Shown: one piece after another, positions 1-64,000 of the stretch
Layout: the number at the start of each line of letters is the position of its first letter
Numbering within the stretch: the stretch's first letter is position 1
Assembly (NCBI GenBank): GCA_964016885.1
Contig: OZ024743.1
Coordinates: forward strand, 305,970,001 to 306,034,000
DNA from: Eledone cirrhosa
Taxonomy: Eukaryota
Direction of reading: 5' to 3'
Length of the DNA: 64,000 bases
Translations under genes and position numbers: made by a program
Notes under the pieces: model-generated
What the model was told of the DNA's origin: nothing
The model's input: only the letters and a program-made list of their open reading frames with translations
The model's database searches: none

Positions 1-335
1 AAAGTTTATATGTTTACGAAGGACTTCTAATGATAATATTATAATGTATTAAAAAAATAATTTTTATGGCCAATGATATGAGGAAAGATGGAAGAATGGA
101 TAATGTTGTGGTGAGTAATAATATTAATTGAGATGTAGTTGGGAAGAAAAAGTACAGATTAGAGATTAGAAATTAAAAAGAAGAAAGGAAAATAATAAAG
201 AAGAATGACATAGAATGAGTGAATTGTATTATATAACATATAATACTGAAATAAGGTAGAAAGATGGGTATATTTGTAAAAGATATATAAGCCTTTGAGA
301 AAAAAAGGATTTTAAACTAGTAAGGTATTGAGATA

Positions 336-2682
336 TTAGCTGTATACTTTATGGAATGTTGTATGGAATTTATGCAAGCAGAGCGAAAATAAATCTGCGC
401 GTCTATTTATTATAGAATTGAAATTAGATATAATGGTAAATTTCTCGGCTAGGCAGAGATTACATGTTCTTTATAGGGAAGAATTCAGGTAAGGAAAGGC
501 GAAACAAACCTTCCTCCAAGAGATGTTATAGTTAATATTTTTGTCTTTCAAGGACCATATGAGTTCCGAGAGTGCCGTGTTAGTTCTTTTAAGTTGGTAT
601 CTAAAAGACGATTTGTGATTATAAAATCTAGCTTTGAAGGAAGTGGAACCTAAATAGGTAAAAGAATTAGTATCAGTTATAACCTTACATTCATAGACTG
701 AATTTTTATCAAGACAATTGTTATTAAGAGGACATTTAGTTTTAATATGGCAATTACAATTACGATTAGAGAAATTAACAGAGTTTATTTACAAGTGACC
801 CAGTATTATTTATAGAAGGAATTGGATTGGAGAAGTTATTTACGATAGGAACAATAGTTTCCTGATTTAGATTGGTATTATGAACATTCAACGAAGTTAC
901 GTTTGACGTCGTATTTAAATTTACAGAATCTAGCCTAGAGTTAACAATGACGTCGGGTATACTACTGCTATTATTATGACGCTCAGTGTTGGAAGGATGT
1001 CATTTATTATTTAATATGTTATTATTGTGTTTAGAGATAATGTTAGAGATGTTGGAAGTGGTGGAATAAGAACATTTTATTGTATGTTTGTTAAAGATTT
1101 TACTATAGATATGTGAGGGAGGGAAGCATTTATCTAAGGCCCTAAAGAATAGTTTAGGAATATTATTATTAATAAATATAGAAAAAGGAGCATTATACCA
1201 AATTATATTTTTGTATCTAGGTCTTTTTTTAAAGTTATTGGAATGTTCATAATTAATTATTTTGCTATAAGACCTTCGAGGATTGGTTTCCTTACTGTAT
1301 TTAATTTTATCAGGATAACCGGCTTTAGAAAGCGCATTATTATAGTAATTTCAATATTACTGACTATAGCATTTTTAATGTTAGTGGGGTGGTTAGATTT
1401 AAAATTAACATAATTTAGATTCTCATTGTTTTTATGGTAAGGATAGGCCAGTGTCAAGATTAAGGGATATATCCAAGAAGTTAGCTAGTTTGACGTTGCT
1501 ATCAAATTCAATTTTAAGGTTATGGTGCTTAAAGAGATCACATATATTGTTCTTAATAATATTAAGGTTAACTAAGTTGCAGTTTAAGATAGTAAAAAGG
1601 CCATCGTCACGATAAATTCCACCGCGAAGTTGAGGAATTTTCCGATTTAAAGAATTCAAAATATAAATACCAATCAAATCAGTCAATTGCGATGAATCGG
1701 AAGCACTCATTATGATATCAAATTTGTTGGAAGTATCGGCTCTCGTCCAATATTCATTGTTGAATTCTAAGATAGTTTTTCTTGCGGTGAGAATGATGTA
1801 AAATTCATCTGTGGTAATGTCAGAATATTTAAATGCGAAAGATAGAGCGTTGTTGAGAAGTGAAGGCGAAATAGAAGAATAGTAGCTGGCAATATCAAAT
1901 TTAATAAATTTTTGTTTGTTTTTCTTATTCAGGTTGTTGAACCAGCCAATTACTTCAGATGTACCAATCCATAAATTTAAGTTAGAAATAGAGCAATTAG
2001 AACGAATCTGTGGGATAATTGTATCCAAGATGGCTTTACTAACAACCCCCAGATCTGATTTAGAGGGGGCGATTAGTCTAACAGGCAGTTCCGTTCGAAA
2101 ATTACTTTTATGATCCTTGAGATTTATCCTCGAAGTTCTTGAGAGGAATGGTTCGATCTTTTTCTCAATGCCAAGTTTAGACATAATCTCAGAAGCTTCC
2201 AAGTTTATAGATTCCAAATTGTCAAGGTTAGTTTTACGATAACTTCTTCCTTAGTTCCTTAAGGATAAGGTTATTATACTTATCCTTAGATACGCCATAT
2301 AAATTATTAGTTTTGTCGGAGTGGACTAAGACATGTTTAGAAGAATTAAGGTTTAAAATCGTATTCTTGAGATTTACAAGGTGCTCCTGTCCTCTATAAG
2401 GGTTTCTCTTGAATTTAAGACTTCTTATAATATTAGTTAATTCTTCCTCGAACTGCACTAGATTTTTGTTGGAAGGATGATTTCTTCTAGAGTTAAATAA
2501 ATGATCAAGAAAGTTATGTTCCTTAGTATAGAAATTTCTTTTTGGCGCTGGTCGTAGAAAAAAGCGATCCATCTAAGCCTTCTCACAAAAGAGTCAATTT
2601 TTTCAATCAGAAGTTTAGTGAATTCAGATTTACCAGATATAGGAATTTCTTTAGTTGAAGTTGTTATGTTGTAATAATCCAT
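336..2682 (-). pseudogene. PLE RT + GIY-YIG ORF, frameshifted
   Basis: ORF pieces MDYYNITTSTKEIP..RRLRW, RLIAPSKSDLG, FIKFDIASYYSSI, GGIYRDDG, SNHP, then CNC..CPL..C and a YLGS GIY-YIG motif near 650-760. Confidence 0.9.
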
Positions 2683-3772
2683 GTTGTAGAAGAAAAAATA
2701 CCTTATTTCAGTATTATATATTATATAATACAATTCTATGTCATTCTTCTTTATCATTTTCCTTTCTTCCTTTTTTCTTTTTAATTTCTAATCTATAATC
2801 TGTACTTTTTCTTCCCAACTACTTCTCAATTCATATTATTACTCACCACAACATTATCCATTCTTCCATCTTTCCTCATATCATTGGCCATAAAAATTAT
2901 TTGTTTAATACATTATAATATTACCATTAGCAGTCCTTCGTAAACATATAAACTTTTTGACGTTAGATTTTTTTCTTCCTTAAATTGTTTATCTCTTCTA
3001 TCCTTTCATGCTCGTTTTAAACCTACTACTTAATTTTACTTTTACATATTACAATACATAAAAACAAACTTAAACCCTAACTAATTTCTTTTAATATATT
3101 ATAATATTACCATTAGAAAATATTTCGTAAACATATATACTTTTTGATGTTAGATATTTTCTTCCTTAAACATTCTTTTTTTTCTCTCCTTCCGCGCTCA
3201 TTTTAAACATACTATTTACGTTTACATATTACAATACAAAAAAAAAAAACTTAAACCCTAACTAATTCCTCTAAATTCACAACTCATTTATTCTTCTCCT
3301 TCTTTTCACATTATATCCTTAATATCATTAATATTTTTATTTTAATAATACATATTAATAAATTCTTTTCTTCGCACATATTATTAAACCCTTCAATATA
3401 CAAACCTTAATTTAATACTATTCTTAATTCCTTTTTCTTCATGCATAAACCTCATTAACTTTTAATTTCAAAATCTTTTAAATTCTCTATTATCTTCCAA
3501 CGGCTTTTTAATTTCTCTCTGTGAGACAATATTTTTTCTCAGTTGTAAAGGCTATCTCTCTCTCTCTATCACCCATCTCTCCTTCTCTCTCATCATTCCA
3601 TCTTATACTCCTCCCCCACCATCCTTTACTCTTATTTCTTCCTCTTCCTTACCTTTTCCAACCACCCCTCACTTTTTCCCAATCTCATACATCCATCTTA
3701 ATTTATTTTTCATATGTTGATTTAAAACTTCACTGCTTACAAGTGTTTTTTAAGCTTCATATCATGTCTCCC

Positions 3773-3843
3773 TATTTTATCTGATGAGAACGCAGATATC
3801 ATCCCATGATGATATTTGTTTTTGAAATGCGTATAATAAAATA
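3773..3843 (+). ncRNA. Type I hammerhead ribozyme in pLTR
   Basis: tattttat CTGATGA [agatatcatc/gatgatattt stem II] GAAA tgcgta TA ataaaata; stem I is complementary. Confidence 0.85.
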
Positions 3844-5325
3844 CTTGGAACTCTTTTAACCATCTTTTGATCTTATATTATATATATATATAATGTATAT
3901 ATACAATTGATATTAAATAAATGGAAACTATATTTATAAAACCATATTTATTCTATTATATATATTTCAAGGGTACCAAAAAGTTTGGTACGCTATCATT
4001 AGATACAATACAAAATGTTTTATAAATATTTGACATGACCAAGGATGATATACCTTAACGGTTCAAGTTATCCATGGAAAGTGAAGGAAAAGAGGAGAAA
4101 AGTCAGATCTTTAAAATTATTAATATGATTATGCAAATGATGTGTATATTAAAGGGCTGAAAAAACGTTATTTTAGACGCTATGGAAAATTTAAATATTT
4201 ATGATAAGGAAAGAAGAGAAAGAGAAAAGAATAACGTTAATTTGGGAGAAAAGATTTCTGTTACTTATATTATGAGTTATAAAATTATAGGAAGAATTAT
4301 GGTTGTAACTATTTTTATGTATATAAATATCTCTGTATATATTAATAAGTTGCGTATGCATTGATTCTTTATATAAACAAATATGAGTTACGAATGATGT
4401 TGAAAATTTTATTTTCAAGTTGTGAGGTTGGAATAATTTGTGGATTCAAAAATTTTCAACATTAAGAATATTTTCAGAATATTGTTAATTTAATGAAGCT
4501 ATATAAATTATCAAACTAAAATTGTTAAAGAAGAAAGAAAAAGGAAAAGGAAGACCACTTGAACGTTAATTTAGGGAAAATATATTCAGACATTTATGTA
4601 TATTTATATGGAGAATTATTTATCTTATTATAATAATATATAAATATCTATATATGTATTTTAATAATAGCATATTTGTTTTTTTTTAAAGGATAGTTTG
4701 TTTATACTATTAGTTACGAGGGATGTTGATTTATAAATAAGTAAAATAAATAGGTGTTTGTTCCTAATATAGGTTACTAGGGATGTTGATTTTATTTAAA
4801 TAAATAGGTAGTTACAATTTATAAGGTTAAATTAAATTAACGGAGTTATGTATAAAACGTTTTTTTATGATTGAAAGAAGGAAAGATAACTCCAATTTTT
4901 TTTTATTATTAATCGCTAGTGTGGGATTAATTATTTATTCTAAAGAAATATGAATAATTAAACACCATCCTGAATAGGATATATTTTACTAAAAACAGTT
5001 AATGGTTATTAATCTATATTTAAAAATTAGCTTTAGAGAGTGTCATTAGAAAAATAAAACATTAAGAAAAAAGAATTAAAGAATTTAGAAGAATTAAAAG
5101 AATTAAAATTAAAATTAAAATTTAAAATTATATAGAAGTACATAATGTAGAAGTACACAAATATATATAAATAAATATCTATACATACACACATATATAT
5201 ATATATTATGAGAAATTTTAAAGATATTATGATTTAGAGATATTAATATATTAAAGTATTAAAAATATAAAATGTTATAGCAGATAAGATCATTTTGGAG
5301 ATTAATAGGAATATTATATGTATAT

Positions 5326-7502
5326 TATAAGTTACATATAGATCTGAATGTAGAATGTTGGCGATGTTTGCAACAACTAAATAATTCTGTTCTAAGATTA
5401 ATAGAGTTTTTACAATTAATTATATAAAAGATTTCTTCAATACATAATTTACAGAATCTTGATAAGGCCGTGTTTCAGTAAGCAGGTGCTTCCGAAATCG
5501 TTTTTTCCAAGATAATAAATAGTCTATATTCCTGCTTTTTAAATTCCATATATGATGTGAGAGGGTAGTAGAATATTTTTTGTTAGATCTTCTAAAGGAA
5601 CAATTGTGGTTATTCCAGCGAAATTTAAATTCTGTAGAAGTGGCACCGACATAGTTGAATATATTATCACTAGTTTTAACTGTACATTTATTAACCACGT
5701 TTTTATCTAAACACTTATTTTGTAAAGGGCAGCTTGTTTTAATTCTACAGTTACATTTTACGGAGTTGTTGTTGATCAGAACGGTACTATTATACTGGAT
5801 ATTGCTAGAAATATTATTATTACTATTATGGTTATTTTGGTTAGGGTTTAAATTTAAGTTTCTATTATTAATCCTATTTATATTTTGTGCTATGTTCATA
5901 GTAGTAGAGTAGAATAATTTTATAGTATGTCTGTTAAAGATTGAGTGGTATCTATGGGTTTTAAGAAAACATTTGTCTAGTGCTTTAAAGAATAGCTTTG
6001 CTAAAGGTGTTTTAACGTTTAATGAGAATGGGGGTGAGTACCAAATAATATTTCTAGTTCTAGTTCTTTTGTTTGTTTTAGAGTTTAAGTTAAATTGTTC
6101 ATTCTTATTATAATTAATAGTAGGGTGATTTGCCTTATTATTGTTGTCAATGTATTTAATTTTATTCGTATAGCCTGCTCTATTTAAAGCTTCATTAAAA
6201 TATTCAGCCTTTTTCTCAAAAATATTTTTATTAGCAGAGATGCGTGAAATTCGTTGCTGGACACTATTGACGATAGTGTTCTTAATAGATCTAGGATGAT
6301 TAGAGTTAAAAGTTACAATATTTAGATTCTCATTGATTTTCTGGAATGGTTAGTAGAGCCCTCTGCTAAAGTTTAATGTTATCTCTAAAAAGTTAACGAT
6401 TTTATAGTTATTCTCTATTTCTAACTTAAGGTTATAATTATTGAAGAATTATATTATGGATTTTCTTTTTCTATTAATTTCACAATTACTATGGTTTTGA
6501 TATAAAGCACCGGTCATCTCTGGCATTATTCTATGCGGTGTATTATTAATAAATAAGCCCACAAGATACGCTATTTGCGCCTAGTCGGATGATCCCATGG
6601 TGATATCAAAATTATTTTTCCTATCGGCTCTTTGTCCAGAGATGATTGTTGATTTCAATTAAAGTTTTTCGTGCAGTTAAAATGATATGCATTTCTTCAC
6701 TAGATAAATATGTATGTTTAGATGCACAGATAAGAGCTTTATTAAGAAAACTAGGAGTAATAGAGGAGTAGTAATTTGCAATATCCATTTGAATGAATTT
6801 TTTCTTATGTTTAAATTGTGTGTTATTGAACCAATCTATAACCTCGTTAATAACGATCCATAGTTTTAGGTGTGATTTTTCTTTAAGTTGTGGTATGATT
6901 CTATCTAATATATGTTCACTAATTATCCCTAAGTCTGATTTAGATGGTGCTATAAGTCTGACTGGTAGTTCTATTTCAAAGTTTCTTTTGTGGCCTTTCA
7001 GGTGGTCTTCTAGGTATAAAGGGTTCAGTCCTATTTTGGATGCCTAATTTAAGAATTATTTCGGAAGCTTCTCTATTTAACGTTGCAAGATCTTCATTAG
7101 TTGTTATTCTGTATTTTTTCTGAGTTCCTTCAACATAAGATTATTGTATTCGTCCCTTTGCATTCCGTATAGATTGTTAGTTTTATCAGATTTAATTAGG
7201 ATCTTCTCAGTTTTTTCAAGATTGTCTATATTATTCTTGAGGCCTTTAAGGTATTCCTGGCCTACAAATTATTTTTTCTTGAATTTGATGTTTTGTATAA
7301 TCGATATTACATCCTTTTCAAATTCCATTAATAGTTTGTTGCTATGTGGATTCTTCTTAGATTTGAAGATCATATCGAAGTTGTAACTGGATTTATTTAT
7401 TTTTTCGGATTTTCTATCAAAATGGAAGGCACGCCATCTAAGTCTTCGTATAAAGGAATCAGATTTTTCAATGAGTTGTTTTAGATACTCATTATTCTTA
7501 GG
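5326..7502 (-). pseudogene. PLE RT + GIY-YIG, decayed
   Basis: KSDSFIRRLRWRAF, LIAPSKSDLG, MGSSD, CNCRIKTSCPLQNKC, YVGATSTEFKFRW; multiple stops and frameshifts. Confidence 0.9.
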
Positions 7503-7526
7503 TAAATATTTATAAAACATTTTGTA

Positions 7527-7583
7527 TTTTATCTCATGATAGCGTACCAAAATTTTTGTATCCTTGAAATATATATAATAGAA
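7527..7583 (+). ncRNA. Degenerate HHR (core CTCATGA); inverted twin at 3951-4008 (-) has CTAATGA
   Basis: ttttat CTCATGA ..gtaccaaa.. GAAA tatata TA atagaa. Same layout as the 3773 HHR, but G5 is lost. Confidence 0.6.
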
Positions 7584-7718
7584 TAAATATGGTTTTATAA
7601 ATATAGTTTCCATTTATTTAATATCAGTTCAATACTTACTCCAGAAAACTGTCGAGTGCTTTGAATCAGTTGTAGATATCTATATTTGTTGGATTTCCAA
7701 CAAATTAAATATCTCTTA

Positions 7719-7805
<87 letters not shown>

Positions 7806-7850
7806 GTATATATATATATATATATATAATGTATATATATATATATAATG

Positions 7851-7881
<31 letters not shown>

Positions 7882-7944
7882 ATGTATATATCTATATATG
7901 ATATGATATACATATATATATATATATAATGTATATATCTATAT

Positions 7945-7993
<49 letters not shown>

Positions 7994-8090
7994 TATAAAT
8001 AATTTCTTTAATTTCTTTAGTCAAAATACGGCGATAGCTTACATTTCTAATAATTTCAAACCCACTCGCTGTTTCCAAAATATTCTTACT

Positions 8091-8125
<35 letters not shown>

Positions 8126-8138
8126 GTATATATATATA

Positions 8139-8217
<79 letters not shown>

Positions 8218-9317
8218 GTAATAATAATAAAATTGAAGACTAAAATCCAAAGAGGGCTCGATAAGGAAAATATATATCAAATATATAAGAACCGTAGAGC
8301 AAATATTTATTAAAATAACAGATTAAAGTTTAAGCAAAGAATCGCTGCTTTCACCCTTAACGGGATCTTCTGAAAATAACAAAGTCAATCTGTAAACGCA
8401 GAACTGGATATTTCAAAAAACGTTGCAACCGGAGGAAGACAGGAAGACGATACTTTGGTTCGTGGTAACGTTCGCTGGCAAAGAACGGGAAAAAACGAAT
8501 AATACGTCATTAATAGGAGCGGTGAAAAACAATTACGCGCAAAGACAAAACCACGTTTATGGTATAAAAGAGGTCGTAGACTAATGTTCTCTTAGGTGGT
8601 GCATAGAGACGTTCTCTGGCAATGAACGAAAAAACGAAGATAATAAGTCATATGTGGAGCGTGGAGAACAATAGCACGCAAAAACAAAACCACGTAAATG
8701 GTATAGCAGAAATCGTAGACTAAAATTCTAACTAGGAGACCAAATGAATCTCCGCTACAGAGTTAAGAACAAAGTAAATAAATACAATACAGAAGTAATA
8801 GAAACAAATAAATACATACATGCAAACAGATACGTACATACACAAGCATACGCAAAACCTTACCATGGGTATACAAAACTACGCACATATAAATATGTGT
8901 GTGTCTGTATGCTTGTGTACAAATAAATAAATAATTATATAAACGTATATAAGTAAATAAATACGTATATAACAAGCGCACACGCATACCTACATATAAA
9001 TACACGAATGTTCGGAGACGTAAGTCAACTAAAACAAGAAGTACACATATACACACACCCACCATACGTACGAACTTGCACACTCACGCGGACGCAAAAC
9101 TCCCGTATACACATAGCCAAACCCTAAATACCAGAATATGTAAAAATTATACGCTATAACAGTCATATATACGTACGAGAAGGTATACATACCTTCACAA
9201 AACATACGGGTAATATATACTTACCTATGCAAATAAGTAAAGGAATAAACAAAACATATACTTAGCTCCCACATCAAGACGTAAAATATCCACGTATAGA
9301 TCGTGCTATCCGTTAGA

Positions 9318-11436
9318 CTATAACGTGGGGCTGTAATACAGGAAAGTTTTGTGCAATTTATGTTTACAAGCCGAAATTGCCTCAGATTTTTTGTTTAAGA
9401 TGTGGTCTGTAGCGTAGAGTATTTCCAGGGGCTCAGCCGCGCAGAGGTCACATGGTCTTTTATTTCCGTTATACGATCTAGCCCTAGCTAGGATCTCCCA
9501 GTGTAACTTATATTGGGTGTGGTTGTCTTTTAGACTTTCAGATATAAGCTGAAAGTGACGTCATATTCCTTCTTAGAGGGTAACGAAAAGAATGGGTATG
9601 CATGTAAATACGCTGCTTGAAACTATTGGCGGTTAACCCTATGTAGGCCCTATGGGACGTGGGTGTTACAACCTTACATTTGTAGACAATGTTACTAGAG
9701 AGGCATTTCCCGGATAGGGGGCACTCAGCCCGATTCCTACAATTACAGTTAGTACCAACTACAGGGTTGCACGTGTTGCTACGGCTAGGTAGTTTAGCTA
9801 AATTTGAAGCTGTGATGTTATGTGCAAGGTTAGGAGTCGTAGAGTAAGAAATTTTAATAGTATTTCTATTAAAAATTTTACTATATTTATGTGTAGGGGG
9901 AAAATGCTTCGTAATAAGGGAAAGAAAGCTCTTAGCTAATGGTCTGGCCACCTCCATATTATATGGTGGGTTAAACCAACAAATGCGACGGGATCTATTT
10001 CTTCTAGGTTTATTTTCGTACTCTGTATATGCTACCTTATCGACAAATCCACTTCGAGCAAGAGCTTCATTGTAATAAGTGGAATGGTCGTTGAAAATGC
10101 GCTCGTTGGTGGAAAGACGGGAAAGCCTCAACGAAACGTTTCTTACCAGGTTCTTGGTTATGCTGGCAGGATGGTTGGAATGCTTACTTATGTAATTAAG
10201 CGTATCATTCGGCTTTCTATACGGGTAATACAACCCATTCAATAAATTGAGGGTAACGTCGAGGTAATTAACGACCGAGAGATTGGCCTCAGCCTGTATA
10301 GAGAGGTTGAAGCCTTTAAAGAAGGCTGTGAGTTCTTTTCTGAACCTGTCGCAAGCACGAGGTCCGCACTTAGTCATGGTCAAAAGACCATCGTCACGGT
10401 ACAAACCACCGCCCGCGTTGGGGAATTCGTCCTTGATAGAGAAAAGAAGGAAAAGGCCAATAAGATCAGTAACCTCCGCAGAGTCACTGGCGCCCATACT
10501 CACGTCGAATGGGGTACTATTGGATTTTTTAATCCAAATAGAGTCGTCGAAATTAATCACCGTCTTTCGGGCATTAAGGATGACATCAACTTCAAAATCC
10601 TTAACCACTGTGAGTGTTTTAGCGAAATTGATAGCTCTAAGCAGAAGTGGTAAAGTGATGGATGAGTAGTAATTGTTGATGTCGAATTGGATAAAACGGC
10701 AATGTTCCTTGTTACATATGCCGTTGGACCAATCAATCACCGCGAAAGAATTGTTTCACAGTGCGAGAGGGGCCAAACTTCTAATTTCAGGTATAATTCT
10801 ATCAAGAATCGTTTTACTAAGTCTACCTAAATCGGACTTCGTAGGGTTAATGAGCCGAATAGAGGGGTTGTTCGGAAAATTGGATTTGTGATCCTTCAGG
10901 GTATAGTGGGGAGAGATAGGGTCCAGAGGTTCGGTCCGGTCCAGGATGTTGAGATCAGATGTGATTTTAAACCCAGCATCGTTGATTTCATTGATGACGC
11001 ACCGATTAGTTTTACGGTAATCCTTAGTTACAGCATTATGTAGTAGTTGATGGTAAGTACTGCGCTCCACTTGATATAGGTTGCCAGTTTTGTCGGAATG
11101 GACGTGCACGGCGTTAGAATCCTTAATAGAACGAATTCTATTCTTCAGGTCTTGCTGGAAGGAATTGCTCCTATTCCGAAATTTGATATTCCGAATGAGT
11201 TCCAAGACATCATTTTCGAAGGGTAGCAATGCTGGTTTACACGGGGGGTTATTATAGGTTTTAAATCCAAATTTATCCTGTTTGTTGTCTGCTTTTCGCG
11301 GATTATCGAAATAAAAGGCACGCCAATGCAACCTTTTAATGAACGCGTCTGTTTTCTGTATCAGGAGTTTTAGGTATGTTTTCCTGCTTGGTACGGGTAT
11401 GTTCTTTGTAGAAATATTCAGATGTTGTTTCTGCAT
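9318..11436 (-). pseudogene. PLE RT + GIY-YIG ORF with two in-frame TGG>TGA stops
   Basis: ORFs 10756-11436 and 9538-10740 share a frame. Motifs: FIQFDINNYYSSI, MGASDSAEVTDLIG, GLYRDDG, CNCRNRAECPLSGKC, YIGLT. The paralog at 15.8-17.6 kb has TGG at both stop positions. Confidence 0.92.
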
Positions 11437-11493
11437 GATGAATATAAGTCAGTAGAGTGCCCAACCGAAGGGGCCAAATAGATTGACTTTGTT

Positions 11494-11544
11494 AGTTTCA
11501 GAAGATCCCGTTAAGGGTGAAAGCAGCGATTCTTTGCTTAAACT
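11494..11544 (+). ncRNA. HHR-like motif with CAGAAGA core; further copies 8327-8377(-), 18672-18722(+), 39472-39522(-), 41067-41117(+), 46852-46902(+)
   Basis: agttt CAGAAGA tccc-gttaa-gggt GAAA gcag..ttgc TT aaact. Stems I-III form. Position 4 is A in all six copies. Confidence 0.7.
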
Positions 11545-11590
11545 TTAATCTGTTATTTTAATAAATATATATATAATGTATATATATATA

Positions 11591-11643
<53 letters not shown>

Positions 11644-11729
11644 GTATATATATATATAATGTATATATATATAATGTATATATATATATAATGTATATAT
11701 ATATAATGTATATATATATATATATATAT

Positions 11730-12181
11730 ACTAAACCTGAAAAATGCGCAAGCTCAAAAGAGCCACAGAATGCTGTAATAAACTTTCAAAAGTGTGGGAC
11801 TAGAGTTGTTGCTAAAAAATATTGTAATCATTATCTATCGTACACCCTGTGGCATCCTTTTTTAAAAAAAGAGACTCATAACGAACTCAAGACCACACGA
11901 TAATTATTTAAGCTAATGTTCAATATCTCATATTAGATGTTTAGTAATGATTAATACGAAATGCACTTAAATTAAACCGAATTCTATATTATAAATTCAC
12001 TTAAATAATTATCTTGTCGTCTTGAGTTCGTTATGAGTCTTTTTTTTATAAAAGGATGCCACAGGGTGTACGATAGATAATGATTACAATATTTTTTAGC
12101 AACAACTCTAGTCCCACACCTTTGAAGGTTTATTATAGCATTCTGTGGCTTTTTTGAGCTTGCGCATTTTTCAGATCTAGT
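11730..12181. repeat. Fold-back / MITE-like inverted repeat, arms about 165 bp
   Basis: 11730-11894 is the reverse complement of 12019-12181 (ctgaaaaatgcgcaagctc...gaactcaagac / gtcttgagttc...gagcttgcgcatttttcag). Confidence 0.85.
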
Positions 12182-12927
12182 TTAATATTTTTCTAAGGCA
12201 ACGCTTGTAATAACTTTAGTTAAACATGATATATATTAATAATAAATTATCGTTGTAATGTAATTAGATTATATAATTGTTATTTTATAAATGATCTTAT
12301 AAATATTATTGTAAGATGTAAAAAAATATTTTCAGACTTTTAATATAAACAACTACAAAAAACAAAAAAATATTAAATAAATATATTTTACATAATAATT
12401 GTTACAGTTGAATTAATAAAAATTAAATAATTATAAACAAATAGTCTAACATAATAATAAAAAAAATAATCTAATATAATAATAATAAAATAATCTTACA
12501 TAAAACGAACAATAATATCGACAAATATACAAGTAAATATGATACAACCAATATTATAAGTATGTTATAACGAGCTGAAAAAAAAATAGTTAATATAAAT
12601 TTAAAAAATCATATGTAAATTAACAATATAACTTACCTAAACGAGGAAAATATTTTAATGATAAACGACGAAATACAGAAGGAAGATTAGAAAGCGAAGC
12701 GATAAATAAACGTGCAAACAAAATGGCGGATCCTTTTGAGCAACAATTACTCTCATTGGTTGATTAGCCAATAAGTCGATGAAATTAGCCAATAAGACGA
12801 TACATTACAAAAGATGTTTGGCTGAGATCACCACGGCCAGCGAAACCCCTTGAATTTTTATTCACAAGCTACGCATATATGTCAGACACGCAGACTTAAA
12901 ACATTCTGTTGTTAGTCACTGCGTGTC

Positions 12928-13072
<145 letters not shown>

Positions 13073-13436
13073 GTATATATATATATAATGTATATATATA
13101 TATATAATGTATATATATATATAATGTATATATATATATATAATGTATATATATATATAATGTATATATATATATAATTTATATATATATATAATCTGTA
13201 TATATATATAATGTATATATATATATATATATAATTTATATATATATATAATGTGTATATATATATATACTGTTTATATATATGTATACATATATATATA
13301 TATTAGAAAGTGAGGTTTTCTTTTACAAAATGAAAAATAAGGTGTCCTACACGAGTGAAAGTATAAGGAAAAAAGATGAAATCGAAAATGCAACTGGGGT
13401 CTTATTTTTTTAAAAATATATATATTTATTTGGTTC

Positions 13437-13472
13437 CTTTACCGGTTTCGCAGTTCTTCTGCTTTTCAAAAG
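13437..13472 (-). ncRNA. Minimal HHR with U3:A8 covariant core
   Basis: Minus strand: ctt TTGAAAA gcag-aagaa-ctgc GAAA ccgg TA aag. Confidence 0.75.
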
Positions 13473-13539
13473 TAGAGTTGAGATGGTGGGTATGTGGTTT
13501 TTCTCACATCTGGTTGGTCTTTGAATGTTACTTGTGTTT

Positions 13540-14050
13540 TATATGGAAAAAAGTGGCTCGAAACGCCAGGTGTTTAGAGAAGTAATTTCATTGGTTGGTG
13601 AATAAGTATAATAAATGTCACGCCAGTTCGCGTTACAAAGTTCTTCAAACAAAAGGGGCGGGGCTCAGGTTGTTTTTTCATATATGAGTGAAGTTTGGTT
13701 GGTTGATGCAGTCACGTGAATAAGCACATCAGCTTTCGCGCCAGTTTGTTTGAATTTCATTGGTTTGTGAATAAGTATAATAAATGCCACGCCAGTTCGC
13801 GTTACAAAGTTCTTCTAACAAAGGGGAGGGGGCTCAGGTTGTTTTTTTCATATATGAGTGAAGTTTGGTTGGTTGATGCAGTCACGTGAATAAGCACATC
13901 TGCTTTCGCGCCAGTTTGTTTGAATTTCTTTTTACTTAAAAAAAGTGGCTCACGAGGGCTTTTTTTTTTTTATAAATGTAATGTGATTGGTTATAAATGA
14001 AATTATGACTGTCACGTGAACAAGTTCATTAAATTTCGCGCCCGTATTTG
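13540..14050. promoter_or_regulatory. Cluster of CCAAT, E2F-like, E-box and GC-box motifs
   Basis: Repeated ATTGG, TTTCGCGCC (3x), GTCACGTGA (3x), GGGGCGGGGC and TTTGAA in an otherwise CpG-poor background. Confidence 0.5.
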
Positions 14051-14715
14051 GGAATTTATTTTGTAGCCTTTTAGAGAATTTTGTGACAAACAAAAGATAA
14101 TGGTCAAGAGAAATGGGATGGGAGATTTGTTCTGGTTCAGTGAATATGGCTGGTTCGCTGGGGTGTCAGAATTCAGACTTTCTATTGAAATAAATAAAGT
14201 AGAGATATGTATGTTTATTTGTTTTCTTGTGTGTGTGTGTGTATAGGAAGATGATTCTATTAGTGGAATGGGGGGAGGGAGTTGTGTATGTGTGTATCGG
14301 TGTTATGTGTGTGTGTGTGTGGAAGTATGTTAAGATGGAGAGAATATATATATTTTGTGTGTGTATGTGTGTAGGAAAGTGATTCTATTAGTAGAAATGG
14401 GGGAGGGAGTTGTGTGTGGGGGGTATGTGTCTGTGTATGGGTGTAGGAAAGTGATTCTATTAGTAGAAATGGGGGAGGGAGTTGTGTGTGTGGGGGGGGG
14501 GTTATGTGTGTGTGGGAGTATGGTTAGCATATTAAGATGAAGAGAATATATATATTGTGTGTGTGTGTGTAAGAAATTGATTCCGTTAGTTGAAATGGGT
14601 AGGGAGTTATGTGTGTGTGAGAGGGGGGGGGTAGCGTGTTAATGTCTTAGATTATTAACGTATGTTAAGGTTTATTTAGTTCTGCTTATATATATATAAT
14701 GTGTATATATATATA

Positions 14716-14901
14716 ATTGTTTCTACGTTAGGCACAAGGCCAGCAATTTCCCAGTGCGGTACTGGTACTTTATTTTCTCGACCCCGTAAGGATGAAAGGC
14801 AAAGTTAACTTTGGCTGGATTTGAACTCAGAATGGCAAGGGCCGTAACTCTATGCGTCAAAGCATGGCGTCCGACCCTCTACCAATGCTGCCAATCCACC
14901 G
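14716..14901 (-). mobile_element. tRNA-derived SINE
   Basis: Minus strand A-box TGGCAGCATTGG and B-box GAGTTCAAATCC. The body ctggtactttattt..cgaccccgtaaggatgaaaggcaaagtt is shared with copies at 39965-40153, 40434-40625 and 43332-43468. Confidence 0.85.
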
Positions 14902-14923
14902 ATAATGTATATATATATGTATA

Positions 14924-14968
<45 letters not shown>

Positions 14969-15081
14969 GTATATATATATATGTATATATATATATATAA
15001 TGTATGTATATATATATAATGTATGTACATATATATATATAATGTATATATATACATATAATGTATATATATAAATATATA

Positions 15082-15142
<61 letters not shown>

Positions 15143-15211
15143 GTATACATATATATATAATGTATATATATATATAATGTATGTATATATATATATATAT
15201 ATACATTTACA

Positions 15212-15247
<36 letters not shown>

Positions 15248-15255
15248 CATTTACA

Positions 15256-15297
<42 letters not shown>

Positions 15298-15311
15298 CAT
15301 TTACATGCATA

Positions 15312-15698
<387 letters not shown>

Positions 15699-15701
15699 GT
15701 A

Positions 15702-15736
<35 letters not shown>

Positions 15737-15761
15737 GTATATATATATAATGTATATATAT

Positions 15762-18745
15762 GACTCATACGGAGTATCAAATTTCGGAATAGGAGCAATT
15801 CCTTCCATCAGGACCTGAAGAATAGAATTCGTTCTATTAAACATTATAATGCTGTGCACGTCCATTCCGACAAAACTGGCAATCTATATCAAGTGGAGCG
15901 CAGTACTTACCATCAACTGCTACATAATGCTGTAACTAAAGATTACCGTAAAACTAATCGGAGCGTCATTAATGAAATCAACGATGCTGGGTTTAAAACC
16001 ACCGCTGATCTCAATGTCCTGGACCGGACTGAACCTCTGGACCCTTTTTCTCCCCACTTTACCCTGAACGATCACAAATCCAATTTTCTGAACAACCCCC
16101 TCTATTCGGCTCATTAACCCTACGAAGTCCGATTTGGGTAGACTTAGTAAAAGGATTATTGATAGAATTATACCTGAAATTAGAAGTGTGGCCCCTCTTG
16201 CACTGTGGAAGAATTCTTTCGGAGTGATTGATTGGTTCAACGGCATATGCAACAAGGAATATTGCCGTTTTATCCAATTCGACATCAATAATTACTACTC
16301 CACCATCACTTTACCACTTCTCCTTAGAGCTATCAATTTCACTAAAACACTCACAATGGTTAAGGATTTCGAAGTTGATGTCATCCTCAATGCCCGTAAG
16401 TCAGATTGATTTCGACGACTCTATTTGGATTTAAAAAATCTAATAGTACCCCATTCGATGTGAGTATGAGCGCCAGCGATCTGCGGAGGTTACTGATCTT
16501 ATCGGCCTTTTCCTTCTTTTCTCTAGCAAGGAAGAATTCCCCAACGTTGGCGGTGGTTTATACCGTGATGATGGTCTTTTGACCATTGACTAAGTGTGGC
16601 CCACGTGCTTGCGACAGGTTCACAAAAGAACTCACAGCCTTCTTTAAAGGCTTCAACCTCTCCATACAGGTTGAGGCCAACCTCTCGGTCGTTAATTATC
16701 TCAAGGTTACCCTCAATTTATCGAATGGCTTGCATTACCCGTATAGAAAGCCGAATGATACGCTTAATTACATAAGTAAGCATTCTAACCATCCTGCCAG
16801 CATAACCAAGAAGCTGGTAAGAAACGTTTCTTTGAGGCTTTCCCGTCTATCTACTAATGAGCATATTTTCAACGACCATTCCACATATTACAATGAAGCT
16901 CTTTCTCGGAGTGGATTTGTCGATAAGGTAGCATATACAGAGTACGACAATAGACCTAGAAGAAATAGATCCCGACGCATTATATGGTATAACCCACCAT
17001 ATAATATGGAGGTGGCCACACCATTAGCTAAGAACTGTCTCTCCCTTATTATGAAGCATTTTCCCCCTACACATAAATATAGTAAAATTTTTAATAGAAA
17101 TGCTATTAATATTTCTTACTCTACGACTCTAAATCTTGCACATAAAATCACAGCTTCAAATTTAGCTAAACTACTGAGCCGTAGGAACACGTGCAACCCT
17201 GTAATTAGTACTAACTGTAATTGTAGGAATCAGGTTGAGTGCCCCCTATCCGGGAATGCCTCTCTAGTAACATTGTCTACAAATGTAAGGTTGAAACACC
17301 CACGTCCCGTATGTCCTACATAGGGTTAACCGCCAATAGATTCAAGCAGCGTCTTTACATGCATACCCATTCTTTTCGTAACCCTTTAAGAAGGAATTTG
17401 ACGTCACTTTCAGCTTATATCTGGAGTCTAAAAGACAACCACACCCAATATAAGTTACACTGGGAGATCCTAGCTAGGGGCTAGATCTTATAACAGAAAT
17501 AAAAGACCATGTGACCTCTGCGCCGCTGAGGCCCTGGAAATACTCTACGCCAAAGACCACATCTTAAACAAAAGATCTGAGGCAATTTCGGCTTGTATAC
17601 ATAAATTGCACAAAACTTTCTTGTATTACAGCCCCACATTATACCCTAACGGATAGTACGAACTATACGTGGATATTTTATGTCTTGATGTGGTAGCTAA
17701 GTATGTTTTATGTTTATACCATTACTCTTTTGTATAGGTAAGTATTTATTACCTGTATGTTTTGTGAAGCTACGTATACTTTCTCGTATGTATATTTGAT
17801 TGTATATGTTATGGCTTATATATTATATATTCTGGTACATATGCTTTTGGTTATGTGTATACGTGAGTTTTGCGTCTGTGTGAGTATGCGGGTTCGTACG
17901 TATGTAGGGTGTGTGTATATGTGTACTTTGTGTTTTTGTTGACGTACGTCTCCGAACATATGTATATTTACATGTTATATACGTATTTATTTATTTATAT
18001 ATGTTTATTTAATTATATGTATACACGCACACACACACACACATATATATATATATTTTTTATATATATTTTTATGTGTATTTGGTGTATACATTCGTAT
18101 GCGTGCGGGTACAGGCGTTGCGTGGGTTCTGTATGTGCGTGGGTTTTTTTTTCTGTGTACGAGCGTGTATTTGTCTACCTATGACGAGTGTCTTCGCGTA
18201 TGATTGTGTATGTCCGTATATGGATGCGTATATGTATTTATTTTATTTCAATTACCTCTGTATTTTATTTACTTTATTTTTAACTCTGAAGCCGAGAATC
18301 ATTCGGTTTCCAAGTTAGAATTTTAGTCTGCGACTTGAGTTATACCATTTACGTGGTTTTGTCTTTGTGTGCAATTGTTCTCCACGCTCCACTTATGATG
18401 TATTATCTTTGTTTTTTCCGTTCATTGCCAGAGAACGTCTCTATGAACCAACTAATAGAATATTAGTCTACGACTTCATTTATACCATAAACGTGGTTTT
18501 GTCTTTGCGTGTAATTGTTTTTTACTGCTCCAAATAATGCTGTATTATATTCGTTTTTTCCCGTTCGTTGCCAGGGAACGTTTCCACGAACCGAAGTATC
18601 GTCTTCCTGCTTTCCTCCAGTTGCAATGTTTTTTGAAATATTTACTTCAGCGTTCACAGATTGACTTTGTTAGTTTCAGAAGATCCCGTTAAGGGTGAAA
18701 GCAGCAGTTCTTTGCTTAAACTTTAATCTGTTATTTTAATAAATA
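15762..18745 (+). mobile_element. Second, 5'-truncated copy of the PLE 3 family
   Basis: ORF fragments 15854-17484 are nearly identical to 9318-11200. The 3' UTR matches 8303-9300 and ends in the CAGAAGA HHR plus (TA)n. Confidence 0.92.
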
Positions 18746-18749
18746 TATA

Positions 18750-18831
<82 letters not shown>

Positions 18832-19028
18832 CGTTTCTGAATTTGTTTAGCAAGATTCTTTATGTGAAAACGTGTGTTGAAACCGATATTGGGAGCGTCA
18901 TGTTGCCAATAAGAAACACACGCACCAGTTGTTTCACTTCAATTTATTATAATAGATTTATAAATTTAGGAATTTATAAATTTCCGGTTGGTTGGTTGGT
19001 TCCACAACCAGATAGTTGTTTATATATT

Positions 19029-19071
19029 GTCAAAGTTATTTCGTCACACATTCTGTGACCTCTTCAGTGAC
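19029..19071 (-). ncRNA. Minimal HHR; inverted partial twin 21470-21508 (+)
   Basis: gtca CTGAAGA g-gtcac..gtgac GAAA taac TT tgac (the twin has gaac). Confidence 0.7.
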
Positions 19072-19271
19072 TGGGGACTCCCGTCTTTGTTTTTGTGCCT
19101 CTCCTTTGTTCTGTCCTACGCCATTTTGTTTTTGTGTGTGTGTTGTGTGCTCAGTCTGCGCATGCGCCACATCCGGGTGTCTGTGTGTGTTTATATTCGT
19201 TATTTATTTGTTTATTTACATGTTACAGGTTGGTTGTTTGTTCTATGTGCGTGTGTGTTTTCATTTTGTCC

Positions 19272-21467
19272 TTAATTGTAAGTTGTGATGTTGCTGTTCC
19301 ACTCATATTTTCTGTTTAATTTTGGTTGTAATTCTTTTATGTTTATTGCCTCTGTGATTTGTCTAAACATTGCGTCTTTTCTGTGTGTAGATTCTATTTT
19401 TATTTCTATGTTCTCTAATTTACCCTTGTGTCCTATTTTAGCATGTTGGTAGAGTACAGATGATTCTTTACTATCTTGAAGGTCTCGCCAGTGTTCATTT
19501 ATCCGTTCCCCTACACTACGAGCTGTCTCACCTATGTACACTATATTTTTGTCTCTACATTGTCCTTCAGTACATATTATGCTATATACTACATTTCTAG
19601 TTTTACAGTTAATATGGGGGCTTAATTTACAGGTTATACATTTCTTATCTATACAGGGGAGTCTTTGAAAAGGGTATGTCTTGCTAATAAGTGTTTTTAC
19701 GGAGGTACCTGGTCTTTCTACTATCTTAATATTGAGTTTATGTTTATCTAGGGCCCTTCTAAATTTGTAAGCTAATTCACCTCTAGGGGTTGTATCGATG
19801 AACATTACACTCTGGTATTTATTGCTATCATACCATGAGTTTATTCTATTAGCCTTGTTCCTAGTTCTTTCTATTCTATTCCAAAATTTTCTCCTATACA
19901 AGGGGCAGGTCCCATTTGTGTCATTATTTACCATTTTTTCCCATTTGGTCCTGGCTCTTCTATACACTCTGATTTTATCTCTCTGATTGTAACCAGAGAA
20001 CTGCATACGGTGGATGAAGTGTTGCATGTGTCTCTCTAGTTCTTCGGGGTTGCACATGCGGGACACGTTTCTCATCACCCGTACCAAATCCGCAATCAGT
20101 ATGTTGATTTTGGTATGGTCCGAAACAGCTGAGTTTCGGTGGATCAGATATTTGGAAGTCATGGGTTTGGCATAATGGGAATGGAGGATTTGTTTTTTGT
20201 TATTAATGGTATCTAACCAGAGCTCTGTGTCTAGTACAGGTAATCGATGGTTGGGGTGTTTACTTGGGTAGTCTATAGTAACTCTAATACTCTGGTGGAT
20301 GGAGTTAGCTATTTGATGGATGCTTTCCATTGTGTTTTTCTCTAATTCCTGACTGTTCTCTAGTGGGGGTGTTTTCACAACGATGTTTATATCATCAACG
20401 TAGCGGGAGTACATTATCAGGGTTAAGGGGTCTTCTAATTGTTCTTTAAGTTTAAGTTTAAGTCTACTGTCCCACCATACCATGAATAAGTTAGCTATGT
20501 CGCCTGCAATGCTAACACCAATGGCTGCTCCTTCCTCTTGGGCATATGTTTTTCCATTAAATTTGAACATATGTTCCATAAGGGTTAATTTTATGCTGGC
20601 CCCCACCGCATGTGCAATCATTTTCTTCAGTTCATCGTGGTTTTCGGGTGTCCGTATGGCTCTGGTCCACCCGTTCCATCTATCTGTGTGGGTTTTCTTG
20701 GCCATTGAGGTAATGGTAGGTGGTCTGCCTCTTGCTGGTCTTGTAGGGCACAGGTTGCTAAGGTCATATGTGTCTAGGTAATTATTACTATAGGTAAGTT
20801 TAAGTAGGAGTCCCAGCTGACTGGTATTAATCCCACGGAACTCAACATTGCTCTCACTGATCATTTCTACGCATTTCTCCACAGCAAAATCCACGTCAAT
20901 AGATGGATACAGGGACACAACATCCATACTACCTATTATGCAGTTTGTTAGGTCCCTAGATCGGTTACTCTCGCCGATTCTGCTGAGGAGGTCCTCCGTG
21001 CTGTCACATACATCTGGGGACAGTTCAATGATGGGGCGTATGATCAGGGAGAGGAAGTAGGACAGTCTGTAGTTACTAGCAATGTTAGCTCCACAGACTG
21101 GCCGTGTTGGTGGTCCCGTGACAGGGTCACTGCCCGTTTTACGGCCTTATCGAAGCCCATACAACGCCGGCACGTCATTGTTCCAGGCCTGGAAGTTGTT
21201 GGCAGTCCTTTTGTTGGGCTGCATTATATTCGTCCACATCACCATATGGGCATTGAGGGCTTTTTCTCTATCCTCATGCTCCTGTGGTGTTACTTCTCTT
21301 GTGTTAGTGATGTGGGGTTGCATTGCCTGGATGTAGTTTGGCAGGCTGTCAACCGACATTCTGCCAGACTTGTCTGTTGGAAAGCATGCTATCTCTCCAT
21401 TTCGCGAGCGCTGCATGAGCTTAAGCAAGCCATTTGCAGATTTTTCTCCCAGCTGCTGGGCCTCCAT
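19272..21467 (-). pseudogene. PLE RT + GIY-YIG: 551-aa open segment plus in-frame upstream part with one stop at 21147; 5'-truncated
   Basis: PTDKSG, MDVVSLYPSI, GAAIGVSIAGDIANLFM, YSRYVDD, PCIDKKCITC..CKTRNVVYSIIC..YIGETARS. Confidence 0.92.
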
Positions 21468-21654
21468 TCTTGAAGAGGTCACAGAATGTGTGACGAAAGA
21501 ACTTTGACAATATATAAACAACTATCTGATTGTGGAACCAACCAACCAACCGGAAATTTATAAATTCCTAAATTTATAAATCTATTATAATAAATTGAAG
21601 TGAATGCCACTGGTGCGTGTGTTTCTTATTGGCAACATGACCCTCTCAAAGTAT

Positions 21655-21723
<69 letters not shown>

Positions 21724-21785
21724 TAAAAATATAAAAATATTAAAATACAAATATTAATAAAATAGATGTTCTTTTGATCAATTAA

Positions 21786-21838
21786 ATTTTATTATACATA
21801 TTTCAGAGGTACAACAGTACGTGCTCATCAGACAAAAT
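21786..21838 (-). ncRNA. HHR in solo pLTR remnant
   Basis: attttgt CTGATGA ..gtac tgtt gtac.. GAAA tatgta TA ataaaat; followed on the minus strand by (TA)n at 21660-21720. Confidence 0.7.
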
Positions 21839-22120
21839 ATAATGATACATGACATACCCTGAGATGTTAAATGGTTAAGATTTAATCAAGGTAGTGATTA
21901 ACCTAAGATAAAACTCAACATTTATACCATAATAATGAGAAAATGCGAAAAAAAATAAATTCAATAGAAAATGTGTGAGTAAGAAAGGCGTTGGTTAATG
22001 TGACAGCTATAGAGATTTTAAAATACAGGCTACTACAAGTTGTGGTTATCTAGGAAAACATCTCATGAATTATAACTGTCCATTAAGTCCGCTGAAAGAG
22101 GATTTATTAATATTAGTATT

Positions 22121-22355
22121 ATGCTAGAGAGCGCAGCCATATATCGCCAAATTTAATCTCAACCAATAGGGACTGCTCTGATTTTTTGATTTTAATTTAT
22201 TAATTCTTCATTGAGCTTAAAAATGAACAGTTGCAACACATATATATATCTTTGATTTAATTTAATTTAATTTTATGTATGTGATAACCTCTATATTTAA
22301 TAATCTCCCTATTGGTTGAGATTAAATTTGGCGATATATGGCTGCGCTTTCTAGC
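22121..22355. repeat. Inverted repeat (about 50-bp arms) whose spacer duplicates 22863-22955
   Basis: tgctagagagcgcagccatatatcgccaaatttaatctcaaccaataggg / ccctattggttgagattaaatttggcgatatatggctgcgctttctagca. Confidence 0.8.
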
Positions 22356-22492
22356 AGCAAGCCTACCCGCCGTAAGCAACCAATCACACGCTTTCTCTCT
22401 GGCTGGTACACAGCTACATAGCGATCTTAGCCATTTTTGAATCTAAATTTGGCGCGGTGGGTTTGAGAAATTAAATGTCTGATTCTGAGTTT

Positions 22493-22570
22493 GTCTCCTG
22501 ATGATTCCTAACTCAAGGCAAATCCATATTATTTGGATGTCCTAAATAAGGAAGAAACCATGGTAGAGAT
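22493..22570 (+). ncRNA. Type I HHR in solo pLTR (about 22305-22960)
   Basis: gtctc CTGATGA ttcct..[atcca/tggat]..aggaa GAAA ccatgg TA gagat. Confidence 0.85.
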
Positions 22571-22960
22571 ATAATTACGGTATGTGCGCATTTCTTCTAA
22601 GTTTAATTTTACTACTAATTACGTGTGGTTGATGGTATATTTGATCGGATTCTGCATGCTGCCGAAGTGTTTGATAAATAGTGGAACGGAGCTACCGCGA
22701 ACTAGCTGCGATCGATTGTTTGTCGGAGATTTCCCCGTTAGAAAATTTATTCTTAAAGCTTGCTAGATTTGATTATGTATATGGTTAATTATGCTAATTA
22801 GAAGAAGAAATAGTATATATTTTAATATCTGATTGATTCTATAGACATGATTTATAATATAATGCTCTGATTTTTTGATTTTAATTTATTAATTCTTCAT
22901 TGAGCTTAAAAGTGAACAGTTGAAACACATATATATATCTTTGATTTAATTTAATGTAAT

Positions 22961-23058
<98 letters not shown>

Positions 23059-23084
23059 GATATATATACATATATTTATATATA

Positions 23085-23440
23085 TTAGAAAGAGAGGTTT
23101 TCTTTATAAAATGAAAAATAACCGAGGTGTCCTACACGAGTGAAAGTATAAAGAAAAAAAGAAGAAATCGAAAATATAACTGGAGTCTTATTTTTTAAAA
23201 TATATATATATTTATTTGGTTCCTTTACCGGTTTCGCAGTTCTTCTGCCTTTCAAAAGTAGTGTTGAGATGGAGGGTCTGTGGTTTTTCTCACATATGAG
23301 AAAAACCACAGACACACCGTCTCAACTCTACTTTTGAAAAGTAAAAGAACTGCGAAACCGATAAAGGAACCAAATAAATATATTTTTTTTTTTAAACATA
23401 AAACTCCAGTTGCATTTTCGATTTCATCTTTTTTTCTTTA
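23085..23440. mobile_element. Head-to-head inverted pair of pLTR ends of the 13304 family, each with a decayed U3:A8 HHR
   Basis: 23147-23295 mirrors 23296-23440 around ttctcacatatgagaaaaa and matches 13304-13510. Confidence 0.8.
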
Positions 23441-23459
23441 TATATATATAGAGAGAGAG

Positions 23460-25710
23460 AGAAGAAGTTTATGAAACGGAAATGTAGGTATAAAGAATTT
23501 ATTAGGTAACAATTGTTTCTATAGTGTATGGGTTACCTATACCTCACTATTTGAATAATATAAAAATATTATCATAAATCGTAGGTACACTGTAAGAATA
23601 CACACCATGTCGTCAGACCTTTGTAGTAGAATGATATGAAAATATTTTATACACTAGATATGTGAGAAAGAAGGAGGTAGGAAGGGAAGGGGAAGAGGGA
23701 AGCGAGTAAGGGGGAGGGAGTCTTAGGATTTAAGACTGTCAGAGTAGTAGAGATTGTAAGGAGAGAATGTTTTGGCAGCAGTTAGCTTAATGAGGCGTGT
23801 TAGGGTTGGCGGGGGAAGTAAATTTTTCTAGTGGTGTTGTTTGGACAAAATTTAGTTAAAGGGGTCAAAGTGGTACAGAGTTACAGACAAGTTATTGGGG
23901 CTATTATAGTAGCAGGTTATTTCTAAAGGGGTCCAAAAAACAGTGTTTAGTACTATTATTATAGAAAGCCATGTCGTGTGTATAAACATATAAAACAGAA
24001 ATTTGCAAACGGTGGTGTAAAAAGGTAACATTACATGCATTTAAAAAAAGAAAAAGTCGTTTTCAAACGATGGTTAGAGTAAAGTGAACGTTCAATTTTG
24101 CTGTTCAAAAGCTTGTTTTCCGACGTTAAAATGCAGTATATCTCCATATTGCATAATTTACAGAATCGATGATTTTGCTTATATGCAGGCGCAAATGCAA
24201 TAATTTGCCAATCAAGGGAGAATGCTTGATTGTTCCTCCGAAACTGCCAGGCTTTATCGGCGAGGGTTGTTACGGAGCGCATTTTCTCATGCCTGATCGA
24301 AGATCGATGTTGGTATAAGCGAGCTTCATCCGGCGAGCTTCATGCGGTACATCCGACGTAATACCATTTGTTGGTTCCGGAATTTATCGTACATCGGTAG
24401 ACAATATTGCGTGCTAGGCACTGGTTATTCAGTGGGCACGTACCTGGTTTGGTGCAGTTACAGTTATTTTTATGTTTTGCAGTAGTATCCTGGGTAGTTT
24501 GGTGGGGTTGTAGTTGCGTGTTAGTGCGTTGTATGTTGCTATGCTGGTGCACTGTGTCATTCGGATGTACTTATTTAGTATTGTTGAGTTGAGTTTTTTA
24601 ATTAGTTGTTCTATGTTAGGTGCAGTAGAGTATGAGAGTCTAATGGTGCGCGAGTTTAAGATTTTATAGTATTTATGTGAAGTTTTAAAGTGTTTATTGA
24701 TTAGTGTATAGAATTGTGAGATAATCTTAGTGCTAATAGAAATATTGTACACGGGTTTATACCATATGTACTCTCTACGTCTGACTCTATTCGCTGGTTT
24801 GCACCTATTAGTATGCCTATTGATGTGTGTGTGTGGTGCAATACTAGTTCGACTTAGATGTGTTTTATTCATAGTACTTATGTGGTTATCATCTAGATAT
24901 TCTATTTTCTCGCAGTAACCAGCTTTTCTAAGTGCGTCATTATAATATTCAGCATGCTCGTTGAAAGTCTGCAAATTAGACGACAGTCGGGAGATCCTTA
25001 TGGATATATTTTTAGGGATAGATTTAATAATGGAATGGGGATGGTTCGATTTTACATTAACGTACTTGAGATTTTCATTAAGTTTGTGAAATGGCTCTAT
25101 ATTACAGTTATTAAGGTTGAAGGTGACATCTAAGAAGTTGACCACCTTAAGATTGTGTTCGAAGGTAATATTAAGCCCTAGTTCTAAGAAAAGTTTCCTA
25201 ATGTTTTTACGTCGCCTTTCTAGGTTTTGTTTGTTCATATTCTTGACTAATAGAAGTGTATCGTCGCGGTAGATTCCTCCGTGGAGGTCCGTAAATTCGC
25301 TCTGGAGTCTGTGGGCTATATAGATCCCAACCAGATCCGTAACCTCCGCCGAATCATTAGAACCCATCGTAATGTCAAATTCCGAGGGTCTATCTTTGCG
25401 GACCCAATAACTATTTTCAAAATGCACTACTGTGCGTCTAGCTTCAAGTATAATATTAATTTCCTCGTTTGTGAGGTCCGAGTTAGCCTTAGCGAATGAG
25501 AGGGCCTTATGCAGGGTTTCAGATGAAATAGAGGAATAGTATTCATCTATATCGAATTGAATAAAAGAAGATTTGTTTTTGTCACTAATGTTATTGAACC
25601 ATCTTATTGCCTGTTGAGTATTACCCCATAATTTAATATCTACCTTAGCCTTAACTTGGGGGATAATACGATCTAATATGTACTTACTGATTGTACCTAT
25701 ATCGGACTTT
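23460..25710 (-). mobile_element. 5'-truncated Hydra-clade-like PLE
   Basis: KSDIG, FIQFDIDEYYSSI, MGSNDSAEVTDLVG, GGIYRDD, CNCTKPGTCPLNNQC, YVGCT, CKLC; 3' UTR with HHR. Confidence 0.9.
23504..23620 (-). ncRNA. HHR with 90-nt expanded stem II
   Basis: aggt CTGACGA [atggtgtgtat...atacactat closing helix] GAAA caattg TT acct, followed by AATAAA. Confidence 0.7.
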
Positions 25711-28700
25711 TCTACCATACCTTTAACACATACACACCCACCACCTTCATCCTTTATCCAGATCACTTTTTAACTATATACCCTTATCCAGATCTCATCA
25801 CAAACACTCACTCTCTACCACAACTTTTACACCCTTTTCTCCCTTACCTGTTCATATATAATGTTTATATTATTTGATCTCAGTTTTACTCCACCTTGTC
25901 CTTACTCAATTCACAGAACAGAAGGGAGGATATACCTTCTATTGGAGTGGTAGAGCAGAGGGTTGTAGGAGAGGGGAAGGGGTCGCATTTGCAGTCAGGA
26001 ATGGAATCGTCTCAAAGCTGGAAAATCTTCCTTGTGGATTCAATGACCGGATAATGTCCATGAGAGTCCCTCTGATTCAAAACCGCTTTGTGACATTGGT
26101 GAGTGTGCATGCTTTTATTATGTCTGCTAGTGATGATGAAAAACTAAGTTTCTACATGTCTTTGAGAGAGGTCGTCCATGGTATACCTTATGCAGACAAG
26201 ATTGTCATCCTTGGTGATTTTAATGCACGTGTTGGTAATGACTGGGAAGCTTGGAGTGTGATGGGCAGGCATGGAGTAGGTAAGTGCAATAACAATGGCC
26301 TACTTCTGTTGCAGATGTGCACTGAGATGGATCTTGTTGTTGGGAACACGCTTTTCAGCAGAAAGACAAATATAAGACAACTTGGATGCATCCAGATTCC
26401 AAGAAGTAGCACCTTATTGACTTCGTTTTAACGAGAAAACGTGATATCAGGGATATCACATTGGTTCGTGTTTTGCGAGCGCGAACTGTTGGACTGATCA
26501 TCATCTGGTGCGCGTCAAGTTTCAATTTGTTGTGAAGCCCAAAGTAAGGGGGAAGAAGGTTGCACTTCCAAAACAACTAAACGTGGCTCGTCTGAAAACA
26601 GAGAAAGTCAGGGCTGAGCTGTGGAGGTCCCTTGAGTCCATGGAATGTGAAAACACTTGGGAATCATTGAAGAAAACCGTCTATGATGTTAATGCTGGAG
26701 TTTTGGGTCATACCAATAGAAATCACAAAGACTGGTTCGATGAAAATGATCCAGTGATCGAGACCTTGCTTGAAGAGAAACAAAATGTGCTGGCATCATT
26801 GTTGTATGAGACACGTTCTGACAGGAGTGACCGGACCTTCAGGCAAATCAAGGCACGTATGCAACATCGATTGAGAGCCATGCAGAATACCTGGTGGAGC
26901 CAAAAGGCTGATGAAATCCATAAGGCCTCAGATAGACATGATACAAAGCTCCTATACAGTCTGCTCGGGGAGGTGTATGGTCCGACCGGTTCACAAATAT
27001 CACCACTTCGCTCCGGGGACGGCAAGGAATTGCTCAGAGATCAGAAGGAAATCCTGATCAGGTGGCATGACCACTTTGATGAGCTTCTCAACAGACCATC
27101 AGAAATTGATGATGAGTTCATCCGGTCGATTCCATCCAGACCTACAAAGCTGGCAATGGCTGATCCTCCTTCATTTGATGAGGTGGCGAAGGCCATTGCC
27201 AAATTAAACAGCGCAAGTCACCTGGAATGGATGGACTGAGTGTCGAGATTTTCAAGTGTGCTGGTGATAACTTCTTAAACCGCCTCACTGATCTCTTTGT
27301 GAATGTTTGGAATGAAGAAGATGTGCCACAGGATTGGAAAGATGCACTGATGGTGGTACTTTACAAAGGAAAGGGAGCCAAAGATGACTGTGGCAACTAC
27401 AGAGGTATTTCATTGCTATCTGTGGCTGGGAAGATCTTGTGCAGGATATTGTTGGACAGATTGATACAGCACATTGCTGTTGGGGTACTTCCTGAGTCCC
27501 AATGTGGCTTTAGGAATGGCAGAGGCACTGTTGACATGATCGTCTCGGCCAAACAACTTCAAGAGAAATGCATTGAGTAACGCATGGACTTATACCAATT
27601 TTTGTCGATCTGACCAAGGCATTTGACATCGTTAATCGGAAGGCTTTGTGGGTTATTTTAGAGAGATTGGGCTGTCCTGAAAAGTTTGTGAACATTCTGA
27701 AACTCTTCCACGATGACATGCAGGCATGGGTGAATGTTGGAGGTAAAATGTCTGAGCTAATCTCGGTTGACAATGGTGTCAAGCAGGGTGATATACCTGC
27801 ACCAACTTTGTTTGCCTTGTATTTCGCGATGGTGTTCTTCATGGCCTTCGAGGATTGTCAACACGGTAACTATCTCAGATATTGCACTTCCGGCAAGCTG
27901 TTTAACCTTAGGCGTCTCACTGCCAACACTAAGGTACTGAGTACCTTGATCAGAGAATTTTTATATGCAGATGATTGTGATCTCTTTGCATACTCCCAGA
28001 GTGACATGCAACACCTTATGGATTCTTTTTCTAATGCGTGCAGTGCTTTGGGACTGACAATCAGTCTGAAGAAGACTGTCGTCATGTACCAACCTGCTCC
28101 GGATAAAGTTTTCAATGAACCCTCCATACACGTATACGGTCAAAAGCTGAAGGCTGCTGACACATTTGTGTATTTGGGGAGTACTCTGAGTGTGACCTGC
28201 TCTCTGGATGCAGAAGTTGGTCTACGTGTTAGTAAGGCAAGTGAGTCATTTGGAAAGCTAAACTACCGTCTTTGGTGCAGGCGAGGAATCACAATGAGGA
28301 CCAAGGTGAGAGTGTATGATGTATGTTTACTGTCAGCTTTGCTGTATGCATGTGAGACATGGGTTGCCTACAAACGGCATATCCACAGACTGGAACGGTT
28401 TCGCCAGCAGTGTCTCAGAAAGATGCTTGGTATCAAGTGGCAGATGCATGTGAGTGATGTTGAGGTCCTTGAGAGAAGTGAGTGCCGGAGCATTGAGAGT
28501 ATTATCCACCAACGGCGTTTGCGATGGACCGGACACCTCTGCAGAATGGAGGATGATCGAATCCCAAAACAACTCTTGTATGACGAGCTTTGTGAGGGTA
28601 AGAGACATCACAAACCAAAGCTCCGATTCAAGGAGTGAGTAAAGGACTCATTGAAAAAAAATGGTTTTATGATGGCTGACTGGGAGATAGAAGCTCTTGA

Positions 28701-29738
28701 AAGAGAAACTTGGCGTGGAATGGTGAATGATGGGTCCATAATTTTGAGGACAGATGGATAGAGCACGAGAAGATCAAAAGGGATGTGCGTAAGCAATGCC
28801 CTGGTGTATCTCTCGAAACGATCGGTGTCTCCATTGAATTGAAGTGCCCTGAGTGTGGAAAAATTTGCTTGAGTAAATCTGGTCTCAGGAGCCACAGTCG
28901 CAGCCATGTTCAAAGACAACCAGTGAACTATGATCTCCACGGTATTGTGAGTGTTCACGGGCAACCTGATGCGAGACCTCAAGCCAGGGAGATCCATAGT
29001 TGTCGTCAATGTGTGAAGGAGTGCAAGTCTCTAGCAGGCTTGAAAAGCCATATCCGAGATCCCATATCTGAATCTGACAAGCGATTGCAATACTCTTGGC
29101 AGAGTTTGCAGCCATCATGTGTATATATGTATGTGTGTGTGCGTATGTATGTATATATGTGCGTATGGGTATGTATGTGTACGTGCGTGTGTGTATATAT
29201 ATATATATTATATATATATATATGTGTATGTGTATATACACGTGCGCGTGTGTATAGAGCTTTTTGTTTTTGTGTTTTTGTGTTTGTATGTTTGTATGTA
29301 TTTATGTGTGTAATACACCCCCCTTTTTATATGTGTATGTGTGTATTTGTGCGTACATATTTGAGTGCATATATATATCTGTGTATATGTATGTGTATGT
29401 ATTTATGTTCCTGTTCGTTTTTCTATGTAGACGCATATACGTTTATGTGAGAAAGTATACGTCTACGTACTATTACGTATATGCGCGTGGTTGAGAGTGT
29501 GTGTGTGTTTATGTTCTGGATATTTATTTTTATTTATATATTTTATTCCCCTATTTCCTTTCTGTCCGTTTTTTTCAGCCTCACTTTTATATTTCCTAAA
29601 TTTTGTTTTAAAATCCCTATTTAATAAAAACACCATGTTATTTATCCATTCTGGCGACTGAAAACAGACATAACATCTACCTTCAAGAAACCACTGGTAA
29701 ATGAAATAATGATCTTATGTTGTTTATTACATAACTAA
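25708..29738 (+). repeat. Upstream direct pLTR of the 29.9-32 kb PLE, split by an RTE LINE
   Basis: 25708-25907 matches about 32172-32370, and 29120-29738 matches about 34050-34518. Confidence 0.85.
25908..29118 (+). mobile_element. RTE-clade LINE (APE endonuclease, RT, C-terminal C2H2 fingers), 5'-truncated and frameshifted
   Basis: YTFYWSG, GVAFAV, LGDFNARVG, NYRGISLLS, ESQCGFR, GVKQGD, FLYADD, LYACETW, RLRWTGH, CPECGKICLSKSGLRSHSRSH. Confidence 0.95.
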
Positions 29739-29912
29739 TAAGCTCTGTAGCCTACATAGAGCACTCTTTTTTCCTGTACCTTTCCGACAGAAATACTTCA
29801 TTTATACAGCCGGGAATGATCGAAGCATATTCTATATTACATATATGATTGGCAGCTTCCAGCCCGACAAGTTGAGCACTCTACAGTTTCAGGAAATTAA
29901 CCAACATACACT

Positions 29913-32022
29913 ATGGACGTTTATGAATTGGATTATTCTATCAAAAATATACCTACTCCTTCCAACACCACCTATACCAAATTATTAATTGATAAAATTT
30001 AACAAGTCATAAAAAGAATGAGATGGAAGTCTATGGTTTTTGATGGACAATTCTGTGCTGATTCTAACGACTACTTTGACATTAAATCTCGCAAATACCC
30101 ACCTAGAGTTAAGGACATAGCCAACTTCGAAATAGATCTAGTTAACATGATTAATGAATTAAAATACCGTAAGTACAACAACAATTTTCAATCCAAACTC
30201 TTTAACGATATTTTTAATTTTAAACACTCTACAAATAATTTCGTTTTTTCTGACAAAACAAAAAATCTTTTTGAAGTAAATAACAATTCGTATAACCAAC
30301 CATTAACAGATAGCATTACAGCTAAATATCAAATAGCTAACATTAGTACTTATAATACCATTAATAATGAAGCTAAAGCCCTAGCTAGTACTTTAAAAAT
30401 TGATAACCGGATTGAAAGCCTAGCTAAACGTAAAGAATATATTACCTTAAAGACCATAAATTAGACTTTACTAATCGACCGAGTTGTAGAATAATCAAAC
30501 CTGCTAAATCTGTAATTGGCCTTGCGAGTAAAAAAATCCTAAGAAAAATAATATTTCAAATAAGAACTATGACTGACTTATCCCAATGGTTAAATACATC
30601 CTCTGTTATTTCTTGGTTTAATAATATACAAGGAAAAAAGAAGTGCAGATTTACCTAATTTTATATTGTTGATTTTTACCCCTCTATCACAGAATCCTTA
30701 TTAACTAAAGCTTTAGATTTTGCTAGACTTTTCATTAATATTTCTAAATTAGAAGAAGACGTTATCTTTCATGCTAGGAAACACTACTGTTTGTTAATGA
30801 AGGTACTTGGGTTAAAAAATCAAGCCCTGAAAACTCTTTTGATGTTGCCATGGGCACATATGATAGCGCCGATGAGTGCGATTTAGTAGAATTATGCCTC
30901 GTCCACACCCTTAAAGAGAAATTTCCTTGCCATAATATCGGTTTATACCGAGACGACGGTTTGGCAGTTTCTCATACCACCAACGGCCATAACCTTGATA
31001 AATTCCGTAAAGACTTAATCAATACCTTTGCTAACCTAAACCTAAAAATTACTATAGATACGAATCTTACTAATACTAACTTTCTTGATATCAATCTTGA
31101 CCTACTTACCGCCTCTTTTAAAACTTATCATAAACCAAATGAAAATTTAAGGTATATACACAAAGAGTCTTGCCATCCCCCTATAGTCGTTAACAATCTT
31201 ATTCCTAACGTTAACCGTATCTTCGTCTATAGACATTTTTAACAATAATATAATAAGGCCTCAATAACAGCGGCTTCACCGAACAAATTAAATATTTACC
31301 TACTCCTCTTTCTAACAATAAACACAATAACAGGAAAATAAAAATTATTTGGTTTACACCCCCCCCCCCTTCTCTCTAACTGTTAAAACTAACGTAGGAA
31401 GAAAATTCCTCGACCTTCTAGACAAAGATTTTCCCCCTAATCATAGATATAATAAGATATTCAATAGAAATGTAGTTAAAATCAGCTACTCTTGCTGCCC
31501 ATCAATGTAAACTAAATTACCAACTCTAATTGTACTAGAGTTAATCCAGGATGCAGTTGCAGGAAGCCGGAAGAATGCCCATTACAGGGTAAATGTAATA
31601 CCAAATCTATTGTGTATAAGGCCAAATTGACACCGATGTTTAATAACCAGCCAGCCAGGACTGAACGATATGTTGGCATGACTCAGGACAGATTTAAAAC
31701 CAGGTACTATGCATGTGTCGCTTCTTTCAAACACCCTGAAAAAAGAACAGCAACGGCGCTGGCAAATAAAGTGTTGGAGTTTAAAGACAAAAACATTCCG
31801 TTCACTATTGATTGGTCTATTTTAGACTATTCAAGAGAATACCAAAGGGGCACAAAGAAATGTTCTTTGTGTACTACGGAAAAATTCAGAATTCTCCAAA
31901 ACTTGAAAACCCCTCCCACTTGTCTCAACTCTAAGACCGAGATCTTTCGATGTTGTCCGCACCTGAAATCGCATCTACTTTTTAACTGGATTAACACACT
32001 AACGATTACTCAACCACTTTGA
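29913..32022 (+). pseudogene. PLE RT + GIY-YIG (Hydra-clade-like), full length but decayed, between direct pLTRs
   Basis: MDVYELDYSIKNIP, RMRWK, SDKTKN, MGTYDSADECDLV, GLYRDDG, CSCRKPEECPLQGKC, YVGMT, CSLC. Confidence 0.9.
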
Positions 32023-32535
32023 GCTTCTTCTTTACTTATCCCGCCTTCCACTCACTACCATTATCATCACCTGATGAACACATACTTTCCACCAATATAT
32101 ACTTTTTCTCCCTCACCCTTTTCTATATATTTTTTATTTTTTCATTTGACTTATAAATCCCCTCCCCCCTATTTTCTACCATACCTTTAACACATACACA
32201 CCCACCACCTTCATCCTTTATCCAGATCACTTTTTAACTATATACCCTTATCCAGATCTCATCACAAACACTCACTCTCTACTACAACTTTTACACCCCT
32301 TTTCTCCCTTACCTGTTCATATATAATGTTTATATTATTTGAACTCAGTTTTACTCCACCAAGTCCTTACTTACCCACTATGTTTTTTAAATGTACTCAC
32401 ATAAGGTTATATGTGAGCGCATTTGCAGACAGGCTTATGTGTACATACATTTATACGTGATTTTGTTTATGTATGTGTGTGTGTGTGTGTATGTGTGTTC
32501 TTTATGCATGAATATCTTTTGTATGTGTATATATT

Positions 32536-32584
<49 letters not shown>

Positions 32585-33115
32585 ATGTATATATGTGTGT
32601 ATATATATATGTGTGTGTGTGTGTATAGGTATATATAAGCATAGGGATATTTAATTTGTCGGTTATTCAACAAAAATATAACTTTATCTCTGATTCGAAG
32701 CAAGCACTTGACAAGTCTTCTGGGGTATAATACTTTTTCAATATTTAATATTTAATTTGTCGGTTATTCAACAAAAATATAACTTTATCTCTGATTCGAG
32801 GCACTCGACAAGTCTTCTGGAGAATATTTTTTCTTTTTTTTTTTATTTTTTTTTTCATTTTTTTTTTCATCTTTTTTTTCTTTTCTTTTCTTTTTTTCTT
32901 TTGTTTTTCTTCTTCTTTTCTTTTTTTCTTTTTTACTTTTTTTCATTTTTTCCTTTTTTGCTACCCCCCTTTTTATACTCCCACCTGCGAGCGAGTGTGT
33001 ATTTATAGTTTGCCTGCCTATATGTTTATGCACACACACACGTACGTGTATGTATGCATGCATATGTTTGTGTGTTTGTATATGTATAGGTGTGTGTGTG
33101 TATATTTAGGTATAC

Positions 33116-33172
<57 letters not shown>

Positions 33173-33391
33173 TATATATATATATGTGTGTGTGTATGTG
33201 TATGTATATATGTTTTTGTATATATGTGTATATATATGTGTGTATGGATTTACGTATATGTTTATATGTATGCGTGTGTTGATTTTTTATTGCGTGCGTG
33301 TGTGCGTATGTACGTGGGTTATGTAACTTTGAGTTTCATCTATCTATCTTATTGTACGTTTTTTGTATGTATGTATGTGTATATATATGTG

Positions 33392-33471
<80 letters not shown>

Positions 33472-33851
33472 TATATATATATATGTGTATGTATATTTAT
33501 TTCATATATATATATATATACATATATGTGTGTGTGTTTGTATGTTTGTATACTTATGTATACACATATATGTGTATATATATATGTATATATGTGTGTG
33601 TGTATGTATATTTATATATATATATGCATATCGTGTGTATTTGTTTATTTTAAAGTTGTTTTTATCTATTCCCCCCTCCTCACCACACCCAAATTTTCGT
33701 TGTCAACACGTCCCTTTTTTACTTTATTTTGATTTTGATTTTCTTATATACATATATATATTTTGAATTTTTTGTTCTTATATATTTATTTAGTTATTTC
33801 TGCTTCTAAACTACTTCCCAATGGCTCACACATAGTGATATCTGCATGTGC

Positions 33852-33884
<33 letters not shown>

Positions 33885-33918
33885 TGTATGTATGTATGTA
33901 TGTATGTATGTATGTATG

Positions 33919-33967
<49 letters not shown>

Positions 33968-34425
33968 TTGTGTGTGTGTGTGTATGTATGTGTGTGTATG
34001 TATGTGTGTGTATATATATATGTGTGTATGAGTGTGTGTATGTATGTGTAAATATATATATATGTGTGTGTATGCATGTATATATGTGCGTATGGGTATG
34101 TACGTGTATGTGTGTGTGTATGTTTATATATATGTGTGTGTGTGTATTTGTGCGTACATATTTGAGTACATATATATCTGTGTATATGTATGTATTCTTC
34201 GTTTTTCTATGTAGATGTATATACGCTTATGTGAGAAAGTATATATCTACGTACTATTAGGTATATGCGCGTGTTTGAGAGTGTGTATGTTTATGTTCTG
34301 GATATTTATTTTTATTTATATATTTTATTCCCCTATTTCTTTTCTGCCCGTTTTTTCAGCCTCACTTTCATATTTCCTACATTTTGTATTCAAATCCCTA
34401 TTTAATAAAAACACCATGTTATTTA

Positions 34426-34486
34426 TTCATTCTGACGACTGAAAATAGGCATAACATCTGCCTTCAAGAAACCACTGGTAAATGAA
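34426..34486 (+). ncRNA. Type I HHR of the downstream pLTR; upstream twin 29646-29705 has CTGGCGA
   Basis: ttcatt CTGACGA ..aggca/tgcct.. GAAA ccactgg TA aatgaa. Confidence 0.82.
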
Positions 34487-34519
34487 ATAATTATCTTATG
34501 TTGTATATTACATAACTAA

Positions 34520-35890
<1,371 letters not shown>

Positions 35891-36324
35891 ATAGTTATTA
35901 TATAGTAAGGTGTATTATTGGTTGTGTCAATACACTTTTGTTAGCAATATTAAGTTCTCCACGCTTTTGTATATCTCCAATTCCATTTATGGGAACAGCT
36001 AGGTGGTGTAAAACGGAGTATTTGTATCAGAATAAAGATCAGAAGGCATGGTATAAATTTCCAAACATTTTAATCACGACACATCTTTCAATAAGAGATA
36101 AATCGATCGAGTAACCATGATTGATTATCACTGATCTCGTCAGGTGAAAATTAATTGTCTTCAAATCCTTGATATGAGGGAGAAAATTGGCGATGTTCAC
36201 TCACAGAGTATAGTCCCTCGTATGAAGATCAAGCAGTCAAAACACGGCGACTGCTATCGTCCTCAGTTAGGGTCATAAAACTATCAAGTCTCTCTCTCTC
36301 TTAATAGCTGTAAAAGACGCTGGA

Positions 36325-36535
36325 CATCAATCAAATCTGTAGAATTACAGTCGATCACAGATGGTGTGAGTGGATACACACGCACTCACACACACCGACG
36401 CGAGGTTAGAGAAAAAATATATACATATACCAACATAGCATCAAATCTGTAGAACTATAGACGGTCACAGTTAGTGTGAGTGAGTTCACACACACTCACA
36501 CACACCGATGCGAGGCCAGAGAAAAAATATAAATA
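36325..36535 (+). repeat. Two diverged tandem copies of about 110 bp
   Basis: atcaaatctgtagaa...gtgtgagt...cactcacacacaccga.gcgagg..agagaaaaaatat occurs twice. Confidence 0.7.
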
Positions 36536-36824
36536 TACCAGGATAGTATTCACCAAAAGTTATTTTAGAAAACAACAAATGTTATATTGATCAAATCTCA
36601 ATTTAGAGAACATCGAAATAAAAATAGAATCGACACACAAAAAAGACGCATGTTTAGACAAACCACAGAGGCAATAAACATAAATGAACTCCAACCAAAA
36701 TTAAATAGAAAACATGAATGGAAAAGCAACATCACAACTTACAATTAGCGACAAAATTTATATATATATAGATAAATATTTATATAATGTATATATATAT
36801 ATAATGTATATATATATGAATATA

Positions 36825-36874
<50 letters not shown>

Positions 36875-36877
<3 letters not shown>

Positions 36878-39245
36878 AATGAATAATAACAGGTAGACAT
36901 CATAAAAAGGTAATTTATTCCGTGTGCTTACAAGTGTTTCCACGGTGGTACTGCAGCCTAGTTCCGCTACGTGCAAATTCACAAGTACTTGCAGAACTCG
37001 AATATCCAATGCTGTGACCACTGTTTCCTCAGAGCAGAATGGTAAATGTACAATGTAAAAACCCTTAAGTGGGTTGTTGGGGAAGATAGAGTGGAACAGG
37101 AAGAGAGAAAAGTAGGGAAGATGGAGAGAGAAGGAAAGATATGCAGGGGTTGGAGAAGTAGGAGAGAGTGGCTTGTAGATATCTTAATCAAAATGTTATG
37201 GTAGGGGTTACTTTTGGAGAGATGCGTTGATAGTTAAGGTCGGAATTATTTATTGCCCCAGAGGGCAGGTTCATAGATGTTGAGAGGGCGGTAGGTCAAA
37301 GGTGAGAGAGAGAGAGTGTAATGGATGTAGAGAGAGATATAGGTAGAGAGGGGACAGATAAAGTATGTGTGGTGAGTGAACTTTTGGTTTTGTAGTAGTA
37401 ATCTAGGAATTGTACTGAGTTACCATGTATAGTGATAAGCAGTGTATTGTCTTGTAGTGTGGGGGGAAGAGAAGGTTGTTAGCTAGAAAGTGGTGTTATA
37501 GTTACGGGTTCGAATGTTAAGTTATTTTATAGTGAGAGAATTTAGCTTTTAGTTTGTGGTTGCAGTATAACGATCGTTCAATTCTATCGTTAAGTAGTTT
37601 GTTTTTGGATTTTAATATGTAAAATAGCTCAAGGTTACATAACCTGCAGTACTTCAATCCACTCCGATATGCACTTGCGCTGGAAAGTATATCCCATTTT
37701 AAGGTGAACTGTTGGTTGTGTTCACGGAGTTGCCAGGTCTTGTTGGCGAGCGTGGTCACAAAACGGTGATTCGGATGTTTGATTGAGAATCGATGACGGT
37801 ACCAGCGAGATTTAAACGATGTGGTGGTAGATCCGATATAATACCATTTCTGGTCGTTCGATTCAACCGTGCATTGGTAAACAATGTTGAACTTTAAGCA
37901 TTCATTCTGCAATGGACATCTTTCAGGTAGATGGCAGTTACATTCTTTGTTGTGGGTAGCGGGTACACCATGGATAGGTTGTGATAGCGGTACAGGTGGG
38001 TTGTGCAATACCCGTCTCCCATTTAGTGGTTGGGAGGCAGATATTGCGTTCTGCCCATCTGTTCCTAAAATGTTTTGTTTTGTAGAGTTGTTTAATTGCC
38101 TTAAGTTAAGTTTTTTTATGTATGCTTCAAGGTTTGGTGCCGTGGAGTATGATAATCTAATAGTTTTAGAGTTCAGAATTTTGCTGTACTTATGGGAACT
38201 AGGGAAGTGTTTATTGATTAATTTAAAGAATGAAAGAGATAGTTTTGTACTAATCGAGGCATTAAAAATAGGATTGTACCAGATATACTTTCTACAACGT
38301 GATTTATTTGGTGGTGATCTTCTATTATTAGTATGTCTGGTAGTACTGTGTGTGTGTGCTTGTGTTTTAGTCCCCCGGTTACGTATACCTTGGTTACGTG
38401 TAGAGCTATGTGTGCTGTGGAAATTCCTATCGATGTATTCTATTGTATCCCGGTGGTCAGCATTCCTTAATGCATTATTGTAGTATTCAGCATGTTCACT
38501 AAAAATATCAGAGTTAGACGATAGGCGAGAGATTCTAAGAGAAATACTCCGGGGAACTGATTTGATCATGGAGAGTGGGTGGTTAGAGTTAAAGTTAATA
38601 TACGTAAGGTTCTCATTTACCTTGTGGAAGGGTCGTATCTGTCCGGTATTTAAATTAAGAGTTACGTCCAGAAAGTTTACTACTTTAAGATTGTATTCGT
38701 ATGTTATTTTTAGACCCAGTTCACTAAAAGATTTTCTAATATTTTTCCGTAGCCTTTCAAGATTTTGGTTATTCAAGTTATTAACTAATAAGAGCCCGTC
38801 ATCTCTGTATATCCCCCCCCCCCTGTAGATTACTAAATTTACTATGTAATATGTGGGCTATGGAAATTCCCACGAGATCCGTGACCTCCGCCGAGTCGTT
38901 GGAACCCATGGTAATATCGAAATTTGTGGGTCTGTCCTTACGTTCCCAGTAGCAGTTATCGAACTTAATAATGGTTTTTCTAGCCTCGAGAATAATATTA
39001 ATTTCGTCCTCCGTTAGGTCGGAATTGACCTTAGCAAACGATAGGGCCTTACGTAAAGTGCTTGGTGAGATGGAAGAGTAGTATTCGTCTATGTCAAATT
39101 GTATAAACTTAGATTTATTCTTATTCTTAACATTATTAAACCAGCGAATTGCTTCGCTAGTGTTGCCCCATAATTTAATTTCAATTTTCTTTTTCACTTG
39201 AGTTATTACTCTGTCAAGTATATGTTTGCTAATTTTCCCTATATA
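36875..39245 (-). mobile_element. 5'-truncated Hydra-clade-like PLE, related to 23460-25710
   Basis: ORFs 38799-39245 and 37517-38776: FIQFDIDEYYSSI, MGSNDSAEVTDLVG, CNCHLPERCPLQNEC, YIGSTT, CRLC..CNH; frameshift in a C run at about 38815. Confidence 0.92.
36925..37036 (-). ncRNA. HHR with 85-nt branched stem II
   Basis: tgct CTGAGGA [acagtggt/accaccgt, cagc/gctg, agttctgc/gcggaact] GAAA cacttg TA agca. Confidence 0.7.
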
Positions 39246-39253
39246 TATATATT

Positions 39254-39332
<79 letters not shown>

Positions 39333-39444
39333 CATATATAATGTGTATATATATATATATATATCTAATGTATGTATATATAATATATATATATATATAC
39401 AATATATATATATATATATATAATGTTATTATCTATATATATAA

Positions 39445-40230
39445 TGTATATTTATTAAAATAACATATTAAAGTTTAAGCAAAGAATCGCTGCTTTCACC
39501 CTTAACGAGATCTTCTGAAACTAACAAAGTCAATCTGTAAACGCAGAACTGGATATTTCAAAAAACGTTGCAACCGGAGGAAGACAGGAAGACGATACTT
39601 TGGTTCGTGGTAACGTTCGCTGGCAAAGAACCGGAAAAAACGAATAATACGTCATTAATAGAAGCGGTGTAAAACAATTACGCGCAAACACAGAACCACG
39701 TTTATGGTATAAAAGAGGTCGTAGACTAATGTTCTCTTAGGTGGTGCATAGAGACGTTCTCTGGCAATGAAAGAAAAAACGAAGATAATACGTCAATGTG
39801 GAGCGTGGAGAACAATAGCACGCAAAGCAAAACCACGTAAATGGTATAGCAGAAGTCGTAGACTAAAATTCTAACTAGGAGACCAAATGAATCTCCGCTA
39901 CAGAGTTAAAAACAAAGTAAATAAATACAATACAGAAGTAATAATGTATATATATATATATATAATTGTTTCGACTTTTGGCACAAGGCCAGCAATTACC
40001 CAGTACATTACTGGTACTTTATTTTATCGACCCCGTAAGGATGAAAGGCAAAGTTAACCTCGACGGGATTTGAACTCAAACCGTAAAGGGACGTAACTAT
40101 GCTAGAAAGCATGGCGTCCAACCCTCTACTGATACTGCCAATTCACCGCCCTCTATATATATATACATATATATATATATAATGTTATTATATATATATA
40201 TACACGTTATATATATATATATATAATAAC

Positions 40231-40306
<76 letters not shown>

Positions 40307-41133
40307 GTTATTATATATATATATATATAACGTGTATATATATATATATATAATGTTATTATATATATATATATATAACGTGTATATATATATATATATA
40401 TAATAACATTATATATATATATGTATATATATATAGAGGGCGGTGAATTGGCAGTATCAGTAGAGGGTTGGACGCCATGCTTTCTAGCATAGTTACGTCC
40501 CTTTACGGTTTGAGTTCAAATCCTGTCGAGGTTAACTTTGCCTTTCATCCTTACGGGGTCGATAAAATAAAGTACCAGTAATGTACTGGGTAATTGCTGG
40601 CCTTGTGCCAAAAGTAGAAACAATTATATATATATATATATACATTATTACTTCTGTATTGTATTTATTTACTTTGTTCTTAACTCTGTAGCGGAGATTC
40701 ATTTGGTCTCCTAGTTAGAATTTTAGTCTACGACTTCTGCTATACCATTTACGTGGTTTTGCTTTGCGTGCTATTGTTCTCCACCCTCCACATTGACGTA
40801 TTATCTTCGTTTTTTCGTTCATTGCCAGAGAACGTCTCTATGCACCACCTAAGAGAACATTAGTCTACGACCTCTTTTATACCATAAACGTGGTTCTGTG
40901 TTTGCGCGTAATTGTTTTACACCGCTCCTATTAATGACGTATTATTCGTTTTTTCCGGTTCTTTGCCAGGGAACGTTACCACGAACCAAAGTATCGTCTT
41001 CCTGTCTTCCTCCGGTTGCAACGTTTTTTGAAATATCCAGTTCTGCGTTTACAGATTGACTTTGTTAGTTTCAGAAGATCCCGTTAAGGGTGAAAGCAGC
41101 GATTCTTTGCTTAAACTTTAATATGTTATTTTA

Positions 41134-41140
<7 letters not shown>
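39445..41140. repeat. Palindrome of about 1.7 kb: pLTR(-) + SINE(-) + (TA)n centre + SINE(+) + pLTR(+)
   Basis: 39445-40153 is the near-exact reverse complement of 40434-41140, including the TA spacer between SINE and pLTR. Confidence 0.92.
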
Positions 41141-41192
<52 letters not shown>

Positions 41193-41197
41193 CACAT

Positions 41198-41242
<45 letters not shown>

Positions 41243-41249
41243 CACACCC

Positions 41250-41290
<41 letters not shown>

Positions 41291-41381
41291 CATATATACA
41301 CATATACATACACATACATATACATACACACACACACATACACAAGCATATACATATATACACATATACACATACATAAAC

Positions 41382-41468
<87 letters not shown>

Positions 41469-41699
41469 AATATATACACACATAAATATATTTCCATATC
41501 ATAGATAGATGTTTATTTTCACTCACGCAATTACGAGTGGCTGTGTATCTTGTTGCCTTTAGTCATTAACGCATAAATCTAAGGAAGCTAAAACATTAAA
41601 ATGCAAAACTAAGCATGAAAGCATATAATTAGGGGAAAGACGTACTAATAAATATTATTCTATACGGAATTTAGTGAGTTGCTATTTAGAATATTTAAT

Positions 41700-42560
41700 T
41701 AGGTTTATAGTATTTAAATGTTTTTCGTATACGGTGATTACAGACTATCATCAAATCCTATCTTTTATTTAATAAATCGTCCTTAGATTTAATAATTTCG
41801 AAGATCTCTCCTGAACATAATCCGCATTCCCTTCTGCTTCCAAGATATGGAGTTTTTTGTAGAATGGTGTTCCACGATAACTTAAAATCTATATTTTTCT
41901 TTTTATAATTATTTACCGTGGTGTTTGCTAGTTTAGTACTGTTGAAACTACTAGAGTGTGCGTAAAATCTTTTCTTAAATGTGTTTGATGTAGAACCTAT
42001 ATATGTTTTGTAGGAGGCTGTAGTAGACACAGTGCATTTATATACTACATTATTAATCAAACAGTTTCCATTTAAGGGGTAAATGCTTCTATTTCTGCAA
42101 TTACAGCCATACGTGAGATGGTTTTGGGGGGTGTCTATACTATTCTCATTTATCCTTGAGCTATTCCTATTGTAATTAATGAGAGAAGGAGAATGATGGT
42201 TGCTTTGTGGGTGGTTTGGTACTAGAGTTGTATTGTAATTTTGTGTTCTGTTGTTTTTGTGTTGGTGATTTGGTTGGTTGTGTTTTCTAGGTTTAAGGAT
42301 TGTATTATTTGTCTTTTTAAAAGATGCAGTCATATTTAAATTATGTTGCGGTGGTGTAGTCATATTATTTTTAAGTTTGTAAGTTGCTTATTTTTTGTTT
42401 GAGATTGTTTGATATAGAGTATGAGAATTTAACAGTATATTTGTTAAATATTTGGAGGTATCTGTGGTTTGGTGAAAATGTTTATGTAGTATTTCAAAGA
42501 ATTTTTGGGGGATTTGTCCAATAGTTTGCAGGTTGAAGGGTGCGTTGTACCATGTTAAGT
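41700..42560 (-). pseudogene. PLE 3' fragment (linker + GIY-YIG)
   Basis: WYNAPF, CNCRNRSIYPLNGNCL, YIGSTSNTFKKRF, CGLC. Confidence 0.85.
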
Positions 42561-43247
42561 TGTATATTATCGCATTACTATATCACGTTAAGTTGTATAT
42601 TATCGCATTACTATATCACATTAACTTATTATAATTTTCATCTTTTAATATACTATCTTTCCTAGCCATAACATTAATTTATATTCACCTTAAAACTCAA
42701 TACAACACTAATCACCATGTATTTTGACATTCCTTTTAAATTCACTATACAAGATACATTCAACTATCAGTTTGACAATCCCCTTCCTTCCTAATATATT
42801 TTTATGTCATGACCTCAACTAAAGTGTATTACTTTTCATCTTAACACCATATGAAAAAGACAATTCGATTCGTTAGTTCTTCAACTACCTCTGAGTAAAA
42901 TTATTATTGAATAAAATTATTATTGCTTTTGAAAACAGCTGGTGATATGCATGTAAGTAAATATTCCCTCTATATGATAGTTTGTAAACTTACATAGATC
43001 AATAACTGAGTATAGATACAATGTATTATCATCATCTAGAAACGATCGTAAAGCAGTGAAGTATATATCTAATGACTTGATTTTTTATTTCATTGTTTTA
43101 ACTAATATCATGACTCTGTTTTCCTTTTAATGTTTTATTGTTTTCTGAGATTTATCTTAACCTACAACATTTTCAACATATGGATTACATTGAGTTCTTC
43201 ATACAGAATAGACCCCACAACTTACAGTGGATACCTCTGTGTATATA

Positions 43248-43331
<84 letters not shown>

Positions 43332-43334
<3 letters not shown>

Positions 43335-43468
43335 GTTTCTACTTTTGGCACAAGGCCACCAATTATCCCAGTGTATTACTGGTACTTTATTTCATAGACC
43401 CCGTAAGGATGAAAGGCAAAGTTAACCTCGGCGGGATTTTAAGTCAGATCGTAAAGGTCCGTAACTCT
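43332..43468 (-). mobile_element. tRNA-SINE, 5'-truncated
   Basis: Same body as 14716-14901. Confidence 0.8.
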
Positions 43469-43471
43469 ATA

Positions 43472-43544
<73 letters not shown>

Positions 43545-43551
<7 letters not shown>

Positions 43552-43698
43552 ATACTTTGGGAGGGTCATGTTGCCAATAAGAAACACACGCACCAGTTGC
43601 TTTCACTTCAATTTATTATAAATTAAATTTATAAATTTAGGAATTTATAAATTTACGTTTTCAGATAAAGAATCTTGCTAAACAAATTCAGAAACGAA

Positions 43699-43700
<2 letters not shown>
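43545..43700. mobile_element. Mini remnant made of two inverted pLTR termini of the 18829-21660 family
   Basis: 43545-43653 is the reverse complement of 21555-21660, and 43654-43700 is the reverse complement of 18829-18872. Confidence 0.75.
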
Positions 43701-43731
<31 letters not shown>

Positions 43732-43777
43732 ATGTATATATATATAGATAAATATATAAATAATGTATATATATATA

Positions 43778-43839
<62 letters not shown>

Positions 43840-43885
43840 GTAAGAGAAACCAAAGAACGCTTCCATACTCAAACAGTTTTTATTT

Positions 43886-43930
43886 GCTTACAATGTTCCA
43901 TCCATACTGTTGGGTAGATTTCATCAGAGC
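43886..43930 (-). ncRNA. Decayed HHR in pLTR remnant (related decayed copy 46603-46647)
   Basis: gct CTGATGA ... GGAA cattg TA agc + AATAAA; GAAA is mutated. Confidence 0.55.
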
Positions 43931-44199
43931 TTAATAAACACAGTGTTGAGTATAAGCTCTACTAAGCTTAGTAACACGAACAATGGGAATACAATAGAGG
44001 GTAAATATAGGGAGATGGGATGGCGAATAAGGAGAGGGTACATGCTGGGGTTGTTAAGCACCACAGCTAAATTCTAGGGCACAAGCAGATCACACAAGAT
44101 GCAGATACAATTGATGGCACACAATTGGTGACGGTGACCACTATAGCCTAAAAGAATTATTCCTCTACTATAAGATCAACAATGGCGATGGCGTACTAA

Positions 44200-45754
44200 C
44201 AACGCCTTCCAACCAGCGTCTTACTACACATAAACGCGGCAGAATGAAGCCGAGTCCGCCCGAGCATAAAGCGAAAGGGACACATAACTGGCACAATAAC
44301 ATGCATAAGAACGGTCACCTTGAAAGCACAACCCATAGCAAACGTACCAATACACAGAACCGCCACCGTAACGTCCTATGTTTCCATCCTCCCTACTCTC
44401 GGAGTGTTGCCTCCGATATACCCCGCATATTCTTCGAAGCCTTAGAGAAGAACTTCCCACCCAACCATAAATATAGGAAAATCCTGAATAGAAACAATAT
44501 TAAAATATCCTTCTCTACTACTCCTAACCTAGCAGATATCATAGGAACAACTAATCACAGTAAAATCACCAAAACACAGCACCTTAGCACCGATACACCT
44601 AGACCTGACAATAACCATAACGGCCTTAACGTCTCCCTAGCAGCAGCCATAACAGACGCAACCAACGTAACCGCGACATGACTGGGGAATATGCTAGTGA
44701 CCTGTACGGGTCACCTGACGACATCAGAAGGCGTTGCGGCGTGCCGAGTGATAATAGTACTACTCCGCACGCTACGGGATGTAATAGTACTAACGACAGG
44801 GATAGAGGTGTAGGTAACAACATAGATAGCAATAATAATTTCCTCACCTCGTGAACTAGTAGTGACTTCGACCGAAAATGCAACTGCCGTGACAGGCGAC
44901 GCTGCCCCCTTAGGGGAAATTGCCTGACAGATAAGGTTATTTATAGGTGCACCATAACTAGCCATAATAGCGTTATGCATTAGATAGGGGCCACCTCCGT
45001 CCCGTTCAAAAATAGATTTCGAACACATCTCCACTCTTTCACAAACAAAAAACTAAGACACTCCACTTCGCTCGCCAATTACATCACAGCATTAAAAGAC
45101 TCAAACATCAGCTTCTCCACACACTGGGAAATTGTCGGCAGAGCAGCACCGTACAATTTCAAGAGGAAGTGCAAGCTTTACCTCATGGAGCTTTACCATA
45201 TCATAACGGCTTCCCCTGAGCTCATTAACAGCAGAGCGGAATCAGTGATAAACTGCAGGCACCGTATAAAGATGTCGTACTCCAGATGGAATAAGAATGA
45301 GGCATGAAAACCATAAACCGGGTCCCCCTGCACCAAACCTTAACACCCCAGTGGCCAGGCGCTGCAAATAAACATCCGGAAACCAACCATGCATCCCAGA
45401 TATAGCGTGAATCGACAAAGGTAAAGCAGTACCCACAAAGTAATAGCGGGTAACAAATGGCTTGGGGAACACTGCTGTAACACCGGCTAGAGTTATCTCC
45501 CCTAATCTACTACAAAAACAATAAATGTGCTTTACGAAGAATTAACTGTGATGTGAATTTATCTTTAAAACCCCTTCTGGGTCACGTAAGGAAGACTCTT
45601 TAGTGAATTTATCTTCAAAACGGCTTGTTGGTCACGTAAGGAACACTCTTTAGTTGTTATGCCCTTGAGAAGCCCTTTTTGGGCGAAACGTACGTAGGTG
45701 CTGTTTTAAATAAACATGTTTTAACGGTTTGTTCTGCTTTATATATTTTTTCAC

Positions 45755-45756
<2 letters not shown>
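44200..45756 (+). mobile_element. PLE 3' half with 3' UTR
   Basis: FHPPYS, FPPNHKYRKILNRNNIKISFSTTPNL, CNCRDRRRCPLRGNC at about 44880, YIG and CRH motifs; HHR at the end. Confidence 0.85.
45661..45701 (+). ncRNA. Minimal HHR with U3:A8 covariant core
   Basis: gccc TTGAGAA gccc-ttttt-gggc GAAA cgtacg TA ggtgc; palindromic stem III. Confidence 0.75.
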
Positions 45757-45829
<73 letters not shown>

Positions 45830-46765
45830 AAACTGGAACGGGAACAAAAACAGAGAGGCAGTATAAACAAAGGTTTATTAGTTTCACGCTCTTGAGAGTG
45901 TGTGTGGTGGGGTGGGTGGCACTCTCAAGAACCAATTTTCAGGAGAAAAGTGGATGGGAAGAGAGTTCCGAGGGTGTGTGAGGGTGTGTGAGGGAGTGGT
46001 GGAGAGACATTTAGAGAAGGGGGGGGTTGTGGAAGGGGTACAAATAAAAAATAAATAAATAAAAATAAAAATAAACATAAAGATAAACAAGTAGTGGAAG
46101 GTTGTGGGGCGTGTAGGTTTGGTGGCATGTGGAGTAGGGAGAGGGAGGCGGGGGGTCCGAGCGGGGAGGACTAAAGGTGGTGTTTGTGTATGTGTGTAGG
46201 TGTACGTGTGTGTGTATGTGTATGTGAATGTGAGAGTTGGGGGACGAACTAGGTTCCATGTTCAGGAAAAGGTGTGTGTGTGGAGTGGCGTGTAGGTCGG
46301 TGTGTGCGTGCGTGTGGATGGGGAGGGGTCAGAGGGGTGGGAGAATCCGGAGGCTGAGTATGTATATGTGGGGGTACGCACGTCTGTGTTTCTGTTTATA
46401 CGTGGTGTGGATGTAGGTGGCGTGGTTCGAAAAAAATGTGAGTGTATGTCCGTGGGTAAGTTCCTAAGGTAGTTCCGAGAAGTGTGCGATGTGGTGCCGG
46501 ATATTTTTCATGTTATGGAGTGGATAGCTGGAACGATATATAAATATATATATATAGAAAAATAAATCAAAGAAAGCCTACATACTTATGCAATTTTTAT
46601 TTGCTAACAATATTTCATCCATACCGTGGGGCAGGAATACTCAGAGTGTAATCAATAACAATATAGCACTGAATATAAGCTCTACCAAGCTTAGTCACAA
46701 GAACAGTAGAGAAACTGTACAGGATAGTATGAGGGAGATTGGATATGAGAAGGATGGAGAGAATG

Positions 46766-46796
<31 letters not shown>

Positions 46797-46913
46797 ATAT
46801 ATATATATATATTGTTATATATATATATATATATATATATAGTAATAATATAGTTTCAGAAGATCCCGTTAAGGGTGAAAGCAGCGATTCTTTGCTTAAA
46901 CTTTAATCTGTTA

Positions 46914-46997
<84 letters not shown>

Positions 46998-47002
<5 letters not shown>

Positions 47003-48784
47003 ATAAATGCTCTGAAATAGCGATATATATGTGAATATAGACATAGAATATTCGAAAATATTCTGTATGTTTATAATAAACATTTTGAAGACCTAATCGC
47101 TATAGAATAGAATACGTCACGTATTACAATTAGATTCTCGATAAAAGCAAGGGAAGTAATCTACGCGTTTCATTCTTGTTAGAAATCATCAGGACCACAT
47201 ATCCAGTGCTTTTATCGAGAATGACACAGCTAGAGACTTATAGAATACTTAGCTGTGTACAGGAACTGGTTTGAAAGAGCGGTTGCCGGTCCGGCAGAAA
47301 TTAGAAATTGGAATAAATGCTCTGAAATAGCGATATATATGTGAATATAGACATAGAATATTCGAAAATATTCTGTATGTTTATAATAAACATTTTGAAG
47401 ACCTAATCGCTATAGAATAGAATACGTCACGTATTACAATTAGATTCTCGATAAAAGCAAGGGAAGTAATCTACGCGTTTCATTCTTGTTAGAAATCATC
47501 AGGACCACATATCCAGTGCTTTTATCGAGAATGACACAGCTAGAGACTTATAGAATACTTAGCTGTGTACAGGAACTGGTTTGAAAGAGCGGTTGCCGGT
47601 CCGGCAGAAATTAGAAATTGGAATAAATGCTCTGAAATAGCGATATATATGTGAATATAGACATAGAATATTCGAAAATAGCACTGGATATGTGGTCCTG
47701 ATGATTTCTAACAAGAATGAAACGCGTAGATTACTTCCCTTGCTTTTATCGAGAATCTAATTGTAATACGTGACGTATTCTATTCTATAGCGATTAGGTC
47801 TTCAAAATGTTTATTATAAACATACAGAATATTTTCGAATATTCTATGTCTATATTCACATATATATCGCTATTTCAGAGCATTTATTCCAATTTCTAAT
47901 TTCTGCCGGACCGGCAACCGCTCTTTCAAACCAGTTCCTGTACACAGCTAAGTATTCTATAAGTCTCTAGCTGTGTCATTCTCGATAAAAGCACTGGATA
48001 TGTGGTCCTGATGATTTCTAACAAGAATGAAACGCGTAGATTACTTCCCTTGCTTTTATCGAGAATCTAATTGTAATACGTGACGTATTCTATTCTATAG
48101 CGATTAGGTCTTCAAAATGTTTATTATAAACATACAGAATATTTTCGAATATTCTATGTCTATATTCACATATATATCGCTATTTCAGAGCATTTATTCC
48201 AATTTCTAATTTCTGCCGGACCGGCAACCGCTCTTTCAAACCAGTTCCTGTACACAGCTAAGTATTCTATAAGTCTCTAGCTGTGTCATTCTCGATAAAA
48301 GCACTGGATATGTGGTCCTGATGATTTCTAACAAGAATGAAACGCGTAGATTACTTCCCTTGCTTTTATCGAGAATCTAATTGTAATACGTGACGTATTC
48401 TATTCTATAGCGATTAGGTCTTCAAAATGTTTATTATAAACATACAGAATATTTTCGAATATTCTATGTCTATATTCACATATATATCGCTATTTCAGAG
48501 CATTTATTCCAATTTCTAATTTCTGCCGGACCGGCAACCGCTCTTTCAAACCAGTTCCTGTACACAGCTAAGTATTCTATAAGTCTCTAGCTGTGTCATT
48601 CTCGATAAAAGCACTGGATATGTGGTCCTGATGATTTCTAACAAGAATGAAACGCGTAGATTACTTCCCTTGCTTTTATCGAGAATCTAATTGTAATACG
48701 TGACGTATTCTATTCTATAGCGATTAGGTCTTCAAAATGTTTATTATAAACATACAGAATATTTTCGAATATTCTATGTCTATA

Positions 48785-48788
<4 letters not shown>
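46998..48788. mobile_element. Candidate non-LTR retrozyme array: 310-bp HHR-containing units, about 2.2 units (-) then about 3.6 units (+)
   Basis: Period 310 (gaataaatgc at 47001, 47311, 47621; gcactggata at 47681, 47991, 48301, 48611). Inversion at 47680/47681, no ORF, (TA)n flanks. Confidence 0.88.
47692..47734 (+). ncRNA. Minimal type I HHR of the 310-bp unit; also 48002-48044, 48312-48354, 48622-48664 (+) and 47156-47198, 47466-47508 (-)
   Basis: gtggtc CTGATGA t-ttct-aaca-agaa-t GAAA cgcg TA gattac; predicted GUA cleavage after 47728. Confidence 0.9.
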
Positions 48789-48826
<38 letters not shown>

Positions 48827-48891
48827 ATGTATATATATATATATATGAAAAAGAACACAAGAGCGTCTACAACATCAACAGATTTTTATTG

Positions 48892-48936
48892 GCTTACAAT
48901 GTTTCTTCCTTACGTAACCGTAGGATTCGTCAGAGC
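48892..48936 (-). ncRNA. Intact HHR in solo pLTR (about 48846-49630)
   Basis: gct CTGACGA a-tcctacg-gtta-cgtaagga-a GAAA cattg TA agc, then AATAAA and (TA)n. Confidence 0.8.
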
Positions 48937-49630
48937 TATAAAAGGGGTTTGATTGGTGTTATGGACTCTACCAACCAAACATTCAAGAACAAAGAGTAAA
49001 GAGAGTAAAGAGCAAAAGTAGGGGACGATAAGTCTAATTTTGGTGCGGGAGGGTGGGGTGTGGGTCCTTGTTTACTAGCTGCGGTCATATTCATTCCCGG
49101 GAGTCGGGTGGTTAGCTGAACCATAGATGGGGTGGCGTCGATAGTATGGTGCAGAGGGTGCGCAGAGGCTACACAAACACAAAGGGCATACAATATATAT
49201 ATATATATATATATAGCGGAGGAGAAAGTACATGAGGTAATTAGAAATGGAAAAAGAGTAATAATAATAATCTATAATTAATAGTGTATAATAAGGCATG
49301 GGGAAGATTACACTATAATAAGGTATAAAAGTAAGAATAAGGTAAAATATAAAGGAGGATAAAAGTGGAAATAATAAAGATAAAAAAATATATAGAGAAT
49401 ATATAAAGAAATATAAGCGAATATTTGGAGGGGAAACACAATGTAAAAAAACCGATTTTTTCAAATAATAATAAAAATATAATAATTATGGGAGGAGAAA
49501 ACGGGATAGAGAAATATGATCAAGTGTGATTAGTTGAGAGAATATAAGATGATAATAGTGGGACACGGGTATACATAAGATGATAATAATGGGACACGGG
49601 TATACAATACCTAACTCCTATTAACCTAAG

Positions 49631-49675
<45 letters not shown>

Positions 49676-49769
49676 GTATATATATATATAATGTATATAT
49701 ATATATATATATATATAATGTATATATATATATAATGTATAATGTATATATATATATATATATATATAT

Positions 49770-50152
49770 ATTGGTAAACGGAAAAGAAAATGCTGACAAA
49801 TTGTTCACAGTGAAAAATAGTTTAATTAGGAATAAGTGAAAATTAGTAATAGTATTGGTTAGTATTCAGTTTTGGTTTTAAATTTTACCGGTTGCGCATT
49901 TCTAATGCTTTTTAAAAATAATTTTGAGATAGAGCGCCCGTGATGTTTGCTCTAATCTGATTAGTTTTGGAAATTCTACCTGTTTTATGTGAAAAAAGTG
50001 GCTCCAGATGTATTAAAATAAGTTTCGCGCCAATTCGTGTTGCAAAAATTCTTGTGGTCAAAACAATTTTGATTGGTCGGTAGAGGTCATGTGAATGTTA
50101 AAAATTGATTTTGCGCCAAATGTAGGTTTGTGTCGGCTGATTGATAAGTCAC
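49770..50152 (-). mobile_element. Diverged pLTR related to the 13304 family, with decayed U3:A8 HHR at 49882-49919
   Basis: attt TTAAAAA gcatt-aga-aatgc GCAA ccgg TA aaat; shares aaaaaagtggctc, tttcgcgcc, attgg and gtcatgtga motifs. Confidence 0.55.
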
Positions 50153-50168
50153 TATATATATATATATA

Positions 50169-51065
50169 CTAGCAGTAAAGCCCGGCGTTGCTCGGAGCTA
50201 CTCAGTAGCTGTGTTAAAGTTACAATGTTAAGTTCCTTTCTTGGCTTAAAAATTGTAGAGTCTACAGTATAGACTTTCATCTGGTACTTTCGATTAATAT
50301 TCCCTCAACCAACAGTATGCCTTATGAAGTTAAGAAAACATAACCATAACTCGAATGTTAAAACAAAAGAGGATGCTGGGGATAAAAACTGCATTGGTAA
50401 TCTATTAACAAAAATCGAAATTGTAAACACTGCAACACTTGTCTCAGAGAAAAACATCAGCATAACCAAAGTATCAGTTATTTTGGATGGACATGAAAAA
50501 CAAACAAAAAATGCAATTTTATCGCCTATCACCTCCCTGCACGACTGGCTGTCTGCACAACTTTATCGCCTATATCACCTCTCTGCACGACTGTCTGTCT
50601 GCATGCCTCCATCATCTATCAGCCCGACTGTCTGTCTGCACAACTTTATCGCCTATATCACCTTTCTGGACGACTGTCTGTCTGCACATCTTTATCGCCT
50701 ATAGCAGTAAAGCCCGGCGTTGCTCGGGGCTGCTCAGTAGCTGTGTTAAAGTTACAATGTTAAGTTCCTTTCCCATTTATCTGTAGAACAAACGTAGCCC
50801 ATGTGTCAAGTTTTGTGAAAATCGGTTGCGAACTCCAGAAGTTCTGATGGTTTGTTGCATTGCACTGCAGTGCTTCAGTCGACTCCAAGGAAGTGGTAAA
50901 TGGGGGTTCTCTGCCGGAAGGCCCTATAATCAATATCGGGAAAAATGAAAGTACCCATGACCCTCTGGGGTACATAAGTAACCTAAGTCTTAAGTTTGGT
51001 GAAAATACTGTAGAAATGCATAAGGTTTACACACAACACATTTTCGTTTACAATTTTATTTACAT
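50169..51065 (-). mobile_element. Non-autonomous Helitron-like element with duplicated 3' end
   Basis: Minus strand GC hairpin (ccgagcaacgccggg), then CTAG|T at 50169. A second copy of this terminus lies at 50701-50772, and an internal minisatellite of about 45 bp at 50517-50702. Confidence 0.7.
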
Positions 51066-53285
51066 CATTCTTAAACTCCACCTCCCAACAACACTCAATA
51101 ATGAACATACCCTACTAGTAACCTTTGATGTCATCAATTTATATTCCAATATCCCGCACAACCTAGGTATAGAGGCAATATAATTCTGGCTTGAAAATTT
51201 CCCTAGTAAACTCCCAGGGCGCATCCCCAAAGAATTTGTGTTGGAGGGACTCAAATTCATCTTGGAAAACAATTTCTTCGAATTCAATGCCAAATACTAC
51301 AGACAGAAATCTGGGACTGCCATGGGCACGAAAGTAGCCTCCCCATACGCCAACCTTGTCATAGGATATTTGGAAACCACTCTCTGCCGCAAAGTTCTAG
51401 ACAAATACGGCAACCACTCTACCAACACATAGAAAAGAACTGGAAGAGATATCTGGACGACTCTTTCATCCTCTGGCATGAAAGTATAGATAGACTGGTA
51501 GAGTTTAAAACCCTTCTGAATGGACTCTATACAAACTTACAATTCACAATGGATTACAGCCATAAACAACTCCCTTTCCTCATCAAGAAAACAAACAACA
51601 AAATAGAAACAGACATATACTACAAACCCACAGACTCCAAACAATACTTTCCATTCAACTCGTGCCACCCTAGACACACCAAAATGGCAATTCCTTATAA
51701 CCTAGCCAGAAAGATCTGCGCAATAGTTTCAGATAAATACACATGCTACACACGACTAGAAGAATTAAAAAACACACTTATCAGCAGAAACTACCCACAA
51801 TCCCTATTCAACAATGGATTCCAACGTACACTAACTAAAACTCAACATCCAGGAACTCAGACACCCCAAACTCAGGAATGAACCGCAACAGAAAACTCTA
51901 CCATACATCTCCACACACAACCCCCTCAACAATGAGGCATTCGACACCATCCTCCAGAACATTCCTTTACTAAAAAGAGACCCAAGAATCAACAAAATTC
52001 TCCAAAGACACAACATCATAAAGAGCAAAAGACAACCTAAATCCATAAAAAACATCCTCACACAAGCCAAAATCCAACAAACCCTCACAATGAACCCTAC
52101 AGTAACAAAATGCGGAAGGCCCAACTGTGGTATATGCATAAATCTAATAGAAGGTTCAACATTCCATTTTAAACAAGGACATTTCACAGTTAAACACAAC
52201 TTTACATGTGCATCTGAAAACCTAATCTATGTTTTGACCTGCTCAGGTTGTCAAGAGCACTATATAGGACAGACAAAAAACAGCCTCCGACAACGTATAA
52301 CCGTCCATAAATCACAAATCAAAATACAGGAATACAGAAAGATTGCATTTAGTGAACATATCGCCAATTGTCCACCCAACTAACATCCAAACTTTAAAAT
52401 TTTTCCCATTTACAAATTCATAGAAAACGCTACTTTCATCCATCGTACCAACAAGGAAACACATTTCATTAACAAATTCCAACCTCTACTTATTGCACTA
52501 AACTTCGGACTAAACTAAAACTGGAACAAACAATCAAACATTTACAAATACCTATGTCTCTCTAAAGAGTCACCTCCCTAACACCCTACCTAATACTTTT
52601 TCTTAAATAAATTAAATATCATCCACCATGAATTACCTCCCCCTGCATATTAACTCTTTCAAAGGGGAAATAGTATCAAACCCCAGTCCACCATTTGCCT
52701 CCATCATGGATCAACTAAGCACCCTTGCTATATTAACACATTTTGATCTGCTTAACTTCAAGAACTATGCCTCTAAATAACATTATTTTTCCTTTCACAT
52801 TGACTTTTTATGCTCCACATTATGCCCCTTTTTTTCTTTTTTCTTTTTTCTTTTTTCTTTTTTCTTTTTTCTTTTTTCTTTTTTCTTTTTTCTTTTTTCT
52901 TTTTTCTTTTTTCTTTTCACTTCATAAACCTTGTTTGTAAATAACATTATTCCTTCTGCACCATTTCTTTAACATGTCCAACACCACCATTCTACACCAT
53001 ATACATATCACTATCATTTGATAATGCATAAAAATGTTGAAACCGGTAATAGACAATTATTAAATATATAAATAAATAAATAAATGTCATTGTTAATTAA
53101 TAAATAAATCAACTAATACCTTAACACTTCACACAAAGTAAAATATTTCGTTTTAATCATTTTCCAACCCAGAAAAAAAAGAGAAAGAAATAATAAGGGA
53201 AAAAAAAATATTTTTCTTCCTAATAATCGTCTTTTTCTCCCTGTTTTCATATATATATATTCTAACTCGTGTGCTTCCCCTCCAT
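51066..53285 (+). mobile_element. Neptune-like PLE, 5'-truncated and decayed (coding about 51066-52515)
   Basis: TFDVINLYSNIPH, GTAMGTKVASPYANL, WKRYLDD, YYKPTDS, SCHPRH, CGRPNCGIC, FTCASENLIYVLTCSGCQEHYIGQT. Confidence 0.9.
53011..53052 (+). ncRNA. Probable U3:A8 HHR in the Neptune-like pLTR
   Basis: ctatcat TTGATAA t-gcat-aaaa-atgt-t GAAA ccgg TA atag; stem I is imperfect. Confidence 0.5.
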
Positions 53286-53299
53286 TATATATATATTAT

Positions 53300-53358
<59 letters not shown>

Positions 53359-53421
53359 GTATATATATATATATATATATAATGTATATATATATATATA
53401 TAATGTATAAATATATATATA

Positions 53422-54570
53422 TAATTTTACATTTATAGACTATGTTATTAATAAGACAATTTCCCTTTAATGGGCAATTTCTTTTGATTCTACAGTTACA
53501 ACCATTCGTGAATATTATATCAGGGGAGTTAGTCAAATTTGGTGTGGAGTTTACCAACCTAAAGCTTAATTTCTCTACCTCTTCTCTCATAAAATATAAT
53601 GACTTTCAAAAAACCATTCATCCTAATACTCCAATATATGTTAACAACATTACTAACAAAATTACTAGTAATCAGACTAAAACACCTAAATCAGTTAATC
53701 TAACTAAACCTATATATAATAAAGTCACTAATAGTAACTCTCTTAGTAAACATCCCGATACATCGTATAAATATAAAAACAACATCGAAGCCGTAATAGA
53801 TGGGTTACTTGGTATAATGCTCCATTTAATCTACAAATTAAAGTCAATATCCCTAAAAGATTATTTGCTATCCTAGAGAAAAACTTCCCACCAAACCATA
53901 AATACCATCAAATTTTAAATAGATCAACTGTCAAATTTTCCTACTCCACTACCAAAAATATACAACAGAATATAAGTACGTACAACGCATATAAGTGTAA
54001 AAAACCCACAAATATACCACCAATACATCAAACCAACCATAATACTAAAATAAACCGCAACAAACCACCATCTTCTTTACCTATAACAAGTCGAGTAAAC
54101 TCCACACCAAATTTGACTAACTCCCCTGATATAATATTCACGAATGCTTGTAACTGTAGAATCAAAAGAAATTGCCCATTAAAGGGAAATTGTCTTATTA
54201 ATAACATAGTCTATAAATGTAAAATTAGCACTAAGGACTCCACTTATTCATATATAGGAGCTACGTCTAACCAATTTAAAGTAAGATTTAATACCCACAA
54301 ACATAGTTTTAAAACTGCCGCATTGGCTAATAGAACATCCTTGGCTGAAACAATTAATAATTATAGAAAGAAGAATATCGATTACAACCTGACCTGGAGT
54401 GTGCTCAAAAGGGCCACCCCTTATCAAAATAACAGATATGAGTGTAGATTATGTTCCCAGGAACTTTTTGAAATAATGAAATCTAAGGATATCCTATTAA
54501 ATAATAATTAATTATAGACCTATCATAGGAGAAGTAGCAAAAATATTAGGTGAATTTTTATCAAATAAGT
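53422..54570 (+). mobile_element. PLE 3' fragment with 5' inversion
   Basis: CNCRIKRNCPLKGNCL, YIGATSNQFKVRF, CRLC; 53422-53553 is the reverse complement of 54096-54227. Confidence 0.87.
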
Positions 54571-54639
54571 ATTAGTAATTGCAATAACAGACTCAATTTA
54601 TTCAACTGTACTATACCATTTTCCTAGTTTATTGTAATA

Positions 54640-55217
54640 TAGCCATCCCAAAATATGAGAAATCAGTTAAAACATCTGATAGACTCAAGATTTGCAAAGA
54701 CATGTGTTGTCATTTATACCTGACAATATCGTTCATAGCATTTGTGTAGGCTATCAGCAACCGTACCAGCCAAAAGCTGCCTTAAATCCAGGAAAAGTTT
54801 CCTAAAGAGCTTCACACTCCTTGGAATATCAAGCATAAGTGGGGAAAGAGTCACTCACTGGGAAGAAAAACTTAACAACCTCCCATCAGTAACAACAATA
54901 GAGCTAAAGGCAAGTGAGGCTCAGACCCCTGGAACAGATACAAACTATGCAGTGTAGAAATGCCTAAATCGACTAAGATCTGGTGTTGGACGTGCAAAAG
55001 TCACTTGCAAAATCGTAATATTAAAAGGATGGGGACGTTGTGTGTGACTGCGGCATCAAACCACAGACTATGCAGCACCTCCTGATGTGCTGGAATACCC
55101 CTGCACAACATTGAACTTGGCAGAGTTTAATGAGAAAGGACAGCAATGTGTCCAGCTGTGGTGGAACCACATCAAGCCAAACTTTATAACTAACACTTTT
55201 GTGGACACAAGAAGAAG
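54640..55217 (+). mobile_element. 3' fragment of a non-LTR retrotransposon (RTE-X/Ingi-like)
   Basis: LKSRKSFL, LNRLRSGVGRAK, CDCGIKPQTMQHLLMC zinc knuckle; ends ggacacaagaagaag. Confidence 0.65.
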
Positions 55218-55479
55218 CAGCCCTACCAGTAATTTCCTTTTTCCTGGACCTGCCTCCTACATAGCCTAGTGTCAGTCCTTTTGATGCTACATGAAGAGAA
55301 AAACTATTATGCCTGTTATATTTTTCACAAAAATTGAAATGAGAACAGAAAAAGATGATTAAGTGAATATATATTGAAAAACTGAGCCCCCAAAAAATAC
55401 AAAAATATCCTCTATGTTTATATACAGTCAAGACTTCAGAATGTTCTGGAAAAGGCATGTGTGTCATACTCTGATTGCA

Positions 55480-57570
55480 CAATAGTAGATTTGTTGAAAT
55501 GTATGTCAAATATTCACAAATCTGCCTCCTCCAAGTGGATTATTTTACATTCGTAAAAATGCCTTGATAATTTGAAGGTCATGATTTTGATTCTTGCCTG
55601 TGGATCTTCCTAATACCCCCACCTAAAAGTCCTTGGTCATATGGTCGGAGATAAGGGTTTACCTTCAGAGGCAATACTAGTTTTCTTTGGTGTGTAGAAT
55701 GTCAAAGTGTTTGGTTTGATATTTGACTATTGTTTTCACAGGTAGATTAAAGTTATCTAAAATGATTTCAAGTGTTAGCTGTGATTCATGCTGAGATTGA
55801 TGTAAAAGTTCGTTTTTGTAACACATCTGGTTAATATATCTAGTCCAGCTGTTTTATCGAACTTGGATGTCATAAATCACTTTTGCCCATTTGCGTAAAA
55901 CCACTCCCGTTGACCATCTTATTGGTTTACGATGGTTACAGAAAAGTATGGTATCACCTGATTGCTGTAATTCTTGTGAACTTTGAACCACCAAAATTTG
56001 TAAATATGCCTCGGCTAAATCATGTTTTGCAAAATTCTTTCCACCATTTAGTTTCGCAAATAAGTCATCTGAAAAAGGGAATGAATACAGAGGATCTTCA
56101 AGTGCTTTGTTTGGTCCTGAAAAATCAGTACAACCTATTAAGTTCTTTGGTCACTACAATTGGTGCTTTCCAAGTGGAATAAGTCAGTGAGGTCAAATTC
56201 CACTCTGTTGTGGACAGGTGAGTCTTTCTCTACCAAAGTCTGGGCTACATGTAGCACAGGACACTTTAGACAAAAAAACTGGACATGTTTCTCGGCATTC
56301 ATTAGGGTAGCTTCAAATTTGATACATAACCCCAATCCATCTGCAAACACTGAGGAATATTTTTTAGCTAATTTTAACAGCATATTTGTTTCTAATGAAG
56401 ATAGTATCTGCATATGGTTACAAATTTCGTTCATTTGTTGGTCCAGCATGTACAAATGTTCAAGCCAATCCAGGCCAAGAAGATCCAAATTTATATTGTC
56501 CATCACATAACAAATATCATTCATGTTTGTCTCTTTCAACTTGACGTTGGAGTTAATTTGACCACAAATATTTAGTCACTTTCCAGATATAATTTGTGTA
56601 GTTTTAGTTATGGCTACAATTTTAGGTCAACCATTATACCGCCAAGTTTGTCTTGAAATTAGAGTAATGTCAGAAGCCATGTCTAACTGAAGGTGGACCC
56701 GTTTACTGTTAACGAGTAACTAGACATGCCTTCGTTTTGGTGGTGCATCAACTGGGTATGCAGTCGATGTGAATTGTGTACGAATTTGATGTTTGTGTCT
56801 TCCACTTGACATCTGTTTTTCTATTCAACAATAGATAGTGACTCAACACTAATTTTCAAGATGACACAACAATTGTGACATCTGTAATTTCTAATTTTGC
56901 AAAATTGTGCATAATGCCAATTGTCACAATGCCAGCGTACTGTCAGGCATCTTTCATTATGCCCAATGAGTTTTTTTATTGACCTTGCCAAGTTAAGGAA
57001 AAATGGCTTGAGCTAATGTTAGCTGACCTTTTTCTACCCTTGCTATATCATGCTTTAAATTCACCAACTGCTGGGATTTGTTAGTCAGGTCTTGTAATGT
57101 CATGTCTGGTGACTGTTCCAAACAATTAATAATGCATATTCTCAAATCAGCATCTTCTGATGCCTGTAACTCGCAAACAAACAACAAATATTTAAATTGG
57201 TCATATCTCATCTGCCGCAGCTGAAAATGTTCAAACTTGCAGTTCACAACAACTGCATATGGGACCAAGTCTTCTGTGGACTTTTTTGTAAGCTTGAGAC
57301 AATGGTATCTAGCATTGAAAACTGATGTCTGCTCTCTGAATACTTGTGTCAGCGTGTCAGCAACTTGGTTGTTTCTGCAAATGAAACATCTCGAGGTTGT
57401 TTGGGCAGGATGGAGTTGCAAAAACGAGAACAGGCTATGGTTCCCCAATTTTCTCAACAATAAGCATAATTTGGGGGCATCATCAACCTTTGCCAGATTT
57501 ACATTGATGGTGTCCTCCCAACTCTTAAACCAGCGCTTGAAATTAAACATCAACAGGATCAAACTGAAAT
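55480..57570 (-). pseudogene. Decayed Ty3/Gypsy gag-pol remnant
   Basis: Gag-like WFKSWED..LLLRKLG..RYHCLKL, protease-like LQLDMASDITLIS at about 56660-56700, LLGLDW and YSSVFADGLG; no intact RT seen. Confidence 0.75.
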
Positions 57571-57599
57571 TCAGCTATTACTGATACTCCTTTTACTGC

Positions 57600-57688
57600 A
57601 GAACACATCTTACAACACAGTCCAGGAATCAAACCCACAACAATATGATTATAAGTCCAACACCCCTACCACTAGGCCATGTGTCTCA
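57600..57688 (-). mobile_element. tRNA-derived SINE head (second family)
   Basis: Minus strand TGGCCTAGTGG (A box) and GGTTTGATTCC (B box). Confidence 0.6.
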
Positions 57689-57839
57689 ATAAAATATTAG
57701 CAAAAAAGAAATTCCGTAAAGTGGTTGGTTGTCCATGTATTTGATAAGGGTTGGATGAATGAAAACAGTTTGAAAATATGACTGAAACACAAGAGGCAGA
57801 TCAAAGAAGGTTACCAATAATTAAAGGTGGATAAGGGTA

Positions 57840-60800
57840 CTGTCAGAATGTATAGTATATCAACTAGCTTACAATTCATATTAAGTGTAGCTGATGTTAC
57901 TGTTTTAATGTATGGTAGATCTACTATCTTAATATTGTTGTTAAGAGTAGCTGATGGTAGTGTGAGAATGTAAGGTAGATCTACCACCTTACTATTGGTA
58001 TTAAAGGTAGCTGATGGTAGTGTGATATGTATGGTAGATCTACCACCTTACCATTGGTATTAAGGTTAGCTGATGGTAATGTGATAATGTAAGGTAGATC
58101 TACCACCTTACCATTGGTATTAAGGTTAGCTGATGGTAGTGTGATATGTATGGTAGATCTACCACCTTACCATTGGTATTAAAGGTAGCTGATGGTAATG
58201 TGAGAATGTATGGTAGATCTACCTCCTTACAATTGGTATTAAAGGTAGCTGATGGTAGTGTGAGAATGTATGGTAGATCTCCCACCTTACTATTGGTATT
58301 AAGGGTAGCTGATGGTAGTGTGATATGTATGGTATATCTACCACCTTACCATTGGTATTAAAGGTAGCTGATGGTATTGTGAGAATATATGGTAGATCTA
58401 CCACCTTACCATTGGTATTAAAGATAGCTGATGGTAATGTGAGAATGTATGGTAGATCTCCCACCTTACCATTGGTATTAAGGGTAGCTGGTGGTAGTGT
58501 GATATGTATTGTAGATCTACCACCTTACCAATGGTATTAAGATTAGCTGATGGTAATGTGAGAATGTATGGTAGATATGCCACCTTACCATTGGTATTCA
58601 GGTTAGCTGATGGTAGTGTGATATGTATGGTAGATCTACCACCTTACCATTGGTATTAAGGTTAGCTGATGGTAATGTGAGAATGTATGGTAGATATGCC
58701 ACCTTAACATTGGTATTCAGGTTAGCTGATGGTAGTGTGATATGTATGGTAGATCTACAACCTTATCATTGGTATTAAGATTAGCTGAGGGTAATGTGAG
58801 AATGTATGGTAGATCTACCACCTTACCATTGGTATTAAAGGTAGCTGATGGTAGTGTGATATGTATGGTAGATCTACACATTTACCATTGGTATTAAGAA
58901 TAGCTGATGGTAATGTGAGAATGTATGGTAGATATGCCACCTTACCATTGGTATTAAGGGTAGCTGATGGTAGTGTGATATGTATGGTAGATCTACCACC
59001 TTATCATTGGTATTGAGGTTAGCTGATGGTAATGTGAGAATGTATGGTAGATCTCCCACCTTACCATTGGTATTAAGGGTAGCTGATGGTAATGTGCGAA
59101 TGTATGGTAGATCTCCCACCTTACCATTGGTATTAAAGGTAGCTGATGGTAGTGTGAGAATGTATGGTAGATCTCCCACCTTACCATTGATATTAAGGTT
59201 AGCTAATGGTAGTGTGATATGTATGGAAGATCTCCCACCTTACCATTGGTATTAAGGGTAGCTGATAGTAATGTGATATGTATGGTAGATCTACCACCTT
59301 ACCATTGGTATTAAGGGTAGCTGATGGTAATGTGAGAATGTATGGTAGATCTACCACCTTACCATTGGTATTAAAGGTAGCTGATGGTAGTGTGAGAATT
59401 TATGGTAGATCTACCACCTTACCATTGGTATTAAGGTTAGCTAATGGTAATGTGAGAATGTATGGTAGATCTCTCACCTTACCATTAGTATTAAGGGTAG
59501 CTGATGGTATTGTCATATGTATGGTAGATATACCACCATACCATTGGTATTAAGGTTAGCTGAGGGTAATAGGAGAATGTATGGTAGATCTCCCACCTTA
59601 CCATTGGTATTAAGGGTAGCTGATGGTAATGTGAGAATATATGGTAGATCTACCACCTTACCATTGGTATTAAAGGTAGCTGATGGTAATGTGAGAATGT
59701 ATGGTAGATCTACCACCTTACTATTGGTATTAAGGGTAGCTGATGTTAGTGTGATATGTATGGTATATCTACCACCTTACCAATGGTATTAAGATTAGCT
59801 GATGGTAATGTGAGAATGTATGGTAGATATGCCACCTTACCATTGGTATTCAGGTTAGCTGATGGTAGTGTGATATGTATGGTAGATCTACCACCTTACC
59901 ATTGGTATTAAGGTTAGATGATGGTAATGTGAGAATGTATGGTAGATCTACCACCTTACCATTGGTATTAAAGGTAGCTGATGGTAGTGTGATATGCATG
60001 GTAGATCTACCACCTTACCATTGGTATTAAAATTAGCTGATGGTAATATGAGAATGAATGGTAGATATGCCACCTTACCATTGGAATTGAGGTTAGCTGA
60101 GGGTAATGTGAGAATGTATGGTAGATCTCCCAACTTATCATTGGTATTAAGGGTAGCTGATGGTAGTGTGATAATTATGGTAGATCTACCAACTTATCAT
60201 TGGTATTAAGGTTAGCTGATGGTAATGTGAGAATGTATGGTAGATCTCCCACCTTATCATTGGTATTAAGGTTAGCTGATGGTAATGTGAGAATGTATGG
60301 TAGATCTACCACCTTACCATTGGTATTAAAGGTAGCGGATGGTAGTGTGATATGTATGGTAGATCTACCAACTTACCATTGGTATTAAGATTAGCTGATG
60401 GTAATGTGAGAATGTATGGTAGATATGCCACCTTACCATTGGTATTAAGGGTAGTTGATGGTAGTGTGATAATTATGGTAGATCTACCAACTTATCATTG
60501 GTATTAAGGTTAGCTGATGGTAATGTGAGAATGTATGGTAGATCTCCCACCTTATCATTGGTATTAAGGTTAGCTGATGGTAATGTGAGAATGTATGGTA
60601 GATCTACCACCTTATCATTGGTATTAAGGTTAGCTGATGGTAATGTGAGAATGTATGGTAGATCTACCACCTTATCATTGGTATTAAGGTTAGCTGATGG
60701 TAATGTGAGAATGTATGGTAGATCTCCCACCTTACCATTGGTATTAAGGGTAGTTGATGCTAGTGTGATATGTACGGTAGATCTACCACCTTACCATTGG

Positions 60801-63800
60801 TATTAAGGGTAGCTGATGGTAATGTGAGAATGTATGGTAGATCTCCCACCTTACCATTGGTATTAAGGGTAGTTGATGGTAGTGTGATATGTATGGTAGA
60901 TCTACCACCTTACCAATGGTATTAAGATTAGCTGATGGTAATGTGAGAATGTATGGTAGATATGCCACCTTACCATTGGTATTCAGGTTAGCTGATGGTA
61001 GTGTGATATGTATGGTATATCTACCACCTTACCAGTGGTATTAAGGGTAGCTGATGGTAATGTGAGAATGTATGGTAGATCTACCACCTTACCATTGGTA
61101 TTAAAGGTAGCTGATGGTAGTGTGATATGTATGGTAGATCTACCAACTTACCATTGGTATTAAGGTTAGATGATGGTAATGTGAGAATGTATGGTAGCTC
61201 TACCACCTTACCATTGGTATTAAAGGTAGCTGATGGTAGTGTGATATGCATGGTAGATCTACCACCTTACCATTGGTATTAAAATTAGCTGATGGTAATG
61301 TGAGAATGTATGGTAGATATGCCACCTTACCATTGGAATTCAGGTTAGCTGATGGTAATGTGAGAATGTATGGTAGATCTCCCACCTTACCATTGGTATT
61401 AAGGGTAGCTGATGGTAATGTGAGAATGTATGGTAGATCTACCACCTTACCATTGTTATTAAGGTTAGCTGATGGTAGTGTGATAGGTATAGTAGATCTA
61501 CCACCTTACCATTGGTATTAAGATTATCTGATGGTAATGTCATAATGTATGGTAGATATGCCACCTTACCATTGGTATTAAGGGTAGTTGATGGTAGTGT
61601 GATAATTATGGTAGATCTACCAACTTATCATTGGTATTAAGGTTAGCTGATGGTAATGTGAGAATGTATGGTAGATCTCCCACCTTATCATTGGTATTAA
61701 GGTTAGCTGATGGTAATGTGAGAATGTATGGTAGATCTCCCACCTTATCATTGGTATTAAGGTTAGCTGATGGTAATGTGAGAATGTATGGTAGATCTAC
61801 CACCTTATCATTGGTATTAAGGTTAGCTGATGGTAATGTGAGAAAGTATGGTAGATCTCCCACCTTACCATTGGTATTAAGGGTAGTTGGTGCTAGTGTG
61901 ATATGCATGGTAGATATGCCACCTTACCATTGGTATTAAGGGTAGCTGATGGTAATGTGAGAATGTATGGTAGATCTCCCAACTTACCATTGGTATTAAG
62001 AGTAGTTGATGGTAGTGTGATATGTATGGTAGATCTACCACCTTACCATTGGTATTAAGGGTAGCTAATGGTAAAGTGAGAATGTATGGTAGATCTCCCA
62101 CCTTACCATTGGTATTAAGGGTAGTTGATGGTAGTGTGATATGTATGGAAGATATGCCACCTTACCATTGGTATTAAGGGTAGCTGATGGTAATGTGACA
62201 ATGTATGGTAGATATGCCACCTTACCCTTGGTATTAAGGGTAGCTGATGGTAGTGTGATATGTATGGTAGATCTACCCCCTTATCATTGGTATTGAGGTT
62301 AGCTGATGGTAATGTGAGAATGTATGGTAGATCTCCCACCTTACCATTTGTATTAAGGGTAGCTGATGGTAATGTGAGAATGTATGGTAGATCTCCCACC
62401 TTACCATTGGTATTAAAGGTATCTGATGGTAGTGTGAGAATGTGTGGTAGATCTCCCATCTTACCATTGATATTAAGGTTAGCTAATTGTAGTGTGATAT
62501 GTATGGAAGATCTCCCACCTTACCATTGGTATTAAGGGTAGCTGATGGTAATGTGATATGTATGGTACATCTCCTAACTTACCATTGGTATTAGGGGTAG
62601 CTAATGGTATTGTGAGAATGTATGGTAGATCTACCACCTTACCATTGGTATTAAAGGTAGCTGATGGTAATGTATGGTAGATCTACCACCTTACCATTGG
62701 TATTAAAGGTAGCTGATGGTATTGTGAGAATATATGGTAGATCTACCACCTTACCATTGGTATTAAAGATAGCTGATGGTAATGTGAGAATGTATGGTAG
62801 ATCTCCCAGCTTACCATTGGTATTAAGGGTAGCTGGTGGTAGTGTGATATGTATTGTAGATCTACCACCTTACCAATGGTATTAAGATTAGCTGATGGTA
62901 ATGTGAGAATGTATGGTAGATATGCCACCTTACCATTGCTATTCAGGTTAGCTGATGGTAGTGTGATATGTATGGTAGTTCTACCACCTTACCATTGCTA
63001 TTAAGGGTAGCTGATGGTAATGTGAGAATGTATGGTAGATCTACAACCTTACCATTGGTATTAAAGGTAGCTGATGGTAGTGTGATATGTATGGTAGATC
63101 TACCACCTTATCATTGGTATTAAGATTAGCTGATGGTAATGTGAGAATGTATGGTAGATCTACCACCTTGCCATTTGTATTAAAGGTAGCTGATGTTAGT
63201 GTGATATGTATGGTAGATCTACCAACTTACCATTGGTATTAAACGTAGCTGATGGTAGTGTGATATGCGTGGTAGATATACCACCTTACCATTGGTATTA
63301 AAATTAGCTGATGGTGATGTGAGAATGTATGGTAGATATGCCACCTTACCATTGGAATTCAGGTTCGCTGATGGTAATGTGAGAATGTATGGTAGATCTA
63401 CCACCTTACCATTGGTATTAAAGGTAGCTGATGGTAGTGTGATATGTATGGTAGATCTACCAACTTACCATTGGTATTAAGGTTAGCTGATGGTAATGTG
63501 AGAATGTAAGGTAGATCTACCACCTTATCATTGGTATTAAGGTTAGCTGATGGTAATGTGAGAATGTATGGTAGATCTACCACCTTATCATTGGTATTAA
63601 GGTTAGCTGATGGTAATGTGAGAATGTATGGTAGATCTCCCAACTTACCATTTGTATTAAGGGTAGTTGATGCTAGTGTGATATGTATGGTAGATCTACC
63701 ACCTTACCATTGGTATTAAGGGTAGCTGATGGTAATGTGAGAATGTATGGTAGATCTCCCACCTTACCATTGGTATTAAGGGTAGTTGATGGTAGTGTGA

Positions 63801-64000
63801 TATGTATGGTAGATCTACCACCTTACCAATGGTATTAAGATTAGCTGATGGTAATGTGAGAATGTATGGTAGATATGCCACCTTACCATTGGTATTCAGG
63901 TTAGCTGATGGTAGTGTGATATGTATGGTAGCTCTACCACCTTACCATTGGTATTAAGGGTAGCTGATGGTAATGTGAGAATGTATGGTAGATCTAACAC
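57840..64000. repeat. 59/60-bp tandem satellite, runs off the window end
   Basis: Consensus gtatggtagatctaccaccttaccattggtattaagggtagctgatggtaatgtgagaat, with 59-bp agtgtgatat variants; degenerate left edge. Confidence 0.97.

What the first reader, a model, noticed from the sequence alone, without database searches (positions are those of the whole stretch)
3773..53052. Ribozyme-dense locus: more than 25 hammerhead motifs of many architectures in 50 kb
HHR motifs lie at 3773, 3951, 7527, 8327, 11494, 13437, 18672, 19029, 21470, 21786, 22493, two near 23.2-23.4 kb, 23504, 29646, 34426, 36925, 39472, 41067, 43886, 45661, 46603, 46852, six in the array, 48892, 49882 and 53011. They occur on both strands, nearly always shortly before the pLTR end and (TA)n. 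PLE pLTR HHRs are established; the diversity at one locus is notable. Any read-through transcript would be cut up and rich in dsRNA, so the region could act as a piRNA/siRNA source (inference).
Basis: partly seen in the sequence, partly recalled or inferred. Interest (0 to 1): 0.7.

Follow-up and report, generated by a model that had tools for sequence, protein, structure and literature searches.

The report
Retroelement pile-up studded with hammerhead ribozymes
The many small self-cutting RNA motifs here are real, but they are the usual end-pieces of Penelope-like jumping genes that keep landing in the same TA-repeat stretches; what looks new is one family with an altered catalytic core and a conserved RNA hairpin that marks where copying seems to start.

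Summary
All 32 listed hammerhead (HHR) sites were located, plus one missed (42920). A strict type I descriptor gives 13 hits against 0.19 in shuffles. Of 33 motifs, 14 have a canonical core, 4 the published U3-A8 core, 6 a U4A core, and 9 are broken. They form about 15 families from about 23 insertions: ten fragments of nine Hydra-clade Penelope-like element (PLE) families, two Neptune/Nematis-type PLEs, short pLTR stumps and one 310-bp retrozyme array. Hydra PLEs are published as (TA)n-targeting and HHR-bearing. HHR density therefore tracks insertion density; it is not a ribozyme system. 'Cut up' is doubtful: most motifs have palindromic stems III that need a dimer. The piRNA/siRNA idea is untested (no RNA data), though 28% of the region is in inverted repeats. 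Apparently new: a high-copy family with a U4A core and a monomer-length stem III; stems II of 85-103 nt; a retrozyme with PLE insertion geometry (TA flanks, inverted arm, 35-nt tail); and a covarying bulged hairpin after the HHR in 28 of 34 Hydra pLTRs from metagenomes, just upstream of which insertions end.

The parts
303..2682 (-). Hydra-clade PLE A, decayed RT-EN ORF; its 3' pLTR runs off the window start; inverted pLTR copy 2699-3878(+)
   Evidence: tblastn; blastn 1-258 vs 2699-2956; motifs
3773..3843 (+). HHR of A: canonical core, 36-nt stem II, self-complementary stem III
3954..4005 (-). HHR of B, 3' copy, broken (G5A)
5328..7505 (-). Hydra-clade PLE B, frameshifted ORF
7525..7585 (+). 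HHR of B, inverted copy, broken (G5C); followed by a tail with the bulged hairpin at 7638 (A-U version of the first pair)
8327..8377 (-). U4A-core HHR, family C, 3' pLTR of C1 (stem I weakened); tail with a hairpin-like motif starting at 8300
9360..11448 (-). Hydra-clade PLE C1 ORF (one stop, frameshift near the end); compensatory bulged hairpin starting at 11474(-), just upstream of the ORF
11494..11544 (+). U4A-core HHR, inverted 5'-truncated copy of C1
13437..13472 (-). U3-A8 HHR, family N, stem I 3 bp
15764..17575 (+). Hydra-clade PLE C2, 88% aa identical to C1
18672..18722 (+). U4A-core HHR, 3' pLTR of C2
19029..19071 (-). HHR of D: canonical core, stem III unpaired (minimal type)
19272..21146 (-). 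Neptune/Nematis-type PLE D, 624-aa open stretch with RT, CX4CxxC linker and GIY-YIG
21470..21510 (+). HHR of D, inverted copy, truncated at C3 (stem I lost)
21786..21838 (-). Canonical-core HHR on a non-coding stump
22492..22571 (+). Canonical-core HHR with a 49-nt branched stem II, non-coding stump
23147..23442 (.). Palindromic pLTR stump of family N with two damaged U3-A8 HHRs (23223-23258 minus, A9G; 23331-23366 plus, stems mutated)
23504..23620 (-). HHR of E: canonical core, 90-nt rod-like stem II
24037..25709 (-). Hydra-clade PLE E ORF, 5'-truncated
29647..29703 (+). HHR in the 5' pLTR of F, broken (A6G); bulged hairpin at 29742, second copy of the motif near 29869
29907..32019 (+). Hydra-clade PLE F, frameshifted ORF
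34426..34486 (+). HHR in the 3' pLTR of F, canonical core
36925..37036 (-). HHR of G: canonical core, 85-nt stem II
37520..39239 (-). Hydra-clade PLE G, sister of E (65% aa)
39244..41326 (.). 2-kb inverted repeat of family C pLTR with U4A HHRs at 39472-39522(-) and 41067-41117(+)
41704..42558 (-). Hydra-clade PLE H, EN fragment; no HHR found at its 3' end
42920..43059 (+).
43886..43930 (-). Family M HHR, broken (A13G)
44289..45289 (+). Hydra-clade PLE I fragment
45661..45700 (+). U3-A8 HHR of I, weak stem I
46603..46647 (-). Family M HHR, core damaged
46852..46902 (+). U4A-core HHR on a roughly 70-bp stump between TA runs
46997..48797 (.). 310-bp retrozyme array: inverted arm 46997-47680 (HHRs 47156, 47466 minus) and direct arm 47672-48797 (HHRs 47692, 48002, 48312, 48622 plus); TA on both flanks; the arms end 35 nt apart in the unit
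48892..48936 (-). Family M HHR, canonical core, stem I 3 bp
49882..49919 (-). Family N-like HHR, broken (G5A, A13C)
51210..52383 (+). Neptune/Nematis-type PLE J fragment (GIY-YIG above the Pfam cut-off)
53011..53052 (+). U3-A8 HHR downstream of J, weak stem I
53777..54508 (+). Hydra-clade PLE K, EN fragment; 3' end lost, no HHR found

Best explanation
The locus is an accumulation of independent Penelope-like element insertions, mostly a host-lineage radiation of the (TA)n-targeting Hydra clade. Each PLE carries a type I hammerhead near the 3' end of its pLTR (shown here and published). Reverse transcription appears to start about 25-60 nt past the ribozyme's cut site, just 5' of a conserved bulged hairpin (position shown; mechanism inferred), so even very short, 5'-truncated copies keep the hammerhead. 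PLE insertion often adds an inverted partial copy, giving a second hammerhead on the other strand (shown for A, B, C1, D, N and the array). Each insertion leaves TA runs at its edges, which are targets for the next one (inferred). Ribozyme density is therefore insertion density times one to two. The variety of architectures reflects fast pLTR divergence among nine Hydra families (32-65% aa identity) and other PLEs. Most motifs are dimer-type or decayed and probably cut rarely; the tandem retrozyme array is the one part built to cut efficiently.
For: Ten Hydra-type ORF fragments and two Neptune/Nematis-type ones. DKT in 5 of 10 fragments (all that reach that far), CxCX5C in 9 of 10, RW[KR] in 3 of 10; these features are listed in PMC8557442 section 11, which also reports TA insertion and canonical HHRs. 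All 10 fragments fall in one 12-leaf clade (support 0.995) among 91 database relatives. A sense-strand HHR follows the ORF in 7 of the 10 Hydra fragments (B, C1, C2, E, F, G, I; A's lies in the inverted copy; none for H, K) and in D and J. In unrelated metagenome contigs, 46 of 78 Hydra loci carry a sense-strand type I HHR, many of the remaining 32 being cut short. 18 of 27 motifs lie <=90 nt before (TA)5 against 11% at random. Family C is repeated far beyond this locus: 35,446 of 12,467,656 reads of one DNA run and 21,734 contigs of another lie on a 2.3-kb stretch, with summed depth highest in the HHR bin in 2 of 4 runs. Insertion ends fall 2-11 nt before the hairpin in B, C, F and L038.
Against: No genome is held, so I cannot say whether this density is typical or extreme for this host, nor exclude selection for the cluster. 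Several HHR-bearing stumps (21786, 22492, 42920, family M) have no ORF in the window, so their PLE origin is inferred from position only. H and K lack a detectable HHR. L044's 3' copy ends after hairpin 1, not before it. Clade names rest on motifs, not on a tree with named reference elements. Depth is not a copy number, and in 2 of 4 runs the HHR bin was not the highest.
Confidence: 0.85

Rival explanations
1. The region is a dual-strand piRNA/siRNA source, a TE trap in which ribozyme cuts and inverted repeats feed small-RNA production. This could hold on top of the pile-up explanation.
For: Motifs on both strands (18+/15-) and 27.7% of 3.7-53.5 kb in inverted matches, including a 2-kb hairpin at 93% and a 1.5-kb one at 95%. 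Many different families in one place is what a trap would hold (general knowledge of piRNA clusters, recalled).
Against: TA targeting explains the clustering without any host role. Most motifs are dimer-type or broken. A search for Penelope + piRNA cluster + hammerhead + small RNA found 0 papers, so no precedent links the ribozymes to piRNA entry.
Confidence: 0.15
2. The hammerheads are partly independent parasites of PLE ends that recombine among elements or decay freely, so in many families they are no longer catalytic and act only as structural signals.
For: Both copies of B are hit at G5 by different bases. Family C thrives with U4A in 6 of 6 copies. HHR catalytic mutants did not impair insertion in vitro (PMC11167929). 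PMC8557442 (Discussion passage) raises the idea that HHRs parasitise PLEs.
Against: All 46 metagenome loci scored, and all 26 published Hydra rows, have intact cores (my descriptor demanded this, so one search is biased). U3-A8 compensatory cores recur in families N, I, J and at 42920, which points to selection on the fold.
Confidence: 0.2
3. The motifs are chance matches in AT-rich DNA, or copies made by assembly error.
For: Relaxed descriptors reach 15 hits in shuffles. Rfam reports none. The array copies are 99-100% identical. Most motifs do not fold better than shuffles.
Against: 13 strict hits against a maximum of 2 in 102 shuffles. Orientation is tied to ORFs and TA runs. The same architecture occurs in unrelated Hydra loci, one of which hits Rfam Hammerhead_1 at E=0.0037.
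Confidence: 0.02

Closest known systems
Hydra-clade Penelope-like elements (Craig et al. 2021, PMC8557442: section 11, other passages and supplement files S1/S2 seen)
   Same: C-terminal GIY-YIG, RWK/DKT/CxCX5C motifs, no CCHH, (TA)n targets, type I HHR near the 3' end with palindromic stem III, inverted 5'-truncated copies, optional tail. One cephalopod family (Hydra-1_Obim) is already listed.
   Different: All 26 published Hydra HHR rows have a CUGANGA core and short stems II. Here there are U4A and U3-A8 cores, stems II of 85-103 nt, and nine families in 55 kb. The bulged tail hairpin is not mentioned in the passages I saw.
[quoted passage not shown]
   Same: Type I, short stem I, extra nucleotide after A9, palindromic stem III, U3-A8 variant, high within-genome heterogeneity, thousands per genome, pairs on opposite strands 100-700 bp apart.
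   Different: Most motifs here keep a short helix III; family C has a 5-bp monomer-type helix III with U4A; local density is about 33 in 50 kb.
Non-LTR retrozymes of animals (PMC7229834, passages and section 14; bioRxiv 10.64898/2026.07.22.740005, part 1 and passages)
   Same: 310-bp non-coding, low-GC tandem unit with a canonical type I HHR (6-bp stem I, bulge, palindromic stem III) in each repeat.
   Different: This array shows PLE insertion geometry in one place: TA on both sides, an inverted arm and a 35-nt tail offset. The preprint argues for PLE origin from distribution and pLTR phylogeny, and the word 'tail' does not occur in it. No similarity of the unit to any pLTR in the window.
Internal RT initiation of Anolis Poseidon PAc (Frangieh et al. 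2024, PMC11167929: parts 1-2 of 4 read)
   Same: Two RT start sites downstream of the HHR, at a stem-loop, bounding the tail.
   Different: Different clade. In Hydra elements the candidate signal is a sequence-conserved bulged hairpin, often present twice about 60 nt apart, and ends lie just 5' of it.

Membership tests
Type I hammerhead ribozyme | Core CUGANGA / GAAA / UH around three stems | tested here: met
   14 of 33 canonical and 4 of 33 with the published U3-A8 pair; not met by 6 U4A and 9 broken motifs
Type I hammerhead ribozyme | Match to an Rfam hammerhead model | tested here: not met
   0 hammerhead hits among 129 matches at E<=10. Only 1 of 5 metagenome loci with clear motifs hit, below the gathering score, so Rfam is insensitive to this type
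Type I hammerhead ribozyme | Site-specific self-cleavage | not testable with these tools
   needs a bench assay
Hydra-clade PLE | RWK and DKT motifs in the RT N-terminus | tested here: met
   RW[KR] in 3 and DKT in 5 of 10 fragments; the other 5 lack that region
Hydra-clade PLE | CxCX5C linker, no CCHH in the EN | tested here: met
   CxCX5C in 9 of 10; no cysteine pair between the GIY and YIG positions by inspection
Hydra-clade PLE | (TA)n insertion and HHR near the 3' end | tested here: met
   sense-strand HHR after the ORF in 7 of 10 fragments, none found for H and K, off-window for A
Hydra-clade PLE | Groups with named Hydra references in an RT tree | not tested
   the tree held only unnamed relatives
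Neptune/Nematis PLE (elements D, J) | CX2-5CxxC linker before the GIY-YIG | tested here: met
   seen in translations; the two clades were not told apart
Non-LTR retrozyme (310-bp array) | Tandem unit of 150-450 bp, GC <50%, type I HHR in each unit, non-coding | tested here: met
   310 bp, 34.5% GC, 6 HHRs, longest stop-free run 59 codons in a doubled unit
Non-LTR retrozyme (310-bp array) | Expressed as monomeric linear and circular RNA | not testable with these tools
   no RNA run available
piRNA cluster / endo-siRNA locus | Dense uniquely mapping piRNAs or siRNAs | not testable with these tools
   no small-RNA data
piRNA cluster / endo-siRNA locus | Strand bias of TE insertions (uni-strand type) | tested here: not met
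   18 plus, 15 minus; compatible only with a dual-strand type

The most novel reading that the evidence does not exclude
Hydra-clade PLEs end in a two-part RNA module: a hammerhead followed by one or two copies of a conserved bulged hairpin (GCUC / variable upper stem / 2-nt U-led bulge / GAGC-ACU) that docks the RT and sets its start site just upstream, at AT-rich bases that pair with nicked (TA)n. Since this hairpin, not cleavage, drives copying, the hammerhead is free to drift. In this host it has produced a very successful family with a natural U4A core rescued by a long helix III, plus giant stems II. The same machinery also moves a 310-nt retrozyme.
Probability: 0.4. Interest if true: 0.62.

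Novelty: new variant of a known kind. Interest (0 to 1): 0.4.

Why it matters
The headline, many hammerheads in one place, follows from known PLE biology and would not surprise a specialist. Three by-products make open questions testable. (1) What PLE hammerheads do is unresolved; a high-copy family carrying U4A is a natural test of whether cleavage is needed. (2) How PLE reverse transcriptase picks its internal start and makes the tail is known only from one in vitro system; the covarying hairpin gives a clade-wide candidate signal with a simple mutational test. (3) That animal retrozymes are moved by PLE enzymes is a hypothesis; the array here carries PLE-type insertion marks.

Tried and rejected
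Rfam scan of the window: only microsatellite-driven miRNA matches, no hammerhead. Whole genome: none held, so no genome-wide density. Sequencing runs: no RNA holder listed among 22 runs; this is not evidence on expression. Viral contigs: no Hydra relative among 40 pattern matches and 0 matches to a U4A motif pattern. Fixation of U4A across the genome: position 18678 is not among the 40 variant rows shown, but 312 rows were hidden and a known difference near 18708 was also not shown, so this is inconclusive; the only outside support is one loose contig end in a run with another species label that keeps CAGAAGA beside a different loop II. A 3' half-motif at 34827(-) had no core within 300 nt and was left out. 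Other CUGANGA words (for example 36143, 36266, 44715) had no matching 3' half and were left out. Hydra tail motif in the retrozyme: a faint likeness 9 nt past the direct arm's end, but the weight-matrix score is not significant (508 of 2000 shuffled units reach it); not claimed. Thermodynamic folding was weak support: 2 of 13 motifs had at most 10 of 200 shuffles folding as well. Types II and III were not scanned. Literature: no natural U4A hammerhead turned up in searches or in PMC3088659 section 8 (U4C in a viroid is mentioned in its Discussion); figure-only or supplementary tables of PMC3088659, PMC4209133 and PMC7229834 were not seen and may list one. No paper on the tail hairpin in one search. 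The library lacks most subscription papers. The octopus repeat paper (PMC13282606, passages) was looked at only as a lead, since the host is not established.
Full report
Setting. The window is 33.5% GC eukaryote-type DNA with no N, full of (TA)n and related microsatellites, and ends in a 60-bp satellite at 57,836-64,000. No genome is held and run organisms are coded, so the host is not established.

Observation. Rfam found no hammerhead family among 129 matches at E<=10, so I wrote a type I descriptor. With an intact core (U3-A8 allowed), stem I >=4 bp and a folding stem II it gives 13 hits, 8 of them distinct, against a mean of 0.19 and a maximum of 2 in 102 local dinucleotide shuffles. With stem I >=3 bp it is 15 against 0.59; with one deviation 19 against 5.2, maximum 15. 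Shuffles do not model copying, but 8 distinct hits still exceed the maximum. Of the 33: 14 have a canonical core (3773, 19029, 21786, 22492, 23504, 34426, 36925, 48892 and six array copies); 4 have U3-A8 (13437, 42920, 45661, 53011; the last two with only 2 bp of uninterrupted stem I); 6 have U4A; 9 are broken. 18 are on plus and 15 on minus. 18 of 27 non-array motifs lie within 90 nt upstream of (TA)5, against 11% of random positions and 1 of 27 in the other direction.

What carries them. Pfam and self-tblastn show decayed RT and GIY-YIG ORFs throughout. Ten fragments of nine families (C twice) carry the motifs that PMC8557442 section 11 gives for the Hydra clade: DKT in the 5 that reach it, RW[KR] in 3, CxCX5C in 9 of 10, and no CCHH. 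Families are 32-65% identical, and all ten fall in one clade (0.995) with two of 91 unnamed database relatives, which suggests a radiation within the host lineage. Two elements (19272-21146, 51210-52383) have a CX4CxxC linker of Neptune/Nematis type. A sense-strand HHR follows the ORF in B, C1, C2, D, E, F, G, I and J; inverted partial copies supply second motifs for A, B, C1 and D. The rest sit on non-coding stumps between TA runs. By my reading this is about 15 families and about 23 insertions. The same paper reports that almost all Hydra families insert into (TA)n and that canonical HHRs are readily found; its supplement lists 26 Hydra HHR rows, all with CUGANGA cores and short stems II, and includes an octopus family.

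Baseline from elsewhere. A profile of 22 Hydra-type proteins fetched 78 metagenome loci, the best of 520 confirmed stretches. Many of the other 32 are cut short or narrowly missed; among them L051 has a U4A-plus-A6U core and L078 a U4C core by eye. One HHR per element end is thus the clade's rule. Genome totals in print are in the thousands: about 9,000 in Xenopus (PMC4209133) and over 6,000 in 16 families in Acropora (PMC7229834, passage). Laying four DNA runs on 16,400-18,738 shows that family C is highly repeated: 35,446 of 12,467,656 reads in X20 and 21,734 contigs in X1. Summed depth is highest in the HHR bin in X1 (1.98 million against 34,000-504,000 over ORF and 3' UTR bins) and X4, but not in X6 or X20. 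The tool warns that this is no copy number; I use it only as showing dispersal, and as compatible with 5' truncation.

Why every stump keeps its ribozyme. Looking past the cut site in the metagenome loci, I found a conserved element: GCUC, a variable upper stem-loop, a 2-nt bulge starting with U, then GAGC-ACU. It starts 22-61 nt after the cut site in 28 of 34 distinct HHRs with enough room (1 of 34 on the reverse strand) and occurs twice in 15. Over all loci it is on the sense strand in 44 of 78 and antisense in 4. In 64 unambiguous cases the first upper pair is Watson-Crick in 62 (43 C-G, 19 U-A; shuffle mean 36.5, maximum 48 of 5000), the second in 44 (17.5; 30) and the third in 38 (16.1; 28). 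These shuffles ignore relatedness. In the window the lower stem also covaries: an A-U first pair in B (7638) and a C-G third pair in C (11474). Where two copies can be compared, the shorter ends in TA 2-11 nt before the hairpin in B, C, F and L038; L015 stops at the contig end just before hairpin 2; L044 ends after hairpin 1, which does not fit; L032 is cut by the contig end and L059 reads on. TA runs in the loci begin at 32-52 (4 cases) or 103-114 nt (5 cases) after the cut site, with one at 73, matching the two hairpin positions. PMC11167929 showed that a Poseidon PLE starts reverse transcription internally at two sites at a stem-loop that bound the tail. I infer that this hairpin is the Hydra equivalent; that is untested. 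Rfam has no match to it in five loci, and one search showed no paper on it.

The U4A family. All six copies share CAGAAGA, a 3-bp stem II, a 5-bp stem III with a 7-nt loop, and an outer stem below a U-rich bulge. The hammerhead fold lies 1.3-3.7 kcal/mol above the minimum in four of five copies tested. One contig end from a run with another species label keeps CAGAAGA beside a different loop II. PMC3088659 notes that U4 contacts the A6-N7 phosphate and that a natural U4C is impaired in vitro yet tolerated in a viroid. Whether U4A cuts is unknown; fixation genome-wide was not shown.

The array. A 310-bp, 34.5% GC, non-coding unit lies as 3.6 direct and 2.2 inverted copies, 99-100% identical, with TA on both flanks. 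Its HHR has a 6-bp stem I continued past a bulge and a palindromic stem III, which suits dimer cleavage in tandem. It meets the sequence criteria for a non-LTR retrozyme (PMC7229834). The two arms end 35 nt apart in the unit, matching the 30-40-bp tail and inverted copy that PMC8557442 describes for PLE insertions. This supports, from one locus, mobilisation by a PLE enzyme; it could also be an expanded pLTR of a PLE not present in the window.

Inverted matches cover 27.7% of 3.7-53.5 kb, so read-through could give dsRNA. But 11 of 17 motifs checked have only 1-2 monomer pairs in stem III, published single PLE motifs did not cut without a partner or protein, and 9 are broken. No RNA data were available. 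I give the small-RNA role about 15%.

Verdict. The variants and the tail hairpin lift it from ordinary to moderately interesting. Earlier scan notes on other genomes reached the same view of PLE hammerheads; they are unchecked notes and were not used as support.

Noticed in passing
L001-L078 pLTRs; window 7638(+), 8300(-), 11474(-), 29742(+): Conserved covarying bulged hairpin (GCUC...U(U/C/A)GAGCACU) after the HHR and again just before the start codon of Hydra-clade PLEs; insertion ends cluster just 5' of it. Candidate RT docking or initiation signal.
   Followed up: yes
window 46997-48797: Retrozyme array with PLE-type geometry: TA flanks, inverted arm joined within a palindromic stretch, 35-nt tail offset.
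   Followed up: yes
window 3954-4005(-) and 7525-7585(+): Both HHR copies of element B are altered at the same catalytic base G5, to different letters.
   Followed up: partly
window 25862-28700(+): A decayed AP-endonuclease/RT LINE (RTE-like by recall) with a C-terminal C2H2 motif; 25708-25906 just upstream is 97.5% identical to 32172-32371 in the 3' UTR of element F.
   Followed up: no
window 14687-14900, 39953-40150, 40435-40636, 43330-43470: A short interspersed repeat between TA runs; it resembles octopus SINEs by my recall only, not tested.
   Followed up: no
window 11722-12188 and 22122-22356: Palindromic non-coding units without a detected HHR at their centre (MITE-like or inverted stumps).
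   Followed up: no
window 57836-64000: 60-bp satellite, 103 copies, running off the window end; the PLE pile-up abuts it, as in heterochromatin.
   Followed up: no
window 55900-57574(-): Remnant with a weak DUF7083 match; looks like an LTR-retrotransposon gag/pol fragment (recall).
   Followed up: no
window 8468-8723, 18316-18592, 39613-39866; 13584-13928; 36330-36540: pLTRs of several families contain internal two-copy repeats of 110-170 bp.
   Followed up: no
L051 about 2165; L078 about 1360: Other non-canonical position-4 cores in Hydra loci from metagenomes (U4A with A6U; U4C), single copies, possibly decay.
   Followed up: partly
window 34827(-): 3' half of a hammerhead (palindromic stem III like element E's) 75 nt before TA, with no recognisable core upstream.
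   Followed up: partly

Follow-up and report, generated by a model that had tools for sequence, protein, structure and literature searches.

A Very Young Hammerhead Retrozyme Family in Eledone cirrhosa That Bears the Insertion Signature of Penelope-like Elements

Introduction

The metazoan non-LTR retrozymes described in coral, mussel and axolotl (PMC7229834, as far as its text is available) are non-coding tandem units of about 300 nt with a low GC content. Each unit includes one canonical type I hammerhead ribozyme (HHR), the families reach thousands of copies, and they coexist with Penelope-like elements (PLEs). Their expression was demonstrated, as was circularization by a host ligase in the case of the axolotl and mussel retrozymes. 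A route through RNA circles was proposed in PMC4209133 and PMC7229834 (available sections), and the spread of retrozymes by way of PLE-copied circles, proposed since 2014–2020, was based on coexistence and on pLTR similarity. In the available account of Xenopus, 24 of 57 retrozyme families have a match to a known element, usually the end of a PLE.

The insertions of EN+ PLEs (Penelope/Poseidon, Neptune and Naiad; available parts of PMC8557442, PMC11167929 and PMC3846280) include an inverted 5′-truncated copy, a tail of 30–40 bp at one end, partial tandems, joins at microhomologies and a hammerhead upstream of the start sites. They are found at microsatellite targets, with a bias toward (TA)n (PMC8557442). 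In experiments with a purified PLE, which is predicted to act as a dimer, both strands were cut and extended, and synthesis began at two internal positions of the RNA that delimit the tail (PMC11167929). The origin of the tandem and inverted structures of PLEs was called undefined in the available text of PMC8557442, which also describes Chlamys PLEs such as MRC1 that are non-coding, multicopy in head-to-tail arrangement and moved by PLEs.

The family analyzed here is represented by one insertion in the window, a 64,000-nt stretch of Eledone cirrhosa DNA. Like the metazoan retrozymes, it is a non-coding tandem repeat with a low GC content that is present in thousands of copies alongside PLEs, and every unit has a single canonical type I hammerhead. 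The available text of PMC7229834 reports tandem copies with no mention of "inverted", whereas the 310-nt family is nearly always head-to-head with fixed ends, and the available part of a vertebrate survey (10.64898/2026.07.22.740005) describes neither inverted arms nor tails nor (TA)n targets. Unlike the matching Xenopus families, the 310-nt unit had no such match to a known element. The 310-nt family shares with EN+ PLEs the inverted 5′-truncated copy, the tail at one end, a microsatellite as target, the location of the hammerhead upstream of the start sites, and joins at microhomologies. It differs from them in having no ORF, a canonical instead of a minimal hammerhead, and, where EN+ PLEs have partial tandems, arms that reach more than 21 full units. 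The MRC1-type elements, as described in the available source, differ in that they are without canonical hammerheads, occur in green algae and have a 3′ end like that of their helpers. On every feature testable here, the family is a non-LTR retrozyme.

Results

Structure of the insertion in the window

The insertion (46997–48788) has a repeat period of 310 bp and 5.8 units in total. A first-pass annotation had noticed the period and about 5.8 identical-looking units, and the measured identity was indeed 100% within each arm, with no unit differences in the window array. The same annotation took the units for a single tandem run; instead, two runs were found back to back, one of 2.21 units on the minus and one of 3.58 units on the plus strand. 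The two arms have opposite orientations, 5′-to-5′ relative to the ribozyme strand, and lie between two (TA)n tracts, the left (46919–46998) and right (48788–48846) halves of the target site. Unit positions were numbered from the predicted cleavage site, with 47729 as position 1. The inverted arm (46997–47680, minus strand) has its outer end at unit position 165, the "B" end, and its inner end at position 102. Only its outer end has a 35-nt tail (46997–47031, minus strand; unit positions 131–165), the size of which agrees with the PLE tail in the available text of PMC8557442. The forward arm (47680–48788, plus strand) extends from an inner end at position 262 to an outer end at position 130, the "A" end. 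At the inner 5′-5′ junction (47680), positions 102 and 262 are joined with 1 nt of microhomology. The inversion, overlooked in the first-pass annotation, is the best evidence for PLE action.

Four hammerheads were located on the plus strand, at 47692–47734, with predicted cleavage after GUA (47728), and further on at 48002, 48312 and 48622. The two on the minus strand, at 47156–47198 and 47466–47508, have predicted cleavage between 47162 and 47161 and between 47472 and 47471, respectively. Therefore, the arms contain three complete monomers on the plus strand and one on the minus strand. The reference monomer, the predicted circle with positions 1–310, is at 47729–48038, and the other plus-arm monomers are at 48039–48348 and 48349–48658; the minus-arm monomer is at 47162–47471. 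A monomer start at 47729 had been proposed before, and this is the first base after the predicted cleavage. Unit positions 131–200 (47859–47928, plus strand) cover the two inferred start sites of reverse transcription together with the sequence on their 3′ side.

Several other repeats were observed in the window. The end of another (TA)n-targeting repeat is found at 39456–39530 and at 46846–46918, where it adjoins the retrozyme insertion, and the same (TA)n tracts have been hit by several repeat families. Three copies of a doubled 137–140-bp repeat lie beside (TA)n (8468–8723, 18316–18592 and 39613–39866). A 60-bp satellite with more than 103 copies and 88% matches occupies 57836–64000 and continues past the window end.

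The predicted ribozyme

Each 310-bp unit contains one type I hammerhead, with at least two in consecutive units. Helix I has 6 bp (GUGGUC/GAUUAC), helix II has 4 bp (UUCU/AGAA) on a U.U base, and helix III has 2 bp with a palindromic loop (ACGCGU) before GUA; the core consists of CUGAUGA and then GAAA. A comparable motif never occurred in 2000 dinucleotide-shuffled versions of the unit. According to the available text of PMC4209133, the minimal hammerhead has no helix III, while the canonical metazoan type I form has it and works as a dimer. By these definitions the predicted ribozyme of the window is of the canonical metazoan type I form, and the traits of the minimal form (no helix III, long helix II) were not found in the unit. 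The first-pass annotation had called it a minimal type I hammerhead; type I, the CUGAUGA/GAAA/GUA elements and the palindrome stand, but "minimal" does not, as helix III is present. A U.U at the base of helix II also occurs in HHR_Amex2, an axolotl retrozyme hammerhead that cleaves (PMC7229834, available part).

An Rfam scan of the window returned no hammerhead family at E ≤ 1 and only two (TA)n artefacts. Antisense ribozymes were not found in the unit, the minus-strand matches being those of the inverted arm. The circular fold of the unit had an energy of −67.4 kcal/mol (z −4.3 vs 60 shuffles). The lowest-energy local fold misplaced the ribozyme core (−12.1 vs −3.9 kcal/mol for the monomeric active helices). 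In the available reports, in vitro cleavage failed for 8 of 9 dimers of Xenopus retrozymes (10.64898/2026.07.22.740005), and hammerhead cleavage was dispensable for PLE insertion in vitro (PMC11167929). The unit has a GC content of about 33% and no LTR. The earlier observation that it has no ORF holds even around the circle, where stops occur in all frames, which rules out coding by rolling translation.

Dispersed copies and their ends

The exact ribozyme motif was found 18,746 times in the 3.0-Gb assembly, exact junctions between the tail end and (TA)n 1001 times, and the short-end pattern 1194 times, some of the latter internal; the control gave 0 in each case. From the motif count and the mean of at least 9.3 units in 60 loci picked by position, the family was estimated at about 2,000 insertions and about 5.8 Mb. 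Its copies are near-identical, with 113 singleton changes per 230,632 aligned bases. The numbers and near identity of the copies bear out the first-pass description of a young family dispersed in (TA)n, and the genome-wide dispersal excludes a duplication at a single locus, the case named there as refuting. The contigs of sequencing run X1, which is independent in format but possibly from the same sample, contained the family at great depth and also the short-end/(TA)n junctions.

Contig sets of four of the six listed runs were examined for the unit. Runs X3, X5 and X6, with three other organism labels and of a kind not on record, had one 340-base contig each, cyclic in X5 and X6 and carrying the majority letter at position 276. 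Trace-level tandem DNA would look alike, and therefore these contigs are no evidence for an RNA circle or for transfer across species. The 25-base ribozyme pattern had 0 matches in metagenome and viral contigs.

The architecture was mapped in 85 insertions: 25 were selected for identity to the unit, and the other 60 are successive loci on contig C1 recognized by their tail end. In the identity-picked set, 23 of 25 were head-to-head, and all 22 loci with both ends in (TA)n paired one end at 127–139 with one at 159–172. Along contig C1, the opposite arm was at the short site in 51 of the 60 loci and at the tail site in 0; three of the others were single-armed, one was at an N gap and five extended beyond the fetched stretch. 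Thus, an inverted arm stands beside the direct copy in 51 of 55 fully seen contig C1 loci. The commonest end pairs were 130/165 and 139/165. The short site overlaps the unit's own ATATATAT (positions 132–139), and therefore the target can anneal there. The long site (159–172, mostly 165) has only 2–3 nt of AT microhomology with the target. As both flanks are (TA)n, a target-site duplication is not readable.

Arm lengths ranged from less than 1 to more than 21 units. The inner arm ends were uniform over the unit (chi-square p 0.88), and those within 5 nt of the cleavage site numbered 4 of 148 vs 5.3 expected. Copying therefore does not terminate by run-off at 5′ ends made by cleavage. The inner junctions joined unrelated unit positions through microhomology or short fillers. 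In every fully seen two-arm locus the sequence between the two ends consisted of units, with no non-unit sequence and no ORF for RT plus GIY-YIG, and this ruled out an autonomous Penelope-like element as the identity of the insertions.

Variants and the template

In the 85 loci (230,632 aligned bases), 167 variants were present in all units of all arms, 113 in a single unit and 13 in an intermediate number, and 5 were uninformative. For these counts 12 outer and 20 inner bases per arm were masked, as were 25 bases around jumps, and a variant counted as fixed with one exception if at least 5 units covered the site. Private to one locus were 17 of the fixed variants, a class that may include rare subfamilies in this sample of 85 of about 2,000 insertions. 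At least 4 units covered 15 of them, e.g., 22/22 and 21/21. There are 0.2 private fixed variants per locus, close to the 0.15 singletons per unit; this agreement is what one would see if every unit of a new array came from a single donor unit. The singletons may include assembly errors, and polishing could have leveled near-identical units.

The two arms of a locus overlapped over 58,981 bases, which held 48 unshared singletons. At today's singleton density, linear donors would lead to about 29 shared events, a value that drops if the donors were much younger when copied; in-register sharing was seen in 3 of 71 two-arm loci (arms shorter than 100 nt, i.e., the short arms of L056 and L073 and the filler in L055, are left out of the 71-locus counts). 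In these three (L044, L084 and L101), non-fixed variants are common to both arms in register, and in L101 the entire haplotype changes in both arms once two rounds have passed. A haplotype switch in one arm only was found in L075. A variant repeated in several units of one arm, in L066, L067, L088 and L110, is some local duplication. We regard the monomer circle as the probable usual template, and go no further than that because L044, L084, L101, L075 and the four arms with repeated variants oppose its pure form. A minority of the insertions, about 3 of 71, look as if they were copied from longer linear or multimeric RNA.

Singletons at the ligation site (positions 309–2) numbered 3 in 747 passes, not significantly different from the 1.5 expected. 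Two of the three types of fixed indel are one-base insertions two bases past the cleavage site, at positions 2–3 (L055, L062, L085, L094 and L112; L091 and L104), and may represent a ligation scar or a bulge in helix I.

Recurrent variants were concentrated in the ribozyme, with 10 of 14 inside the 43-nt hammerhead (p 1.5e-6). All of these fall where change is tolerated: in helix I (G.U/A-U swaps), in loop 2, at core position 7, at the U.U pair (changed to A-U) and after position 2 (two one-base insertions). The invariant core had 0 recurrent variants and 5 singletons. Position 276 is A in 53 of 85 loci, giving an A-U pair, and the window copy has the minority G. Natural variants also occur at positions 284/294, 287 and 295. 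Private variants were in the hammerhead in 0 of 17 cases vs 19 of 113 singletons, a difference that was not significant (p 0.075). The placement of the recurrent variants is an indirect indication that the ribozyme may be under selection.

Sister families and candidate helpers

Two, possibly three, older sister retrozyme families with units of 317–322 nt were identified (L110:2950–3750 and L135–L159; L129:5846–6200 and L160–L179; L053:25–179 and L166). Their copies are about 93–95% and 86–91% identical among themselves and 62–63% identical to the 310-nt unit. They have the head-to-head form and the same two ends, and in the loci fetched their arrays are shorter than those of the 310-nt family. 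One sister hammerhead has GUAC/GUAC in helix II and U3/A8 replacing C3/G8 in the core; the pairings CAC/GUG and CGC/GCG were also found among the sister hammerheads. The predicted sister hammerheads thus keep the fold with different letters, i.e., they are covarying. Core positions 3 and 8 pair in the hammerhead, according to the available text of PMC11167929. Compared with one sister unit, positions 131–200 are the best kept (80%), with 50–67% elsewhere and only 50% in the ribozyme. The U-A form at core positions 3 and 8 occurs naturally. The conservation of positions 131–200 points to them as a candidate landing pad for a PLE. A separate hammerhead repeat family was also observed, with a unit of about 484 nt, a U.U plus AGCU/AGCU in helix II and ACUAGU in helix III. 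It lies head-to-head beside an insertion of the 310-nt unit at L059:900–4300 and also occurs in L042, L050, L061, L069, L103 and L110.

The first-pass annotation had placed the insertion among its likely helper elements. This was partly supported, in that the window contains PLE fragments and that one of their families is intact elsewhere; against it, that family has no detectable sequence in common with the unit and a tail of about 146 nt. The copy in question (36875–39240, minus strand, with the PLE match at 37520–38857) is a 5′-truncated member of a family with intact 784-aa frames elsewhere, and a protein query from this family gave 86,920 first-look candidates in the assembly. By eye, the 784-aa protein has RT-type YRDD and C-terminal GIY-YIG-type motifs; the Pfam GIY-YIG match was weak in one search and absent in another. 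Arms of this family are up to 100% identical, end in (TA)n and follow the rule of one short and one long end, the ends lying 54 and 200 nt after its own hammerhead. The resulting tail of about 146 nt, vs 26–35 nt in the 310-nt family, is also far above the 30–40 bp in the available text of PMC8557442. By eye, helix II of the hammerhead in the window copy is enlarged by an insert of about 95 nt. The 784-aa PLE and the unit had no alignable similarity beyond short end motifs, namely CCTAAT or CCAAT before TA and TTCA near the short end. Neither 49 PLE 3′ regions nor a profile search of the fetched loci (well below 0.1% of the genome) revealed similarity of the unit to a helper pLTR. PLE-like tblastn matches were present in 5 of 45 sister-family loci and were not joined into a continuous element.

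A broken PLE-like fragment of a different family, with RT and GIY-YIG regions, was observed at 51060–52480 (plus strand; Pfam GIY-YIG at 51835–52383). Hammerhead-like motifs at 34432–34490 (plus), 29687 (plus) and 19067 (minus) lie downstream of RT fragments (27577–28638, plus, and 19272–21146, minus), and are probably the ends of other retroelement families.

Discussion

With high confidence, the insertion can be assigned as a very young copy of a non-coding, hammerhead-bearing non-LTR retrozyme. The inverted arm, the tail at one end, the (TA)n target and an autonomous PLE with a matching end rule make mobilization by PLEs well supported, and we consider it highly likely that a PLE moved this family. 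The first-pass annotation had suggested PLE machinery, and the inverted arm and the tail support that suggestion. How the array was written is less firm. We think it likely that a PLE acting in trans copied one predicted 310-nt circle round and round from both cut strands. A tandem arm would be transcribed, neighboring hammerheads would pair through ACGCGU and cleave after GUA to release 310-nt monomers, and a host ligase would close these into circles. The PLE protein, probably as a dimer, would then bind around positions 131–200 and nick both strands of a (TA)n site. As the footprint shows, copying starts from one target end at 159–172 (mostly 165) and from the other at 130–139 on the unit's ATATATAT, and each two-armed insertion uses one start site of each kind. 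The number of rounds by which each end is extended and the place where it halts would be random, and microhomology or short fillers would join the two cDNA ends into a head-to-head array in which all units would carry the letters of one circle.

A different template would be an uncleaved linear multimeric transcript, primed twice in its last unit, in which case there would be no circle and the hammerhead would be incidental. The in-register sharing in L044, L084 and L101 favors such a template, uncleaved RNA would likewise be in keeping with the absence of run-off at the cleavage site, and the Anolis PLE used mainly unprocessed RNA in vitro (PMC11167929, available part). However, the sharing is confined to 3 of 71 loci when about 29 events were expected, linear copying alone can neither carry a new mutation into all of 16–22 units nor outgrow the donor array, and the recurrent variants are both concentrated in the ribozyme and compatible with it. 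We consider this route unlikely. It is still less probable that short PLE-type insertions of about one unit per arm were later expanded on DNA by slippage or unequal exchange in the manner of minisatellites, a route discussed in the available part of 10.64898/2026.07.22.740005. The variants repeated along the long arms of L066, L067, L088 and L110 are what such expansion would leave, but the 113 singletons against 13 intermediates form a star pattern and not nested blocks, 78 of 103 complete arms exceed two units in a family that is very young, and the arrays of the older sister families are, in the loci fetched, shorter rather than longer.

Self-priming (PMC3846280) would explain the inversion in another way, with one arm made by reverse transcription, the other by fold-back of the cDNA, and the tail left by endonuclease resolution. 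It could account for the sharing in L044 and L101, short fold-back fillers occur at a few junctions (L040 and L055), and the arm lengths are weakly correlated (rho 0.34). Yet a fold-back copy is never longer than its template, and the short-end arm reaches further in 29 of 71 loci and the tail arm in 42; the in-register variant of L084 fits neither direction, and the junctions join unrelated unit positions rather than palindromes. This explanation is very improbable. As for an ordinary satellite or an assembly artefact with a chance hammerhead-like motif, the negative Rfam scan speaks for it, but the motif was absent from all 2000 shuffles, covarying ribozymes occur in the sister families, thousands of dispersed loci have fixed ends, and the junctions recur in the run X1 contigs. 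It can practically be dismissed.

Copying of a monomer circle by a PLE remains the preferred reading, and it invites comparison with other systems. In L1 twin priming both target ends prime on one RNA and produce an inversion with the 3′ ends outward, as in the 310-nt family. The L1 pieces are consecutive parts of the RNA, whereas here the starts are 26–35 nt apart and the arms overlap over many rounds. Hammerhead viroids and satellite RNAs are like the 310-nt unit in size and in being structured, ribozyme-processed circular RNA, which for the unit is a prediction; the family differs from them in having the ribozyme on one polarity and a genomic DNA phase. There is a small chance that the 310-nt circle is a viroid-like animal replicon, amplified and selected as RNA, members of which a PLE dimer periodically fixes in the genome. 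RNA-level selection would explain the variants piled in the ribozyme and the rare in-register errors of both arms. As part of this doubtful reading, three waves with copies about 88%, 94% and 99.9% identical would have rebuilt the ribozyme and kept the RT landing pad, and the single contigs of the unit in the three runs with other organism labels would belong to the same picture.

This kind of element is already known; what is new is the family and its PLE-type back-to-back form with two strict start sites. Also new is genomic evidence that fits rolling-circle copying of one monomer. In the literature covered, which included few subscription papers and some sources in part, we found neither a description of inverted, tailed retrozymes nor a demonstration of rolling-circle copying from insertion footprints. 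The 310-nt family bears the PLE insertion signature itself, together with a variant pattern that counts templates. The family provides a ready-made system for in vitro and population-genomic studies: the substrate measures 310 nt, both start sites have been mapped, the target is (TA)n, and some 2,000 outcomes are nearly identical. It also points to an enzyme, existing in nature, for site-directed rolling-circle copying of circular RNA. For the genome of this animal, the family has meant the addition of about 5.8 Mb of long inverted repeats in a short time, a likely source of dsRNA.
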